A stretch of 49,898 bases of DNA from Malassezia furfur. Taxonomy: Eukaryota. This document shows positions 1-49,898 of this stretch, piece by piece. Below the pieces are notes generated by a model. The model was not told where the DNA came from. It saw nothing but the letters and a program-made list of their open reading frames with translations, and ran no database searches. Positions within the stretch are counted from its first letter, which is position 1, and each line of letters opens with the position of its first letter. The translations under genes were made by a program, and so were the position numbers. The stretch lies in NCBI GenBank assembly GCA_052055015.1, contig JBQJIT010000029.1; one strand, given 5' to 3'.

Positions 1-2
1 AG

Positions 3-2339
3 GTCGCCGATGTGCCTGTGCGCTGCGTGCGCTTCATCGCGCGCAAGAACTGGTTCTTGGCAGGGTCAGACGACTACTACCTGCGCTGCTACAACTACAA
101 CACGCATGAAAAGGTCGCTGCATTTGAGGCGCATCCGGACTATGTGCGCACGATCGCCGTGCACGCGACGCACCCCTACGTGCTCACGGGCGGTGACGAC
201 ATGACCATCAAGCTGTGGGACTGGGACAAGAACTGGCGCCTGCTGCAGACATTTGAGGGGCACACGCACTTTGTCATGCACCTGTGCTTCAACCCGAAGG
301 ACTCCAACTCGTTCGCCTCCGCGTCGCTCGACCGCACCGTCAAGGTGTGGACGCTGGGTGCCAACGTTGCCAACTTCACGCTCGAGGCGCACGAAAAGGG
401 CGTGAACTACGTCGAGTACTACTTTGGCAGCGACAAGCCCTACATGCTTACCACGGGCGACGACCGCACCGTCAAGGTATGGGACTACCTCAGCAAGTCG
501 TGCGTGCAGACGCTCACGGGGCACACGTCGATCGTGTCCTTTGCCATCTTCCACCCGTCGCTCCCGCTGATCATCTCCGGCTCCGAGGACGGCACCGTGA
601 AGCTGTGGCATGCGAATACCTACCGCCTCGAGTCCACGCTCGACTATGGCCTCGAGCGCGCGTGGTGCATCGCGTACCAGATGCACAAGAACGACATTGC
701 GCTCGGCTACGACGAGGGATCGGTCGTGGTCAAGCTCGGAAAGGAGGAGCCGAGCGTCAGCATGGACACGAGCGGCAAAGTCGTCTGGGCGCGCAACGCC
801 GAAGTGCTCAGCACGAACCTCGCGACGCTCACCGACGGCGAGCTCACGGATGGTGAGCGCGTGCGTGTCCAAACACGCGAAATGGGCAGCACGGAAATCT
901 TCCCGCAGCTCCTGCAGCACTCGCCGAACGGCCGCTTCGTGACGGTGTGCGGCGACGGGGAATACACCGTGTACACGGCGCTCGCCTGGCGGAACAAGGC
1001 GTTTGGCGCAGCGCTCGGCTTTGCGTGGGCCGCCGACTCGAACACGTACGCGATCCGCGAAAACTCGCCGACGCGCGTGCGCCTGTTCAAAAACTTCAAG
1101 GAGCAGTCGGGCCTCGTGCTGATCAACTACCAGGTGGAGGGCATCGCCGGGGGCGCGCTGCTCGGCGTGCTCGGCGTGGGCTTTGTGTGCTTCTACGACT
1201 GGACGACGGGTGCGCTGGTGCGCCGCATCAACGTTGACGCGCGGCAGGTGCTCTGGTCGCAGACGAACGCGCTCGTGGCCATCACCACCGACGACTCTTT
1301 CTACGTGCTGCGCTTTGACCGCGCCGCGTACGATGCGTATGTCGCCAGCGGGGCACCCATGGACGACGAGGGCTTTGAGGATGCCTTTGAAGTGGTTACC
1401 GAAATCCCCGAGACGGTGCGCACGGGCAGGTGGACGGGCGAGTGCTTTGTGTACACCAACGCGGCCAACCGGCTGCAATACTTTATCGGTGAGCAGGCTT
1501 ACACGATCTGCCCGCTCGACCAGGAGCTCTATATCCTCGGCTACCTGCCGCAGCTCAGCCGCGTGTTCGCTGCCGACAAGGACGTGAACGTGTATAGCTT
1601 CGCGCTGTCGCTGTCGGTCATCGAATACCAGACCGCCGTGCTGCAGGGTGACATGGCGCACGCCGAGGCGCTACTTCCGTCGATTCCCGCGCAGCAGCGC
1701 AACAAGGTGGCCAAGTTCCTCGAGGCGCAGGACATGCACGAGCTTGCGCTCGCCGTCGCCGTCGACCCGGACCACCGCTTTGACCTGGCGCTCGCGATCG
1801 ACGCGTTTGACGTTGCGCTGGAAATCGCCCGCACGGCCCCCGCCTCGGGCGCTGAGACGCGCTGGCGAACGATCGGCGACCGCGCGCTGGCACGCTGGAA
1901 CGTGCCGCTCGCGCAGGAGTGCTTCGAGATGGCCAACGACATCCACTCGCTGCTGCTCATCGCCACCGCCAAGAAGGACGCGCGCCTCTTGCGCCACGTC
2001 GGCGCGGCTGCGCGCGCCAAGGGCGCATTCAACCTCGCGTTTGCCGCGTTCTTGCAAGTGCAGGACGTGGACGCGTGTCTGGCGCTGCTCGTCGACGCCA
2101 AACGCTATGCTGAGGCCGCGACGTTTGCACGCACCTACGCGCCCAGCCGCGTGCCACAGCTGGTGGCGCAGTGGAAGGCGGCGCTGCGCGCTGAGCCGAG
2201 TGCCAAGCAGCAGCAGCTCGCCGACCGCATCGCCGACCCCACCGAGGCGCCGCAGCTCTTTGCCGAGGGCTGGGACGAAGCGCTGGCGCGCGAGGCGGCT
2301 CTCCGCGTGCCGCAGGCGGGCAACCTGCTCGATACCTAG
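3..2339 (+). CDS. SEC27: Coatomer beta' subunit (beta'-COP), 5' end outside the window
   Basis: The frame is open from the window edge. It has WD40 repeats (FEAHPDYVRTIAVH, FEGHTHFVMHLCFNPKDSNSFASASLDRTVKVW), YTALAWRNKAFG and an alpha-solenoid ending FARTYAPS. Stop TAG at 2337-2339. Confidence 0.95.
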   Translation, partial: VADVPVRCVRFIARKNWFLAGSDDYYLRCYNYNTHEKVAAFEAHPDYVRTIAVHATHPYVLTGGDDMTIKLWDWDKNWRLLQTFEGHTHFVMHLCFNPKDSNSFASASLDRTVKVWTLGANVANFTLEAHEKGVNYVEYYFGSDKPYMLTTGDDRTVKVWDYLSKSCVQTLTGHTSIVSFAIFHPSLPLIISGSEDGTVKLWHANTYRLESTLDYGLERAWCIAYQMHKNDIALGYDEGSVVVKLGKEEPSVSMDTSGKVVWARNAEVLSTNLATLTDGELTDGERVRVQTREMGSTEIFPQLLQHSPNGRFVTVCGDGEYTVYTALAWRNKAFGAALGFAWAADSNTYAIRENSPTRVRLFKNFKEQSGLVLINYQVEGIAGGALLGVLGVGFVCFYDWTTGALVRRINVDARQVLWSQTNALVAITTDDSFYVLRFDRAAYDAYVASGAPMDDEGFEDAFEVVTEIPETVRTGRWTGECFVYTNAANRLQYFIGEQAYTICPLDQELYILGYLPQLSRVFAADKDVNVYSFALSLSVIEYQTAVLQGDMAHAEALLPSIPAQQRNKVAKFLEAQDMHELALAVAVDPDHRFDLALAIDAFDVALEIARTAPASGAETRWRTIGDRALARWNVPLAQECFEMANDIHSLLLIATAKKDARLLRHVGAAARAKGAFNLAFAAFLQVQDVDACLALLVDAKRYAEAATFARTYAPSRVPQLVAQWKAALRAEPSAKQQQLADRIADPTEAPQLFAEGWDEALAREAALRVPQAGNLLDT

Positions 2340-2374
2340 GATCCGTAGTGCGCCCTACGTTGTGCTGCACGCTG

Positions 2375-4156
2375 CTACGGGCCACCGGCCGCGGTCCGCG
2401 CCTCCAGGGCGCGGCGGATATCGGGGTGGAGTGCGCCAAACTGGCTCGCGAGCGCCTCATCGGCATACACGCGCGCCAGGTAGCGCCGCAGCTCGACAAC
2501 GCCGCGTCCGCTATATACGCAGAACGACTGGCGCTGGTGCTGGTTAAACTCCTTGGGCGGCGGGCGGCACATGCTCTGCAGCTCGCTCCGCCGGAATGCG
2601 GGTACGCCCGTGAGACTCAGGTGCGTCAGGCGTGGCAGCCGCTGCGTCAGCCAAAAGATGGCCGGCACGGTGATGTTTTCGCAGTAGGACAGGTGGATGC
2701 GCTCCAGCGTCGCGTGGCGCTCCACCAGGCTGTAGATGGAGGCGTCGGTCAAATTGGCCACACGCACCAGCCCGATGCGCCGCAGCTTGGGCAGGTTCGC
2801 GGCGAGCTGCCCCACACTCGCGTCGGTCAACTGCACGCAGCACGCCAAGTCGAGATAGCGGATGCGCGTGCAGTGCTGCGCAAGGTGCATCACCGCGCGG
2901 TCGGTCAGGTTGGCGACGTGCGCGAGGTGCAGGTACTGCAAATTGCGCCCGAGCTTCGCAATCGCATACACACTCTCGTCCGTGAGCCGTGTGCACTTGG
3001 CGAGCGACAAGTTGCGCAGCTTGGGCGCCTGCGCCACAATGCCACGCACCGCCTCGTCGGTCAGCAGCGCACAGTTGGTCAGATCCAAAATGCGCAAATG
3101 GTCACACATCGCAAACGCCACAGGGCTCGGCAGCACCGGCGGTGCAGCGCCGTCCACGGCGTGCGGCGGATCGCGTGCCAGGCTCTCGAGCAGGGCCGGC
3201 GTGGGGAAGGCGGCGTCGGTGAGCGCGGCGCAGTGCGCCAGCTTGAGCTCGCGCAGGATGTTGGCGCGGAGCCACACCTCGCGCACACTCGCGTCGTCGA
3301 TGCGCGGGCAGTTCACCATATCGGCCTCGAGCAGAATGGGACACGAGCGTACCAGCCGCAGAAACGCACGCCCGTCGACCTGCTCGCACTGCCCGAGCTT
3401 GATGCGTCGCAGCGATGTACACTTTTGCGCGAGCGCCACAACCCCTGCTGAGGTGACCCAACGGCACCCGGACAGATTGGCGCCCTGTAGCCGGGGGCAG
3501 TGCTCCGCCAGCACCTCGAGCGTCGCGTCGGTGACCTGCACGACGCCGCTCACGTCCACGGCGACGAGCTGGGGGGTATGGCTCAGGACCCGTGCAAGCG
3601 TTGCGTCCGTCACCTGCGAGCACCCGGCGAGCGTGAGGCGCTCCAGGCGGTGGCACACGTCCATCCGGCCAAACAACTGGTCGTCCAAGTCGCCGGCCAG
3701 AAGGCTAAAGTTGAGGCGCCGGACATAGGTCGCATACGGGAACGACGCATCCGGTTGGATCATCACATGAATCAGTTTGAACAAACTCGACAGCTTGTGG
3801 AAGGAGGGGCGGTGCCACAGCAGCTGCACACCACAAACGCACCACCGCCGGCACACCAGCAGACACGCCTGTAAGTCGGACTGCGAGCCCAGTACGTAGC
3901 GGAAAATGTGCAGCAAAATTTCGTGCGGTAGGTCCGCATACGACGAGCTGCGCGTACTAGGTGCCGCACGGTCCGCGTCCGCGGCGTCGCGCACCAGGTC
4001 CTGTGTCGTATGCAGGTCGTAGAATTCGTCCGGCATCGTATCGGACGCCGAGCTCCCCGTTGGCGACCCAGGCGGCGAAGACTGCGTCGATACATCACGC
4101 CCAAGCACCGGGAAGAGGTGCGAATGGCCCGGCATCGCGCCGGGCAAGCCACTCAT
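2375..4156 (-). CDS. GRR1: SCF F-box/leucine-rich-repeat substrate receptor (Grr1 family)
   Basis: F-box (LPHEILLHIFRY...CLLVCRRWC) followed by cysteine-containing LRRs and the Grr1 C-terminal signature PPPKEFNQHQRQSFCVYSG. Start taken at the ATG at 4156; the longer ORF extension overlaps EMW1. Confidence 0.9.
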   Translation of the reverse strand: MSGLPGAMPGHSHLFPVLGRDVSTQSSPPGSPTGSSASDTMPDEFYDLHTTQDLVRDAADADRAAPSTRSSSYADLPHEILLHIFRYVLGSQSDLQACLLVCRRWCVCGVQLLWHRPSFHKLSSLFKLIHVMIQPDASFPYATYVRRLNFSLLAGDLDDQLFGRMDVCHRLERLTLAGCSQVTDATLARVLSHTPQLVAVDVSGVVQVTDATLEVLAEHCPRLQGANLSGCRWVTSAGVVALAQKCTSLRRIKLGQCEQVDGRAFLRLVRSCPILLEADMVNCPRIDDASVREVWLRANILRELKLAHCAALTDAAFPTPALLESLARDPPHAVDGAAPPVLPSPVAFAMCDHLRILDLTNCALLTDEAVRGIVAQAPKLRNLSLAKCTRLTDESVYAIAKLGRNLQYLHLAHVANLTDRAVMHLAQHCTRIRYLDLACCVQLTDASVGQLAANLPKLRRIGLVRVANLTDASIYSLVERHATLERIHLSYCENITVPAIFWLTQRLPRLTHLSLTGVPAFRRSELQSMCRPPPKEFNQHQRQSFCVYSGRGVVELRRYLARVYADEALASQFGALHPDIRRALEARTAAGGP

Positions 4157-4256
4157 GATGCTTCCACCAGGCCACGTCGTCCTTGCTGCGCGTTGGGCAC
4201 ACACGACGTGGTTGGCGCTGACTAAACACTGCGAAGGTGGCCAGGGGCTACCGAGA

Positions 4257-7220
4257 CTATGGCCGTAGCTCCGCGAGCCGCTCCTTGAGCGACTCGTACG
4301 CCTCCTCGTCCTCAAAGCTATCGCGCGTGCGCGCCAGGAAGTTTCGCACAAGCGTGCGCGCCTGGAACTTGTGGTCGGGCATCGCCTCCTCGGCGCTGCC
4401 GGGCGACGCAGGGCGTGCGCCAATGTTCTCCAGCGCATCCACCAAATCGTCCAGCTCGCGCGCCGCCAGGCGGAAGGCCTCGACGTCCGTCACCGTCTCG
4501 GTCGCGTCCGAGGCGCCCAGACCAAAGCGGAAACTCTTGATGCGTGCGTCGAGCATCTTGCGGTATTCACCACTCCAGAACAAAAACTTGGCATAACTCT
4601 GGAGGATCGCCGGATCTGTCGAGAACAGCGGCAGAAGCGTCTGGTCAAACAGACGTTGGACTGCAGGGCGAAGGCCATGACCCTCGTTGGGGTTGTGCAC
4701 CACACGCCCGCCCGCCGGCGCGTCGTCGGCGACCGCGTCCTCCTCTTTGGATGGCGCACGCGTTACGGCGTCCACCAGGCGCTGGAGTACGGCGAGGTCC
4801 ACAATCTCGTCCTGCAGCGACGCGGGCCCATTGAGGCTCACTTCACGCGCGCGGATCTCAACCACGCGCGTGAGTGCACGCGCAGCTTCGTTGAGCATAC
4901 CGACGTCCACTGAGATCATCATGTAGTTCGACCAAACGCGCCACGACTCAAACGTGTACTTGAGCGCCACACCGAGCGCCTTGTGCGCGAGCAGGCGCAG
5001 CTCGTAGCCAGTCGTGTCCGACGGGCGCGCAGCACCCTCGTCGTCCGAATCAACCTCGATCCCGGAATCCTGCGCAGTGCTCCCACTGTGGACGCTCGAT
5101 GCGTCGTCCTCGTCGTTCTCGAGCACCTTATCGAGCTGGCTCACCTGCGATTGGTGCATGCGAAGATAGCAGCTCGCCAAGTTGTTCCAGCTCTCACCGT
5201 CCTCTTCCTCGAGCGCCGTGCACTTGCGGAAGGATGCTGCAGCTTCGAGCCAGTGCTCCTGGCGCATGTAGGCACACCCCAACATGAACCAGCTCCGCGA
5301 GAAGACCGCGTTGATACGCACCGCCCTGCGCAGCCACTCGATCGCCGCGACGTAGTCCTGGGACGCAAAGTAAAAGCCGCCCAACGAGCGCGCGGCGCGC
5401 GGGGACGACGACTGCGACACCTCCCACGCACGCAGGTAGTGATCGCGGCACACCTCTGGCTCCAAGTCGCCCAGCAGACACCACAGCTTGCCCGCGCGCG
5501 CGCGCGCAAAGCGCCCGGCACGCACCTGACTCGCCGTGTTTGCTATACGCCTCTGCTCCAGCTTCACATCCGCTTCGAGCTTGCGTCCTTCAAGTAGGTC
5601 GCGCAGCACTTCGACGGCTTCCGTCTGGCGGCCCAGCAGACCGAGGCATTGCACCGCCTCTTCCCACAGCTCGACACGCTCAAAGGTTTCCAGCGCACTG
5701 CGCAGCACACCGAGCGACACGAATCGCCGCGCGAGCTCTGCCTGCATTTCCCAACGCGCGGGCAGATCGAGCGCATGGAAGAAGCGCAGGCGCTCGCGCA
5801 GACTCGAGTCGGCGGTCGGCATCTGGTCGATAAGCGCTTGCAGCTGCAGCGCAGACCGCTCCACGGTCCGCGTGCGGTTTGCCTCGAGCCGCGAGCGCAG
5901 GAGCAGCGCCATGGTGTGTACACTCCAGTTGAGCGGGTGCGACAGGATACGGTCCACAAACGCACCCATCTGCTCCGCGGTCAGCCCGTGCGCGGGCTGG
6001 GTATTGTGGATGTTGAGGCACAGTGCAAGCAGCGTGCACTGGTCTGTGACCGCCAGCGGCGGTTGCGCTCCCGGCTGCAGGTGCGACAAGCCGCTCTGCG
6101 CCGTGTCGGGCGCCGTCGAGGTGAACTTGGTCTGCTCCAGCAGCGTGTCGTCATTCAGCACATAAGTCGCGGGCTGGTGCTCGACCTGGGTCTCGGGGTC
6201 GATGCTCGCCTTCCAGCCGAGGTTGTCTGGCGCCGCACGCTTTTCACTGGACGTCGTGCCCGACGACGTCTCCTCGGAACGGTCAGCACCAGCCTCACGC
6301 GACTCGGCCAGCAAAACCAGCTGCGTCTTGTCCTCTTTCTGGAACTTGGTACGTTTGCCGAGCGCGCCCGTCAGTTCGTATGCAAGCCCATTCGCCTTGG
6401 CCGCATCTACAAGCAGCTCAGACGCCTCGCGGTCCATCCCGGCCCGCTGGCATGCCAGGGCCACCTCGAGGATCGCGCGACTCTCGAGGTTCTGCCAGGC
6501 ATTTTTTTCAGAAGGACTGGCATCGCCGCGCGCATGGCACTCGGCGGCTAGTGCCTCGACGCGCTTGAGTGTGTCGGTTTCATAAGCGACAGTTTCGTCC
6601 AAGATGCGGCGGTGCACTTCACCTGCACGCAGTTGCCACCATGGCAGCGTCACGACCTGCTCGTGTACATGCATCGCCGCGAGCGCGCGTAACAGCTCGA
6701 GCGAAAAGACGAGGAAGAAGGGCGCGTCGCTCAAGTGATATGCAGGCTCACCATGCTTCGTGAGCAATTCGAGACATGCAGCTTGCACCTGGCGGCCATA
6801 TTCTTCATCCTCATCTTCTTCCGCATCAACCGAACGCGGGGGAAAAAGTCCAGGTGCGCTCGCACGCAGCAACGCAGCCGGCGTCACATCCATGTCGGGT
6901 CCCGTCCAGTTCAACTGAACAAACGTATGCAGGGACGCAACTGCGACACACAGCGCTGTGAACGCATCGCCTTCCTTGATCTGGATCGTGTGGCTGTACC
7001 ATGCTCGTATTTCGTTGCCTTGGTCCGCCACCGTCGCACGCGTCAGCGGCTGCAGGCGCTCAGCGATTTGTGCAAGCCATGCGAGACTCGGCGCCGATCG
7101 AAGGATGGCAGCGAAGTCGCCCTCAATTACTTGCTTCGCTAGTGGATGCACATCACCATGGGTATCTCCTCTTATGAGCTGCCACTCGGTATGATCGGGC
7201 GAAGTCCACGTCGTTGCCAT
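4257..7220 (-). CDS. EMW1: TPR protein TTC27/Emw1 family
   Basis: Contains LTGALGKRTKFQ, LNDDTLLE, NWSVHTMALLLRSRLE..RTRTVERSALQLQALIDQ and TPR repeats (ESWNNLASCY). Start taken at the ATG at 7220. Confidence 0.85.
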   Translation of the reverse strand: MATTWTSPDHTEWQLIRGDTHGDVHPLAKQVIEGDFAAILRSAPSLAWLAQIAERLQPLTRATVADQGNEIRAWYSHTIQIKEGDAFTALCVAVASLHTFVQLNWTGPDMDVTPAALLRASAPGLFPPRSVDAEEDEDEEYGRQVQAACLELLTKHGEPAYHLSDAPFFLVFSLELLRALAAMHVHEQVVTLPWWQLRAGEVHRRILDETVAYETDTLKRVEALAAECHARGDASPSEKNAWQNLESRAILEVALACQRAGMDREASELLVDAAKANGLAYELTGALGKRTKFQKEDKTQLVLLAESREAGADRSEETSSGTTSSEKRAAPDNLGWKASIDPETQVEHQPATYVLNDDTLLEQTKFTSTAPDTAQSGLSHLQPGAQPPLAVTDQCTLLALCLNIHNTQPAHGLTAEQMGAFVDRILSHPLNWSVHTMALLLRSRLEANRTRTVERSALQLQALIDQMPTADSSLRERLRFFHALDLPARWEMQAELARRFVSLGVLRSALETFERVELWEEAVQCLGLLGRQTEAVEVLRDLLEGRKLEADVKLEQRRIANTASQVRAGRFARARAGKLWCLLGDLEPEVCRDHYLRAWEVSQSSSPRAARSLGGFYFASQDYVAAIEWLRRAVRINAVFSRSWFMLGCAYMRQEHWLEAAASFRKCTALEEEDGESWNNLASCYLRMHQSQVSQLDKVLENDEDDASSVHSGSTAQDSGIEVDSDDEGAARPSDTTGYELRLLAHKALGVALKYTFESWRVWSNYMMISVDVGMLNEAARALTRVVEIRAREVSLNGPASLQDEIVDLAVLQRLVDAVTRAPSKEEDAVADDAPAGGRVVHNPNEGHGLRPAVQRLFDQTLLPLFSTDPAILQSYAKFLFWSGEYRKMLDARIKSFRFGLGASDATETVTDVEAFRLAARELDDLVDALENIGARPASPGSAEEAMPDHKFQARTLVRNFLARTRDSFEDEEAYESLKERLAELRP

Positions 7221-7398
7221 CGTGGAAGGGGCCGACGTTGCGTCGCGCCCAAAAAAAGTTCTATCGAAGGCTCTAGACTCCACTTGGTCGTCCACACGGC
7301 CTCGACTGGTACACCTGGCCGCGCCTCCACATGGACGCACGGCGCACAGACGTCGTAGACCAGTCAGAGAAGGACGCGTGTCCACCGCAGAGCGTGCC

Positions 7399-8040
7399 TC
7401 ACCGACGTCCCTGAGCCGAGCTTATGGGTGGACTAACAAAATGAACGGCACGGGCTGGATGTTCTGGCAGGGCCTGGAGACTGGGCGGGCGTGACACACG
7501 CATGGGCAAGCCAAAGTAGTCGTCGTCTTCGTTGGAGTGAATGTCCTCGGGGATGTCCGTAGGAGCTGGCCGTTCCGGCGGGGGGGTTATGGGGCGGAAT
7601 GGTCGTGGAGGTAGGGACGGTCTGCTGCTCGGTCGTGGCGTCAGCGGAGTTTGCGGGGTGTATGGGCGAAACACGGTAGGCGTTGGTGGTCCTGAAGAAC
7701 CATGCAGGGATGGTGTAGATGGTGTAGGCCGTGGCGTGCTTGGTGACGTGCTCGCTAGCATCCCCCATCGGGGTGAGTGTTTGGGTGTGCGCGGACTGGC
7801 CCGCGGCGTTGGGGGCGTGTACGGCTCCGGCGGTGCGGTTTTTTTGGGCCGTGTCGTGGACTTAGGGGGGCGTTTTCCGTCGGCGCGCCGTGCAGATCCC
7901 CCCAAAAAACGGTTCACCTCGCTTACCCACTCGTCCATAGCCCGCTGCGTTTCCGAGGGGTCGAGCTCATCGTCACTCCACACGCTCACCGGCTCGTCAG
8001 GCTCATAGACTGGGAGCGTCAGGTGCGAAGGTGCCCGCAT
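7399..8040 (-). CDS. Hypothetical Pro/Ser/Thr-rich disordered protein (213 aa)
   Basis: ATG-initiated ORF filling the gap between EMW1 and the AKR promoter. No recognisable domain; many SP/TP motifs. Confidence 0.55.
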   Translation of the reverse strand: MRAPSHLTLPVYEPDEPVSVWSDDELDPSETQRAMDEWVSEVNRFLGGSARRADGKRPPKSTTRPKKTAPPEPYTPPTPRASPRTPKHSPRWGMLASTSPSTPRPTPSTPSLHGSSGPPTPTVFRPYTPQTPLTPRPSSRPSLPPRPFRPITPPPERPAPTDIPEDIHSNEDDDYFGLPMRVSRPPSLQALPEHPARAVHFVSPPISSAQGRR

Positions 8041-8350
8041 GGTCTCCCTGCCTGGCCCATTTTCTGCGCGTTCATTATAAGTGCTCTGAACGGCCTCGTT
8101 GCTCCGTACAAAGATTCATTGTCGATCCAGCTTCGCGACTCCACCTCGCGAGGTGACTGCGCCCGGGGTGTGAGGAAATAAAGTAGAATGACGTCATTGA
8201 TGCTCCGGGCGCCCAGCGAACCTGCGTTTGCCCTGCAGCCTTCCATGTCGGACCTGCATGGTAATCATGCGCCTTAGAACAATTACATAATCATACCTAA
8301 TGTGGGCCCACGGGCGACCGGCCCAAGCGCATTCGGGCCACCCTCAAAGG

Positions 8351-8358
8351 TATATAAG
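8351..8358 (+). promoter_or_regulatory. TATA box upstream of the aldo-keto reductase
   Basis: TATATAAG begins 55 nt upstream of the ATG at 8406, in one of the longest intergenic regions. Confidence 0.6.
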
Positions 8359-8405
8359 GGTCACACGGACCGTCAGATGATAGCACCTTTCACGAAGAAC
8401 TTAGA

Positions 8406-9377
8406 ATGCCCGCTCAACCTGTGTCTGCCAGTGGTGTCACAAAGGGTAACATCTCGACCCAGAAGGTCAAGCTGAACAACGGCACCGAGATCCCCCAGGT
8501 TGCCCTGGGTGTGTACAAGGCGCCCAACGACGGCACGACCGAGCAGGCCGTCAAGTGGGCGTTTGATGCCGGCTACCGTCACATTGATTCGGCCGCCCGC
8601 TACAACAACGAGGAGGCTGTGGGCCGTGCTCTGAAGGAGTGGACCCAGGCGAACGGTGTTCCCCGCGAGGAGATCTACATCACCACCAAGCTCTGGGACG
8701 CTGACCAGTCCAAGGCTGCCGAGGCGATCGACGAGTCGCTGCGCAAGCTGCAGCTCGACTACGTCGACCTCTACCTCATCCACTCGCCTGAGCCTGGTTC
8801 GGACTCGTTCGTTGAGGCCTGGAAGGCGATGGAGGCTGCCGTCGACGCTGGCAAGATCAAGTCGATCGGTGTGTCGAACTTTGATGCCGAGCACCTGGAC
8901 GCGCTCCTTCCTCACGTGCGCATCAAGCCGGTGGTGAACCAGATCGAGTCGCACCCCTTCTTTGCGCACGAGAAGCTGCGTGAGGAGACGCTCCAGCGTG
9001 GCCTCCAGATCGAGGCGTACTCGCCTATGGCGCAGGGTGCTGCCCTCGACCGTGACGAGATCAAGACGATCGCGACGAAGCACAACAAGACGTCCGCCCA
9101 GATTCTGCTGCGCTGGGGTCTGCAGGTTGGCAACATTATCCTGCCCAAGTCGCTGACCAAGCACCGTATCGAGGCCAACGCCCAGCTGTTCGACTTTGAG
9201 CTCGACAGCGACGACATGGACGTGCTCAACAACCTCGACGAGGGTATGAAGATGGGCAAGCTGGGCCCGCCCGGTACCTCTGCGCCTGCGTCGCCTGGTG
9301 CGACGCGCCCGGGTTCGCGCCGCTCGTCCGGCACGGGTGGTCTTGCCGGCAACAAGCTGCAAATGAGCAGCAGCTAA
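8406..9377 (+). CDS. Aldo-keto reductase (AKR5/2,5-DKG reductase-like)
   Basis: GYRHIDSAARYNNE, TTKLW, LYLIHSP, KSIGVSNF, NQIE and ILPKS are present, so the catalytic tetrad D/Y/K/H is intact. Confidence 0.92.
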   Translation: MPAQPVSASGVTKGNISTQKVKLNNGTEIPQVALGVYKAPNDGTTEQAVKWAFDAGYRHIDSAARYNNEEAVGRALKEWTQANGVPREEIYITTKLWDADQSKAAEAIDESLRKLQLDYVDLYLIHSPEPGSDSFVEAWKAMEAAVDAGKIKSIGVSNFDAEHLDALLPHVRIKPVVNQIESHPFFAHEKLREETLQRGLQIEAYSPMAQGAALDRDEIKTIATKHNKTSAQILLRWGLQVGNIILPKSLTKHRIEANAQLFDFELDSDDMDVLNNLDEGMKMGKLGPPGTSAPASPGATRPGSRRSSGTGGLAGNKLQMSSS

Positions 9378-9557
9378 ATGCCTCTATCCATAGATGCATG
9401 ATACCTTAGTTGTTTAAGGCAAACTTCTTCGGGAGAATGTGGGCAAGGTGTCTGGTGCGCGACGCAACAGATGTACTGTGTGCGGCTGTCTGTGCGCAAG
9501 CGCCGCATGCTTCGCCGCACGTGACCGTCGTTGCGCGTGGGTTTGCGACCGAACGGT

Positions 9558-12128
9558 ATGTCGAGTAGCGCGGCGAAGGCCGAGATGGCCGGCAGTGATG
9601 CGGACGCAAGCCGCAAGTCAGACACTGACATGGAGTCATCCGCGGTGATGGAGTATTTGCGTGCGCGTGGGTTTGGCAAGGCGCTTGCAGCGATGCAGGC
9701 CGAAATGGATGCGACCGCCAAGGGCGCCTCGTCGGAAGACGCGGTCAAGGCGCGCGAGGCGCAATTTGGCAGTCTGGTCGTCGGGATCGACGAGATTGCG
9801 AGCAAGAATGTGCCGCGCGATCCGCGTGACAAGGATGCGCCCGAGACGGGCCCGAGCAGTGCGCTGGAGCAGGCGGGTGCCCAAGCCTTGCTTCTTGACC
9901 CGACCGACACCGCGCGCGGCTTTGCCATGATCAAGACGTGGTGCGGCGGGAGCCTGGACATTTACCAGCCCGAGCTTCTGCCGCTGCTTCTGCCGTTGTT
10001 TGTGCACAGCTACCTGAACCTGGTGGACATGGGCCTCGGCTCGGCTGCCGAGGAGTTTTATGCAGCACACGCGTCCTTCTTTTTGCCGATCCACTCGGAG
10101 CTGCTGTCGCACCTGCGCTCGCTTGGGCTCCCATCGCAGATTGCAACAGACGAGCTGGCACAGCGCTTCCGCACGGAGCGCTACGTGCTCAAGATGTCGC
10201 CCAACGTATTTGGTCTGCTGATCGGCTGGCTGACCGACGGGACGAGTCCCGTGGGCTTTGCCGGGATGGACGAGTCGGCGGTGATCGATAATATGCTTGA
10301 GCCATCGCGCCGTGGGCGCGAGGCGATGCTCAAAATCATCAATGAGCGCTGCCGTCTGCAGGTGTTGCGCTCGGCGCTCTTCCAGCTCGACCCGTCGGAG
10401 CTCGAGGAAGGCACGGGCCTCACGGGCGCGGGCCCGAGCTTCTCGAACGCGGCGAATGCGTCGCAGTCGCGTATCCATGCGGCGCTCGGCGCTCAGGCCG
10501 TGAGCGAGACCGACGCGATCGCCGAGTTCAACTCGCGGGCTGCTGGGCCGGTGCTTAAGCTGCACCCCCGAATCCCGCTGGCCGAGGATTTGAAGGAAGA
10601 GGTTGATCATATTCTTCGCGAGGAGCAGTCGCAGGCGCGCACACAGACGCAGCCCACCAAGTCGGCGACTCCCGCGCCCGGCGACGCCGAGGAGCGTAGC
10701 GAGGGCGGCGCAGCGCCCAAGTCACGCTCGCAGTCGCTGGCGCCGAGCGCACGCGAGGGCAGCGTCGCTGCCGAGGAGGCCGCCGAGGCCACGCACCCTC
10801 CCGAGGCGGACCCGAGCGCAGGACTGCACGAGGCGACGCTGGCCGACCTGCCGCCGCAGCCATCGGCGTTCCGAACCGTGGATCTCCTGCGCGAGGTCGA
10901 GCGGGTACGTGACGCGCGCAAATGTCTGCGCATCGACCCGAAGCTCGCGCCTGAGCCAGCGTCGGCGACGGGCGATGCGGCGCAGCATGCGACGCTGTGG
11001 CCTGGTGTGCCGCGCACCGTCGGCCTTCCGAGCGTGTGTATGTACACCTACTACGACGCCGAGGATGGTCTGACGTGCTCCAAGACCTCGGAGGACCTCA
11101 CGTTGATGGCTGCTGGATTTGAGGAGAGCTACGTGCAGCTGTGGAGCCTCAAAGGCGAGCCGCTGCAAGAGCTGCAGAGCGACTTTTCGCTCTCGGCCAT
11201 CCGCGACCGCCGCTCGCTCAACAAGCACCGCGAGCCGTTCCCGTACTCGACGCGCAAACTCGTGGGGCACAGTGCGCCCGTGTACGGCGTTGCATTCGAC
11301 CCGGTCGGCGGCAGCGCCTCGCGCCCGCGGCACCTGCTCAGCTGCTCCGCTGATGGCACCGCGCGGCTCTGGAGCCTGGACACATACGCGGCGCTCGTTG
11401 CGTACCGTGGGCACCAGTACCCCGTGTGGGACGTGACATGGGGCCCGCTCGGCACCTACTTCGCGACCGCGAGCGCGGACCGCACCGCGCGTCTGTGGAG
11501 CGCAGAGCGCATCAACCCGCTGCGCATCTACGCAGGGCATCTGTCCGACGTGGACTGCGTGCGCTTCCACCCCAACTCGCTCTACCTCGCGACCGGTTCC
11601 TCGGACCGCACGTGCCGGCTGTGGGACGTGCAGCGCGGCGCATGCGTGCGCCTCTTTGTTGGGAGCCAGTCGCCGATCTCGTGTGTACGCATTAGCAGCG
11701 ACGGGCGCTACCTCGCGTCAGCGAGCGCGGGCAACACAATGGGCGCATTTGCGCAGGCAACGGGCAGCGCTTCGGATGACTACGCCATCTCCCTGTGGGA
11801 CATGGCGAGCGGGCGGCGCATCAAAAAGATGTGGGGACACACGGGTACCATCCACGAAATGGACTTCAGCGCAGACGGCGCCGTGCTCGTCACCGGCTCG
11901 GCGGACGCGACGGTGCGCTGCTGGGACGTGCGTGCCGCGGGGCAGGACGTCGGGCCGACGCACGAGCCGAGCACCACGTTCCACGGCGACGCACGGGATG
12001 CGCGGACCAGCTCGGACTGCGTCGCGACCTACCACACCAAGGCGACGCCCGTGTACGACATTCACTTCTCGCCGCGCAACTTGTGCCTGGCAGCAGGCGT
12101 GCACGCCCCGGCCAGCACGGCCCCGTAG
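9558..12128 (+). CDS. TAF5: TFIID/SAGA subunit Taf5
   Basis: LisH-like segment (VMEYLRARGF), NTD2 (SLDIYQPELLPLLLPLFVHSYLNLV) and WD40 repeats (LRIYAGHLSDVDCVRFHPNSLYLATGSSDRTCRLWDV). Confidence 0.93.
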   Translation: MSSSAAKAEMAGSDADASRKSDTDMESSAVMEYLRARGFGKALAAMQAEMDATAKGASSEDAVKAREAQFGSLVVGIDEIASKNVPRDPRDKDAPETGPSSALEQAGAQALLLDPTDTARGFAMIKTWCGGSLDIYQPELLPLLLPLFVHSYLNLVDMGLGSAAEEFYAAHASFFLPIHSELLSHLRSLGLPSQIATDELAQRFRTERYVLKMSPNVFGLLIGWLTDGTSPVGFAGMDESAVIDNMLEPSRRGREAMLKIINERCRLQVLRSALFQLDPSELEEGTGLTGAGPSFSNAANASQSRIHAALGAQAVSETDAIAEFNSRAAGPVLKLHPRIPLAEDLKEEVDHILREEQSQARTQTQPTKSATPAPGDAEERSEGGAAPKSRSQSLAPSAREGSVAAEEAAEATHPPEADPSAGLHEATLADLPPQPSAFRTVDLLREVERVRDARKCLRIDPKLAPEPASATGDAAQHATLWPGVPRTVGLPSVCMYTYYDAEDGLTCSKTSEDLTLMAAGFEESYVQLWSLKGEPLQELQSDFSLSAIRDRRSLNKHREPFPYSTRKLVGHSAPVYGVAFDPVGGSASRPRHLLSCSADGTARLWSLDTYAALVAYRGHQYPVWDVTWGPLGTYFATASADRTARLWSAERINPLRIYAGHLSDVDCVRFHPNSLYLATGSSDRTCRLWDVQRGACVRLFVGSQSPISCVRISSDGRYLASASAGNTMGAFAQATGSASDDYAISLWDMASGRRIKKMWGHTGTIHEMDFSADGAVLVTGSADATVRCWDVRAAGQDVGPTHEPSTTFHGDARDARTSSDCVATYHTKATPVYDIHFSPRNLCLAAGVHAPASTAP

Positions 12129-12154
12129 CTTGTACAACTAGTTCCCAGATACGT

Positions 12155-13788
12155 CTATCTGCGCGTGTCGCCCAACACCGACACGATACTCGCGCGCACA
12201 ATGTCTGCGGCGCGCGCGACCTCGCCATCGTCGAGCTCCGAGGTGACTGCCACGCGCAGACTCGGCCGGTCGGTGTCCTCGGCAAGCGCCACATCGGGAC
12301 GCACACACCGCAGCCGGTGGTCGCGCACCAGCATCACACCCTGGTTCAGCGCGTTTTTGACAATGGCACGCAGAAGCTCCTCCTGCTCTTTGACGCTCAG
12401 GTCATGCGGCACGGTCTTGTGCGCATGGCGCACCTGCAGTGTATCCGACTTGGGCGCGAGCTTGCTCCGGATCTGCACGTGGATCAGCGCACTCTCGGGC
12501 GCACTCGGGATCTCAATGCTCCCGATGCGGTCGAGCACGCTGCGAATCTTGTGGATGTTCTTCTGCAGGTTCGTCATACGGTATGGTTGCGTGGTGAGCA
12601 ATTGCATCGCCGTCGTCGCACCGTTGGCCACCATCACGGGCATCGCTGCCGAGAAGATGAACGACAGGCCGTTAATGCGCTGGTGGCGCACGGCAAACGC
12701 CGTCGATGCACAAAAACCACCGCCGGCACCAAAGGCAATCGCCATGTTGCCAATGATAAAGTCGATGTCGTCGGGGTCCACGTTTTGGTACTCCGTCAGC
12801 CCACGGCCCGTCCTGCCCAGCGTCCCGATGCTGTACGATTCGTCCAAAAAGATGCGGAATTTGTATCGCTTGGCCAGCTCAACAACCTTGGGCAGGTCTG
12901 AAATCGCGCCATCGCTCTCAAACAGGCCCTCAGTTACAATGATGCGCCGACGCAGCGGCACCTGGTCTTTGAGCTGCATCTGCACGCGGTGCAACACTGC
13001 TTCGAGAGACGCCATGTTGTTATGCTCGTACCAGTAAATGGTGCTGCGCGACAGCTGCAGCGCACACTGGATCGCAAAGTTCACCCCAGAATCCGCCACA
13101 ATAATGTCACCACGCTTGCAAAACGCGGGGATGGCACCCGAAATCGTGCTGAAGCCCTGCGAGTAGATAATCGAATCTTCCTTGCGCAAAAACTCGGCGA
13201 TGCACTTTTCGAGCTTCATGTGCATATCACTCGTACCGTAGAAGCCAGGCGGCGAGCAGCTACCCACGCCGTATTCTCGCAAAATCGCCTGGGCCTGCGC
13301 CGTCATCTCGGGCGCATTGACCATACCCGTAAAGTTGAAACTCGCCAGGTTCAGCACGTCGCGTGGCTGCGTCCCGGAGAGCTCCGGGGCAGTGACCTTG
13401 ACACGCGGACCAGAGAGGCCCACCATCATGGGCACCTCGTCGAGGTCACGCTGCTCAGTGGCACTCAGCGGCTCACATAGCGGCTCGGGGTGGAATTCTT
13501 TTACCAGATAGTCGATGTCCTGTTGTGAGCCAAACCACCTACCTTATCTTCCAGCTGCACAAAATTGTTTGTGTTCTGGCCGCTGCGCGTGCGGTTTTGC
13601 AAGATGGTGCGCACCGCAAAGATGAGCAACGCCAGCTCCAGCAGCGACCGAATGGGGTCGTCCTGGTAGCTGCTGGCAATGTAGCGCATGATGATGTCCC
13701 GTCCTGGGATCATGCGGAGGAAATCCATTCCATATTGCGCAAGTGCTGAAACCGGGTCATGGAAGATCTGTGCATCCTGCTCAACCAT
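12155..13788 (-). CDS. LCB1: Serine palmitoyltransferase subunit 1; 2 exons
   Basis: SSYQDDPIRSLLEL, NLASFNF, YGVGSCSPPGFYGT and DESYSIG. A 23-nt intron at 13520-13542 (GTAGGT...CTCAC.AACAG) joins EDK|DIDYLVKEFHPEPL, giving 536 aa. Confidence 0.92.
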
Positions 13789-14039
13789 ATTGCTCGTCGT
13801 CGCGCGGGCCGTCAGAAGACTGGCGTCGGTGGGGGTGGAGACAAGACGTCGCGGATTTAATCGCCCCGTCGCTTGCGCGACTGCACGCCCGATCGCGCTG
13901 CCGTAAGCCGCAGGGGACGCGTACACCGACGCGTTTGCGTGTCCGAATGCGGCCTTCGCAACGGCACCCTTGGTTGGCGAGAAGGTCTGCATCTATCGTA
14001 TGTTGCGCCTCACACGCTCCTATGTAAACAAAGTGAAAC

Positions 14040-14643
14040 TCATTCCGTAGCTGGCGCGGACGACTCCTGACTCTCGTCGATCCAGCTTTGTTCCACGGTG
14101 AGCTTCACCCGGCGCACGTATTCCTTCATGTTTTCGCGGTATAGGGACGCAGCTTCTGCGTTTGCAGGGCTAGGTAAGCCAAGGAGACGGAGCACGTACC
14201 TGTTCGGGTTCGGATCATGAAGGAGACTCTGGATACTTGTGAGGATCGCCGCAACATCGTAGGTCGGGCTCCATCGATTTTGCAGGATATCGAGACACAG
14301 CTCCCCATTCGCATAGACATTCGGGTGGAACATCTTGCTCAGAAATTTCACAGTGGGGGGTTTGTTGGGGTACGATTCGTCAAAGGTCAGCAAGAGCTTG
14401 AATGTGCCATCTTCGAATGGTGTATCCGCTGCGATGTAAGTCACCCTGTGGTACAAAACATACCTGGACCAAAAATCACTGCATTCCAAACCAGCAGGTT
14501 ATCTGCGCAGGGCGCACCGGAAATGCCACCCGGCGGATCGGAAGAGAGGCGCTTGAAATCACGGATGAGCCTACGCTTAGATGGTGTCGACTGTTTCCGC
14601 GGTTAGTCTCCTGTCCCATTCCAGAAAAAAGACCACATACCAT
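14040..14643 (-). CDS. RAD6: Ubiquitin-conjugating enzyme E2 Rad6/Ubc2; 4 exons
   Basis: Spliced protein [16 protein letters not shown]...[18 protein letters not shown]...[25 protein letters not shown]...PN|SPAN. Introns at 14591-14640 (50 nt), 14429-14463 (35) and 14170-14199 (30, in frame). 162 aa. Confidence 0.95.
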
Positions 14644-15000
14644 CGATACGCGTCAGAAGAAAGGTCCGCCCACTCTTCACAGCTGTCAAGGGATACCCAA
14701 TGCAGGCCTGTGGCAATCACTTGGTGTGTGGAGACACTTTTGGAGTGGACACACCTGCAGGAAATCGGTCCATCGGACACGTGGCTATACGCTGCGGAGG
14801 CCACCTAGTGCCCGCCAAGGCGGGTATAACTCGAAGGGTTTCGACCCAAGGCACAATGTCTCACAAGACCGGATAAGATTGATGTTCGATATATAAGTAG
14901 GTTTTGGTATTAGCCGATACAAAAAATGCGCGTCTTTCTTTTCGAGTTCACGGTCAGGTTCTAATCTATACAGCGAAGTAGCCACGACAAAGGCGGGCAA

Positions 15001-15433
15001 TTAGGCCTTCATGGCAGGCTGGGGCTGGAAGCCGCTGTTGCGGTTCACGCGCCAGCCACAAATGCCACACGTCCAGATATGCTCGGAACGGAAAGGAATC
15101 TGCGTTAGTGCCACATCTTCAAGATCCACGTACCAGCGGGACCCAGCAGAGCTCAAACCACGTCCGACTCTTTGCCTCAACCACTTGTGCATTGTGGCAA
15201 CGGGGGCAGACGTAAGGCGTGCCGTCACCCTCTTGCGAGGTCTTGTCAGGGCACCCAAAGATAATAGGAATACAGAAAAAGAAGTCTCCCTGGAAATAGT
15301 CAGCAAACGTTCCTAGGGGCGCATGGACCAATGTCGTGTGCTCATATCGGATCGCATTATACCGGTTCCACTATCCCAGACCTGCTGGTCCAGAAAACAA
15401 CACATGCAGGCCACGCGCATAGACACATACCAT
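15001..15433 (-). CDS. Small fungal zinc-ribbon protein (85 aa); 3 exons
   Basis: M|GDFFFCIPIIFGC...CPRCHNAQV...WFELCWVPL|IPFRSEHIWTCGICGW has two CxxC pairs. Introns at 15290-15430 (141 nt, ATG|GTATGT...CTGAC...CAG) and 15100-15133 (34 nt). Confidence 0.75.
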
Positions 15434-15564
15434 ACTGAAGCTTTACGTCGCAATATGGACAATGGCAAGGATAGGATCACCAAAAGCCCGTGTGCCTATA
15501 CAGCGCCCAGGGCTACCCCGGCCGACGCCAGTGCCGACGCCAAATGCCCGTCTACATCATATGA

Positions 15565-16434
15565 CTAAGCATTACATGGCCCCTGCACTTCGTTCCAGTA
15601 GACAGCCAGGGCTTTCAGCTTGTAGCCAAGCCAGAGCTCCTCGACTTGGACGCCAAAGCGGGCATTGGGAAACATGGTCGTCAGTTGGTCAACTTCATGA
15701 AGGTCCACATTGCGCGGTAGATAAAACACAATCTTGTCACAGATGGTCCGTGCCAAGCGAAAAAGCTCCTGTCCACCCACGGGGCGAAGCAGAGAAAGAG
15801 GGTATATGTCGGTATATTCTTGTTCCTTTCGCCCCGGTGCCATTGTAGGATTCAGGTAGTCTACTCCGCCCCAGGGTGGAGACAAGAACACCACATCAAT
15901 TTTGTGTCGGAGCCAGCCCTGCCAGCGGTCTGTGTCTTCTGTGTGACTGGCTCGAGCGCGGGCAAAGTCGCAAAAATCACCACACAAGAATGTAATGCGA
16001 TCTTCAACACCATATATAGCTGCATTGTTCCGCGCCAGCGCAATTTTTAAGGGGTCAATATCAATAGCCACAACATGCCCGCACGTCATAGCAAACTGAA
16101 TTGCATTGCCACCCGCCCCACAGAACGCATCGAGGATAACCTCACAGGCACATTGAGTCGCCAGGCGATATGCGACCGCTTCTGGTGTTACCGAAAACCA
16201 GGATTCTTCATCCAGCAATATACCTTCCGAAAAGCGCGAGAAAAGGTCATGGCGTGCGTGCCAGTATTTGTGCATGGAAGGTGGCAGATCCTGTTTGCTA
16301 CGAATAGCAACTTCCTGTGCTCGATTCATAGTTTCAGGCTCATCGTCTTGGCTCATGTATCGATGCTCCTCGCCCGGCATCTTGGAGTGCCTTCGGACGG
16401 CAGGAAGAAGGGTGTCTCCACATAGTCGTTCCAT
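15565..16434 (-). CDS. TGS1: Trimethylguanosine synthase (snRNA cap hypermethylase)
   Basis: KYWHARHDLFSRF, DEESWFSVTPE, SAM motif LDAFCGAGGNAIQFA, FLSPPWGG and YLPRN. The start may instead be the ATG at 16380. Confidence 0.92.
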   Translation of the reverse strand: MERLCGDTLLPAVRRHSKMPGEEHRYMSQDDEPETMNRAQEVAIRSKQDLPPSMHKYWHARHDLFSRFSEGILLDEESWFSVTPEAVAYRLATQCACEVILDAFCGAGGNAIQFAMTCGHVVAIDIDPLKIALARNNAAIYGVEDRITFLCGDFCDFARARASHTEDTDRWQGWLRHKIDVVFLSPPWGGVDYLNPTMAPGRKEQEYTDIYPLSLLRPVGGQELFRLARTICDKIVFYLPRNVDLHEVDQLTTMFPNARFGVQVEELWLGYKLKALAVYWNEVQGPCNA

Positions 16435-16436
16435 TT

Positions 16437-17469
16437 CTACTTGATTTTGTAGAGGGCCTGGGCCGTTGTGCTATGCAATTGAGTATTAACCTCGGAGAGG
16501 ATGTCGGTGATCTAGGATGAGCAAATACACACACCTTCTGTACCTCATTAAAATCATCTGCTGGTCCTTGCAGCGCGTAACAGGTAGTGCGCCCAATCGC
16601 CGGCATAGTGCATAGCAACAGATCGACACTGGCATGCGTTGCCTCCTCGAGCGAGGGGTCCACGAGCCACTTTTGGTGCACCTTGCCTTGGAAGGGAAGG
16701 GAAGGAATAGCGGACTGTCGTCAGTGGTTCCACGTACGGCTGTGCTACCAGTAACAAGGCCATACATTTCGATTCCCGCCTCAGCTAGCGCTGCGCTCGC
16801 TGCCGTCGTGGCCAGTGCGATACAACCAGATACCGACGTGTCCATATCTAGTACAGTGATGTAGACGTCGATTGATGCTTTGGGAAGCAAATCCAGCCTG
16901 ATAGCAGGAAGTAAAGCTTGCTTCACTTGGGCAGCTGAGCCCGGCGACTCGACGTCCTTTCCCGGTTTAAAGCGATGGACGTCGCTGAACGGCGCCATGT
17001 TGAAAGCCACGTTGAGCTCCGCTTGGCCTGCATATTGGCGTCCACGCACTTGACGCGGACCATGCCTGCTGTGAGCAGAAGCGACTTACACAGCACATGC
17101 GAGCTTGGTGCGTCCGCATTCTAGCAATGCGCTCCCACTGGCGTTGGGGACCAGTCCGGTTTGGACATCTTCGGTAAGCAGGATTAACGTACACATGGGC
17201 CGAGCTTCCTTTTCACCGCGCCCATCACCGCGATCCGCAAAATCGCGCCGGGCAATGCGCGGGACCACAAGTTTGTCTTCTCCGACGGTCATGGAAGCCC
17301 GCTCGAGCTCGTTTGTGGCTTTCAGAGTCGGTTCAACAAGAAGCCGCTGCTCGTCAAGCGCCCAGACAGGATGATTCGTCGTAACTTCATCACTTGTATT
17401 GAGATTGAATAGAGGCAAAAACGTTTCGTCCGGGCCATTGACCCGTCGACGATCGTACAAGGCAGCCAT
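16437..17469 (-). CDS. MTR3: RNA exosome RNase PH-like subunit Mtr3; 5 exons
   Basis: N-terminal DRRRVNGP, then ASGSALLE..TKLACAVHGPR and LPKASIDVYITVL. Introns at 17169-17192 (24 nt), 17066-17089 (24), 16715-16737 (23) and 16512-16534 (23) give a 312-aa protein. Confidence 0.88.
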
Positions 17470-17581
17470 GCTGGTCTGACCTGAAACAACCTCGCGGCGA
17501 CCTCCACAACAAAAATGTCTGAGTTCGAGGGGGAAGGGGGGAGTCTACGGTCGTTCCAAAAGGAAAAAAGGGCGAAGCTCG

Positions 17582-18686
17582 TTACAGAGCTAGCATAGTG
17601 GCAGCCAGCGTCGTCGCGGCCGCGACTCCGACCATGGCCGAGGAGATGCGGACGGTCGAGGCAGACGACTTTGCGCTCGATTCGTACACGTACAGGTTGC
17701 CGACCGACCAGTAGGCGTCCTGGAAACTCTGGCCTGCCTGGCCAACCTGGTTGGCACACGACTGGTATTTAGCCGGGCATTGCGACACCTGGTCGTATGC
17801 ATTGCCTGCCCAGTCACCACACAGCGTGATGTCAAACACAATCTTGTGTGCGTCAAACTGGCTCGAGCCGTCGGCGTTGTTCGAACACGAAAGTTTGCCG
17901 AAGTTGGCCGCGGGCGTACCCCAGTTGTCGGGGTTCACGGTCTTGCCCGGCTTAGAGATATCGCTGGGCATGTTTTGCGACTTGTCCCAGAACCACATGC
18001 GAATACCCTTGCCATCCGAGCTAAAGTCGCGCTGCATCGCAACAACGGCACCACCCTTGTTGTTCACGTTGGAGCCCCAAGTGGCGGTGTCCGTGTTGTT
18101 CATCTCAATACGACAGCCGCTGTTGTCGTTGGCTTCGGCGTTGCAGTTGGTGAAGACGGTCGTACCGGTCTGCTGAGAACCGTCAATGGAGCAGTCGCCC
18201 TGGACGTGCACGGCCGCCAAGTTTGCAGGGTACTGGTCGTTCACGTTTTCCATGATATCGATCTCGCCACCCGTAGGCCACTGCGACGTATTGGCTGTGA
18301 CTGTCCAGAACGCGGGCCACACGGCGCAACCCGTAGGAATGTGCGACACTTGCAAGCTGAGTCAGTGCTAAATCCACGTACACAATCACGGCGTCCTCAT
18401 AGTTGGACTGCGACTGGATGCGCACACTAGGGCGTCCCTCCGTGCGCGTTGTCTCGGTGTCTACACGCATGACAAAATTCTTGTTGTCATCCACGTAGGT
18501 AAGGTTGAGCGACTTAGCGGCGTCCTCGCTCTGGTAGGTCACGAGTCCATTGGTGGGATCCTTGTCCGTCCAGTAGTCGAACTTGTTCATGTAGTCTTCA
18601 CCAGAGTACGTGTCCTTCAAGTTCCACGAAGCTGCGCGGGCAAGCGCAACAGCGCTCACACCAGCGACGATCGCTCCCAACCGCAT
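17582..18686 (-). CDS. Secreted, probably GPI-anchored GH16 endo-1,3(4)-beta-glucanase/transglycosylase; 2 exons
   Basis: Signal peptide MRLGAIVAG..., DPTNGLVTY, WPAFWT, catalytic GEIDIME, ITLCGDWAG and a hydrophobic C-terminus. 25-nt intron at 18357-18381. Confidence 0.88.
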
Positions 18687-18832
18687 GATGGAAGGAGTGG
18701 AAGTTGCCGTTCGCGACGCCCCGTCCGGCTCGCGCGCCAAGGCTTTACGCCCACCTTCCTAATGTTTAGTCATACGCGCGGCGCGGCGGGTCGCGCTGCC
18801 GCGGTGGCGAAGTGTTGTTCTGTTGCGACGCG

Positions 18833-21346
18833 ATGCGTCGGAGCGCGATCGCTGCGGTGCTGAGCGACCGCACGAATGAGCCCAAAGATGGTCAGGCACG
18901 CCAGCTTGCGAGTGGAGGTGGCTTCGGTCCGCTGCTAGGCCAGAAGCCGTTCAAGCCACCGACCGCGGCGCGGCGTGAAGGTGCGCTGGCCTCGTTGCGG
19001 AAACGCCCGCGCGTCAACTACGCGGGCATGGGTGACGACGACGAAAAAAAAACCGAGTCGTACCGAGAGCTCGAGGAGCCGCGGAAGAAGAGCTCGCTTG
19101 AGGGCGTGTACAAAGGCATTGACGCCTCCGGCGTGTCGCTCAATGCCGACCGACGCAAATGGGCTGTGTATCAGCCAAAACCCGACGCGCTCGGGCGTCG
19201 GTTCCTGGTGCCCACAATGCACAACCAGCGTGGCGAGACAATCGAGACGCGTATGAGCTATGCGGCGCTTGGCGTGCGCCGTCCCGTCGAAGTTCCGCCG
19301 CGGCCCTTGCATGACCCCATGGGCGAGCATGCGATTGTACTGTTTGATCCGACCATTGACGACAAGGAGCTCGAACGCGAGAAGGAACGCTTGCACCTGG
19401 CACAGCAGGAGCACGAACGGCAGCTCGAGCGCGCGTCGCACGGGCCGCACAAGCGGCTCGCATCAATCCTGGGTATCGACAAGCCCAAAGTCCAGCTCGA
19501 GGAGAAGGTACCTGTCGTGATCGACCCGCGTCTCGCCAAAATTCTCCGGCCGCATCAGGTCGAAGGTGTCAAATTCTTGTACCGATGCACCACCGGCATG
19601 GTGCAAGAGAATGCGCACGGGTGTATCATGGCCGACGAAATGGGCCTCGGCAAGACGCTGCAGTGCATTACGCTCATGTGGACATTGCTGCGACAGTCGC
19701 CGCGGGCCGGCAAGAGCACAATCCAAAAGTGCATTATTGTGTGTCCCTCAAGTTTGGTGCGCAACTGGGCGAACGAACTGGGTATGTTTGTATACTTACG
19801 CAGTGAAATGGCTGGGCAACGCTGCTCCAGGAACACTCGCACTCGACGGCAAGCTGAGCCGCGAGCAGATGTTTGAGACGGTGCAGCGCTGGTGCGAGAG
19901 TAGTGGACGCTCCATCTCGCACCCGGTCATGATTGTATCCTACGAGACGCTGCGCAATCTCCAGGAGCTGCTGGGTAATACCGAAGTTGGCCTCCTGCTC
20001 TGCGACGAGGGCCACCGCTTGAAGAATGCCGACTCTCTCACATTCCAGTCGCTCGACATGATCAAGGTGAAGCGCCGCGTGATTCTGTCCGGCACACCGA
20101 TCCAGAACGACCTGTCGGAGTACTTTTCGCTGATTAACTTCGCCATTCCCGATGTGCTCGGTAGCCGCGCCGAATTCCGCAAGCAATTTGAGCTGCACAT
20201 TCTGCGCGGGCGTGACGCGGACGCCACAGAACAGCAGCAGCAGCTTGGCCGCGAAAAGCTGCAGGAGCTCTCGGGGCTCGTAAGCCAGTTTATTATCCGG
20301 CGCACCAACGATATCCTGTCCAAGTACCTCCCGGTGAAGTACGAGCATGTGGTGTTCTGCAACTTGTCGCCCTTCCAGCTGTCGCTATACGACCTGTTTG
20401 TCAAGTCGCCCGCGATCAAGAAACTGTTGCGCGGTGTGGGATCACAGCCGCTCAAAGCGATCGGCATTCTCAAGAAGCTGTGCAACCACCCTGATCTGCT
20501 CGACCTGCCCGACGACCTAGAGGGTAGCGAGGAGCTCTTCCCAGAGGATTACAAGCCGCGCGATCGCCGCCACGTCGCTGTGCAGCTGTCGGGCAAGATG
20601 GCAGTGCTCGAGCGTTTCCTTACCACCATCCGCACGACAACCGACGACAAGATTGTGTTGATCAGCAACTATACCCAAACCCTCGACCTGTTTGAGCGTC
20701 TGTGCCGCACGAAGCGCTGGGGCTGCTTCCGTCTGGATGGCACGATGAATATCGGCAAACGCCAGCGACTCGTCGACCGCTTCAACGACCCAACATCCCC
20801 CGAGTTTGTGTTCCTGCTCAGCTCCAAGGCCGGCGGCTGCGGTCTTAACCTGATCGGCGCGAACCGCCTCGTGCTTTTTGACCCGGACTGGAATCCGGCA
20901 TCCGACCAGCAGGCCCTGGCACGCGTGTGGCGCGACGGACAGAAGAAGTCGTGCTTTGTCTACCGCTTCATTGCGACGGGCTCCATTGAGGAGAAGATTC
21001 TGCAGCGCCAGTCACACAAGCAGTCGCTCTCGTCGTGCGTCGTTGATGAGGCTTTGGACGCCGAGCGCCACTTTTCTGGTGAAGACCTGCGCGCCTTGTT
21101 CCAGTTCAAGAGCCAGACGCCCTGCGACACGCACGACACCTACAAGTGCCGCCGGTGTCGCGATGGGAAACAGCTCACCCCGGCGCCCGCGATGCTCTAT
21201 GGCGATACCAGCACGTACGTACGCCCCACTCACCCAGATGGAACCATTATACGCACGAGCACCTTGGTGAGCTGCACGACGACCTTCTGCGCGCCGAAAT
21301 TGTGCACCCCGACGTGTCGTACGTCTTCCAGTATTGTAGCCACTAG
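18833..21346 (+). CDS. RAD54: SNF2-family DNA translocase Rad54; 3 exons
   Basis: PPRPLHDP, LRPHQVEG, ADEMGLGKT, DEGHRLKN, SGTPIQND and QALARVWRDGQ. Introns at 19782-19803 (22 nt) and 21215-21237 (23 nt) give 822 aa. Confidence 0.95.
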
Positions 21347-21398
21347 ATGAAATCGGGCCCGATCGCTTCACCCGCGCCGTCCGCACGCATCCCCAGGC

Positions 21399-22884
21399 AT
21401 GAGCGATGCGGAGCTGCCGATCGAGACGTTCCTCAAAGCGCAGCCGCGCACGGTACTGAATCGCTTGTACGAGAAGCCAGCGAGCTGTTTGGCCGTGTTC
21501 CGGTAGGTTTTGTTTGCCCTCTCACACAGTCTCTTGCCAATGGTCGCGCGTCAGATCATTCTCAACATACTATTCCTCGACGGGCCACTGACCATCGAAG
21601 ACTGTCTCAAGTTCTTCCAGAAGCGCAACACAACGTGCGTATTAGGCTAACGCAGCGAACACGAAATCCCGCTCGAGCGCATGGAAGGGTTGTCGATCGT
21701 CAAGCTCCGTGCCGACAAGCTCCATCTGAACGACATCTTTCGCAAGGGCATCGTCGGCGCATTGAATGGGAGGTACGCGTGCACGGCTCACGCAGCGGCG
21801 ACTATCACTCTTTCGGCACGCCGTGCAGTGGAAAAGAACACGAAAAGGTCGGCATCGAGTTCCTTGACTCGTACGCTAGGACCCAGTGGGAGACGATCCT
21901 CTACTTCATGGTCGGCAGCGAGCAGTCCACGCCGCCACGTAACACAGTACTTTTTCTCCTGCAGCGCGCTGGACTAATGCAACGCGATGCAAACGATGCA
22001 CGGCAACTCAACATTACGTCTGCAGGCTTCCAGTTTCTACTCCAGGATGTCAACTCACAGCTTTGGGCGCTTTTGTTACAATACCTGCGCATGGCCGAAG
22101 AGCGTAACATGGATCTGGTTGAGGTGCTCGCCTTCTTTTTTACAGTTGGTGGTCTTGAATTCGGACGTGCCTACGAGACCCGTGGCTTCTCGCTGACCCA
22201 AATGCAGACGCTCGAAGAGCTGAGCGATTACGGACTCGTGTATCGGACGAGTAAATCCGCCAAGTACTTCTTCCCGACGCGCTTGGCGGCAACGCTGACC
22301 TCGACGGCCACCTCAGCACTGTCTACCCTCGATGACCAGGAGGAGCAGGGCTACCTCATTCTTGAGACAAACTATCGCGTTTATGCTTATACCTGTACGC
22401 ACTGTCGTCTGACTCAGCCAACCTGCTACGCATCGCGATTCTCAACCTCTTTGTCACACTCAAGGAGCGCCTGCCCAATCTCGTAGTGGGGCAACTGACG
22501 CGCGAGAGCGTCAAGTCGGCACTGAACAAAGGCATCACCGCCAACCAAGTCATCGCCTACCTCACCCATCACGCCCATCCCCAAATGCACAAAAACGTAT
22601 GTCTTCCGCTCACGCAGGACCCGCTGCTCCCTGCGACTGTTTCGGACCAAATTCGGCTCTGGGAGCGCGAAAAGAATCGCGTTGCCACCTGCGTTGGTAC
22701 GCCGCCCACTGACCCAGGCAACCTGTATACCGAGTTCACCTCCATCCACGACTACGAGCAAGTGCGCGACTATGCCAAGAGCCTCGGGGTGCTGCAGTGG
22801 GAAAGCGAGGCAAAACGCATGCTCTTCGTTACCTCTGAGGGGCACGAAAGCGTGCGCGAGTTTATTCAACGACGGAGGGTATAA
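21399..22884 (+). CDS. TFB2: TFIIH core subunit Tfb2/p52; 7 exons
   Basis: LYEKPASCLAVFR, QWETILYFMV, ITSAGFQFLL, FFPTRLA, ILETNYRVYAYT and DQIRLWERE. Introns at 21503-21529, 21635-21655, 21773-21795, 22395-22417, 22597-22617 and 22697-22717 (27, 21, 23, 23, 21, 21 nt) give 449 aa. Confidence 0.92.
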
Positions 22885-22925
22885 GCCTACACAGGCTACG
22901 AGAATCCAACAGATTTATACATAGG

Positions 22926-24883
22926 TTAGGCAGGAGGGAACCCACGGCCGGGGATGACCTTAACAGACCGGTATGAGTGTGGCTGGATCAACGGGCTTCC
23001 GTTCATCCGCCACTCTCGTCCGGCACCACCGCTCCCAAAGCGCCATGTTTGTTCGCGGCCCAATAAGGCGAGGGCCGTCTCAAAGAACCACTCCTCCTTC
23101 TTGCAGTAATGGACAACGATAGTGCCTCCCACTTTGTGGTCGCGATAACGCTGATTCGCCAGCGCATCATTAAACGGTGCATATGTAGCGCCATATGGGT
23201 TCGCCGTCGGAACATACGACGGGTGTCTTGGAGAAGCCATCTCCAGCGAGCAGTTGGGATACAAGGCAAGCCCACTTTTGCCCAGTACCTCGACCGCCTC
23301 CTTTGGCCGGGACATGGCACCACTTGCGGGATATAGACGCGGGTCGTCGGCTGCAAACACCATGGTGTCGTGTGAGAACATCCGTTGGGTGTCTTCGTCA
23401 TCATCTTGGCGATACCAAGTGGATACCCAGCGTCCTCCGCCCTCCACGAGTGCCTCGACGGTCTCCTCCGCTGAGAGGTCGGGACGCGGCGGCTTGTAAG
23501 GCACCTTCCACTGGCTTGTCGTGGAGAAGGATTGCGCAGCATGTAGTCCGCCGCGGCGCTTCAGTTCTTCCGCACTGAGGCCGCGATGCATCTCGCCGCG
23601 AATTTCATCCACGTGATCCGGGAATAAGAAACCGTGCGCGTACGGTGTCCAACTGCGGGGGTGGTCGTAGATCCAGCAGTTCTCCGCGGCCCATTGCACG
23701 TCCTGTGCATGCGGGTGCATTTTGATCCACTTGGTCATTTTGGTGTCCTCTTTTCCGCCCCAGTCCTTGGCGATTTCCTTGGAGCTGGCAAGGTACTGCA
23801 CCAGGTCGTGCGAAAGTGCATAGGCTTCGCCTGCCATAAACTGGCCACGAACCAGGTCTGTCGTTAGTCGGATACCTCGCGTCTGTACATACAGCCCCAA
23901 TACAGCATCTTGCGCGGCAACGCGCGCAAGCGGTGCTCCAGTTCATCCAACACAATGAAGCTGTCGTCGTCCGCCTTGACGACGTAGTCGGCCAGCTTCC
24001 AGTGCACATCGTACTGACCTTCCAGCGTGGGCGCGCCAATAAGACCGCCCTTGGCACGCGGGACCAGAACTGGCACGGTGCCGTTCTCAGCGGCCCATTG
24101 GAAGAAAGTATAGGTTTTGTGGCTGTTGCCCGTCTCTTTAATGTCGAGAATGACCAAGTCATTGTACGTTTCCATCTCCATCGCGACACGATGCGCGTAC
24201 TTCTTGCGTGGGCGACCCAATACAAACTTGACTTGCACATTGCCGAGCGGGCGGCCCGACTGGGGGTCGCGCGGCGCCGTCATTGTCGCGTACGTCTGAC
24301 GGATAGTCTGGCGTCGTTCAAACGCCTGGTCGTAGCTCATCACACCAACAAGTACATCCACGGGTGCCAAGTGGTCAATGTCGGCATACGAAAACGGCCG
24401 CTGCTCTGCACAGACGGTGCGCCAGGGCATGCGCTCCTTGTCCGGATCCAGAATGTACTTGATGGTAAGCCCGGTGAAGACGCCAAAGGCAAGCACACCT
24501 AGGATACCAAAGAAGGAAAGAATAGGTCGGTTCTGGATGTAATAGAGCAGGTTGCGCATCCAAATAGAAAAGTACACCATCGCACGGTGCCGACGCGTGC
24601 GGTGTTGTCCATCGTGCGGGTGTGATCGCATTTTGGACATTGATCGGAACGTGCGCGCTTCAAAAGTGTCTTCCTCGGGAATTTGCTCATCCACGTACGG
24701 AATGTCAGTCGGGTGTGTAGCGGGATTGTATTGAGGAAGCCATGCGCCCGACTGGGGCATCAATGGCTGTTGAGAAGGGTCCATGTCTTTTTTTTGTAAC
24801 GAAGAGCGTCGCGCCAGCGAAACACCGAGCCGCGAATTCGCTCTCCTGTAACGCTCCTGCGCGGCGGGGCCAGAAGGTGCCAT
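22926..24883 (-). CDS. GT31-family beta-1,3-glycosyltransferase, type II membrane protein; 2 exons
   Basis: A single TM helix, then RRQTIRQT, FVLG, YVVKADDDSF (DxD), YWG|YLV, FMAGEAYALS and KEDT. 35-nt intron at 23858-23892. The start could be the ATG at 24784. Confidence 0.85.
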
Positions 24884-25258
24884 GTTTGCGTGCTTTTAAT
24901 TCTTGCGCAAATAGCCTTCTCAACTAGCTCAGCATAGCCGCGTGCACTTTGGCTGCACGTAATAAGAGGAGCAATGCACGCGCGCCAAACTCCACGTGGT
25001 GCGCGAGACTCAGACGGCGCACTACTCCAGCACCGAGCACACAGGGCCGCGGCCGCGAGGGTATCACGTGAACAGCAACTGCGCTGCCCTGATCGGCGCT
25101 TGTTCTCTGCACTGCGCAATGAGGCGGTGGGGCGGGCGCTTACCTAATTTGGAGTTCAACCGAGCAGTGCCCGCAGGACCCGTAGACTGTCCGTGCGCTG
25201 GCGGGAGCAGGCTGCATATGGCCGTGTGCTACTTTCCTACAACCAACACCGCTACATC

Positions 25259-25909
25259 ATGGAGAACTTTGTGAACATGGGCAGGGAGTTCCTGCAGAAC
25301 CAGGGCCAGAATGGTCAGCAGAATGGCCAGGGAAATGGCAATGGAGGTGGCTTCAACATCCAGAACCTCCTTGGGAACAATTCGCAGCCTCAACAGGGCC
25401 AAGACAACAACGGCAACAGCGGCGGCTCGCTGAACCTGCAAAGCATCATTGGCCACGCCACGCAGCACGACCAGCAGCAGGGTGGCAATGGCGGCAGTAA
25501 GCAGGATCTCTTTGGCAAAGTCGCTAACATGCTGCAGCAGAAACAAAGTAATGGCCAGATCAACGACAACGTCAATGAGAGTCAGCTCATAAGCGCTTTC
25601 CACAAGGTTACGGGCGGATCCAGTGCAAGTGACCAAGAGATTGGCGAGGCCGCTGCCGTGAATGCGATCAAGTCCCACTTCAGCGGTGGCGGCCAGCAGA
25701 GCCAGGGTGGCATTGACTCCCTGATTGGGAAGGCCATGGCGTCTGCTGGGTCGCTGGCTTCCAAGCAGGGCGGAAGTGAGCAGAATGCGATGAACCATGC
25801 GAGCGAGACGGTGATGAAGCTCGTGATGAAGCACAAGTTGAAGAGCATGTTTGGCATGGGTGGTTACGATATGAACGATGCGTCTCAGCTGATGGGTCTT
25901 CGTTCGTAA
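25259..25909 (+). CDS. Gly/Gln/Asn-rich protein resembling the basidiomycete beta-flanking protein
   Basis: Low-complexity Q/N/G N-terminal half. The C-terminal helices EIGEAAAVNAIK...LIGKAMASA...QNAMNHASETVMKLVM match the beta-flanking family pattern as I recall it; no search was run. Confidence 0.65.
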   Translation: MENFVNMGREFLQNQGQNGQQNGQGNGNGGGFNIQNLLGNNSQPQQGQDNNGNSGGSLNLQSIIGHATQHDQQQGGNGGSKQDLFGKVANMLQQKQSNGQINDNVNESQLISAFHKVTGGSSASDQEIGEAAAVNAIKSHFSGGGQQSQGGIDSLIGKAMASAGSLASKQGGSEQNAMNHASETVMKLVMKHKLKSMFGMGGYDMNDASQLMGLRS

Positions 25910-25946
25910 AATGTTCATAGAATTGCAAGAACCATAATACCATAGC

Positions 25947-27158
25947 CTATGTGGCCCGTCGCGAGTACCCAGGTGGCGTGTTTTGCGCCGCAGGTCGCAG
26001 TGAGGGCGGGGGTTGCACCTGCGTACCCGGTTGCATGTATGCAGGCAGGGGCGGCACCTGCTGATACGATTGCATGGGTACACCCTGCATGGTCTGCGTG
26101 GGATGGCTGCCTTGAGTGACACTGGGAATGCGTTGCGGGGGAGGGGGCACGGGACTGGCCTGTGCAGAGGATGAGCTGTTGTGGCGCGGGGGAGGAGGAG
26201 GTACGTTGGGACCCGGCGGGGGCGGAAGTGGGCCATCGCGCGGCGGAGCTGGTGGCAGTGCGCGGTTAGCTTCCATCAGGGCGGCAGCGTCAAACTGGCC
26301 AGATGTCGCAACGATGGTACTGGTGAGCACCAAGCCGGGCCAAGGAGTGAAGGTGGTGGTGACGGCCCCCGTCTGTGCCAACGCATCGGACCTGGCCGCG
26401 TCGGTGGTGCTTTCTGAGGGAAGAGCCACGACGCTGGCAGTGGAAGGGTTGTCGGGCGCGAGCGAAATGGACTCGCTGCCACTCAAGTTCGCCGAGGAGG
26501 GCTTGTTGGATAAGCTCATCGCCGCTAGGGCTGAGTCAGTATCGTCGGCGACCGATCCGGTACGGCTGCGAGCAAACTGTTCGCGCTCGCGCTCGAGCTC
26601 GTTCTTGAGCGCCCTCTTCTCCTCGCGTTCAGCGCGGCGCATTTCCGCCTCCTGGTCGCGCTTCTTGTTCCATTTCTCCCAGCTCTGCCCGGCGTTCTGC
26701 ACACCCGATACAAGGCCCGTCGAAGCGATCTTGGCCGAAGATGTAGTAAAGTTTTGCACTGCACGCTGGCGCGCCGGGTCTGTGATGGCTTTAGCGATGC
26801 GTTCCTGCGACATGGACACGATTTGCACGATCGACGCGCGCTGGGTGCTGCTTAGCAGCGGTCCAGCGGCAACCGAGAGGGCAGCGTCGACGAGAGTCGG
26901 AAGCACATCTGAGTTGGCCAACACTTCGCGCGTCCACTTGTTCTTCGCTGAAAGTTTCTCCTTCTCGGTGGTTGCGACTGCACGTTCCGCATGGGCGGGC
27001 GGCTCTCGAGGGCGGATCGTTGCAGTACTCAGGAGCGACTCTAGCTGGCGGCACAGGATGGAGTCGAGCGCTCCCGAGGCGGCGAGCTGCTCGACATTTT
27101 GGCGCGTTTGGCGAAGCAAAAATTCCTCGTGGGACAGCGGCGCGGAGTTTGGCGGCAT
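25947..27158 (-). CDS. Hypothetical protein with a coiled coil and a Pro-rich C-terminus
   Basis: 403-aa ATG ORF with a charged helical centre (KKRDQEAEMRRAEREEKRALK) and PPPP tracts. No confident domain. Confidence 0.65.
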   Translation of the reverse strand: MPPNSAPLSHEEFLLRQTRQNVEQLAASGALDSILCRQLESLLSTATIRPREPPAHAERAVATTEKEKLSAKNKWTREVLANSDVLPTLVDAALSVAAGPLLSSTQRASIVQIVSMSQERIAKAITDPARQRAVQNFTTSSAKIASTGLVSGVQNAGQSWEKWNKKRDQEAEMRRAEREEKRALKNELEREREQFARSRTGSVADDTDSALAAMSLSNKPSSANLSGSESISLAPDNPSTASVVALPSESTTDAARSDALAQTGAVTTTFTPWPGLVLTSTIVATSGQFDAAALMEANRALPPAPPRDGPLPPPPGPNVPPPPPRHNSSSSAQASPVPPPPQRIPSVTQGSHPTQTMQGVPMQSYQQVPPLPAYMQPGTQVQPPPSLRPAAQNTPPGYSRRAT

Positions 27159-27345
27159 CGCAGCGGGGTCCAAACCTGACAGGTGCACGGATCGTGTTGC
27201 TCGTCTCGGCCGAGACGCGGTCTGCGCCGGGCCTGGTGTTGATCACGAATTGTCCGCGGAGCTTGGCCTCCGCGCACCGAGTCGACCAGTTTCGCTTCCG
27301 CCCGCATTATCTGCTGGGCGACATTCACGCGCACAGATCCTGGCC

Positions 27346-30300
27346 ATGAATGATGCGCCAACGCCAACAGGCGTGCAGCGCGCCAAGGGGATGCTGTCTC
27401 GTGCGTGGAGCACGGTGAAGAAGCTGGAGCTCGACCCGGAAAGGGCGTTCCGTGCGAAGCGCCCGCCGCCGGCGTCGCGCACCGTGACGGTTAACATACC
27501 ATTGCCTGCCGAAGCATATGACAACAAAGGGCGCATACGCAAGAGCTGGGTATTTGTGTCAAACCAGGTCAAGTCGTCCAAGTACACACTGTACAACTTT
27601 GTGTTTAAAAACTTGCTCGAGCAGTTCCGCCGTGTGGCCAACATCTTCTTCTTGGGTAGGTCGGCGCATACTTACGCCAGTCCTCGTTATTCTCCAGTTC
27701 TTCCCCGAGTTCACGACGATCAGCCCCGGTGTCGCCATGCTCCCTCTATTGATTGTGTTGGCGATTACCATGATCAAGGACGGGTACGAAGATATCAAGC
27801 GGCACCAGTCCGACCGTTCCGTCAATCGTCAGCGCACACTTGTGCTGAGCGGTGGCGACTTCAAGAATTACAACAAGACGCAGCCCAAGTCGATGGGTCT
27901 GAACCTGTTCCTGTCTGCATTTACCAGCTTTTTTTCGTTGCGCCGCTGGGGCCTAAGGAAGAAGCCTGAGGCAGTTTCTGCGGCAGAGGACCCACACACG
28001 CCGCACCACGGTGCGCCCGATGCGCCGCGCATGGCGTCACCTGTGCCGATGTCACCGACGATCATGTCGCCACTTGACGAGAACCACAGCGTGCACTTTG
28101 CGACCCCGATGCCTGATGCCAGTGCGGAGCTTGACCCGCACCAAGTGCACCCGCGCCCCAGTCTGCATCAGGAGCGCTCCGCGTCGGTGGATGTGCCGAA
28201 TCGACGCAACAGTGTGCTGAGCGAGCTGTCGCATCACCACGGCCCCATCCGCTGGCGCACGCGGCACTGGGAAGACTTGAATGTGGGTGACATTGTCAAG
28301 CTGCGCAACAACGACGAGGTGCCGGCGGACATTGTGGTGTGCTCCACCAGCGAGGACGACGGCAGCTGTTACGTTGAGACGCGCAACCTTGACGGAGAAA
28401 TCAACCTCAAGTCGCGGTATGCGGTGCCTGAGCTGCGCGAGATGAACACACCACAGGCATGTGCGACAGTGCCGTTTGAGATCGAGGTCGAGCCGCAAAA
28501 TACCGACATGTACCGCTTCAACGCGCGTGTCGAGTTGCACGATGAGCTGAACGACGAGGGCAAGTACCTCGAGTGCCCGGTGACGCTCAACCAGGTACTG
28601 CTGCGTGGATGTACTGTGCGCAACACCGACTGGGTGATTGGTGTCGTCGCCATGACCGGCTTGGATACCAAGATTGTGCTTAACTCGGGCGACACGCCGA
28701 GCAAGCGCAGCAAGATGGAGTACATTATGAACGAGATGGTGTACATCAATCTCGCGATTATTGCGGTGATTGCGGTTGTGTGCGCCATTGCCGACTCGCA
28801 ACTCGAGAAACATTACTTCAATGTCGGGGCCTATTGGGAGTTTGGCGCGGTGCACGGCGACGACAACCCGCGGATCAACGGGTTGATCTCATTTGCCAAC
28901 TCGCTCATTACCTTCCAGAACTTTGTGCCGATCGCGCTGTACATCTCGTTCGAAGTGGTGCGCACGATCCAGGCCATCTTTATCTTTGAGGACCACGACA
29001 TGTACTACGACAAGGCGTCGCGGCGCACCACGGCCAAATCGTGGAACTTGAGTGACGAGCTCGGCCAGATCCAGTACATTCTGAGCGACAAGACGGGCAC
29101 GCTCACGCAGAACCTCATGATCTTCCGCGAATGCTCCATCGCGGGCACCATCTACCAGGGCGATGCGCCCGAGAAGCAGGTCGACCCCGTGGACCCAGGA
29201 CCCCTGTCGGGGAACCGTCTGCGCGTGCGCCAGACGATCGCTGACGTGCCCATCTTCCGCAGCATGGCGCTGACCGATGCGCTGCAGGACCCCGGCAGCC
29301 GTGCCCACGCTGCCGCCGACGAGTTCTTCCACTGTCTGTCGCTGTGCCACACGGTGCACGTTGCCAAGACGGAGGAGAAGAACGTGATCATCTTCAAGGC
29401 CGAGTCGCCCGACGAGCAGGCGCTTGTGCAGACCGCGGCAGACAACGGCTACGTATACTGCGGCCGGCACCTCAACACCGTCGAGCTCCAAGTCCCGCTC
29501 AAGAAAACACGTGAGCGGTACGAGGTGCTGCACACGCTCGAGTTTTCGTCGGCGCGCAAGCGCATGAGTGTCATTCTGCGCCGCCTGTCGGACCAGCAGC
29601 TGATCATGTACACCAAGGGCGCTGACTCGATGATCTACTCGCGTCTTGCGCACGGTCAGGACGAAATGAAGAAGCGTGTCGACGCGGACCTTGAGGAGTT
29701 TGCCAACAAGGGCTTGCGCACGCTGTGTCTTGGCACGCGTACGATCGACCTGCATTACTACCGCACATGGGCGCATCGCTACCAGGAGGCGAGCGTCGCG
29801 ACGCAGCAGCGCGAGGAGCTCATGGAGGAGCTTGCAAGCGAGATCGAGTGCGACCTGCGCCTGATGGGCGCGACCGCCATCGAGGATCGCCTGCAGGACG
29901 GCGTGCCCGAGACCATCGCCGATCTGAAACGCGCGGGCATCAACATTTGGGTCGCCACGGGCGACAAACTCGAGACGGCCATCGCGATCGGGTACAGCAC
30001 CAAGCTGCTCGCCCAGGACATGAACCTGGTCATTGTGCGGGGCGGCGAATACGGCTCGTCCAACTCGGCGTACAGCCAGCTGGAGCGCGCCGTCGAACGC
30101 TTCTTTGGCGGGCCCGAGGCACTCGCCGACACCAAGTACAAGCCGCCGCCGCGCCCGGATCTGCACCGCGCCACGTCGCGCGCCTCACACGTGTCCAACG
30201 TGAGCCAGCTGTCGCTCGTCGGCGAGCAGAATGGCGAGCGGCCGGGCGGGTACGCACTGGTGATCGATGGCCACGCGCTCGGCTACGTGCTCGACGAACC

Positions 30301-31954
30301 GTACAGCCGTGAGCTGCTGCTCCGCGTCGCAGTGCACTGCCGTGCGGTTGTGTGCTGCCGTGTGAGCCCGCTGCAAAAGGCGCTCATTGTGCGCCTCGTG
30401 CGCGACGGCCTGAAGGGCATCACACTCGCGATCGGTGATGGTGCGAACGACGTGTCGATGATCCAAGCGGCGCACGTCGGCGTCGGCGTCGCCGGTGAGG
30501 AGGGCCTGCAGGCGGTCAACTCGTCTGACTATGCCATCGGCCAGTTCCGCTTCTTGAAACGACTCGTGCTCGTGCACGGGCACTGGTCGTACTACCGGAA
30601 CAGCAAGATGATCAACCTCTTCTTCTACAAGCAGGTGATCCACGTTGGCACGCTGTTTTGGTTCCAGATCTACTGCGCGTGGAGCACGACGCAGGGCATG
30701 GACTACGTGTACCTGCTGCTCTACACGGCGATCTGGACCGTGGCACCCGTCGTGGGTGTCGGCCTGTTTGACCGCAACGTGTCGGACCGCGTGCTGATGG
30801 AGGTGCCGGAGCTGTATGCGCCGTCGCGCGAGGGAAAGTACTTTGGCCTGATCCGCTTTTTGCTGTACATGTTGGATGGACTGTACCAATCCGTGGTGCT
30901 TTTCTTCTTCTTCTTCTACATCTATGACACCACCTCGCCACGCAACGACGGCCTGAGCATCGACCTGTACGAGCCGTCCACCGGCATGGTCATGGCTACT
31001 GTCCTCGCCGCCAATCTGTATTGCGGCCTCGACACGCTCGCGTGGACGTGGTGGATCGTCTTTGCGGTGTTTATCGGACCGCTCCTCCTGTTCATCTTTG
31101 CGCCGATCTACGCCGCGTTCACGCCCAACGTGTTCTGGACGTATTCGTACGGCAACAACCATCTGCTCTACAACTCGCTGCAGTACTGGTTCGCGGGCAT
31201 TCTCACCGTCTTTTTGTGCCTGCTGCCGCGCATGCTGTACGAGTACGTGCGCATCATGGTCGCGCCCACCGACATTGACTTGGTGCGCATCATCGACTCG
31301 CGCGACCCGAACCACGACTACATCCACGACCCGCGCATGCCCGGCCTGCGTGCCGCGCAGGCCTACGAGCCCGAGGTTGAGATGGACGCCGACGCAACGA
31401 TGCGCTCGACGCAGGGCGACAGCTACCCTTTAATGCCCACGCAGAGTCGCTCGAGCAGCCGCCAGTACGACATGAGCACCGGCGAGGAGTCGCTGTACCG
31501 CGGCTACTCCTACGCGGCCTCCGACACCCCCTCGGAGAGGCCGCGTGGCACGCTGCGCAAGCTCGGCCGCCGGCTGCAGCCCAAGCACTGGCGCCGCAAG
31601 CGCCGTGCCCCCGAGAGGCTCGACCAGCCGTACACGCGCGCGCGCGACACGCAGCCGAGAGCGAGCGAGTCGCTGCACCGCGGCGCAAGCACGTCGCAGT
31701 CCGAAGCGTATCACGGGAAACGGGAATCGCTCAAGGACGACACGATGATGCACGACCACTCGCTCGTGGAGGAGCCCGTGAGCATTGCGCCCGTTCCCCC
31801 ACGGCAGTTCGCAAACGAAGAGGTGCCGCCGAGCGTCTCGGACACGTTCTTCTCTGTAATCGAACCGGAGACCTCGGCGTCGAGTCGCACCGCACCGGAT
31901 CCCTTTGACACACCTGGGATGCCCTCTGTCTACGAAACCCCCCGATTTATGTAG
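27346..31954 (+). CDS. DNF1: P4-ATPase phospholipid flippase (Dnf1/Dnf2-like); 2 exons
   Basis: KYTLYNF, DKTGTLT phosphorylation site, SPDEQALV, FSSARKRMS, TGDKLETA, GDGANDVSM and ten TM segments. 25-nt intron at 27656-27680; 1527 aa. Confidence 0.92.
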
Positions 31955-33410
31955 CAACACCATCTCGTTGTCCTCCCCGCAGCGCACGCCACCGGCTCCA
32001 TAGCGCATCGCCCTCGACGTACGCGCCCTTGAGCCAGCGGCCCACCTCGCCGGACGGCTCCGCCGCGTCCCAGTCAAACCCACGCCGCGCATGCAACACA
32101 CGCCGGTTGTCAAACACGACGCATTCGCCCTCCTCCAACGCGTGCGTGTACATCAGCTCAGGCGATAGCGTGCGCGAGGCAAACGCTTCGAATGCGCGGT
32201 AGAACGCCTCGCGCTCCCTGCGCGTACGCAGGCCAGGCGCGTGCAGTGGCAGCGGCGCCTGGAACGGCGGCGAGTAGTTCACCGCGACGATCCGTGGCAT
32301 GCCCGACGCGCCGTGCGACGGGCCCGAAAATGCCTCGGCATCGTGCGCAAGCTCAATGGTGGGGTGCGTGTAGTAGTAGTGCTCGCCTGCATTCTCGTAG
32401 TGGAACGCGACGGGCGTCGAGGCCAGGATGTCGAACGCCTCACGGTCCTCGAGCCAGAGTTGCTCGGCGACGCGGAAACTGTCCACAAACATGCTCTCCC
32501 CGCCCTGCACGCGCTTGCGCAGCATATGCAGCAGCTGGAAACGCGGCGGGTTCTGGAAGTAGCACAGATCCATATGCAGGCCCAGGTCGACGTTGGTGTA
32601 CGCAATGTTGCGCGACGACGCGATAGACTGCACGTCCCACAGCGTCCCGTAGAAGGTGTGACGCAACTCGCCGATCCGCTCCGCCAACGCTGCAACCAGC
32701 GCACGGTTCGGGCCAAGCTCGCTGCCGGTGGGGTGCGTCGGCAAGTCGTGCACAAACGTGAAGCCGTCGCGCAGCAGCGCCGTTAGCATGCGCAACAGGC
32801 TTTCATTGCTTGTCCTGACCTCATCCCAGGCGACCGTCTCAGGACGCCGGCGCGCACGCAGCATCGCCGCATCCCAGTATTGGCCGAGCGTCAGCAAATC
32901 CCCATGGTGCGCCCGGTACCGCTCGGGGTGCATCTGCCGCGCCAGGTACGATAGTGGGAACCGCGACTCGTGTGCCGTCGCCTCGGGCACTGAAGCGGGC
33001 GACACAAGCCGCGTGAATGCATTCTCCACGGCATGCTCACGCGCAAAGCGTACCACCAGCTCCGGCTCGGAGGTGTGCACGAGCTCGACGGGACGTGGAA
33101 CTCGGTCGAGCAGCTGCGACGCATCCTCCAGGAGCGGGATATCGCTCGTGTGGAACAGCTTTTGTTGCGACGACGCTTGGATGCTCGTCGGTGCGCGGCA
33201 CGCGTCGCGCAGCCAGACGTAGTCAAGCTCGTACGGCTCAGTAAGGCCGTACGACGGCGCATGCACCTGCACGCCCTGCTGCCCGACATCCACCGTAATG
33301 CCAGCGTCCCCATCACGCAGGGTATACGCGTGGAACAGGCGCAGGCGCGGCGCCCGGCATGGCACCCCATCGCACGGAAGCCGGCGTGCCTGGACGCGGA
33401 ACCACGACAT
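31947..33410 (-). CDS. Fe(II)/2-oxoglutarate dioxygenase, gamma-butyrobetaine/trimethyllysine hydroxylase (Aim17-like), likely mitochondrial
   Basis: WLRDACR, TFYGTLWDV, NIAYT, facial triad HMD...DNRRVLHAR, RWLKGAY and an Arg-rich N-terminus. Confidence 0.85.
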   Translation of the reverse strand: MSWFRVQARRLPCDGVPCRAPRLRLFHAYTLRDGDAGITVDVGQQGVQVHAPSYGLTEPYELDYVWLRDACRAPTSIQASSQQKLFHTSDIPLLEDASQLLDRVPRPVELVHTSEPELVVRFAREHAVENAFTRLVSPASVPEATAHESRFPLSYLARQMHPERYRAHHGDLLTLGQYWDAAMLRARRRPETVAWDEVRTSNESLLRMLTALLRDGFTFVHDLPTHPTGSELGPNRALVAALAERIGELRHTFYGTLWDVQSIASSRNIAYTNVDLGLHMDLCYFQNPPRFQLLHMLRKRVQGGESMFVDSFRVAEQLWLEDREAFDILASTPVAFHYENAGEHYYYTHPTIELAHDAEAFSGPSHGASGMPRIVAVNYSPPFQAPLPLHAPGLRTRREREAFYRAFEAFASRTLSPELMYTHALEEGECVVFDNRRVLHARRGFDWDAAEPSGEVGRWLKGAYVEGDALWSRWRALRGGQRDGVAT

Positions 33411-33451
33411 GGAGTTAAGATGCCACGTGGAACGCACAGACACCGTACGCC

Positions 33452-34189
33452 ATGCTCGGGTTCTTGGCATGGCTGCGGGGGACACGGGTGGACGACGTCG
33501 CCGCACTCGCACGCGAAGCGCGTATACCTAACGACACCAACGATGCGCCACCAACCGTACTCAATGACGTGCCGCCGGATGACCAGGCCCCCGACACCCC
33601 CACACACGTATGGGACCGCGACCCCCACGCAGCGCTACAGGTGCAGCGCTATCGCGAGCTGCAGTACGTGCTCTCGGAAAAAGGCATGCCGCCCGAGCTC
33701 GTACGGCACATCTTGCTGCTGGCCGACGAGGCGCGTATGCTGAGCGTGACGCGCGCCGAGACCATGGTGTACACGGATGACGCCAACGAGTGCTACCTGC
33801 GTACCCCACCGATTCCGTCCAAGCTGCGGCACCACTTTCTTCGGCGTATCGTGGTCGACATCGATAGTCACGATCAGGGATGGAGTGGCGAGCGCAATCG
33901 CAGCTGGCTCGGGACCTACCAGGGTAGCTACACATGGTGGGAGCTTACGCTCGAGCGCCGCAACGAGCAGGGTGAGTGGGAGGAGGTGCACCGCACACAC
34001 CTCACGCACAACATTCATGCCTCGCGGGAGTTTCGTCGACACACACTCGAGTTCCACGTGGATGACTCAATCGCCTTGGATGCTCAACCGGACGATCGGC
34101 TGTGTGTATATGCACGCACGCAATTTGCCGCGTGGGTCAACATTGTACGCTACGCACGGATTAGCATATGGCTCGACTGGGACGCGTAG
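33452..34189 (+). CDS. Conserved fungal hypothetical protein (245 aa)
   Basis: F-box-like MPPELVRHILLLA followed by SHDQGWS...GSYTWWE...HNIHA...ARTQFAAWVN, a pattern I recognise from uncharacterised fungal proteins. Confidence 0.7.
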   Translation: MLGFLAWLRGTRVDDVAALAREARIPNDTNDAPPTVLNDVPPDDQAPDTPTHVWDRDPHAALQVQRYRELQYVLSEKGMPPELVRHILLLADEARMLSVTRAETMVYTDDANECYLRTPPIPSKLRHHFLRRIVVDIDSHDQGWSGERNRSWLGTYQGSYTWWELTLERRNEQGEWEEVHRTHLTHNIHASREFRRHTLEFHVDDSIALDAQPDDRLCVYARTQFAAWVNIVRYARISIWLDWDA

Positions 34190-35123
34190 GCGTTCCGCGG
34201 ATCACCAACGGCACAAATGCTGTGTAAGTACGACACGTACCCCCGACTGCCGGCGCGCCGGGCGCATGGTGCACAATCTCAAAGATGCGCTGCATCACAC
34301 CCCCATGACATGTCACGCTCAGGACTAGATGAGTGCATGGGCGTACCTTTAGCGTCGCGTCCAATGCCCTCCCAAATCGACTCGAGCACGCGGTGCACAC
34401 GCACACGCATTTCGTCGTCCGACTCGCGCGCGGGCTGCGTTAGGCGTTGCGTCGACGCACGGTCCACATCTCGTCCGCCTCCACGAAGCGGTCCGCGAAG
34501 ACGACGTGCATGGGCGCCGTTTGCGCGATCTGCGACCGCGTCCGGCGTTGGTCACATGCATTCTTTCCACACACCTCCCGCAGGTCTTCGTAGATGTACA
34601 AGGTGGACGGCGCGGTATCGATGGCGTCCCAGGTGAGCGCAGCGGTGTCCAAGCTGCGCTGCAGCGGACTGGAGCACAGCACTGTCGGCACCGGCGGTGG
34701 ATCCGGCCCGGCGATTGCCGCGCGCCATGACTCGTAAACCTCCGTTGCCTGGGCACGTCCGAGTGGCGTGAGCGCAGGGTCTGGGCCCCATGTGAGAGTG
34801 CCGTCGCCGTAGCGCATGGCATGGTGCGACTCCCATGCCGCGCTTCCGTACTGCGTTAGCAAGGCACATGCCTTTTCTTCCGCAAGGTCTACATGAGTGG
34901 GTGACGTACTGTGATAGCCTTGCCCGTGCCGCGCAAGGTACACGAGCTTGCATGAGGCATGCTCGTTGCTCGCCGCGTCGATCACGCGCTCAAGATCGGC
35001 CCACGACGATGCCTGCAAGCCAAAGCGCGGAAGCAGCGCTGGCCATGGGCCCGGCTGGTCGTACGCAAAGTATGGTAGGGTCTAGGTTAGCACACGACGC
35101 ACATCAAATGCAATCGACGGCAT
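34161..35123 (-). CDS. PMU1: Histidine phosphatase/phosphoglycerate mutase-like (Pmu1 family); 7 exons
   Basis: The spliced product restores ARHGQGYHNLAEEKYG, DPALTPLG, SSPLQRSLDT and VTCHGGVM. Introns at 35082-35102, 34889-34909, 34851-34871, 34435-34460, 34325-34346 and 34220-34240 (21, 21, 21, 26, 22, 21 nt); 276 aa. Confidence 0.85.
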
Positions 35124-35204
35124 AATGATCTGTGTGCCTGCCCAGGCTGTCCCGCACACGCGGTGCCCTATTCAGGTGGAGTGCCGCTGTCAAGCTACGA
35201 ACAT

Positions 35205-36570
35205 TTAGAAGCCCTTCTCCCTGGCGGTGAGGTTGAAGATGGTGTTCAGCTGGATGTTGCTGGTGCCCTCGTAGATGGCACCAATCTTGCTGTCGCGCCA
35301 GTACTTTTCGATACCCTGCTCGCGCGTGAAGCCCTGACCACCGGCCCACTCGATCGCCGAGCCGGCCGCACGCTGGGCAACCTGCGACGAGAAGAGCTTG
35401 GCCATGGCCGCCTCCTTGGTGAATGAGCGGCCCTCCTCCTTGCGGCGCGCCGCGTTGTACACCATGTTGCGTGCCGCCTCGATCTCGGTGGCAATCTGCG
35501 CAATCTGGAACTGCATGCCCTGGAACTTGGCGATCGGCTTGCCGAACTGCTCACGCTCAAACGTGTATTGCATGCCGCGGTCAAACGCACCCTGGGCCAG
35601 ACCGACCATCTGCGCGCCGATACCCACACGGCCCTCGTTGAGGATCTCGATGGCAATCTTGTAGCCCTTGCCCTCCTCGCCGATGAGGTTCTCAACGGGC
35701 ACCTTGACCTCGTCAAAGTTGACAGTGCAGGTGCTGCTAGCACGGATACCGAGCTTGCGCTCCTTCTTGGCGATCTCGACGCCCATGTCCTTAGTCACAG
35801 CAAAGGCCGAGATACCCTTGTAGCCCTTCGAGGCATCACCCTGCGCAAACACGATGAAGAACTCGGCCTCAGCGCTGTTGGTGATCCACATCTTCGAGCC
35901 GTTGATGATGTAGTGCTTGCCGTCGTCCGACTTCTTCACCGAGGTCTTCATGGCGAAGGCATCAGAGCCCGAGGCGGGCTCCGACAGGCAGAAGCTACCG
36001 AGCATGCCCGACGAGAGCTGGGGCATGTACTTTTGCTTGAGCTCATCGTTGGCGTACTTGCGCAGCACGGTGTTGACCAGCGTCTGAGGTCAGTGGGGGG
36101 CAAATACGTACGTTGTGCACATCACACAGCACCGACACAGACGGGTCGATCTTGGCGAGCTCCTCGATCACAATGATCGCCGACATGAAGCTGCAGCCCG
36201 CACCGCCGAGCTCGGGGTCGGTCTCGATAGCCATGAGGCCCTGCTCGAAGAGGCCCTTGATGATCGCGGGGTCCATCTTCTCGGCCTCATCCATCGCCTC
36301 AACGCGCGGCTTCACCTCGTTCTCGGCAAAGCGACGCACCGTCTCACGGAGCATCTCCTCCTCCTCCGTGAACTTCGCAAGCGAGTTCACGCCAAAGGGG
36401 CTCTCGTACTCCTCGGCGCGGTTCGCCGACGACGTGAAGGTGCGCGACGCGGAACGCGCAGCACCAGCCTGCGGCACACGCAGCACCGTGTGCACGGCAG
36501 GAACAGAGCGCGACGTGCGCAGCGCAGCGCGCACAGCGGGGGAGTGGCGAAGAACAGAACGCATCGACAT
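35205..36570 (-). CDS. ACADSB: Mitochondrial short/branched-chain acyl-CoA dehydrogenase; 2 exons
   Basis: Presequence, DVHN|TLVN, FCLSEPASGSDAF, GSKMWITN, LNEGRVGI and IYEGTSNIQ. 28-nt intron at 36084-36111. Confidence 0.92.
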
Positions 36571-36705
36571 GGTGGACGAGGGAATTTGGACGGCGCACCT
36601 TCGCACTGGAGACCGGCCACGCTGCCCCACATTGCACTCCACTCCGATTGGCTACACTGACCAGCCGGAATTGCCGGCCGCGGGGTACAGCCTATGACAG
36701 TACGG

Positions 36706-39696
36706 TTAAGAAAGGTCGCTGCGGTGGTGCGGCTGGATGCCCATCCGCTCGTTGTATCGGTCGATCTCCCACTGGGCCAAGCCGTCGGGGCCATTCCAAT
36801 TGGCCGAGCTCGTACGCTTGCGCACGCGACGGCGGTCACCCTTTCGCGGCGGCAGCATGGTATCGAGGGGCACAGGGCCCAGCTGGAACCCAAAGATCTC
36901 ATCGGGGTCCACCGTAGACTGCTGTAGCAACAAGTCCTCCAACTCGCGCCCACGCGTCCACGACGGCTCCAGCTTGCGCTTCTTGATCGATGCCTCGTCT
37001 TCCGAGTCCGAATACTCGCTCTGGACATCGGGTAGCTCCTCGGTGCTCGCGTTATCCGCCGGCTCTGTCATTGCCGGCTGCTGCTGGAACACGTTGGTGG
37101 TGCTCAGCGTGGACGAGCGCGGCGCCTCGCCCGCCTTGGACCACGTCCGCGTCGCGCCTGTCAGCGGACGCACCGGCGCACGCACCGTACTGCTCGCGAC
37201 CTTTGCCGGCGGTAGCGCCGTCGTCGTCAGTTTGCTCTTGAGCGCCGACTCCGTCGAGACCCGCTCGTCGTGGCTCGGCAGCTCGCGCACAGGCTGCTGC
37301 GACACCTTGCGCCGCTTGCCCTCCGCATCGTACGTGTACGTGGGCGCCGTCGTTGACACACGTCCCGGCGGCGCACGTACCTGCGACGGCCGCCCAGGCG
37401 GCGGAACGCGCGACGGCGGACGCACTGATGCCACCGTCACGGGGCGCGTCTGCAACGAAGGGCGTGACGCTGGCGAGGGTTTGGGCGTGGGCCGTGCGGG
37501 TGCGAGCACCTTGCGCTGCACGGGCCGTGCGGATGCAGCGCTTGCCTCCTTGGCGCGTGGCGGCTCGGCAAACGAGCCCGGCATCCCAATCGCGGCCTGC
37601 ACCTGGCGTTCTTCGAGCTCGTCTAGCTCGTCATGGAAGCCAAGCGCAGTATGCACTTCGCGTGCGGGTGACGAAGGTGCTGTCGTACGCGTCGGCGACG
37701 TGGCCAGCGCACTCGCCGGGCGCGCCGGTTTTGGCGGCGCCTGGAAACCGAGCAGGCCCTGAATCCGCGAACGCAGACTCGACGGCACAGGCTCGTGCTC
37801 CGCTGCACCCGGTGTCACAGTCAATTTGGGCGACGCGGGGCGCGGCACCGTGTGCGTAAGCGGCGCAGCACGCGACGATGGGCCCGACCTGGCAGTAGTG
37901 TGCTGCGACGAGGCCACCGTCGCACGGAAAGGCGAGATGCGATCGTCGCGCAGCTTGCCCGGCGAGCGCGGTGCGGTGCGGTTCGGCGTCGTGGGCTGCG
38001 TCGCGGCGAGATGCGGCGCTTTGCCGTGCACACGGAATGGCGAGGTATGCAGGGGCCGCGCCGGCGATGGCGTCGTCCGGCTCGACGGCGCACCGGCACC
38101 GACGCGGCTCGGCGAGCGTGGCAGCTGCGTGTGTCCTGGCGAGCGCGCCGTGTCGGCGCGCGATAGTGGCCGAGGGCCTTCTGCGCGCGTCAGAGGGCGA
38201 TCTAGGCGCGAGGGTGTACGATCCAGCCGCGATCCTGGGCGCTCGGCCCGCGACGGCGAGCGCAGCGCGAGGGGTATGCGGCTTGGCGTTGCCGCAGCAC
38301 GCGGCGGTGTTGCCGCATCGCGTGTCGCTGGGCGCGGCTCGGCTTTGGGTGGCGTTGAGGGACGCTTGGACGCCGCCTCTTCCGCCGCGCGTGGCTCGCG
38401 GGTGGGGGCGGCCGGGCGCGCGCGGTTCTCTTCGGCAGGTGCCACATCATGGACATTGGCCACCTCCTCGCCCACCTTGGCCTTGGCACTGTCAGTGGCA
38501 CGCATTGTGCTTGCCCGGCGTGGATCGGCGGGGCGATTGGCGAGCGTCGTGGGAAGCAGGGGGAGGGGGGGCGCCGCCGTGGTGCTCGTGCGCCGCACGC
38601 TCTCAAGGCGCGTGCGCAGGGCATCGAGGGGGCCGCTGGTCGTGTGCGGTACAGCAGACGCTGGCTCGACTTTGGTATCCGTGGTATCTTTGTCCCCGGC
38701 GCGCTCGACGTGCGCCGCCGACGTGGGCGCCCCATGCTCCCCGTGGCTATCGTCAAACGGACTTGATTCGAGCGCGCTTTCGTCGGGGTCGGTACGTGTA
38801 CCGCCGTTACGTTCCTCAATGGCCTTGCGCAAGCTCTTGTTCAGGAAACTCGAGCGGAAGCGATTGGCCGGTGTTTTGGACGGCGGTGCAGCGGTGTGCG
38901 CGGGCGGCGCCGCGGGCGGTGCGGCCTCGGCGGGTTTCTTGGTGCTACGCAGCACTGCCGAGCTGAGCGTCCGCTTCGTGCGCAGACCCGTGCCCGGCGT
39001 CGTGCTCAGCAGCGACGCCAACCGGTCAGGGCTCTTCGCAAAGTGGGCCGACTTGACCGGCGCAGGCTCTACGCCCAGAGCGTCGTCCCGCCGCGGCTGC
39101 GACTCATCCACTTGCCCAGCACTCGGCGCCAAAAGCTGGTCGGCGTGCGATGACCGTGGCTGTGTGAGTTGTGTGCGCGACGTGAGGAGCATTTCGTCAT
39201 CCGACTGGGATACGTCGGCATCGGCCGATGCGCGCGGCGCAGGGCGCAACGACGGCGACGGCGACGGTGACAGCGACGGCGGCGCAGTTGGACGCACACC
39301 TTCGGGCTTCGGCGCAGCAGGCGTACCCTGTCCGGGACGCTTGCGTGGAGACTTGACGACGTCGGCGACGATGCGGGGCAAGGTGTCCTGCTGGGTCCTG
39401 GCATCAGCACAGCGCACGTACCGCATCCGCGCACAAAACTCGTCCACGTTCTCGTTTGTCTGCTGCCAAAACTCGGCCATCTTTTCGTCCGCCTCGTTCT
39501 CCCACGGCGTCAGGTCCACGTCAAACTCCATCTGTTTGGCGAGCTGCAGGAGCTGTGACTGCGCGATAATGTACGCATTCTGCATTACCTGACGATGCCA
39601 TGCCGCATGGACATCACCGCCACGGCTCTCGGCCGCTTTGGCGGCTGGCCGATGCGCCAACGCAGCGCGTCCCGCACCTTTTCTGCGCGGGGCCAT
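36706..39696 (-). CDS. INCENP: Inner centromere protein INCENP (Sli15/Pic1), chromosomal passenger complex
   Basis: C-terminal IN-box ELPDVQSEYSDSEDE...PSW...DPDEIFG...RKRTSSANW after a long S/T-P-rich disordered region. Probable in-frame 24-nt intron at 39398-39421. Confidence 0.85.
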   Translation of the reverse strand: MAPRRKGAGRAALAHRPAAKAAESRGGDVHAAWHRQVMQNAYIIAQSQLLQLAKQMEFDVDLTPWENEADEKMAEFWQQTNENVDEFCARMRYVRCADARTQQDTLPRIVADVVKSPRKRPGQGTPAAPKPEGVRPTAPPSLSPSPSPSLRPAPRASADADVSQSDDEMLLTSRTQLTQPRSSHADQLLAPSAGQVDESQPRRDDALGVEPAPVKSAHFAKSPDRLASLLSTTPGTGLRTKRTLSSAVLRSTKKPAEAAPPAAPPAHTAAPPSKTPANRFRSSFLNKSLRKAIEERNGGTRTDPDESALESSPFDDSHGEHGAPTSAAHVERAGDKDTTDTKVEPASAVPHTTSGPLDALRTRLESVRRTSTTAAPPLPLLPTTLANRPADPRRASTMRATDSAKAKVGEEVANVHDVAPAEENRARPAAPTREPRAAEEAASKRPSTPPKAEPRPATRDAATPPRAAATPSRIPLALRSPSRAERPGSRLDRTPSRLDRPLTRAEGPRPLSRADTARSPGHTQLPRSPSRVGAGAPSSRTTPSPARPLHTSPFRVHGKAPHLAATQPTTPNRTAPRSPGKLRDDRISPFRATVASSQHTTARSGPSSRAAPLTHTVPRPASPKLTVTPGAAEHEPVPSSLRSRIQGLLGFQAPPKPARPASALATSPTRTTAPSSPAREVHTALGFHDELDELEERQVQAAIGMPGSFAEPPRAKEASAASARPVQRKVLAPARPTPKPSPASRPSLQTRPVTVASVRPPSRVPPPGRPSQVRAPPGRVSTTAPTYTYDAEGKRRKVSQQPVRELPSHDERVSTESALKSKLTTTALPPAKVASSTVRAPVRPLTGATRTWSKAGEAPRSSTLSTTNVFQQQPAMTEPADNASTEELPDVQSEYSDSEDEASIKKRKLEPSWTRGRELEDLLLQQSTVDPDEIFGFQLGPVPLDTMLPPRKGDRRRVRKRTSSANWNGPDGLAQWEIDRYNERMGIQPHHRSDLS

Positions 39697-39750
39697 CGTC
39701 GCGGGGGACAATGCACGCCGCCCGTGTGTGTTTTGGCGCGTCGTGTCGGC

Positions 39751-39760
39751 GTCACGTGAC
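39751..39760. promoter_or_regulatory. Palindromic E-box GTCACGTGAC in the 80-nt INCENP/VAM7 divergent promoter
   Basis: Perfect 10-bp palindrome matching the Cbf1/bHLH consensus RTCACGTG on both strands. Confidence 0.6.
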
Positions 39761-39776
39761 CTTACCTGCCACCGCC

Positions 39777-40571
39777 ATGGCGGCGCCGCCGATTCAGCGC
39801 GTGCAGATCGCGTCGTTCGAGCAGCGCGCCGAGCCGGCGCCGCATGTGGCGTACGTGATACGCGTAGGGATGGCAGGAGAGTCCTGGGAGGTGCAGCGGC
39901 GGTACTCAGAGTTTGCCGCGCTGCACGCCGCCATTTCGCCGCCAGCACCGCCAGCACCGCTGCCGCCCAAGAACCTGGCGGCACACTCACTACGCCTCTT
40001 GCGTGGTATCGGTGGGCTGTTTGGCGCATCCACAGATCAGCAGGGCATGGATGAGGCCGCTATCGAGGAGCGCCGCGCAGGCCTTGAGCTGTACCTGCGC
40101 GCGATTGTGTCGGCCCGCGATGACCAGTGGCGTGTACATCCCGCGTTCCTCGAATTCCTGCAGGTGCCCATTCCCGAGGAATCTAATGCCAACGCGCCTG
40201 CCGCCCAGGCGGCTGCAACGCAGGCGGCCACCGCCGTGCGCAGCGACCCCACAAAACCATCGCGTCCCTTTCTACCCGATCCAGCTACGTTGCGGCCATG
40301 GAATGCCAAGAAGCCTGCTGTGGAAACCAACGTGACGCGACCCCTCTCGGATGCGCAGTTGCTACAGCACCAGACCGATACCCAAATGCGTGCGCAAGAC
40401 GCCCAAGCGGAGCAGTTGGCCAAGATTTTAGCGCGCCAAAAACAGTTGGGCCTGGCGATTCACGACGAGCTCAACGAGCAGACCGAGCTCCTGCATCACC
40501 TGACGACCGATGTCCAGAATACCCGCACCCGCATGGACCAAGCGCAGACACGCATGGCGCGGTTGGAATAA
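39777..40571 (+). CDS. VAM7: Vacuolar PX-domain Qc-SNARE
   Basis: PX domain (RRYSEF, PLPPK, ERRAGLELYL) plus a C-terminal SNARE motif (QD...LAKILARQKQLGLAIHDELNEQ). No TM segment. Confidence 0.9.
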   Translation: MAAPPIQRVQIASFEQRAEPAPHVAYVIRVGMAGESWEVQRRYSEFAALHAAISPPAPPAPLPPKNLAAHSLRLLRGIGGLFGASTDQQGMDEAAIEERRAGLELYLRAIVSARDDQWRVHPAFLEFLQVPIPEESNANAPAAQAAATQAATAVRSDPTKPSRPFLPDPATLRPWNAKKPAVETNVTRPLSDAQLLQHQTDTQMRAQDAQAEQLAKILARQKQLGLAIHDELNEQTELLHHLTTDVQNTRTRMDQAQTRMARLE

Positions 40572-40877
40572 AGGGCATTGCCGTAGAGCGAATTCCACGT
40601 GGCTTTAGTTGGATTGCATGCATGCCCGTGGAGCATTTGACCCCGATGGTGCTAGGCATTCGACGCAGGTACCCGATCCACCCTCCAATCACCGCCCGTA
40701 CAGATTTCCCGGGCGGACAAAAGACGTGGGCGACATCGCTGCGGCGCGACGAGCGAGTGTGGGGATAATATGCTCAGAACGTCGGTCTTCGATTTCCACG
40801 TGACTGGGCGCGAGCGGCCCTCTTGAGATCGTCACCGCGCCTCGATTGTTGCACGTCACCACTGCGGGTTCGACAGA

Positions 40878-42833
40878 ATGGCATCCGTTAACCCGCTTGC
40901 CGGTGTCCCTCCCGGCAGTAGCGCAGCCATGGGCCGCCCGGGATCGATTACCCCCTCGCAACCACTAGCTTCCCACGGACCGCCGCACTCAACGTCCCCT
41001 CCTCCTGGCGCGCATCCGATCGCGGGAGCCGTTGCCCCAGGAGCGGGGCAGGCGATTTGGTCCGCTCGGTTGCTGGATCTGCTCAATCTCGTGCGTCACG
41101 AGTTCGATGTGATTGGGAACGATGCTGTGCACTTCAAATCGCAGCGCGATGAGATGGAGCACCGGAGTACGTTAAGCTCATGTCCGCCCTAACGCCAGTC
41201 GCCCAGCAGTTCAACGAAGTGACCCTGATGCAGGACCACGTGTATGAGCTGGAGAAGCGTCACTGTGACATCGTTGCGCAGTACGAAGAGGAAATAAAGC
41301 GCCTCCGTGGCCTGCTCGACGCGCGCGGCGTCCCGCATGCTCCTGACGCGGCTTCGCTCGCGCCCAGCGCGGCTCCGTCACGCGCTGCGGGCGGCAACTC
41401 GTCGCGTGCGTCGTCTCCGACCCGTACGCGTGCAGAGCGCCTTCCGCCGCCGGACGTTGCTGCGCACCAAGCGCCGCGCGGTGCACCAACCGCCGAAGCG
41501 TCGTGGCCGCCGAACAAGCGTGCGAAAACGAACGGCACGGTGCCAGGCGCACAGGCCAGCGAGTCGCGTGCCCCGCGTATGAAGCGCGAGGAGCGCGAGC
41601 CCAAGCGTCCGAGTACGTTTGCGCCCTCTGACCCAGACCCCCCCGCGGCGCCGGAGTCTTCGGCAAAGGAGGACGAGCCGCGTACGGAGGCCGCGTCAGA
41701 GGCCAGCAAGGCGGCCGCCCCGTCTGAGCCGGTGCCTGCGCCCGAAAACGCCACTGAGGAGGCCTCCGAGCAGGGCCAGGCACTCAAGAAGGAGGGGAGC
41801 GACTGGGTCGCTCTATACAACCCCAAGGCCCAGCCAGCGCTCGACGTGAACCTCGTGCACACGCTGATGCACGACAGTGTGGTGTGCTGTGTCCGTTTCT
41901 CGCCCGACGGCAAGTTCTTGGCCACGGGGTGCAACCGCGCAGCCAACATCTACGACAGCAAGACGGGCGCCAAGACGTGTGTACTACAGGATGCGTCATC
42001 AGACAGCGAGGGTGACTTGTACATCCGCAGCGTGTGCTTCAGCCCCGATGGCAAGTATCTCGCAACGGGCGCCGAGGACCGTCAGATCCGCATCTGGGAC
42101 ATTGCGGAGAAAAAGATCAAAACGACGCTCACCGGCCACAAGCAGGAGATCTACTCGTTGGAGTACTCGCAGGATGGCCGCATTCTCGCCAGTGGCTCGG
42201 GAGACAAGACGGTGCGCATCTGGGACATGGATTCGGGTACGCCGATTCATGTGCTCTACACGAGCCCCGGCCTAAACTACGGCCCCGGCGTCACAGCGAT
42301 CGCTCTGAGCCCCGACGGGCGCCTCGTGGCCGCCGGCGCGCTCGACACGTTTGTGCGCGTTTGGGACACCAAGACGGGCATGCTGCGCTGCCGCCTCAAG
42401 GGCCACAAGGACAGCATTTACAGCGTGGCCTTTATGCCCGATGGGCAGACGCTCGTGAGCGGCAGCCTCGACAAGACCCTCAAGCTGTGGGACTTGACCT
42501 GCATCACACAGTCGCTTGACTCGATGGATGACGAGATCTCCAATCCATCCATGTGCATCTCCACGTTTACGGGGCACAAGGACTACGTGCTCTCGGTGTC
42601 GTGCTCGCCGCAAGGCCGCTGGATTGCCTCGGGCTCCAAGGACCGCAGCGTGCAGTTCTGGGACCCGCGCTCGGGCCAGTCGCAGCTTGTACTGCAAGGC
42701 CACAAGAACTCGGTGATTGCCATCAACCTCAGCCAGACGGGCAACCTGCTTGCAACGGGCAGTGGGGATTTCAAGTACGTCACCCAAGACTCACCACAGC
42801 GCACGAATCTGGTCGTACGAAAATACGTCCTAG
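40878..42833 (+). CDS. TUP1: General transcriptional corepressor Tup1; 3 exons
   Basis: Tup_N (RLLDLLNLVRHEFD...YEEEIKRL) and WD40 repeats (HDSVVCCVRFS, DLYIRSVCFSPDGKYLATGAED). Introns at 41167-41198 (32 nt) and 42775-42799 (25 nt); the latter restores GSGDFNARIWSY*. Confidence 0.94.
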
Positions 42834-42862
42834 CTATGTCGTATAGTGAAGTGGAAGATGCA

Positions 42863-43676
42863 TTAATTGCGTCGTGGGTACGGAGGTGTGCCATCGGGAC
42901 TCGCAGACCGGCGCCGTGCCCCACGGTAGTCGTCATCGCGGTCATTGCGACGGTCATGATAGCGGTCACGGCGGTCATAACGGTCACGCTCGTCATATTG
43001 GTCGCGCTCGTCGGAGGCATCGGTGCGTCGCTGTGCACGCGAACCCTGAGTCAGAGTGGGTACGTACCCATCCAGCATCGCGCTCGCGGCGCGTCACGTT
43101 GCCGCGTTTATCGACGAAACTGTCAGGTGGTCGCTGCGCGTCACGCCGGCGATCGGCCGCGATAGGTGACCGCCCGCGGTCAAAGCGCGCAGTGGGAGGC
43201 GCATGCGCATCGTGCGGTGCTGTTCCCGCAGCGCCACGGCGCCGCACCTCGCTCATGACATGGTCGGTCTCGGCGCGGGCTTGCTGCATCTCGCGCTTCT
43301 TTTGCTCCACAAACGCACGGGGAATGCCCGCGACCGAGTCTTGGGCAGAGAGGAGTAGCGACCATAGTTCGGCCATGAACGGACGCGCGCGTTTTTCGAG
43401 GAATCCTGTAAGCGAGATCTGCATCTTGCGTGGGTCTGGAAATTGCTCGCTCTCGAGGTGGTCGCTGACGAATTCGACGAGCACCTCATCTTCGAATCCG
43501 AGGATTGCCTCGACTTTTTCGGCAATCCAAGGGCGCATGACCTGCAGGTTGACCTTGCTCGTATCTACGCGCTCGTCAAAGTTGCTGGGGTATTTCGTCG
43601 ACTTGAGTAGCGCATCCTCTTTGTTTTTGAAGCGGACGTCGTCGCCGCCGGCCACCCCCCGGAAGCCGTCCACCAT
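42863..43676 (-). CDS. PWI-domain splicing coactivator (SRm160/SRRM1-like); 2 exons
   Basis: GFRG...DVRFKNKE, KVNLQVMRPWI, GFEDEV, QISLTGFL, ELWSLLLSAQ and GIP. 22-nt intron at 43046-43067. Short RD-rich tail. Confidence 0.85.
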
Positions 43677-43736
43677 GATAGGTGGAGGACCACGTGTGCC
43701 GGGCTCCGCTCGCACGCTCGTCACTTTTTTCTACGG

Positions 43737-44975
43737 ATGCCAGGGGTGAACTCGATCAAGCTGCTCACGGGCAACAGCCACCCGGAGCTCGCACAGCTGG
43801 TGTCGAAGCGGTGCGTTGTGCGCATACTCACACAGACTCGGCGTCCCGCTCACCGAATGTATCTGTCGCAAGTTTGCCGACCAGTCGATCGACGTCCGTA
43901 TCGGGTCGTCGGTGCGGGACCAGGATGTGTTTGTGATTCAGTCGGGTCATTCGCCGTATGTCGACCCGAATGACAGCCTAATGGAGCTGCTGATCATCCT
44001 GTCGGCATGCAAGACGGCGTCGGCGCGGCGCATCACCGCTGTCATCCCGTCGTTCCCTTACTCGCGCCAGAACAATAAGGACAAGAGCCGTGCGCCCATC
44101 ACCGCCAAGATGGTCGCCAACATGATCACCACGGCAGGCGCCGAGCATGTCATCACCGTCGATCTGCATGCGAGTCAGATCCAGGGGTTCTTTGACGTTC
44201 CCGTCGACAACCTGACCTCCGAGCCGTCCATCGCGCGCTGGATCCGGAGCAATGTGGACGACTGGCGCGACGCCATCATCGTCTCGCCAGATGCCGGCGG
44301 TGCGAAGCGGTATGTATGCCCGACTGACACAGCGCAACCTCGCTCGCCGACTTCCTCGGCATCGACTTTGCCCTGATTAACCGCAACCGCCGGCGCGAAC
44401 ATGCGCGGCGTCACCATCCTCAGCACCACCACCACCCCGACATGGCACAGCTTGCTGTGTCTGAGGTTGCCAACGGCGTGCTGTCTATGAGCGACAGCGG
44501 CGAGTGGTTCATTAACGAGGAGGACGGCCGCCGGCTGCGGAGCGGTGGCCACCGCCGTTCGCAGGCGGGCCCAGAGAGCGAACACGGTGTGTCGGACGAC
44601 GAAAACGACGCCAAGATGGAGGTACTGGTTGGTGACGTCACCGGCAAAACGGCCATCCTCGTCGACGACATGGTCGACACGGGCCGCACGCTTGCCCTTG
44701 CGGCCAAGACACTTGAGGCCGCGGGTGTCAAGCGCGTGTTTGCCGCCGTGTCGCACGGTCTGCTGTCCGGTCATGCGGTGGACCTGATCAAGCGGCTGAA
44801 TATGGAGAAGTTTGCGGTGACCAACACCATCGCCAACCACGACAAGGCCGCCGCAAGCGGGAGCATGATCCAGATCGTTGACATGTCCGCCGTTATCGCC
44901 GAGACGATTCGGCGCTCGCACCATGGCGAGAGCATCTCGACCATGTTCCGCCAGGATGCCGAAATGATGTTTTAG
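43737..44975 (+). CDS. PRS1: Ribose-phosphate pyrophosphokinase with an internal non-homologous insertion (Prs1/Prs5-type); 3 exons
   Basis: [36 protein letters not shown] and [12 protein letters not shown]. Introns at 43811-43835 (25 nt) and 44310-44332 (23 nt). The paralogue number is uncertain. Confidence 0.88.
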
Positions 44976-44982
44976 ACATAGA

Positions 44983-47008
44983 CTACATGGCACTGAAGAA
45001 CGCTGCATCGAACGCTTCGGGCTCCAGCTTGCCCTGCTTCATCTTCTTCATGGCGCGCTCCTCGGCCGCCCAGTCCTCCTCGTCGCTCGTGTCCGACGGC
45101 GAAGCAGGCGTCGGCGCACTCGCCTGCTCCTGTAGCCACCGCCGCTTGCGCTCCTTCTTCTCGCGGCGCACATCGCGCGCCTCCTTGCGCCGCTTTTGCT
45201 CGCTCCATGCACCCTCCTGCTTCTTGGCGGGCGCCGCACGCGGCGCGGGAGCCGGCGCCGCATCCTCGCGCGCGAGTCCCGCGACGCGCTGTGCCTCGCG
45301 CCGATGGTCGGCGTACGCAAACGTGCGGAGCTGGGTTAGTGACGTGCACGTACGTCAGGCATCGTATCCTCAAACAGCGACGCGTCGTCGTCGTTCCGCT
45401 CGCGCCACCGCGCGACTTCGGGCATGCGCGGCAGGTTGAGCAGCGCAAACTGGCACGCAAGCCGGTCGAGCGGCAGGTCGGCTAGACGGAAGATGTAGTT
45501 CACCTCGTGCTTCGAGTAGGCACGCACGTAGCTCACAAACGCACGCATTCCCAGTTCGTACAGCGCGCGGTCACTGCGCACCGTCTCGCGCAGCGATCGC
45601 TCGAGCGCTCGGGCATCGTCATCCGTTGCCGGCTCGTCGCCGTACGCGAGCGTTGGCAGGACATAACGCATCGGGCGCAGTGGCACCTGCTTGACCTGCA
45701 GGTATTCTGTGTGAGCGGTGCATACGCACCCACATAGCCCTCCTCGCGGCCCTCGTGCAGCAGCACAATGGCTCGTCCTGTCCGCCCAGCACGCGCCGTG
45801 CGCCCACACCGGTGCGAAAACACCTTGGGATCGTTTGGCGGGTCGTATTGGATCACAACGTCAACGTCGGGCAAGTCGAGACCGCGCGCTGCCACATCGG
45901 TGCACAGCAGCACGGTGCACTGCGCATCTGACGCGCCGGTTCGGTCGGTATCGCGTGCATCGGTGTGGGCGTGCGCAAACGCCTGGAAGGTCGCGTGCCG
46001 TCGCTTGGTCGTTTGCTTGCCGTGCAGCGAAAAGAACTGCAAGCCCTTCGTGTCATGAGGATGCATCTTCGTGTGTTGGCTGAGCAGCGAAAACACATAG
46101 TTCACCTGCGCACACGTTGCAAAGTACACGATGGCCTTGTGCGCGCCATCCTGTGCCTCGCGCCGAAGCAGGCGCAGCAGCTGCGCCAGTTTGTTCTCAG
46201 GGCGCGACACATGGTAAAAGTTGTGCAGCGTCGCGGGCATGCGGATATCCTTGCGCGTCGCCGAGCCCTTGGCCTTGGTCTCGACCTTGACCACCACACG
46301 CACCGGGTTGCGGAGGCCGACGCGGACGAGCTCGGTGAGTGCTTCGGTCATCGTCGCGCTAAATAGCCCCGTGCGTCGCTGCTTGGGCAGATACGCAAGC
46401 AGTGCGCGAATCGGTTCAACAAATCCCAGGTCCAGCAGGCGGTCAGCCTCGTCCATGACGAGTACGTCGAGCTCGCTGGTGCGCACGCCCGGCTTCTTGA
46501 GCAGCTCCTCCATGCGTCCAGGCGTGCCGACGAGGATGTCGGGGCCGTTCTCGCGGAACAGGCGGTAGTCCTCGGCGGGGGACACCTTCAGGCCGCCCAC
46601 CACGAGCTGTACAGGGCCCACGCGCCCGTGCGGTGCGGTTTCGTCCGGCTGCGCATCCAAAAAGTGTTGCAGCACACCGCATGTCTGCTCTGCAAGCTCA
46701 CGCGTGGGACACACGATGACCGCACCGAGATCGTGCCTCTTCAATGCAACTTCACGCCGCCTCAAAATTTCGAGAATGGGTATCACGAACGCGAGCGTCT
46801 TGCCCGAGCCCGTCACGGCCTCGGCGACCACGTCCTTGTGTGAAAGGAAGAGCGGGATGGACGCGGCCTGCACGGGCGTCACCTGTGTATATTCCATAGA
46901 CGCCACGACGTCGAGTCTGTGTGAGTTGCGCACGTACATCCACTCGCTCAGCGGCGGCCGCACGGTGGACCAGGCGCCGGCCGCCATCGCCGTGTCGCTT
47001 TGCGCCAT
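44983..47008 (-). CDS. SPB4: DEAD-box rRNA helicase Spb4/DDX55; 4 exons
   Basis: TPVQ, AVTGSGKT, PTRELA, DEAD, SAT, HRCGRTARAG and AFVSYVRAYSKH. Introns at 46917-46937 (21 nt), 45707-45729 (23) and 45331-45353 (23); 652 aa. Confidence 0.93.
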
Positions 47009-47117
47009 CGACTTTTTTTTTGGAAATTGCGACCTCCACACGGCGACGACACCTGCATCGGGATCTCCACGGGGTTCCCGGGAAGTGCTGCGGACCGTGC
47101 ACACGCCCTCAACCACG

Positions 47118-49802
47118 ATGCCCTCGTTTCCCAAGCCGACGGGCACACCGCTGAAACGCAGCGATACAATGAAGAATAATAATACGCCAGGGAAGCAAAA
47201 ACTTAACCGGCACGAGATTGCCCGCCTCGCAGCCGAGCAACCTGGGGAAGGGATGGCAACGGTGCCAGGCACGGAGCTGGGTGGGGCAGACCCTGCTGCG
47301 CTGGCTCCCGTCGATGAAGGTCTAGGCCGCGGGCGACCGCGGGCTATGACCAACTCGCCACCTCCGGTGCGCTCTTTTTCCTCATCGACGAGTCGCGTGC
47401 CAGAGTCGACCCAGGGCACCGCCGGGGCCAATTCGGGATCGGCGGCTGCCTCGCCGATCCGCAGCACCTTCCCCACCGAGATGGCTGTGCCCCAGCAGAA
47501 CGTCAGCAACGAACAGGGCCAGTCACGCCCTGCACCGGCGCTCACGGGCCTCAGCGTGCCCCCTGCCGTGGCTGCGCTCGAGTCTGTCTCGGCAACGAAT
47601 GCTGCGCCGTCTGCCACTGCATCACAAGCTGCGGTGACTGCGCAAGCACACGCTCCCAGCGCGGCCCAAAATGCAGTTGCCAATGCAGGGGAGAACGGCA
47701 GTGCGGCGACCGCCGCCTTCCGCGACTTGTCGACGGGCGCCGTCGTCGAGACGGACAAGGAAGGCAACACGGCGATGCCCTCGACGCATCCTAGCATCCG
47801 GTCGCCGAATCTGTCGTCTGCGGGCGGCCATATGAGCCCAACGGCGCCCGAGGACGAGATGTCTGGCTTGAATGCCGCCGCCGAGTTCCTTACCAATGAC
47901 CGGGCAGCGGTGCGCTGTCCGGAAGGCGCAGGGTCGCGTCCGCCGTCGATTTTGAATGGCGGCCACGACGAGGAGCGCTTTGGCGATGGCTGGCATGAGA
48001 TGGGCCCGCAAGTGACGGGTTTCGCGATCGCCAGCTCGAAGCGCAACGACGACTTCCACGCGATGTTCCCGACGGTGCCCGAAGACGACTTTTTGATCGA
48101 GAGCTATGGGTGTGCAATCTCGCGCGAGCTGCTCATCCAGGGCCGGATGTACGTGAGTGAGGCGCGGGTGTGCTTCCACTCAAGCATCTTCGGGTGGGTG
48201 ACGTCGATCGTGGTGCCGTTTGCCGACATTATCTCGATCGAGAAGCGCAACACGGCGTACGTGATCCCTAACGCGATCCTGATCAAGACGCTCCAGAGCA
48301 AGTATCACTTCAGCTCGCTCGTGACGCGCGACAGCACATACAGCATGCTGGTTAATATCTGGCGCCTCTCGCAGCCGAGCACCAATGCGCAGCAGACGGC
48401 GATGATCGCCGAAAGCGCCCACGAGACCCAGAGTGAGGATGAGAAGGGTGGCGAGAAGGGCGTCGGCGGCAAGGGCCTGTCGAAGCGCGAGCGCCTGCGC
48501 CGCCGCCTTGCCCTTGCACGCATTCAGGCCAAGAAGCAAAACAGCGACGCCGGCGATGCACCGACCGCGGCGGCCGGCAGCGGTGCAGTGAGTCCACACG
48601 ACGCCGACGACGACATGACCGAGTCGTCGAGCGAGTCGGAGGACGAGGCAGAGGAGCAGGACCCGTCGAACCACCGCACGACCAAGTGTGACTGCGACGC
48701 CAAGAAATTGCATCTCGCCAACACGGTGCTCGACGACACCTTTGACGTCCCGCCTAAGAAGCTCTTCCACCTACTTTTCTGTGATAACTTTATGAGCACA
48801 TTCCTCACCGAGAACCAGCATCTCACCGAGCTCAAGATCTCTAACTGGGAGAACGACGGGGCGAACAAGGACGTCTCGGCTTCCCGCAATGTGCAGTACA
48901 TCAAACCACTCAACGGGCCCATCGGCCCGAAACAGACGCACTGCGAAATCAAGGAGGAGCAGTTGCACATCGACTTTGACGACTTTTGCACCACGATGAC
49001 CACGACGCACACCCCCGATGTCCCGAGCGGCTCAAGCTTCTACATCAAGACCCGCACGTGTTTCATGTGGGCCGAGCACGGCCACTGCCGCCTGCTGGTC
49101 ACCTGCGCGGTAGAGTGGACGGGGCGCAGCATGATTAAGAGCATCATCGACAAGGCCTCGATCGAGGGACAGAAGCAATACTACGCCGACCTCGCCAACG
49201 CCATCCGCCAGCACCTCTCCGAGCAGAGCAAGTCCGGCGAAACAGGCGCCGCGGCCCAAGGCGCTGGCCACGCCAAGCACGCCAAGAAGGGCGCGGTCGC
49301 CGCGGTGTCCGAGGCACCCGTCAGCCCCACAAGCCCCACCGCTACCCCGGCCCCGAAGGCGATGGAAGAACCGGTGTCGACGCCCGCTGCGCCGCGGCCC
49401 GCGCCGAATGCGGCCGCTTCGCCATGGGACAAGGCGCAGCAGTTTGTACAGTCGCTGGCTGAGTCACTCGGTGTGCAGACGAGCACACTGCTGCTCGGCG
49501 GTCTGATCGCTCTGCTGCTCCTCTCGCACCTCGTCGTCTTCTTCCGTGGCACGCCCAGCGCCGCGCGGACGCACACCTTCCCGCACCATCTTGGGCGCCC
49601 AGGGCTCATAACACGTAACCAGCCCATGACGCTGCGCCACGCAACGCTCATGATCGACGAAGAGGTGCAGCAGACCCTCGAGGTACTCGAAAAGTCACGG
49701 CATCTCAGCGAGGCCCTCGAACTCGAGATCAAGATGCTCCGCGACACCATACAGGAGCAGACGCAGCAGTACCGCGAGCGCCTGGGAACAGGTCAAACAT
49801 AG
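47118..49802 (+). CDS. LAM/Ltc-family sterol transfer protein (GRAM + VASt/StARkin + C-terminal TM)
   Basis: GRAM (KRNDDFHAMF, QGRMYVSE, FGWVT, IPNAI), VASt (IKPLNGPIGPKQT, TPDVPSGSSF), then a TM helix and a coiled coil. Confidence 0.88.
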   Translation: MPSFPKPTGTPLKRSDTMKNNNTPGKQKLNRHEIARLAAEQPGEGMATVPGTELGGADPAALAPVDEGLGRGRPRAMTNSPPPVRSFSSSTSRVPESTQGTAGANSGSAAASPIRSTFPTEMAVPQQNVSNEQGQSRPAPALTGLSVPPAVAALESVSATNAAPSATASQAAVTAQAHAPSAAQNAVANAGENGSAATAAFRDLSTGAVVETDKEGNTAMPSTHPSIRSPNLSSAGGHMSPTAPEDEMSGLNAAAEFLTNDRAAVRCPEGAGSRPPSILNGGHDEERFGDGWHEMGPQVTGFAIASSKRNDDFHAMFPTVPEDDFLIESYGCAISRELLIQGRMYVSEARVCFHSSIFGWVTSIVVPFADIISIEKRNTAYVIPNAILIKTLQSKYHFSSLVTRDSTYSMLVNIWRLSQPSTNAQQTAMIAESAHETQSEDEKGGEKGVGGKGLSKRERLRRRLALARIQAKKQNSDAGDAPTAAAGSGAVSPHDADDDMTESSSESEDEAEEQDPSNHRTTKCDCDAKKLHLANTVLDDTFDVPPKKLFHLLFCDNFMSTFLTENQHLTELKISNWENDGANKDVSASRNVQYIKPLNGPIGPKQTHCEIKEEQLHIDFDDFCTTMTTTHTPDVPSGSSFYIKTRTCFMWAEHGHCRLLVTCAVEWTGRSMIKSIIDKASIEGQKQYYADLANAIRQHLSEQSKSGETGAAAQGAGHAKHAKKGAVAAVSEAPVSPTSPTATPAPKAMEEPVSTPAAPRPAPNAAASPWDKAQQFVQSLAESLGVQTSTLLLGGLIALLLLSHLVVFFRGTPSAARTHTFPHHLGRPGLITRNQPMTLRHATLMIDEEVQQTLEVLEKSRHLSEALELEIKMLRDTIQEQTQQYRERLGTGQT

Positions 49803-49898
49803 TTGCGATATACACCTCATCCAAACTGTTTGGCCAGTAACGCACGCGCCCGCGCCCGTCGCGCTTCGGCCGCTGCGGCGCGCCGCTCGCCCTCGGTC

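What the first reader, a model, noticed from the sequence alone, without database searches (positions are those of the whole stretch)
13520..46937. Ultra-short spliceosomal introns across the window: 37 introns, median 23 nt, none below 21 nt
Seen in sequence: restoring conserved proteins requires 37 introns, with lengths 21 (x8), 22 (x3), 23 (x9), 24 (x3), 25 (x4), 26, 27, 28, 30, 32, 34, 35 (x2), 50 and 141 nt. The 21-mers share one layout: 6-nt donor + 6-nt spacer + CTNAY branch + NYAG (e.g. GTATGT CTTCCG CTCAC GCAG). They have no polypyrimidine tract, and the branch A at position 16 implies a lariat loop of about 16 nt. Established: fungal introns are usually several tens of nt or longer, Malassezia introns are known to be short, and sizes near 20-25 nt are typical of ciliates, chlorarachniophyte nucleomorphs and microsporidia. 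Inference: U1 and U2 snRNPs could hardly bind such an intron at once, so this fungus may have a remodelled spliceosome with a steric minimum of 21 nt. I cannot tell whether this is already described for this species.
Basis: partly seen in the sequence, partly recalled or inferred. Interest (0 to 1): 0.9.

Follow-up and report, generated by a model that had tools for sequence, protein, structure and literature searches.

The report
Known tiny introns of Malassezia yeast
The window comes from a Malassezia skin yeast whose genes are interrupted by real, ordinary-type spliceosomal introns only 21-35 bases long; this is striking, but very short introns are already on record for this genus.

Summary
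A motif scan and gene models gave 38 candidate introns. The median is 23 nt and none is below 21.

- The composite signal GTRNGY-N6-20-CTNAY-N1-2-YAG occurs 37 times, against 2.27 +/- 1.64 in 200 dinucleotide shuffles.
- 21 of the 38 junctions have independent comparative proof.
- 5 more have partial comparative support, and 9 rest on reading frame and coding potential only.
- 3 cannot be verified: 39398, 37158 and 25112.
- One 21-nt GC-AG intron in PMU1 was missed. It leaves a 17-nt micro-exon.

All eight RAD54 and TFB2 introns sit at sites where related Malassezia-like contigs carry a longer intron or exactly none.

The best protein hits are Malassezia, at 84-93% identity. Published annotations already report a mean of 30 bp for M. 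sympodialis (99% RNA-seq supported) and a median of 30 bp for M. restricta. The phenomenon is therefore known.

No genome or RNA data are held for this window.

In the library I searched I did not find a description of the fixed 5-6 nt gap from branch site to 3' end, or of the 21-nt floor.

The parts
13520..13542 (-). 23-nt intron, LCB1 (serine palmitoyltransferase 1)
   Evidence: The last residue of exon 1 maps to residue 113 of yeast Lcb1 chain 8c80_B, and the first residue of exon 2 maps to residue 114. Retention gives a stop after 13 codons.
14591..14640 (-). 50-nt intron directly after the ATG of RAD6/UBC2
   Evidence: ATG|GTATGT. In the frame of exon 2 a stop lies 4 codons upstream, with no ATG after it. 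UQ_con begins at residue 7 of exon 2.
14429..14463 (-). 35-nt intron, RAD6
   Evidence: UQ_con profile positions 1-37 end at the last residue of exon 2, and positions 39-114 begin at the first residue of exon 3. Retention gives a stop at codon 7.
14170..14199 (-). 30-nt in-frame intron, RAD6
   Evidence: Read through, it appears as an exact 10-residue gap against solved Rad6 chains 7w75_A and 1ayz_A.
15290..15430 (-). 141-nt intron directly after the ATG of a small zinc-ribbon-like gene
   Evidence: ATG|GTATGT. A stop, and no ATG, lies between that ATG and exon 2 in the same frame. No Rfam match and no unusual fold. Frame logic only.
15100..15133 (-). 34-nt intron, same small gene
   Evidence: Retention gives a stop at codon 4. 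Splicing joins the CPRC and CGIC halves. The spliced frame has the best codon score.
17069..17089 (-). 21-nt intron, exosome RNase PH-type subunit
   Evidence: RNase_PH profile position 31 falls at the end of exon 1 and position 34 at residue 3 of exon 2. An in-frame TAA lies in the donor.
16715..16737 (-). 23-nt intron, same gene
   Evidence: Restores the frame. The spliced frame has the best codon score of the three. No comparative check.
16512..16534 (-). 23-nt intron, same gene
   Evidence: Restores the frame. Codon score 24.9 against -48.4 and -37.6 in the other two frames. No comparative check.
18357..18381 (-). 25-nt intron, secreted glucanase-like gene
   Evidence: Restores the frame. 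The spliced frame has the best codon score. No Pfam hit for either exon.
19782..19803 (+). 22-nt intron, RAD54
   Evidence: Exactly absent in three related contigs, L001, L005 and L006. The SNF2 profile is contiguous: position 70 at the exon end, position 91 at residue 20 of the next exon.
21215..21237 (+). 23-nt intron, RAD54
   Evidence: L001 has a 25-nt intron at the same site. L005 and L006 lack it exactly.
21503..21529 (+). 27-nt intron 1, TFB2
   Evidence: In-frame stop. The junction is gapless against 12 homologs. Relatives carry 31, 41 and 43 nt here.
21635..21655 (+). 21-nt intron 2, TFB2
   Evidence: In-frame stop. Gapless junction. Two relatives carry 24 and 36 nt, and L006 has no intron here.
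21773..21795 (+). 23-nt intron 3, TFB2
   Evidence: Gapless junction. L005 carries 27 nt, and L001 and L006 have no intron here.
22395..22417 (+). 23-nt intron 4, TFB2
   Evidence: Tfb2 profile 303|307 is contiguous. L001 carries 24 nt, and L005 and L006 have no intron here.
22597..22617 (+). 21-nt in-frame, stop-free intron 5, TFB2
   Evidence: Gapless inside the conserved HAHPQM..N|DPLLP segment in 12 homologs. Two relatives carry 24 and 30 nt, and L006 has no intron here.
22697..22717 (+). 21-nt in-frame, stop-free intron 6, TFB2
   Evidence: Tfb2_C profile 15|20 is contiguous once the residues in between are counted. Gapless junction. Relatives carry 25, 41 and 28 nt.
23858..23892 (-). 35-nt intron, galactosyltransferase-family gene
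   Evidence: Retention gives a stop at codon 9. Codon scores are 38.7 upstream and 26.5 downstream in the spliced frame. No comparative check.
25112..25143 (-). 32-nt intron-like motif; doubtful, possibly a 5'UTR intron of the gene downstream on the minus strand
   Evidence: The motif is present, but there is no coding signal on either side: -28.7 and -18.4. The 'protein' it would make looks like noise.
27656..27680 (+). 25-nt intron, P4-type lipid flippase
   Evidence: Coordinates are contiguous in 4 solved chains: 9dzv_A 105|107-108, 7ky5_A 262|264, 7drx_A 224|226, 6lcp_A 141|143.
35082..35102 (-). 21-nt intron 1, PMU1-like phosphomutase
   Evidence: In-frame stop at codon 6. The N-terminal likeness to P0123 runs across the junction.
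34889..34909 (-). 21-nt in-frame, stop-free intron 2, PMU1
   Evidence: The spliced HN|LAEEK aligns without a gap to HNVAEAK and HNVAESK in homologs.
34872..34888 (-). 17-nt micro-exon between two 21-nt introns
   Evidence: Encodes the conserved (N)LAEEK. Removing the whole 59 nt as one intron would shift the frame that homology confirms (59 mod 3 = 2).
34851..34871 (-).
   Evidence: Read through, it gives a 7-residue insertion that is absent from all 3 homologs. The sequence has the exact 6+6+CTAAC+GCAG layout with a GC donor. It is the only free-standing GC-AG motif hit in the window.
34435..34460 (-). 26-nt intron, PMU1
   Evidence: In-frame stop. The junction is colinear with homologs.
34325..34346 (-). 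22-nt intron, PMU1
   Evidence: Restores the frame. The junction is gapless against homologs.
34220..34240 (-). 21-nt intron, PMU1
   Evidence: The junction is gapless against P0122 and P0123.
36084..36111 (-). 28-nt intron, acyl-CoA dehydrogenase
   Evidence: The Acyl-CoA_dh_N profile reaches 86 of 113 at the last residue of exon 1. The middle domain starts at residue 30 of exon 2.
39398..39421 (-). 24-nt in-frame, stop-free candidate, INCENP-like gene (unverified)
   Evidence: Strong motif, GTACGT...CTGAT.CCAG. It lies in low-complexity protein, and no comparative check was possible.
37158..37181 (-). 24-nt in-frame, stop-free candidate, INCENP-like gene (unverified, weaker)
   Evidence: GTGCGC donor, and the branch A lies only 3 nt from the 3' end. 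It does not match the composite pattern.
41167..41198 (+). 32-nt intron, TUP1
   Evidence: Tup_N profile 33|36 is contiguous. The junction is gapless in 5 Malassezia orthologs. In-frame stop.
41613..41636 (+). 24-nt in-frame, stop-free intron, TUP1 (probable)
   Evidence: Read-through proteins of four relatives differ here (STF, STS, SMF, GTW ... DP, NP, NT, DV). Yet all fit the codon pattern GTAYGT...CTRAC.YAG. This is inferred from residues; the DNA was not seen.
42775..42799 (+). 25-nt intron, TUP1
   Evidence: The spliced C-terminus GDFNARIWSY equals that of 5 named Malassezia records. ORF-only calls from metagenomes run on into noise.
43046..43067 (-). 22-nt intron, PWI-domain gene
   Evidence: Restores the frame. 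The spliced frame has the best codon score, 18.0 against 6.6 and -90. No comparative check.
43811..43835 (+). 25-nt intron, PRPP synthetase
   Evidence: Residue 1 of exon 2 maps to residue 23 of human PRPS1, and exon 1 supplies 24 residues plus a split codon. Restores the frame.
44310..44332 (+). 23-nt intron, PRPP synthetase
   Evidence: Exon 2 ends at PRPS1 residue 176. Exon 3 carries residues 200-314 after a lineage-specific insert. Restores the frame.
46917..46937 (-). 21-nt in-frame, stop-free intron, SPB4 helicase
   Evidence: Read through, it is an exact 7-residue gap against solved chain 8i9z_CW.
45707..45729 (-). 23-nt intron, SPB4
   Evidence: It separates the helicase core from the SPB4-specific CTE domain, which lies in another frame. 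The spliced frame has the best codon score.
45331..45353 (-). 23-nt intron, SPB4
   Evidence: It separates the CTE_SPB4 and CTT_SPB4 domains. Retention gives a stop at codon 5.
13898..13924 (-). possible further 27-nt in-frame intron in LCB1 exon 1 (unverified)
   Evidence: Matches the composite motif on the sense strand. It lies upstream of the part that aligns to solved Lcb1, so it cannot be judged.

Best explanation
These are ordinary major-type (U2-dependent) GT-AG spliceosomal introns in the nuclear genome of a Malassezia yeast. Its closest named relatives are M. brasiliensis and M. psittaci. The introns have shrunk almost to their bare signals.

Each intron has three parts:
- a strong 5' splice site (GTAYGT and close variants);
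- a spacer of at least 6 nt with no compositional bias;
- a fused 3' module, CTNAY-N(1-2)-YAG, which puts the presumed branch adenosine only 5-6 nt from the 3' splice site.

Length varies almost only in the spacer. That gives a floor of 6+6+5+4 = 21 nt.

Shown: the segments exist, are strongly enriched, and lie on the sense strand of genes. Removing them restores conserved proteins. At orthologous sites relatives carry introns of other lengths or none.

Inferred: the introns are recognised by intron definition from signal strength alone, without a polypyrimidine tract. The adenosine of CTNAY is taken to be the branch point. The floor would reflect the room needed for the 5' splice site helix and the branch helix in one short loop.

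Ultra-short introns are already documented for the genus.
For: - Motif: 37 hits against 2.27 +/- 1.64 expected, and 32 of the 37 are model introns.
- TFB2: all 6 junctions are gapless against 12 homologs from four fungal groups.
- Orthologous DNA: at all 8 sites examined (TFB2 x6, RAD54 x2), related contigs show GT..AG segments of other lengths or exact absence.
- In-frame segments: reading them through gives exact gaps of 10 and 7 residues against solved Rad6 and Spb4.
- Contiguous coordinates across junctions: LCB1 113|114, the flippase in 4 chains, and Pfam profiles UQ_con, RNase_PH, SNF2, Tfb2, Tfb2_C and Tup_N.
- Coding potential: the spliced frame scores best in 35 of 38.
- Architecture: the branch A lies 5 nt from the 3' end in 23 of 38 and 6 nt in 9 of 38. 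Donors are GTACGT 15, GTATGT 7 and GTGCGT 5 of 38. The shortest spacer is 6 nt, and there is no pyrimidine tract.
- Host: best hits are Malassezia at 84-93% identity.
- Literature: PMC5389616 Table 2 (5350 introns, mean 30 bp, 99% with RNA-seq); PMC9241646 Table 1 (M. restricta, average 37.2, median 30); PMC6473144 (gene finder run with min_intron_len 15); PMC7426719 ('very short introns').
Against: - No RNA evidence could be obtained for this window. Splicing itself, the branch point and any retention are inferred.
- The donor, branch and acceptor motifs were search criteria. Their 38 of 38 occurrence is therefore partly by construction.
- Three candidates have no support beyond the motif: 39398, 37158 and 25112. 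Nine rest only on frame and codon statistics.
- One 21-mer (17069) departs from the common layout.
- The published median for M. restricta (30) is higher than the 23 seen here. This species may lie at the short end of the genus, and that was not found in print.
Confidence: 0.92

Rival explanations
1. One reading: introns this short cannot hold U1 and U2 snRNPs together. On this view the fungus has a remodelled spliceosome (lost or truncated early factors, altered branching factors), and its geometry sets a hard minimum of 21 nt.
For: - Pile-up at the minimum: 8 introns of 21 nt, or 9 with the GC-AG one, and none of 15-20 nt although such lengths were allowed.
- Only 3 nt lie between the branch motif and the AG, and there is no pyrimidine tract. 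That leaves no room for a tract-binding factor at the usual place (inference).
- At every shared site the window's intron is the shortest: 27/21/23/23/21/21 against 24-43 in relatives. This suggests pressure against a floor.
- In Stentor, regions of the branching factors Yju2, Cwc25 and Isy1 are not conserved (PMC9505925, passages read).
Against: - Nothing about the spliceosome could be examined. There is no genome and no snRNA in the window.
- Stentor splices 15-16-nt introns with all snRNAs and most proteins conserved (PMC9505925, abstract). Shortness alone therefore does not require a different machine, and 21 nt is not a universal limit.
- Two splicing-related genes in the window look intact: the TGS1 cap methyltransferase and a PWI-domain protein.
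- The sample is 38 introns.
Confidence: 0.2
2. A minority of the listed segments are not introns but coding sequence or chance motif matches. The candidates are the in-frame, stop-free 24-mers in the INCENP-like gene (39398, 37158) and the 32-mer at 25112. Alternatively they are optional introns whose retention adds 7-10 residues.
For: - About 2.3 chance motif hits are expected in the window, and 3 orphan hits were seen.
- 37158 has a weak GTGCGC donor, and its branch A lies 3 nt from the end.
- 25112 has no coding signal on either side.
- 9 of 14 introns whose length is a multiple of three carry no in-frame stop within the intron (my count from its per-intron list; the line printed by the script says 5 with a stop). 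Retention of these would not truncate the protein.
- Public records of relatives do read such segments as protein (P0125, P0129).
Against: - Every in-frame, stop-free case that could be tested proved absent from homologs: 14170, 22597, 22697, 34889 and 46917.
- 41613 keeps the splice-signal codon pattern in four relatives.
- 39398 has the full consensus.
Confidence: 0.4
3. The interruptions are assembly errors, pseudogene frameshifts or programmed frameshifts, not introns.
For: None found. The only point in its favour is that no RNA was examined.
Against: - All segments carry GT..AG with the same internal signals.
- 14 of 38 have a length that is a multiple of three, so they are not frameshifts at all.
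- Independent assemblies of relatives show introns at the same sites with other lengths.
- Named protein records of five Malassezia species agree with the spliced TUP1 C-terminus.
Confidence: 0.01

Closest known systems
Annotated nuclear introns of Malassezia sympodialis and M. restricta (PMC5389616 Table 2; PMC9241646 Table 1; PMC6473144)
   Same: Same genus and the same kind of intron. The mean is 30 bp in M. sympodialis (5350 introns, 99% with RNA-seq) against 28.5 here. Gene finders there had to be run with a minimum intron length of 15-20. Related metagenome contigs show the same GTAYGT...CTNAY-N-YAG layout.
   Different: The median here is 23, against 30 reported for M. restricta. At 7 shared orthologous sites the window's intron is the shortest. 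I did not find the 21-nt floor, or the fixed 5-6 nt between branch site and 3' end, stated in those papers. I read passages and tables, not whole texts. Figure S8 of PMC5389616 is a picture that I could not read.
Tiny introns of ciliates: Paramecium, average 25 nt (PMC8997360, abstract); Stentor, 15-16 nt (PMC9505925)
   Same: The length range is similar. They are canonical GT-AG introns removed by a largely conserved spliceosome, and they raise the same steric question.
   Different: The lineage is unrelated and AT-rich. Stentor goes well below 21 nt. Here the genome is GC-rich (62%), with a yeast-like strict branch motif placed next to the 3' splice site.
Short introns of Encephalitozoon microsporidia (named in PMC13644364, Introduction; details recalled)
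   Same: Fungal-lineage introns of about 23-30 nt in a compacted genome.
   Different: Microsporidia keep only a few dozen introns and have a much reduced spliceosome (recalled). Malassezia keeps thousands (5350 in M. sympodialis).
Fused branch-site/3' splice-site motif of Trichomonas and Giardia introns (recalled; PMC12316389 seen only in a search listing)
   Same: The branch motif lies a fixed, very short distance from the AG, so the two form one 3' module.
   Different: Those are protists with very few introns, and their introns are usually longer overall. Here the distance is even shorter (5-6 nt).

Membership tests
Major (U2-type) GT-AG spliceosomal introns | GT (rarely GC) at the 5' end and AG at the 3' end | tested here: met
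   38 of 38 are GT-AG, and one further intron is GC-AG. GT and AG were search criteria. The enrichment of 37 against 2.27 hits shows the pattern is not chance.
Major (U2-type) GT-AG spliceosomal introns | Extended 5' splice site able to pair with U1 and U6 (GTRNGY) | tested here: met
   Donors are GTACGT 15, GTATGT 7, GTGCGT 5, GTACGC 4, GTAGGT 3 and others 4, of 38. The snRNAs themselves were not seen.
Major (U2-type) GT-AG spliceosomal introns | Branch-site motif with an adenosine upstream of the 3' splice site | tested here: inconclusive
   CTNAY is present in 38 of 38, with the A 5-6 nt from the end in 32 of 38. However, it was a search criterion, and the real branch point needs lariat mapping.
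Major (U2-type) GT-AG spliceosomal introns | Removal restores a conserved, colinear protein | tested here: met
   21 of 38 junctions have independent homolog or profile contiguity. The spliced frame has the best coding score in 35 of 38.
Major (U2-type) GT-AG spliceosomal introns | At orthologous sites relatives show presence with other lengths, or exact absence | tested here: met
   8 of 8 sites examined, TFB2 x6 and RAD54 x2.
Major (U2-type) GT-AG spliceosomal introns | Absent from mature mRNA; lariat formed | not testable with these tools
Minor (U12-type) introns | 5' splice site RTATCCTT and a TCCTTAAC-like branch site | tested here: not met
   None of the 38 donors has this form. The U12 motif is recalled.
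Malassezia ultra-short intron population | Host is a Malassezia species | tested here: met
   TFB2 exon: 84% to M. psittaci, 80-81% to M. pachydermatis and M. sympodialis. TUP1: 93% to M. brasiliensis.
Malassezia ultra-short intron population | Intron length centred near 20-40 nt | tested here: met
   Mean 28.5 and median 23 for 38 introns. Published values are a mean of 30 bp (PMC5389616 Table 2) and a median of 30 (PMC9241646 Table 1).
Reduced or remodelled spliceosome (as in microsporidia) | Loss or truncation of snRNAs or core splicing proteins | not testable with these tools
   No whole genome is held, and there is no snRNA in the window.

The most novel reading that the evidence does not exclude
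In the M. furfur-group lineage of this window, introns have been driven to a hard floor of 21 nt, with the branch point fixed 5 nt from the 3' splice site. That would mean early 3' splice-site recognition works without a polypyrimidine-tract reader. It would also mean the branch helix and the 5' splice-site helix are held by a linker of only 4-5 nt. This implies adapted early factors or branching factors, as conjectured for Stentor. Since Malassezia can be cultured and transformed (PMC7426719), it would be a handy yeast model for finding the true minimum size of a spliceosomal intron.
Probability: 0.25. Interest if true: 0.6.

Novelty: already known. Interest (0 to 1): 0.3.

Why it matters
1. 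Annotation. In-frame, stop-free 21-30-nt introns are invisible to ORF finders and to gene finders with default minimum intron lengths. Public records of related species show the result. RAD54 and TFB2 are fused into one protein in four records. Tiny introns are read as protein in TUP1 of M. yamatoensis and M. brasiliensis.

2. Mechanism. A 21-nt intron with a 16-nt lariat loop and a 5-nt tail, in a yeast that can be grown and transformed, offers a practical way to test how small an intron the spliceosome can take. It also tests whether a polypyrimidine tract is dispensable.

Neither point is new in kind. The genus is already known for very short introns.

Tried and rejected
- Whole genome, for a survey of snRNAs and splicing factors: none is held.
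The count and the shuffles were done in a script instead.
- Longest-ORF path building and exhaustive path enumeration (timed out) were poor guides in this GC-rich DNA. A dynamic programme with codon scores replaced them.
- Nested shorter alternatives of 16-20 nt inside real introns (21219, 43818, 44314, 45707-45725, 46917-46933, 39398-39417, 37158-37173) give shorter or broken ORFs and were not chosen.
- A single 59-nt intron at 34851-34909 is rejected, because it would shift the frame that homologs confirm.
- A snoRNA or structured RNA as the reason for the 141-nt intron: no Rfam match even at E <= 1, and a fold z-score of 0.22. No Rfam family or tRNA anywhere in the window.
- A PDB search for the PMU1 exon found nothing. 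Three database homologs were used instead.
- Earlier notes of this scan hold nothing on this genome or its relatives.
- Literature on a Malassezia-specific spliceosome or intron architecture: searches found annotation statistics only.

Full report
**What the window is.** The 49.9-kb window is GC-rich (53-69% per 2 kb) and carries ordinary fungal nuclear genes. These include beta'-COP, TAF5, LCB1, RAD6, TGS1, an exosome RNase PH subunit, RAD54, TFB2, a P4 flippase, a PMU1-like phosphomutase, an acyl-CoA dehydrogenase, an INCENP-like protein, TUP1, a PWI-domain protein, a PRPP synthetase, SPB4 and a GRAM/VASt protein. The best database hits are Malassezia. The largest TFB2 exon is 84% identical to M. 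psittaci and 80-81% to M. pachydermatis and M. sympodialis. TUP1 is 93% identical to M. brasiliensis. Everything below therefore rests on sequence and comparison, not on RNA.

**Checking the observation.** I scanned both strands for GT[AG]NG[TCA] ... YTNAY ... YAG segments of 15-60 nt. Gene models built from the hits gave 38 candidate introns in 17 genes between 13520 and 46937. Their lengths are 21x8, 22x3, 23x9, 24x3, 25x4, 26, 27, 28, 30, 32x2, 34, 35x2, 50 and 141. The median is 23 and the mean 28.5.

The composite pattern GTRNGY-N6-20-CTNAY-N1-2-YAG occurs 37 times, against 2.27 +/- 1.64 (maximum 7) in 200 dinucleotide-preserving shuffles. Of the 37 hits, 32 are model introns and 2 are nested variants of model introns. 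One is the antisense of an intron, and 2 are orphans. That number of orphans is about what chance predicts.

**Are they introns?** The strongest evidence comes from related DNA. One metagenome scan with the TFB2 exon returned eight Malassezia-like loci at 80-81% protein identity.
- **TFB2:** the exons align at about 77% column identity, and the six segments behave as introns. The window has 27/21/23/23/21/21 nt, L001 has 31/24/none/24/24/25, L005 has 41/36/27/none/30/41, and L006 has 43/none/none/none/none/28. Each begins with GT and ends with AG, and the interior is not conserved.
- **RAD54:** the 22-nt segment at 19782 is exactly absent in all three relatives. The 23-nt segment at 21215 is matched by a 25-nt intron in L001 and is exactly absent in L005 and L006. 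The relatives also carry two introns that the window lacks.
- **TFB2 protein:** the spliced protein (449 aa) aligns without a gap at any of the six junctions to 12 homologs from Malassezia, Ustilaginales, Mucoromycota, Taphrinomycotina and Agaricomycetes.

**In-frame, stop-free segments.** These are the ones that frame logic cannot judge, so I read them through and compared them with homologs.
- The 30-nt RAD6 segment is an exact 10-residue gap against solved Rad6.
- The 21-nt SPB4 segment is an exact 7-residue gap against chain 8i9z_CW.
- PMU1 aligns gaplessly to three homologs at the junctions at 34889, 34435, 34325 and 34220.

**Frame-shifting introns.** Here exon-by-exon searches give contiguous coordinates across the junction:

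| Gene | Evidence |
|---|---|
| RAD6 | UQ_con 37\|39 |
| Exosome subunit | RNase_PH 31\|34 |
| RAD54 | SNF2 position 70, then 91 at residue 20 |
| TFB2 | Tfb2 303\|307 and Tfb2_C 15\|20 |
| TUP1 | Tup_N 33\|36 |
| LCB1 | residues 113\|114 of yeast Lcb1 |
| Flippase | contiguous in four solved chains |

The TUP1 C-terminus after the 25-nt intron (GDFNARIWSY) equals that of five named Malassezia records. An independent codon log-odds score puts the spliced frame first of the three downstream frames in 35 of 38 cases. The exceptions are two very short terminal exons and 25112.

**Tally of 38 candidates.**
- 21 have independent comparative proof at the junction.
- 5 have partial comparative support. 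45707 and 45331 separate consecutive SPB4-specific domains that lie in different frames. 43811 and 44310 fit PRPS1 coordinates. 41613 keeps a GTAYGT...CTRAC.YAG codon pattern in the read-through proteins of four relatives although the residues differ.
- 9 rest on frame, stop codons and coding potential.
- 3 are unverifiable. 39398 and 37158 lie in the low-complexity INCENP-like protein. 25112 lies where nothing looks coding.

For the two introns that follow the ATG directly (50 nt in RAD6, 141 nt in a small zinc-ribbon gene), the exon frame has a stop and no alternative ATG upstream.

In PMU1 the model kept a 7-residue insertion that is absent from all three homologs. The DNA there is a 21-nt segment with the standard layout but a GC donor (34851-34871). 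It leaves a 17-nt micro-exon (34872-34888) between two 21-nt introns. A single 59-nt intron is excluded by the frame. A further 27-nt motif in LCB1 exon 1 (13898-13924) may be another in-frame intron, but it cannot be judged.

**Anatomy.**
- **Donors:** GTACGT 15, GTATGT 7, GTGCGT 5, GTACGC 4, GTAGGT 3 and others 4, of 38.
- **Branch motifs:** CTCAC 10, CTGAC 10, CTAAC 8, CTTAC 5, CTCAT 4 and CTGAT 1.
- **Branch to 3' end:** the presumed branch A lies 5 nt from the 3' end in 23 introns, 6 nt in 9, and 3, 8, 10 or 12 nt in the other 6.
- **Spacer:** in the 36 introns of up to 35 nt, the spacer between donor and branch motif ranges from 6 to 19 nt and is never below 6. It is 55% pyrimidine, and the median longest pyrimidine run is 3.
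- **Phase and length:** phases are even (12/13/13), and lengths that are multiples of three are not depleted (14 of 38).

The intron is therefore a 6-nt donor, a free spacer of at least 6 nt, and a fused 9-10-nt branch/acceptor module. This explains the floor at 21 nt. Seven of eight 21-mers, and the GC-AG one, have exactly the 6+6+5+4 layout. 17069 reaches 21 nt with another split. Relatives show the same layout at slightly greater lengths, so the architecture is genus-wide and the window's lineage lies at the short end.

**How it most likely works.** The introns are recognised across the intron from strong, near-invariant signals. The 5' site pairs with U1 and later with U6, and CTNAY pairs with U2. 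The AG that follows 5-6 nt later is the first one available. These steps are inferred from the established model of U2-type splicing. Only the signals, and their effect on the reading frame, are shown here.

With three nucleotides between branch motif and AG there is no place for a polypyrimidine-tract reader. A-16 leaves a linker of only 4-5 nt between the two helices. Both points follow from the sequence, but their consequences are inference.

The steric argument is a fair question, but it is not testable here. It is also not forced by the data. Stentor removes 15-16-nt introns with all snRNAs present and most proteins conserved. The authors conjecture only local changes in branching factors (PMC9505925, abstract and passages). 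I put the idea of a truly remodelled machine at about 0.2.

**Comparison with what is known.**
- Malassezia genes are described as 'containing very short introns' (PMC7426719, passage).
- The curated M. sympodialis annotation has 5350 introns with a mean of 30 bp, 99% supported by RNA-seq (PMC5389616, Table 2; its size-distribution Figure S8 is a picture that I could not read).
- M. restricta has 2150 introns, average 37.2 and median 30, predicted with a minimum intron length of 15 (PMC9241646 Table 1; PMC6473144, passage).

The mean of 28.5 found here matches these values, so the phenomenon is already known. Searches found no paper that describes the fixed branch-to-AG distance, the 21-nt floor, or the Malassezia spliceosome. 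A 2026 paper on introns under 30 bp lists ciliates, microsporidia and dicyemids as the exceptions and does not mention Malassezia (PMC13644364, Introduction passage). The library covers open-access papers only, so this is no proof of absence.

**Verdict.** The novelty is low. The practical lesson is for annotation, because public records of relatives fuse RAD54 with TFB2 and read tiny in-frame introns as protein.

Noticed in passing
It leaves a 17-nt micro-exon (34872-34888) between two 21-nt introns.
   Followed up: yes
window 21346-21399; proteins P0001, P0003, P0004, P0006: The RAD54 stop and the TFB2 start codon are only 52 nt apart. Four public Malassezia protein records (M. psittaci, M. 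pachydermatis, M. sympodialis, M. cuniculi) fuse RAD54 and TFB2 into one protein. In the M. psittaci record (P0001) the join lies at RAD54 residue 787, the donor of the last RAD54 intron.
   Followed up: partly
proteins P0125 and P0129 (TUP1 orthologs), aligned to window 41613-41636 and 42775-42799: The named records of M. brasiliensis and M. yamatoensis read tiny in-frame introns as protein (PSTFAPPD; KYVQDKLTIS). These are annotation errors of the kind such introns invite.
   Followed up: partly
window 13898-13924 (minus strand): A 27-nt in-frame, stop-free segment in LCB1 exon 1 matches the full intron motif on the sense strand. It may be a further intron. The region is not conserved enough to tell.
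   Followed up: partly
window 25112-25143 (minus strand): A 32-nt intron-like motif lies upstream of the galactosyltransferase-family gene, where neither side looks coding. It could be a 5'UTR intron or chance.
   Followed up: partly
window 14641-14643 and 15431-15433 (minus strand): In RAD6 and in a small zinc-ribbon gene the first coding exon is the ATG alone, followed at once by GTATGT. These two first introns are the longest in the window (50 and 141 nt). The 141-nt one holds no known RNA family or notable fold.
   Followed up: yes
L001, L005, L006 against window 18833-22884: Introns come and go between close relatives. Of 10 sites seen in RAD54 and TFB2, only 2 are occupied in all four sequences. 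Two introns exist only in relatives: 24 nt in L001 and 43 nt in L005. At 7 shared sites the window's intron is the shortest.
   Followed up: partly
window 1-13500 and 47000-49898: The first 13.5 kb (beta'-COP, an F-box/LRR protein, a TPR protein, an aldo-keto reductase, TAF5) and the last gene (GRAM/VASt) show no introns. The 33 kb in between has about 1.1 per kb.
   Followed up: no
window 15565-16434 (minus strand) and 42863-43676 (minus strand): Two splicing-related genes lie in the window and look intact. One is a TGS1-type snRNA cap methyltransferase (Methyltransf_15, E 6e-38). The other is a PWI-domain protein with an Arg/Asp-rich tail.
   Followed up: no
protein P0124 and others from metagenome sources: ORF-only gene calls on metagenome contigs include a 100% identical TUP1 fragment. 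It runs through the 24-nt and 25-nt introns into out-of-frame noise. Such database proteins for this lineage are unreliable at their ends.
   Followed up: no

What the first reader, a model, noticed from the sequence alone, without database searches (positions are those of the whole stretch)
21399..22884. TFB2 has six micro-introns totalling 136 nt
An essential TFIIH gene is split by introns of 27, 21, 23, 23, 21 and 21 nt. Intron 2 (GTGCGTATTAGGCTAACGCAG, 21635-21655) contains an in-frame TAA, so this 21-mer must be excised to make the protein. That is the best internal evidence that 21-nt introns are real. The gene looks intron-rich but miniaturised, meaning introns were shrunk rather than lost (inference).
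Basis: seen in the sequence. Interest (0 to 1): 0.7.

Follow-up and report, generated by a model that had tools for sequence, protein, structure and literature searches.

The report
Six tiny introns in yeast TFB2
This is a normal TFB2 (TFIIH p52) gene of a Malassezia skin-yeast relative, interrupted by six genuine-looking 21-27-base introns; such miniature introns are a known hallmark of the genus, so it is a clean example, not a surprise.

Summary
Window 21399-22884 (+) has six GT...CTNAC..AG segments of 27, 21, 23, 23, 21 and 21 nt. Removing them gives a 449-aa protein. It aligns with 13 TFB2 homologs with no gap at any junction and covers Pfam Tfb2 and Tfb2_C collinearly.

The window is nuclear DNA of a Malassezia-like yeast (72-81% protein identity to named Malassezia TFB2s). 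Three other Malassezia-like lineages in metagenome contigs have introns at the same codons and phases, or lack them by exact deletions. One lineage lacks introns 2-5.

Five of the six positions recur, same codon and phase, in distant fungus-like TFB2 genes as 65-206-nt introns. So these are old introns that shrank. Other old introns are absent here, so loss happened too.

The trait runs through the whole window: 42 motif candidates of 30 nt or less against 6.3 +/- 3.0 in shuffles. It is published for the genus: mean 30 bp in M. sympodialis, with 99% of introns RNA-seq supported (PMC5389616).

No RNA data could be reached for this organism. Verdict: real, ordinary for the genus, modest interest.

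The parts
21399..22884 (+). TFB2 / TFIIH p52 gene, ATG to stop; 7 exons, 6 introns; 449 aa after splicing
   Evidence: splice and translate; Pfam Tfb2 and Tfb2_C, exon by exon, collinear; homologs; yeast TFB2 E 3.8e-44, human GTF2H4 about 1e-39 in PDB
21399..21502 (+). Exon 1 (104 nt), ends in phase 2 inside the Arg35 codon
   Evidence: Pfam Tfb2 profile positions 2-25; third-position-biased divergence 4/2/25 against L001
21503..21529 (+). Intron 1, 27 nt, GTAGGT...CTCAC-AC-AG; in-frame TAG if retained
   Evidence: Present at the same codon and phase in L001 (43 nt), L004 (41) and L005 (31). Present in 6 of 10 outgroup loci as 58-206 nt
21530..21634 (+). Exon 2 (105 nt)
   Evidence: Pfam Tfb2 positions 27-58
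21635..21655 (+). Intron 2, 21 nt, GTGCGT...CTAAC-GC-AG; in-frame TAA at 21648-21650
   Evidence: Orthologous introns of 36 nt (L004) and 24 nt (L005); absent from L001. The outgroup match is only tentative (L052, L056, weak scores)
21656..21772 (+). Exon 3 (117 nt)
   Evidence: gapless alignment to homologs; codon-position bias
21773..21795 (+). Intron 3, 23 nt, GTACGC...CTCAC-GC-AG; frameshift if retained
   Evidence: 27 nt in L004; absent in L001 and L005. Same codon and phase in L023, L036, L056, L065 as 65-112 nt
21796..22394 (+). Exon 4 (599 nt), core of the Tfb2 domain
   Evidence: Pfam Tfb2 E 1.3e-69, profile 108-303; PDB hits
22395..22417 (+). Intron 4, 23 nt, GTACGC...CTGAC-TC-AG; frameshift if retained
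   Evidence: 24 nt in L005; absent in L001 and L004. Same codon and phase in L038 as 98 nt
22418..22596 (+). Exon 5 (179 nt)
   Evidence: Pfam Tfb2 profile 307-358, E 2.4e-23
22597..22617 (+). Intron 5, 21 nt, GTATGT...CTCAC-GC-AG; phase 0, stop-free in frame (retention would add 7 aa)
   Evidence: 30 nt in L004, 24 nt in L005, absent in L001. Same position and phase in L037 as 70 nt. No homolog has the 7-aa insert
22618..22696 (+). Exon 6 (79 nt)
   Evidence: Pfam Tfb2_C profile 1-15
22697..22717 (+). Intron 6, 21 nt, GTACGC...CTGAC-CC-AG; phase 1, stop-free in frame
   Evidence: 28, 41 and 25 nt in L001, L004, L005; none of the three is a multiple of 3, so they must be removed there. Same codon and phase in L058 (92 nt) and L065 (77 nt)
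22718..22884 (+). Exon 7 (167 nt including the TAA stop)
   Evidence: Pfam Tfb2_C profile 20-68, E 2.9e-17
18770..21346 (+). Upstream RAD54-like gene (context); its stop ends 52 nt before the TFB2 ATG; it has micro-introns at 19782-19803 (22 nt) and 21215-21237 (23 nt)
   Evidence: Pfam Rad54_N, SNF2-rel_dom, Helicase_C; intron presence and absence in relatives

Best explanation
The segment is the single-copy-type TFB2 (TFIIH p52) gene of a Malassezia-like basidiomycete yeast. It carries six ordinary U2-type (GT-AG) spliceosomal introns miniaturised to 21-27 nt.

Each intron holds little beyond the three signals the spliceosome needs:
- a 6-nt 5' splice site (GTRNGY);
- a 6-12-nt spacer;
- a CTNAC branch box whose A lies 5 nt before the 3' splice junction (CTNAC + 2 nt + AG in all six).

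Splicing all six gives a 449-aa protein collinear with TFB2 of other fungi.

The introns sit at ancient positions that hold 65-206-nt introns in distant fungi. They were shortened in a lineage undergoing general genome compaction; neighbouring genes here lie 40-50 nt apart. Other ancestral introns were deleted outright.

Shown: the sequence anatomy, the restored ORF, homolog collinearity, orthologous intron presence/absence in relatives, and position and phase conservation. Inferred: actual excision in RNA, use of the CTNAC adenosine as the branch point, and the direction of the size change.
For: 1. Splicing restores a 1350-nt ORF. The unspliced reading has a TAG (intron 1), a TAA (intron 2) and two frameshifts (introns 3, 4).

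2. Exon-wise Pfam hits are collinear and abut at the junctions: Tfb2 profile positions 2-25, 27-58, 108-303 and 307-358; Tfb2_C 1-15 and 20-68.

3. In an alignment with 13 full-length homologs (3 Malassezia, 5 Ustilaginomycotina, 5 more distant fungi), 0 of 6 junction codons touch a gap column. No homolog has the 7-9 residues that retention would add.

4. Gene models for three other Malassezia-like lineages (L001, L004, L005) are all open. Their introns sit at the same codon and phase, with these lengths:
- window 27/21/23/23/21/21
- L001 43/-/-/-/-/28
- L004 41/36/27/-/30/41
- L005 31/24/-/24/24/25
The four proteins align with 2 gap columns, neither at a junction. Exact absence in a relative marks the intron boundaries.

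5. Intron columns keep only the splice signals. Exons diverge mostly at third codon positions, for example exon 4 at 39/21/128.

6. The same position and phase occur in outgroup loci (10 examined): intron 1 in 6 loci; intron 3 in 4; intron 4 in 1 (L038); intron 5 in 1 (L037); intron 6 in 2 (L058, L065); intron 2 in 2, but with weak scores.

7. The motif is enriched across the window: 42 candidates against 6.3 +/- 3.0 in shuffles.

8. Published annotations agree:
- M. sympodialis curated set: 5350 introns, mean 30 bp, 99% RNA-seq supported (PMC5389616, passages and Table 2).
- M. restricta: intron length average/median 37.2/30.0 (PMC9241646 Table 1).
- M. restricta annotation needed minimum-intron settings of 15-20 (PMC6473144).
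Against: - There is no RNA-level evidence for this organism.
- Introns 5 and 6 are 3n and stop-free, so the reading frame does not demand their removal. For them the case rests on splice motifs, homolog collinearity and relatives.
- The outgroup match for intron 2 lies in a poorly conserved stretch, and its best score barely beats the runner-up (44 against 40 in L052; 25 in L056).
- The ORF-joining filter is weak in a 62% GC genome, where wrong frames stay open for hundreds of codons. It even picked a wrong frame for TFB2 introns 1 and 2.
- The branch-point assignment rests on consensus only.
- The direction 'shrunk' assumes that the outgroup lengths are closer to the ancestral state.
Confidence: 0.9

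Rival explanations
1. Only introns 1-4 are obligatorily spliced. The two stop-free 21-nt segments (22597-22617, 22697-22717) are partly or wholly retained and translated as 7-residue insertions, giving isoforms of up to 463 aa.
For: Both are multiples of 3 with no in-frame stop. A model that keeps them is fully open (464 codons with the stop). Retention would escape nonsense-mediated decay (inference).
Against: - Both carry complete GTRNGY...CTNAC-NN-AG signals, identical in layout to introns 1-4.
- 0 of 13 homologs has an insertion at either site, and both sites lie in highly conserved stretches (MHKN|DPLLP, and G of VGNLY).
- L001 lacks segment 5 exactly.
- The orthologs of segment 6 are 28, 41 and 25 nt, which cannot be read through in frame.
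Confidence: 0.06
2. Translation starts at ATG 21681, so the region 21399-21680 is 5' UTR and introns 1-2 are irrelevant to the protein.
For: An in-frame ATG exists at 21681 (Met in ...LERMEGL...). At least one public relative's model (P0004) lacks the N-terminal exons.
Against: - Exons 1-2 match Pfam Tfb2 profile positions 2-58.
- They encode the block LYEKPASCLAVFRLLP, which is near-invariant in 13 homologs.
- They diverge among four lineages mainly at third codon positions: exon 1 4/2/25, exon 2 12/8/25 against L001.
- The truncated public model is also fused with RAD54 and mis-spliced elsewhere.
Confidence: 0.02
3. The interruptions are assembly or sequencing errors, or the locus is a decaying pseudogene, and are not introns.
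For: There are stops and frameshifts in the raw frame.
Against: - Each interruption is a discrete block with full splice signals.
- Independent metagenome assemblies of three other lineages show blocks at the same codons.
- Exons are under codon-level constraint.
- The same kind of block is enriched about 7-fold across the window.
Confidence: 0.01

Closest known systems
Short introns of annotated Malassezia genomes (M. sympodialis curated annotation, PMC5389616; M. restricta / M. arunalokei, PMC6473144 and PMC9241646)
   Same: Same genus-level lineage (72-81% TFB2 identity). Same compact gene spacing. Canonical GT-AG introns of a few tens of bases. L005-L008 match an M. sympodialis entry at 99-100% in unbroken segments and carry orthologous introns of 24-31 nt.
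   Different: Published figures are a mean of 30 bp and a median of 30 bp. In this window the length mode is 21-23 nt. At each orthologous TFB2 site the window intron is the shortest of the lineages that carry one (2-4 per site). In the passages I read I saw no published description of the fixed branch-to-3' splice site spacing; the figure with the length distribution (Fig. S8 of PMC5389616) is a picture I could not read.
Ultra-short introns of ciliates (Paramecium, about 25 nt; PMC8997360 and PMC5014332, abstracts in search listings only), microsporidia and dicyemids (listed in PMC13644364, passage read). Recalled only, from no call: Bigelowiella nucleomorph 18-21 nt and Stentor 15 nt.
   Same: Spliceosomal GT-AG introns near 20-27 nt with almost no sequence beyond the splice signals.
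   Different: This is an independent origin in a free-growing basidiomycete yeast with a GC-rich genome (0.62) and an explicit fungal CTNAY branch box. The passage on introns under 30 bp that I read in PMC13644364 does not list Malassezia, and the word does not occur in that paper.
S. cerevisiae Tfb2 / human GTF2H4 (p52), subunit of the TFIIH core
   Same: Pfam Tfb2 and Tfb2_C domains in the same order. PDB chains of yeast TFB2 (E 3.8e-44) and human p52 (about 1e-39) match exon 4. The length of 449 aa is close to the 462 aa of the human chain listed.
   Different: The protein shows nothing unusual. It has a shorter N-terminus than the Ustilaginales homologs, which carry about 40 extra residues.

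Membership tests
TFB2 / p52 (TFIIH core subunit) | Pfam Tfb2 domain (PF03849) covering most of the protein | tested here: met
   Exons 1, 2, 4 and 5 hit profile positions 2-25, 27-58, 108-303 and 307-358 of 358. Exon 4 alone scores E 1.3e-69. Exon 3 alone gave no hit.
TFB2 / p52 (TFIIH core subunit) | C-terminal Tfb2_C domain (PF18307) | tested here: met
   Exons 6 and 7 hit profile positions 1-15 and 20-68 of 68, with E 2e-05 and 2.9e-17.
TFB2 / p52 (TFIIH core subunit) | Full-length collinearity with characterised TFB2/p52 | tested here: met
   Gap-free junctions against 13 homologs. 449 of 449 residues align with P0007 without gaps. Yeast and human TFIIH chains match in the PDB.
TFB2 / p52 (TFIIH core subunit) | Function in TFIIH (binding of XPB/Ssl2 and p8/Tfb5) | not tested
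   No complex prediction or experiment was run. Function is inferred from orthology.
U2-type (GT-AG) spliceosomal intron | GT...AG termini with an extended 5' splice site consensus | tested here: met
   6 of 6 start with GTRNGY and end with CAG.
U2-type (GT-AG) spliceosomal intron | Branch-point consensus (fungal CTRAY-like) upstream of the 3' splice site | tested here: met
   6 of 6 have CTNAC followed by 2 nt and AG. The same layout holds in 35 of 41 window candidates, with the branch A 5-6 nt from the 3' end. Actual branch use was not shown.
U2-type (GT-AG) spliceosomal intron | Removal restores a conserved reading frame | tested here: met
   The frame requires removal for introns 1-4. For introns 5-6 the case rests on homology only.
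U2-type (GT-AG) spliceosomal intron | Orthologous position and phase in related genes, with presence/absence polymorphism by exact deletion | tested here: met
   three Malassezia-like lineages; outgroups; intron 2 tentative only.
U2-type (GT-AG) spliceosomal intron | Excision seen in RNA (spliced reads, cDNA, lariat) | not testable with these tools
The only support is indirect: 99% RNA-seq support for the M. sympodialis intron set as a whole (PMC5389616).

The most novel reading that the evidence does not exclude
This Malassezia lineage may have pushed U2-type introns to a hard floor of about 21 nt with a rigid layout: a 6-nt 5' splice site, a 5-8-nt spacer, a CTNAY box, the branch A only 5 nt from the 3' junction and about 15 nt from the 5' junction, and no room for a polypyrimidine tract.

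That is shorter than the published Malassezia averages of about 30 bp and lies in the range of ciliates and nucleomorphs. U1 and U2 snRNPs could hardly sit on such an intron side by side. A culturable, transformable fungus might then serve as a model for how a near-canonical spliceosome handles minimal substrates.

Four searches found no paper on this.
Probability: 0.4. Interest if true: 0.5.

Novelty: new member of a known kind. Interest (0 to 1): 0.3.

Why it matters
1. Annotation. Micro-introns and 40-50-nt gene spacing defeat automatic gene callers. Four of the six named Malassezia entries found for this locus fuse RAD54 with TFB2 or drop exons. The locus makes a good test case for annotation pipelines.

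2. Intron evolution. One gene shows ancient intron positions kept but shrunk three- to ten-fold, next to frequent exact intron loss among sister lineages. This gives a compact data set on how genome streamlining acts on introns.

3. Splicing mechanism. If the 21-nt class with a 5-nt branch-to-3' splice site distance is confirmed in RNA, it adds a fungal, genetically tractable case to the short list of organisms with introns under 25 nt.

None of this changes what is known about TFB2 itself.

Tried and rejected
- Whole-genome search for a second TFB2 copy, snRNAs or U2AF: no genome is held.
- Rfam scan of the window for snRNA or snoRNA genes: 0 matches.
- Earlier findings of this scan: nothing for this genome. 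The word search returned only unrelated group I or archaeal intron notes; none was used.
- ORF-joining test as a validator of all window candidates: judged too weak in a 62% GC genome. It chose a wrong frame for TFB2 introns 1-2, so I use it only for length and spacing tallies.
- A 17-nt candidate at 24290-24306 (+): rejected as chance, because that stretch is coding on the minus strand (galactosyltransferase-like ORF).
- The depth-first intron-set search also returned models with extra in-frame 48-60-nt 'introns' inside conserved exons. I rejected these because they delete conserved residues. For L004 the correct five-intron set was not among the six solutions printed; it was verified separately.
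- The intron-length distribution of M. sympodialis (Fig. S8 of PMC5389616) is a picture, so no numbers could be read.
- A RAD54-TFB2 read-through fusion as a real product: rejected. RAD54 has its own stop at 21344-21346, and the TFB2 N-terminus aligns from Met1 with stand-alone homologs.

Full report
**What is there.**
The stretch 21399-22884 on the + strand starts with ATG and ends with TAA.
- Each block begins with GTRNGY.
- Each ends with CTNAC, two bases and AG. If that A is the branch point, it lies 5 nt before the 3' junction in all six.
- Removing the blocks gives a 1350-nt ORF of 449 codons plus the stop.

Introns 5 and 6 are different. They are 21 nt and have no in-frame stop, so a model that keeps them is also open (464 codons). 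The reading frame proves nothing for these two.

**Identity of the gene and the organism.**
Exon-by-exon Pfam hits are collinear and abut at the junctions:
- Tfb2 profile positions 2-25, 27-58, 108-303 and 307-358;
- Tfb2_C positions 1-15 and 20-68.

Exon 4 finds 216 proteins at E <= 1e-10. The top seven are Malassezia or Malassezia-like (69-84% identity over exon 4). Next come Ustilaginomycotina at 55-60%. The spliced protein is 72-81% identical over its full length to Malassezia TFB2 entries. It matches yeast TFB2 and human p52 chains of solved TFIIH structures. The window has 62% G+C. No entry is identical, so the species is not among the annotated ones returned.

**Are the six blocks introns?**
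Comparative evidence is strong.

1. In an alignment with 13 full-length homologs, no junction codon touches a gap column, and no homolog has the 7-9 residues that retention would add.

2. A metagenome scan gave 80 loci. L001-L003, L004 and L005-L008 are three further Malassezia-like lineages. Their gene models are all open, and their introns fall on the same codons and phases:

| Lineage | Intron 1 | 2 | 3 | 4 | 5 | 6 |
|---|---|---|---|---|---|---|
| window | 27 | 21 | 23 | 23 | 21 | 21 |
| L001 | 43 | - | - | - | - | 28 |
| L004 | 41 | 36 | 27 | - | 30 | 41 |
| L005 | 31 | 24 | - | 24 | 24 | 25 |

The four proteins align with two gap columns, neither at a junction. Where a relative lacks an intron, the deletion coincides with the predicted boundaries. 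L001 in effect supplies a natural 'cDNA' for introns 2-5. Intron 6 is 28, 41 and 25 nt in the relatives. None of these is a multiple of three, so it must be removed there.

3. Between lineages the exons differ mostly at third codon positions. Examples are exon 1 at 4/2/25 and exon 4 at 39/21/128 differences at codon positions 1/2/3 against L001. Intron columns keep little more than the splice signals.

Exons 1-3 are under coding constraint and carry the near-invariant LYEKPASCLAVFRLLP block.

**More than chance, and not special to TFB2.**
The motif GTRNGY..CTNAY..YAG at 30 nt or less occurs 42 times in the window, against 6.26 +/- 3.02 in 50 dinucleotide-preserving shuffles. Merging nested hits leaves 44 distinct 3' ends.
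- Lengths peak at 23 nt (10 cases) and 21 nt (5 cases).
- The branch A lies 5 nt (24 of 41) or 6 nt (11 of 41) from the 3' end, although 4-10 nt was allowed.
- The loose ORF filter used there is weak in a GC-rich genome, so I use it only for these tallies.
- A 17-nt candidate at 24290-24306 lies antisense to a galactosyltransferase-like ORF and is probably chance. The shortest credible class is therefore 21 nt.
- The upstream RAD54-like gene has the same kind of introns at 19782-19803 and 21215-21237.

**Shrunk or lost?**
I placed introns in 10 more distant, fungus-like TFB2 loci. For each break I chose the GT-AG pair that best restores the alignment to the closest protein. Sharing of the window's intron positions, same codon and phase, was as follows:

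| Window intron | Outgroup loci sharing it | Outgroup intron length |
|---|---|---|
| 1 | L036, L037, L038, L052, L057, L058 | 58-206 nt |
| 2 | L052, L056 (tentative) | 145 and 106 nt |
| 3 | L023, L036, L056, L065 | 65-112 nt |
| 4 | L038 | 98 nt |
| 5 | L037 | 70 nt |
| 6 | L058, L065 | 92 and 77 nt |

The intron 2 match lies in a poorly conserved stretch and the scores are weak. The retained introns are therefore old and have been shortened about three- to ten-fold.

The same outgroups also have introns at window residues 142, 173/175, 180, 215, 234, 262, 353 and 380. Residue 353 is occupied in 7 of 10 loci. None of these exists here, and sister lineages lack one to four of the six. Miniaturisation and outright loss both occurred, so 'shrunk rather than lost' is only half right.

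**How it most likely works.**
These are canonical U2-type introns reduced to their signals. In a 21-nt intron the 5' splice-site hexamer and the branch box are 6 nt apart, and the 3' AG follows the branch A by 5 nt. There is no room for a polypyrimidine tract. The simplest reading is that the first AG after the branch is used. These steps are inferred from consensus, not shown.

How U1 and U2 particles could occupy such an intron together is an open mechanistic question. The same question applies to the roughly 25-nt introns of ciliates (PMC8997360 and PMC5014332; abstracts in search listings only).

**What is known.**
- A review says Malassezia genes contain 'very short introns' (PMC7426719, one passage).
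- The curated M. sympodialis annotation has 5350 introns with a mean of 30 bp, 99% supported by RNA-seq (PMC5389616, passages and Table 2). Its Fig. S8 is a picture and unreadable.
- M. restricta has an intron average/median of 37.2/30.0 nt (PMC9241646 Table 1).
- Annotating M. restricta needed minimum-intron settings of 15-20 (PMC6473144).

The phenomenon is therefore published at genus level, and this gene is a new instance of it.

Some things I did not find. Four searches turned up no study of splicing signals or mechanism in Malassezia. A 2026 paper on introns under 30 bp names ciliates, microsporidia and dicyemids in the passage I read; the word Malassezia does not occur in that paper (PMC13644364). 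Broad fungal intron surveys treat Malassezia as intron-poor, for example 0.20 introns per kb for M. globosa (bioRxiv 10.1101/2020.08.11.247098; PMC8476143). By simple arithmetic this gene has 4.4 introns per kb.

**Limits.**
- No RNA data for this organism could be reached.
- No whole genome is held, so copy number, snRNAs and splicing factors were not examined.
- Rfam found nothing in the window.
- The earlier-findings index had nothing relevant.

**Verdict.**
Novelty: a new member of a known kind. Interest is modest (0.3). The bolder reading is a 21-nt floor with a rigid layout in this particular lineage, undescribed as far as my searches reach. It needs transcriptome data.

Noticed in passing
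window 21344-21401 and 22882-22928: Extreme gene packing. The RAD54-like stop ends at 21346 and the TFB2 ATG is at 21399, leaving 52 nt. In L001, L004 and L005 the alignment shows a visibly longer spacer. The convergent downstream ORF on the minus strand ends at about 22926, some 41 nt after the TFB2 stop. Promoter and UTR sequences must overlap the neighbouring genes.
   Followed up: partly
proteins P0001, P0003, P0004, P0006: Four of the six named Malassezia database entries for this locus are fused RAD54-TFB2 gene models of 871-1245 aa. Some also have dropped or mis-spliced TFB2 exons; for example P0004 lacks exons 1-2 and P0001 lacks YEKPASCLAVFR. These look like annotation artefacts caused by micro-introns and tiny intergenic spacers.
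   Followed up: partly
window 19782-19803 and 21215-21237 (+), RAD54-like gene: There are two more micro-introns. The 22-nt one is present only in the window and is an exact 22-nt gap in L001, L004 and L005. The 23-nt one is shared with L005 (25 nt) and absent in L001 and L004. Relatives carry 24-nt and 43-nt insertions, at window positions 20884 and 20952, that the window lacks. Intron presence/absence turnover among Malassezia lineages looks frequent.
   Followed up: partly
window 22597-22617 and 22697-22717: Two of the six TFB2 introns are 3n and stop-free, so retention would escape nonsense-mediated decay. Across the window, 13 of 41 candidates are 3n. I did not test whether 3n stop-free introns are depleted, as reported for Paramecium (recalled, from no call).
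   Followed up: no
window 21347-22486 (+): A 379-codon open frame overlaps TFB2 in a wrong frame. This is typical of 62% GC DNA and a trap for ORF-based gene calling. It misled my own ORF-joining heuristic for introns 1-2.
   Followed up: yes
window 24290-24306 (+): A 17-nt GTACGT-CTGAC-GGATAG motif match lies antisense to a galactosyltransferase-like ORF (23867-24895, minus strand; Pfam Galactosyl_T E 2.3e-08). It is most likely a chance match, not a 17-nt intron.
   Followed up: partly
window-wide candidates: The commonest 5' splice site here is GTACGY, with C at position +4, not the GTAAGT/GTATGT recalled as typical of fungi. Whether U1 snRNA carries a compensating change could not be checked, because no genome is held and no snRNA lies in the window.
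   Followed up: no

Follow-up and report, generated by a model that had tools for sequence, protein, structure and literature searches.

Two introns of 21 nt each, set around an exon of only 17 nt, very probably interrupt the active-site region of a PMU1-like gene of Malassezia furfur. The sequence evidence suggests that both are removed from the main mRNA as constitutive U2-type introns, which would make the segment between them a micro-exon. The first (intron A) has GT-AG borders and the second (intron B) has GC-AG borders. As a matter of judgement, not of computation, we hold the splicing of B to be very likely and that of A to be likelier still. The unit lies in the window, by which we mean the whole stretch of 49,898 nt that was analysed (contig JBQJIT010000029.1 of assembly GCA_052055015.1), and its parts are the following.

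34909..34889, minus strand: putative intron A (intron 2 of the gene), 21 nt, GT-AG, GTACGT...CTCATGTAG, phase 1
34894, minus strand: predicted branch A of intron A
34888..34872, minus strand: candidate micro-exon, 17 nt, coding for (N)LAEEK
34871..34851, minus strand: putative intron B (intron 3 of the gene), 21 nt, GC-AG, GCATGT...CTAACGCAG, phase 0, preceded by AAG
34856, minus strand: predicted branch A of intron B

Along the minus strand, ...CGG CAC GGG CAA GGC TAT CAC A is followed by 21, 17 and again 21 nt, and then by TAC GGA AGC... A preliminary description of this DNA had the coordinates and sequences of both 21-mers and of the 17-nt exon exactly right. It had also read the two introns as in frame and free of stop codons, which the sequence confirms, and had claimed that their removal yields the motif of the Pmu1 family; with both 21-mers taken out we indeed obtain ...RHGQGYH-NLAEEK-YGSAAWES... 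Because both are in frame and stop-free, a read-through frame (35081..34440, minus strand) runs across them and stays open for 213 codons. Intron A splits the Asn codon of the RHGxGxHN motif. Its signals (GTACGT, CTCAT and GTAG) have the layout of the window's own GT-AG consensus, and those of intron B (AAG|GCATGT, then CTAAC and GCAG) are set in the same 21-nt layout. The fold of the minus-strand RNA between 34830 and 34930 revealed no special structure (z = 0.41), and Rfam gave no match within the window.

Applying the same splice signals along the whole PMU1-like gene, we assembled a model of seven exons, as follows.

34161..35123, minus strand: coding region of the PMU1-like histidine phosphatase, 7 exons and 6 introns, 276 aa, stop codon included
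Exon lengths in the model, minus strand: 21/172/17/390/88/84/59 nt
Intron lengths in the model, minus strand: 21, 21, 21, 26, 22, 21 nt
35103..35123, minus strand: exon 1, ATG at 35123, coding for MPSIAFD
35082..35102, minus strand: intron 1, 21 nt, GTGCGT...CTAACCTAG, containing an in-frame stop
34910..35081, minus strand: exon 2, whose last base is the first base of the Asn codon
34931-34923, minus strand: RHG codons in exon 2, with the catalytic His codon at 34928-34926
34461..34850, minus strand: exon 4, YGSAAWES...EMWT
34435..34460, minus strand: intron 4, 26 nt, GTGCGT...CTAACGCAG
34325..34346, minus strand: intron 5, 22 nt, GTACGC...CTCATCTAG
34220..34240, minus strand: intron 6, 21 nt, GTACGT...CTTACACAG, in frame and stop-free

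By its predicted product, the gene is a PMU1-like member of branch 1 of the histidine phosphatase superfamily. The read-through piece scores 29.4 bits against Pfam PF00300 (His_Phos_1), for which the gathering cut-off is 21.7, and the 276-aa spliced product can be aligned over its whole length with an outgroup orthologue profile (245 bits). The marks of the superfamily are present, namely RHG and the catalytic His of a downstream ...TCHGG..., the latter after removal of intron 5, which brings back the motif ...SVTCHGG... in a form that can be aligned with the orthologues. The likeness to the PMU1/PF00300 family thus comprises RHG, an invariant Asn, the downstream His of ...CHGG... and a full-length alignment to fungal PMU1-like proteins. 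This putative phosphatase differs from the family in the conserved G-x-H-T-C-D-Q, where His is replaced by Asn and, in the window, Thr by Ala. The Ala codon (gca, 34557-34559, minus strand, in G-K-N-A-C-D-Q) stands where 12 of 12 orthologues have Thr, as do calls from the same lineage including P0001 and P0125. This could be a substitution private to the window, at a site otherwise invariant, or else an erroneous base.

The closest named relatives of the read-through protein are Malassezia proteins. The product of exon 4 differs by one residue from the M. furfur CBS 9595 model P0125, and the PMU1-like protein is 85% identical to P0129, from a second M. furfur lineage. P0129 begins MPSITFD|TLPYF, which joins exon 1 to exon 2 as in our model, and the M. 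brasiliensis model P0002 splices intron 4 (EMWTPARESDD). Neither the read-through protein nor a profile of 12 orthologues found a sequence match among solved structures. The neighbours of the gene encode an acyl-CoA dehydrogenase and a TauD-family dioxygenase. On the plus strand, an open frame of 256 codons (33419-34189), with no Pfam family, overlaps the last PMU1 exon (34161-34219, minus strand) by 29 nt; these may be convergent genes with overlapping ends, or the frame may be a spurious one in GC-rich DNA. The gene is unusually dense in introns (6 per 963 nt) and contains four of the eight introns with the exact 21-nt layout in the whole 50-kb window.

Comparison with orthologous proteins argues for the removal of both introns. 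We built a profile from seven outgroup orthologues (P0005, P0006, P0007, P0008, P0010, P0011 and P0012), leaving out the Malassezia models in question and also P0009, which has internal deletions. The four possible isoforms score as follows against this outgroup profile.

Fully spliced isoform: 245.1 bits
B-retained isoform: 233.2 bits
A-retained isoform: 229.8 bits
Both-retained isoform: 220.1 bits

Removal of intron A thus gains 13.1 bits if B is retained and 15.3 bits if B is removed, and removal of intron B gains 9.7 bits if A is retained and 11.9 bits if A is removed. We also listed all possible GT/GC...AG pairs with a length of 15-80 nt between 34940 and 34821, as single introns or in twos, which gives 495 models. 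Among these, 161 are in frame and stop-free, and the model with the two 21-mers ranks first, the runner-up reaching 237.7 bits. Other pairs of splice sites, including a GT donor lying 4 nt inside intron B that would define a 17-nt intron, were out of frame or lower-scoring.

The spacing of the active site points to the same model. In the 124 homologues fetched, six of which lack RHG, we looked at how far the first Trp lies from the RHG Arg, in residues. The distance is 19 in 113 of the 118 RHG-bearing homologues, matching the spliced model, and the exceptions are the following.

P0001: 33, a read-through ORF call from the window's lineage and the sole homologue at 33
P0004: 21
P0005: 26
P0009: 12
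P0093: 11

A search of the orthologues for the inserts STSPTHV and ACALLTQ, whose presence would have spoken against introns, found them in none. Both inserts are carried only by read-through ORF calls of the M. furfur group itself (P0001 and P0131), and P0129 keeps that of B alone. Retention had been predicted to insert peptides of seven residues beside the catalytic His. The insertion stands, but it is not the whole effect, since retention of intron A also turns into Ser the Asn that follows the second His of RHGxGxHN, a residue shared by all 12 orthologues. The peptide NLAEEK of the micro-exon is identical in P0129 and P0004. The genomic DNA of a distant relative (L001), the single distant locus obtained from a metagenome scan with an orthologue alignment, reads ...RHGEGFHNVGERVHGSKAW... 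without interruption. A metagenome scan with a single PMU1-like protein gave no match, nor did scans of genome contigs and viral contigs for the PMU1 DNA of relatives, and no spliced-form PMU1-like protein from transcript assemblies was among the results of the homologue search. The 17-nt segment fits a micro-exon, being internal, no longer than 30 nt and coding for conserved residues, provided that intron B is real. At the protein level, the tryptic peptide predicted after ...NLAEEK is YGSAAWESHHAMR for the spliced form and ACALLTQYGSAAWESHHAMR for the form retaining B.

The intron grammar of the window provides a second line of evidence. We searched both strands with a pattern composed of a donor G-Y-R-N-G-Y, a branch motif CTNAY and a terminal Y-AG, and found 67 candidates where 36 were expected. 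The excess sits at 21-27 nt, with 9 candidates of 21 nt (1.1 expected) and 10 of 23 nt (1.0 expected). Introns A and B share with the window's GT-AG 21-mers a common layout of 6+6+5+4 nt, i.e. donor, spacer, CTNAY and N-YAG. The counts by type of donor, with expectations drawn from 200 simulations, are these.

GT donor, 19-30 nt: 38 observed, 3.3 expected
GC donor, 19-30 nt: 7 observed, 8.2 expected
Exact 21-nt layout 6+6+5+4, GT donor: 7 observed, 0.065 expected
Exact 21-nt layout 6+6+5+4, GC donor: 1 observed, 0.2 expected over both strands

As a class, GC-donor patterns are thus not enriched in the window, and the evidence for intron B is therefore position-specific. A GC class of about 1% of introns is too rare to show in 50 kb. 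The exact layout with a GC donor is expected about twice in a million (2e-6) per position, and its only case falls where the protein alignment asks for a deletion of seven residues. Candidates shorter than 21 nt are nearly all nested within longer ones, and 21 nt is the ordinary lower mode, or apparent floor, of the introns in the window.

The in-frame, stop-free state is not special here either, because 14 of the 15 candidates with a length multiple of three are stop-free. These 15 come from 41 candidates, a share that is rough, as in this GC-rich DNA the 30-codon filter of the ORF-joining census passes 41 of 44 acceptors and some nested donors are mischosen. In-frame, stop-free candidates of 21-30 nt lie at 14170-14199 (minus strand), 22697-22717, 22597-22617 and 21635-21655 (all plus strand) and 46917-46937 (minus strand), and the genes with such introns include RAD6, TFB2, a DEAD-box-like gene and others. 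In the RAD6/UBC2 orthologue, a 30-nt candidate corresponds to a gap of 10 residues in the alignment with solved structures, and in the TFB2 orthologue a 21-nt candidate is located at a gap of seven residues in such an alignment. Read-through translations often finish in LTQ, because the introns end in CTAACGCAG or CTCACGCAG.

A third line of evidence comes from the second M. furfur lineage. There, the orthologue of intron B is read in frame as ACATLMQ by P0129 and P0131, and in another frame by P0132. One register alone reconciles both translations, and back-translation thereby fixes all 21 bases, for this one lineage. The length of 21 nt is kept and 18 of the 21 bases are identical. No base of the donor hexamer or of the terminal GCAG has changed, CTAAC has become CTAAT, which is still CTNAY, and the two remaining changes fall in the spacer. 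Read as codons, all three changes would be non-synonymous and the third base is the same in all five unchanged codons. Small as these numbers are, the pattern fits constraint on what would be splice signals. P0001, which was called separately and is one residue from the window, likewise encodes Ala (GCN) where the donor of intron B lies, so the GC donor is not a sequencing error. Intron 4, which is 26 nt long and breaks the frame in the window, has 21 nt and is in frame (VRQSLTQ) in the other lineage. Such a 5-nt indel would be tolerable only by non-coding sequence, and the difference in length implies that tiny introns can drift between states that are visible and invisible to NMD. The model P0004 of Malassezia sp. 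CBS 17886 has NLAEEK-RQ-YG here and is two residues longer precisely where intron B lies. These residues may be truly inserted or may come from a splice site drawn elsewhere; the spacing is hence not absolutely fixed in the genus. Orthologues, intron grammar and conservation in a second lineage all support the two introns around a 17-nt exon of the preliminary description, which are less unusual than was thought.

One might suppose that A alone is spliced and that the GC 21-mer, which never worked as an intron or no longer does, is translated, giving a PMU1 protein with ACALLTQ inserted after NLAEEK. The lack of enrichment of GC-donor patterns is compatible with this, and so are the in-frame, stop-free state of the 21-mer, its annotation as coding sequence in P0129 and the tolerance of two extra residues at this site seen in P0004. 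Codon usage places intron A, read in frame, at the 5th percentile of coding windows and intron B at the 16th; B is thus only mildly atypical and not clearly non-coding by this measure, which is too weak to decide on either intron, as the training ORFs may include antisense frames. Yet, the insert is at odds with the insert-free spacing of 113 of 118 homologues and its retention lowers the score against the orthologue profile by 12 bits. A coding segment would also have to carry the full 6+6+5+4 layout, rare as this is per position, and to have changed between lineages by three non-synonymous substitutions out of three, with no third-base differences in the five unchanged codons and with all splice signals kept. 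Finally, P0129 is demonstrably wrong at two other introns. We therefore consider the translation of intron B unlikely.

The public gene models differ on this point. Not one of the five reproduces the active-site spacing of the family, and the 59-nt segment is handled differently in each, as follows.

P0003 and P0125, M. furfur: start in the wrong frame in exon 2 and jump to YGSAAWES, in effect a 59-nt intron
P0129, M. furfur: intron 1 and intron A spliced, intron B and intron 4 kept, intron 5 read through
P0002, M. brasiliensis: downstream start at MTWGPDP
P0004, Malassezia sp. CBS 17886: NLAEEKRQYG, with two extra residues at site B

The orthologous intron A is thus already spliced in an annotated model (P0129). 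What would be new is the GC-AG intron B, and hence the micro-exon, which lack an annotated counterpart.

Taken at face value, the GenBank models P0003 and P0125 imply that the block 34909-34851 is one GT-AG intron and that the micro-exon is skipped. Both begin in another frame of exon 2 and join straight to YGSAAWES, and the block has a good donor and a good acceptor at its two ends. But 59 is not a multiple of three, which puts the RHG of exon 2 and the rest of the domain in different frames, and such an intron is absent among the 161 in-frame models. The two public models also lose the catalytic RHG and the conserved N-terminus found in P0129 and the orthologues, and the 17 nt that they skip encode the conserved NLAEEK. 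The single intron is thus very unlikely, and skipping of the 59 nt could occur as a minor, unproductive by-product. That nothing is spliced, the read-through ORF being the product or the gene being in decay, is hardly credible. In its favour one can cite the 213 codons of open frame, the existence of ORF calls in the prokaryotic style, P0001 among them, and the Ala of the window at a Thr invariant in 12 of 12 orthologues. But the frame stops inside intron 4 and so misses the C-terminal half of the domain with its ...CHGG... motif; a start codon and the full domain are obtained only if four other introns of the gene are taken out. Moreover, the spliced model runs intact for 276 aa, and retention of A destroys the invariant Asn.

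The models show other faults. Those of M. furfur and M. brasiliensis include an out-of-frame start and retained 21-nt introns translated as ACATLMQ and VRQSLTQ; reading through intron 5 loses the C-terminal catalytic His in a public model, and P0003 removes 27 coding nt (VCGKNTCDQ). In-frame, stop-free introns of 21-30 nt are invisible to ORF logic. The passage on annotation in one Malassezia study requires an overhang of 20 bp at splice junctions (PMC5389616), and an exon of 17 nt, being shorter than this, would probably be rejected by that filter. The practical value of our results is chiefly in annotation. Models might be repaired with a rule that asks for a 6-nt donor, a spacer of at least 6 nt, CTNAY and N-YAG, allows GC donors and takes into account the spacing in orthologues.

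If A and B are both spliced, as we think very probable, they would be recognised through the minimal layout in use throughout this genome, in which the donor (6 nt, G-Y-R-Y-G-Y) and 6 nt of spacer are followed by CTNAY (5 nt) and N-YAG. In both introns, 15 nt would separate the donor from the branch A, and 5 nt the branch A from the acceptor. Weak as it is, the GC donor may be helped by the AAG upstream and by the perfect CTAAC branch motif, and the rest of its hexamer matches the GTATGT class, which is used by four GT introns of the window. The predicted branch A at 34894 in intron A and the donor at 34871 that opens intron B are only 23 nt apart, in a unit of 59 nt overall. Given the footprints of spliceosomes, two complexes are unlikely to fit together on such a unit. 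It is thus plausible that A and B are removed one after the other, in an order that is not predictable from sequence.

One might speculate further that, the unit being too small for two spliceosomes, removal is ordered and mutually exclusive and the weak GC donor acts as a tunable post-transcriptional dial on PMU1. We find this doubtful. If it were true, partly spliced mRNAs would slip past nonsense surveillance and reach translation, both introns being stop-free and multiples of three in length. Retention of A would then leave the enzyme without catalytic activity (Asn to Ser, plus seven residues), retention of B would alter it, and the locus could serve as a natural ruler of how small the footprint of a fungal spliceosome can be. 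The unit is a compact natural substrate with which to ask how small the substrates of a fungal spliceosome can be and whether neighbouring tiny introns must leave in order.

Very short introns have been described in Malassezia. Passages of the genome papers give a mean intron length of 30 bp in M. sympodialis, where RNA-seq supports 5271 of 5350 introns (PMC5389616), and a median of 30 bp in M. restricta (PMC9241646). The annotation passages of three papers set the minimum intron length at 10-20 nt and accept both GT-AG and GC-AG introns as canonical (PMC5389616, PMC6473144, PMC9241646). The window shows the same regime of ultrashort introns, with its own clustering at 21-27 nt and with an apparent floor at 21. 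The text passages returned by our literature search, figure distributions aside, contain no length distribution, branch-site layout or GC-AG count for Malassezia, and the search returned no description of a GC-AG intron, of this micro-exon or of a 21-nt floor in the genus.

Outside the genus, a 2026 paper on the shortest animal introns names ciliates, microsporidia and dicyemids as exceptions to a 30-bp rule, in a passage in which Malassezia does not figure (PMC13644364). The tiny introns of these lineages and of nucleomorphs, about 15-30 nt long, go with a canonical-looking spliceosome and have donor, branch and acceptor packed together, as here; unlike in those lineages, the host in this case is a basidiomycete yeast and the branch motif, CTNAY, is explicit. 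Introns of chlorarachniophyte nucleomorphs measure about 18-21 nt. In Paramecium, introns with a length multiple of three are depleted, a depletion that is not evident among the candidates of the window, as far as our rough census goes (15 of 41).

GC-AG introns are a standard minor class of U2 introns, in which the donors carry a stronger flanking consensus. Intron B, the use of which we predict, resembles this class in its otherwise consensus donor, in the AAG upstream and in its optimal branch motif, and differs from the usual GC-AG introns in having only 21 nt and in abutting a micro-exon. In a passage on the long-read annotation of Coprinopsis cinerea, internal exons of at most 15 nt occur in about 9% of gene models and their omission breaks the models (PMC12230235). 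Likewise, none of the five public models of this gene comes through the 17-nt exon intact; compared with the micro-exons of Coprinopsis, the flanking introns have here 21 nt each, and exon and introns together take up 59 nt. Tiny introns, in-frame stop-free introns and basidiomycete micro-exons are all known already, and the unit described here is an extreme of their compaction.
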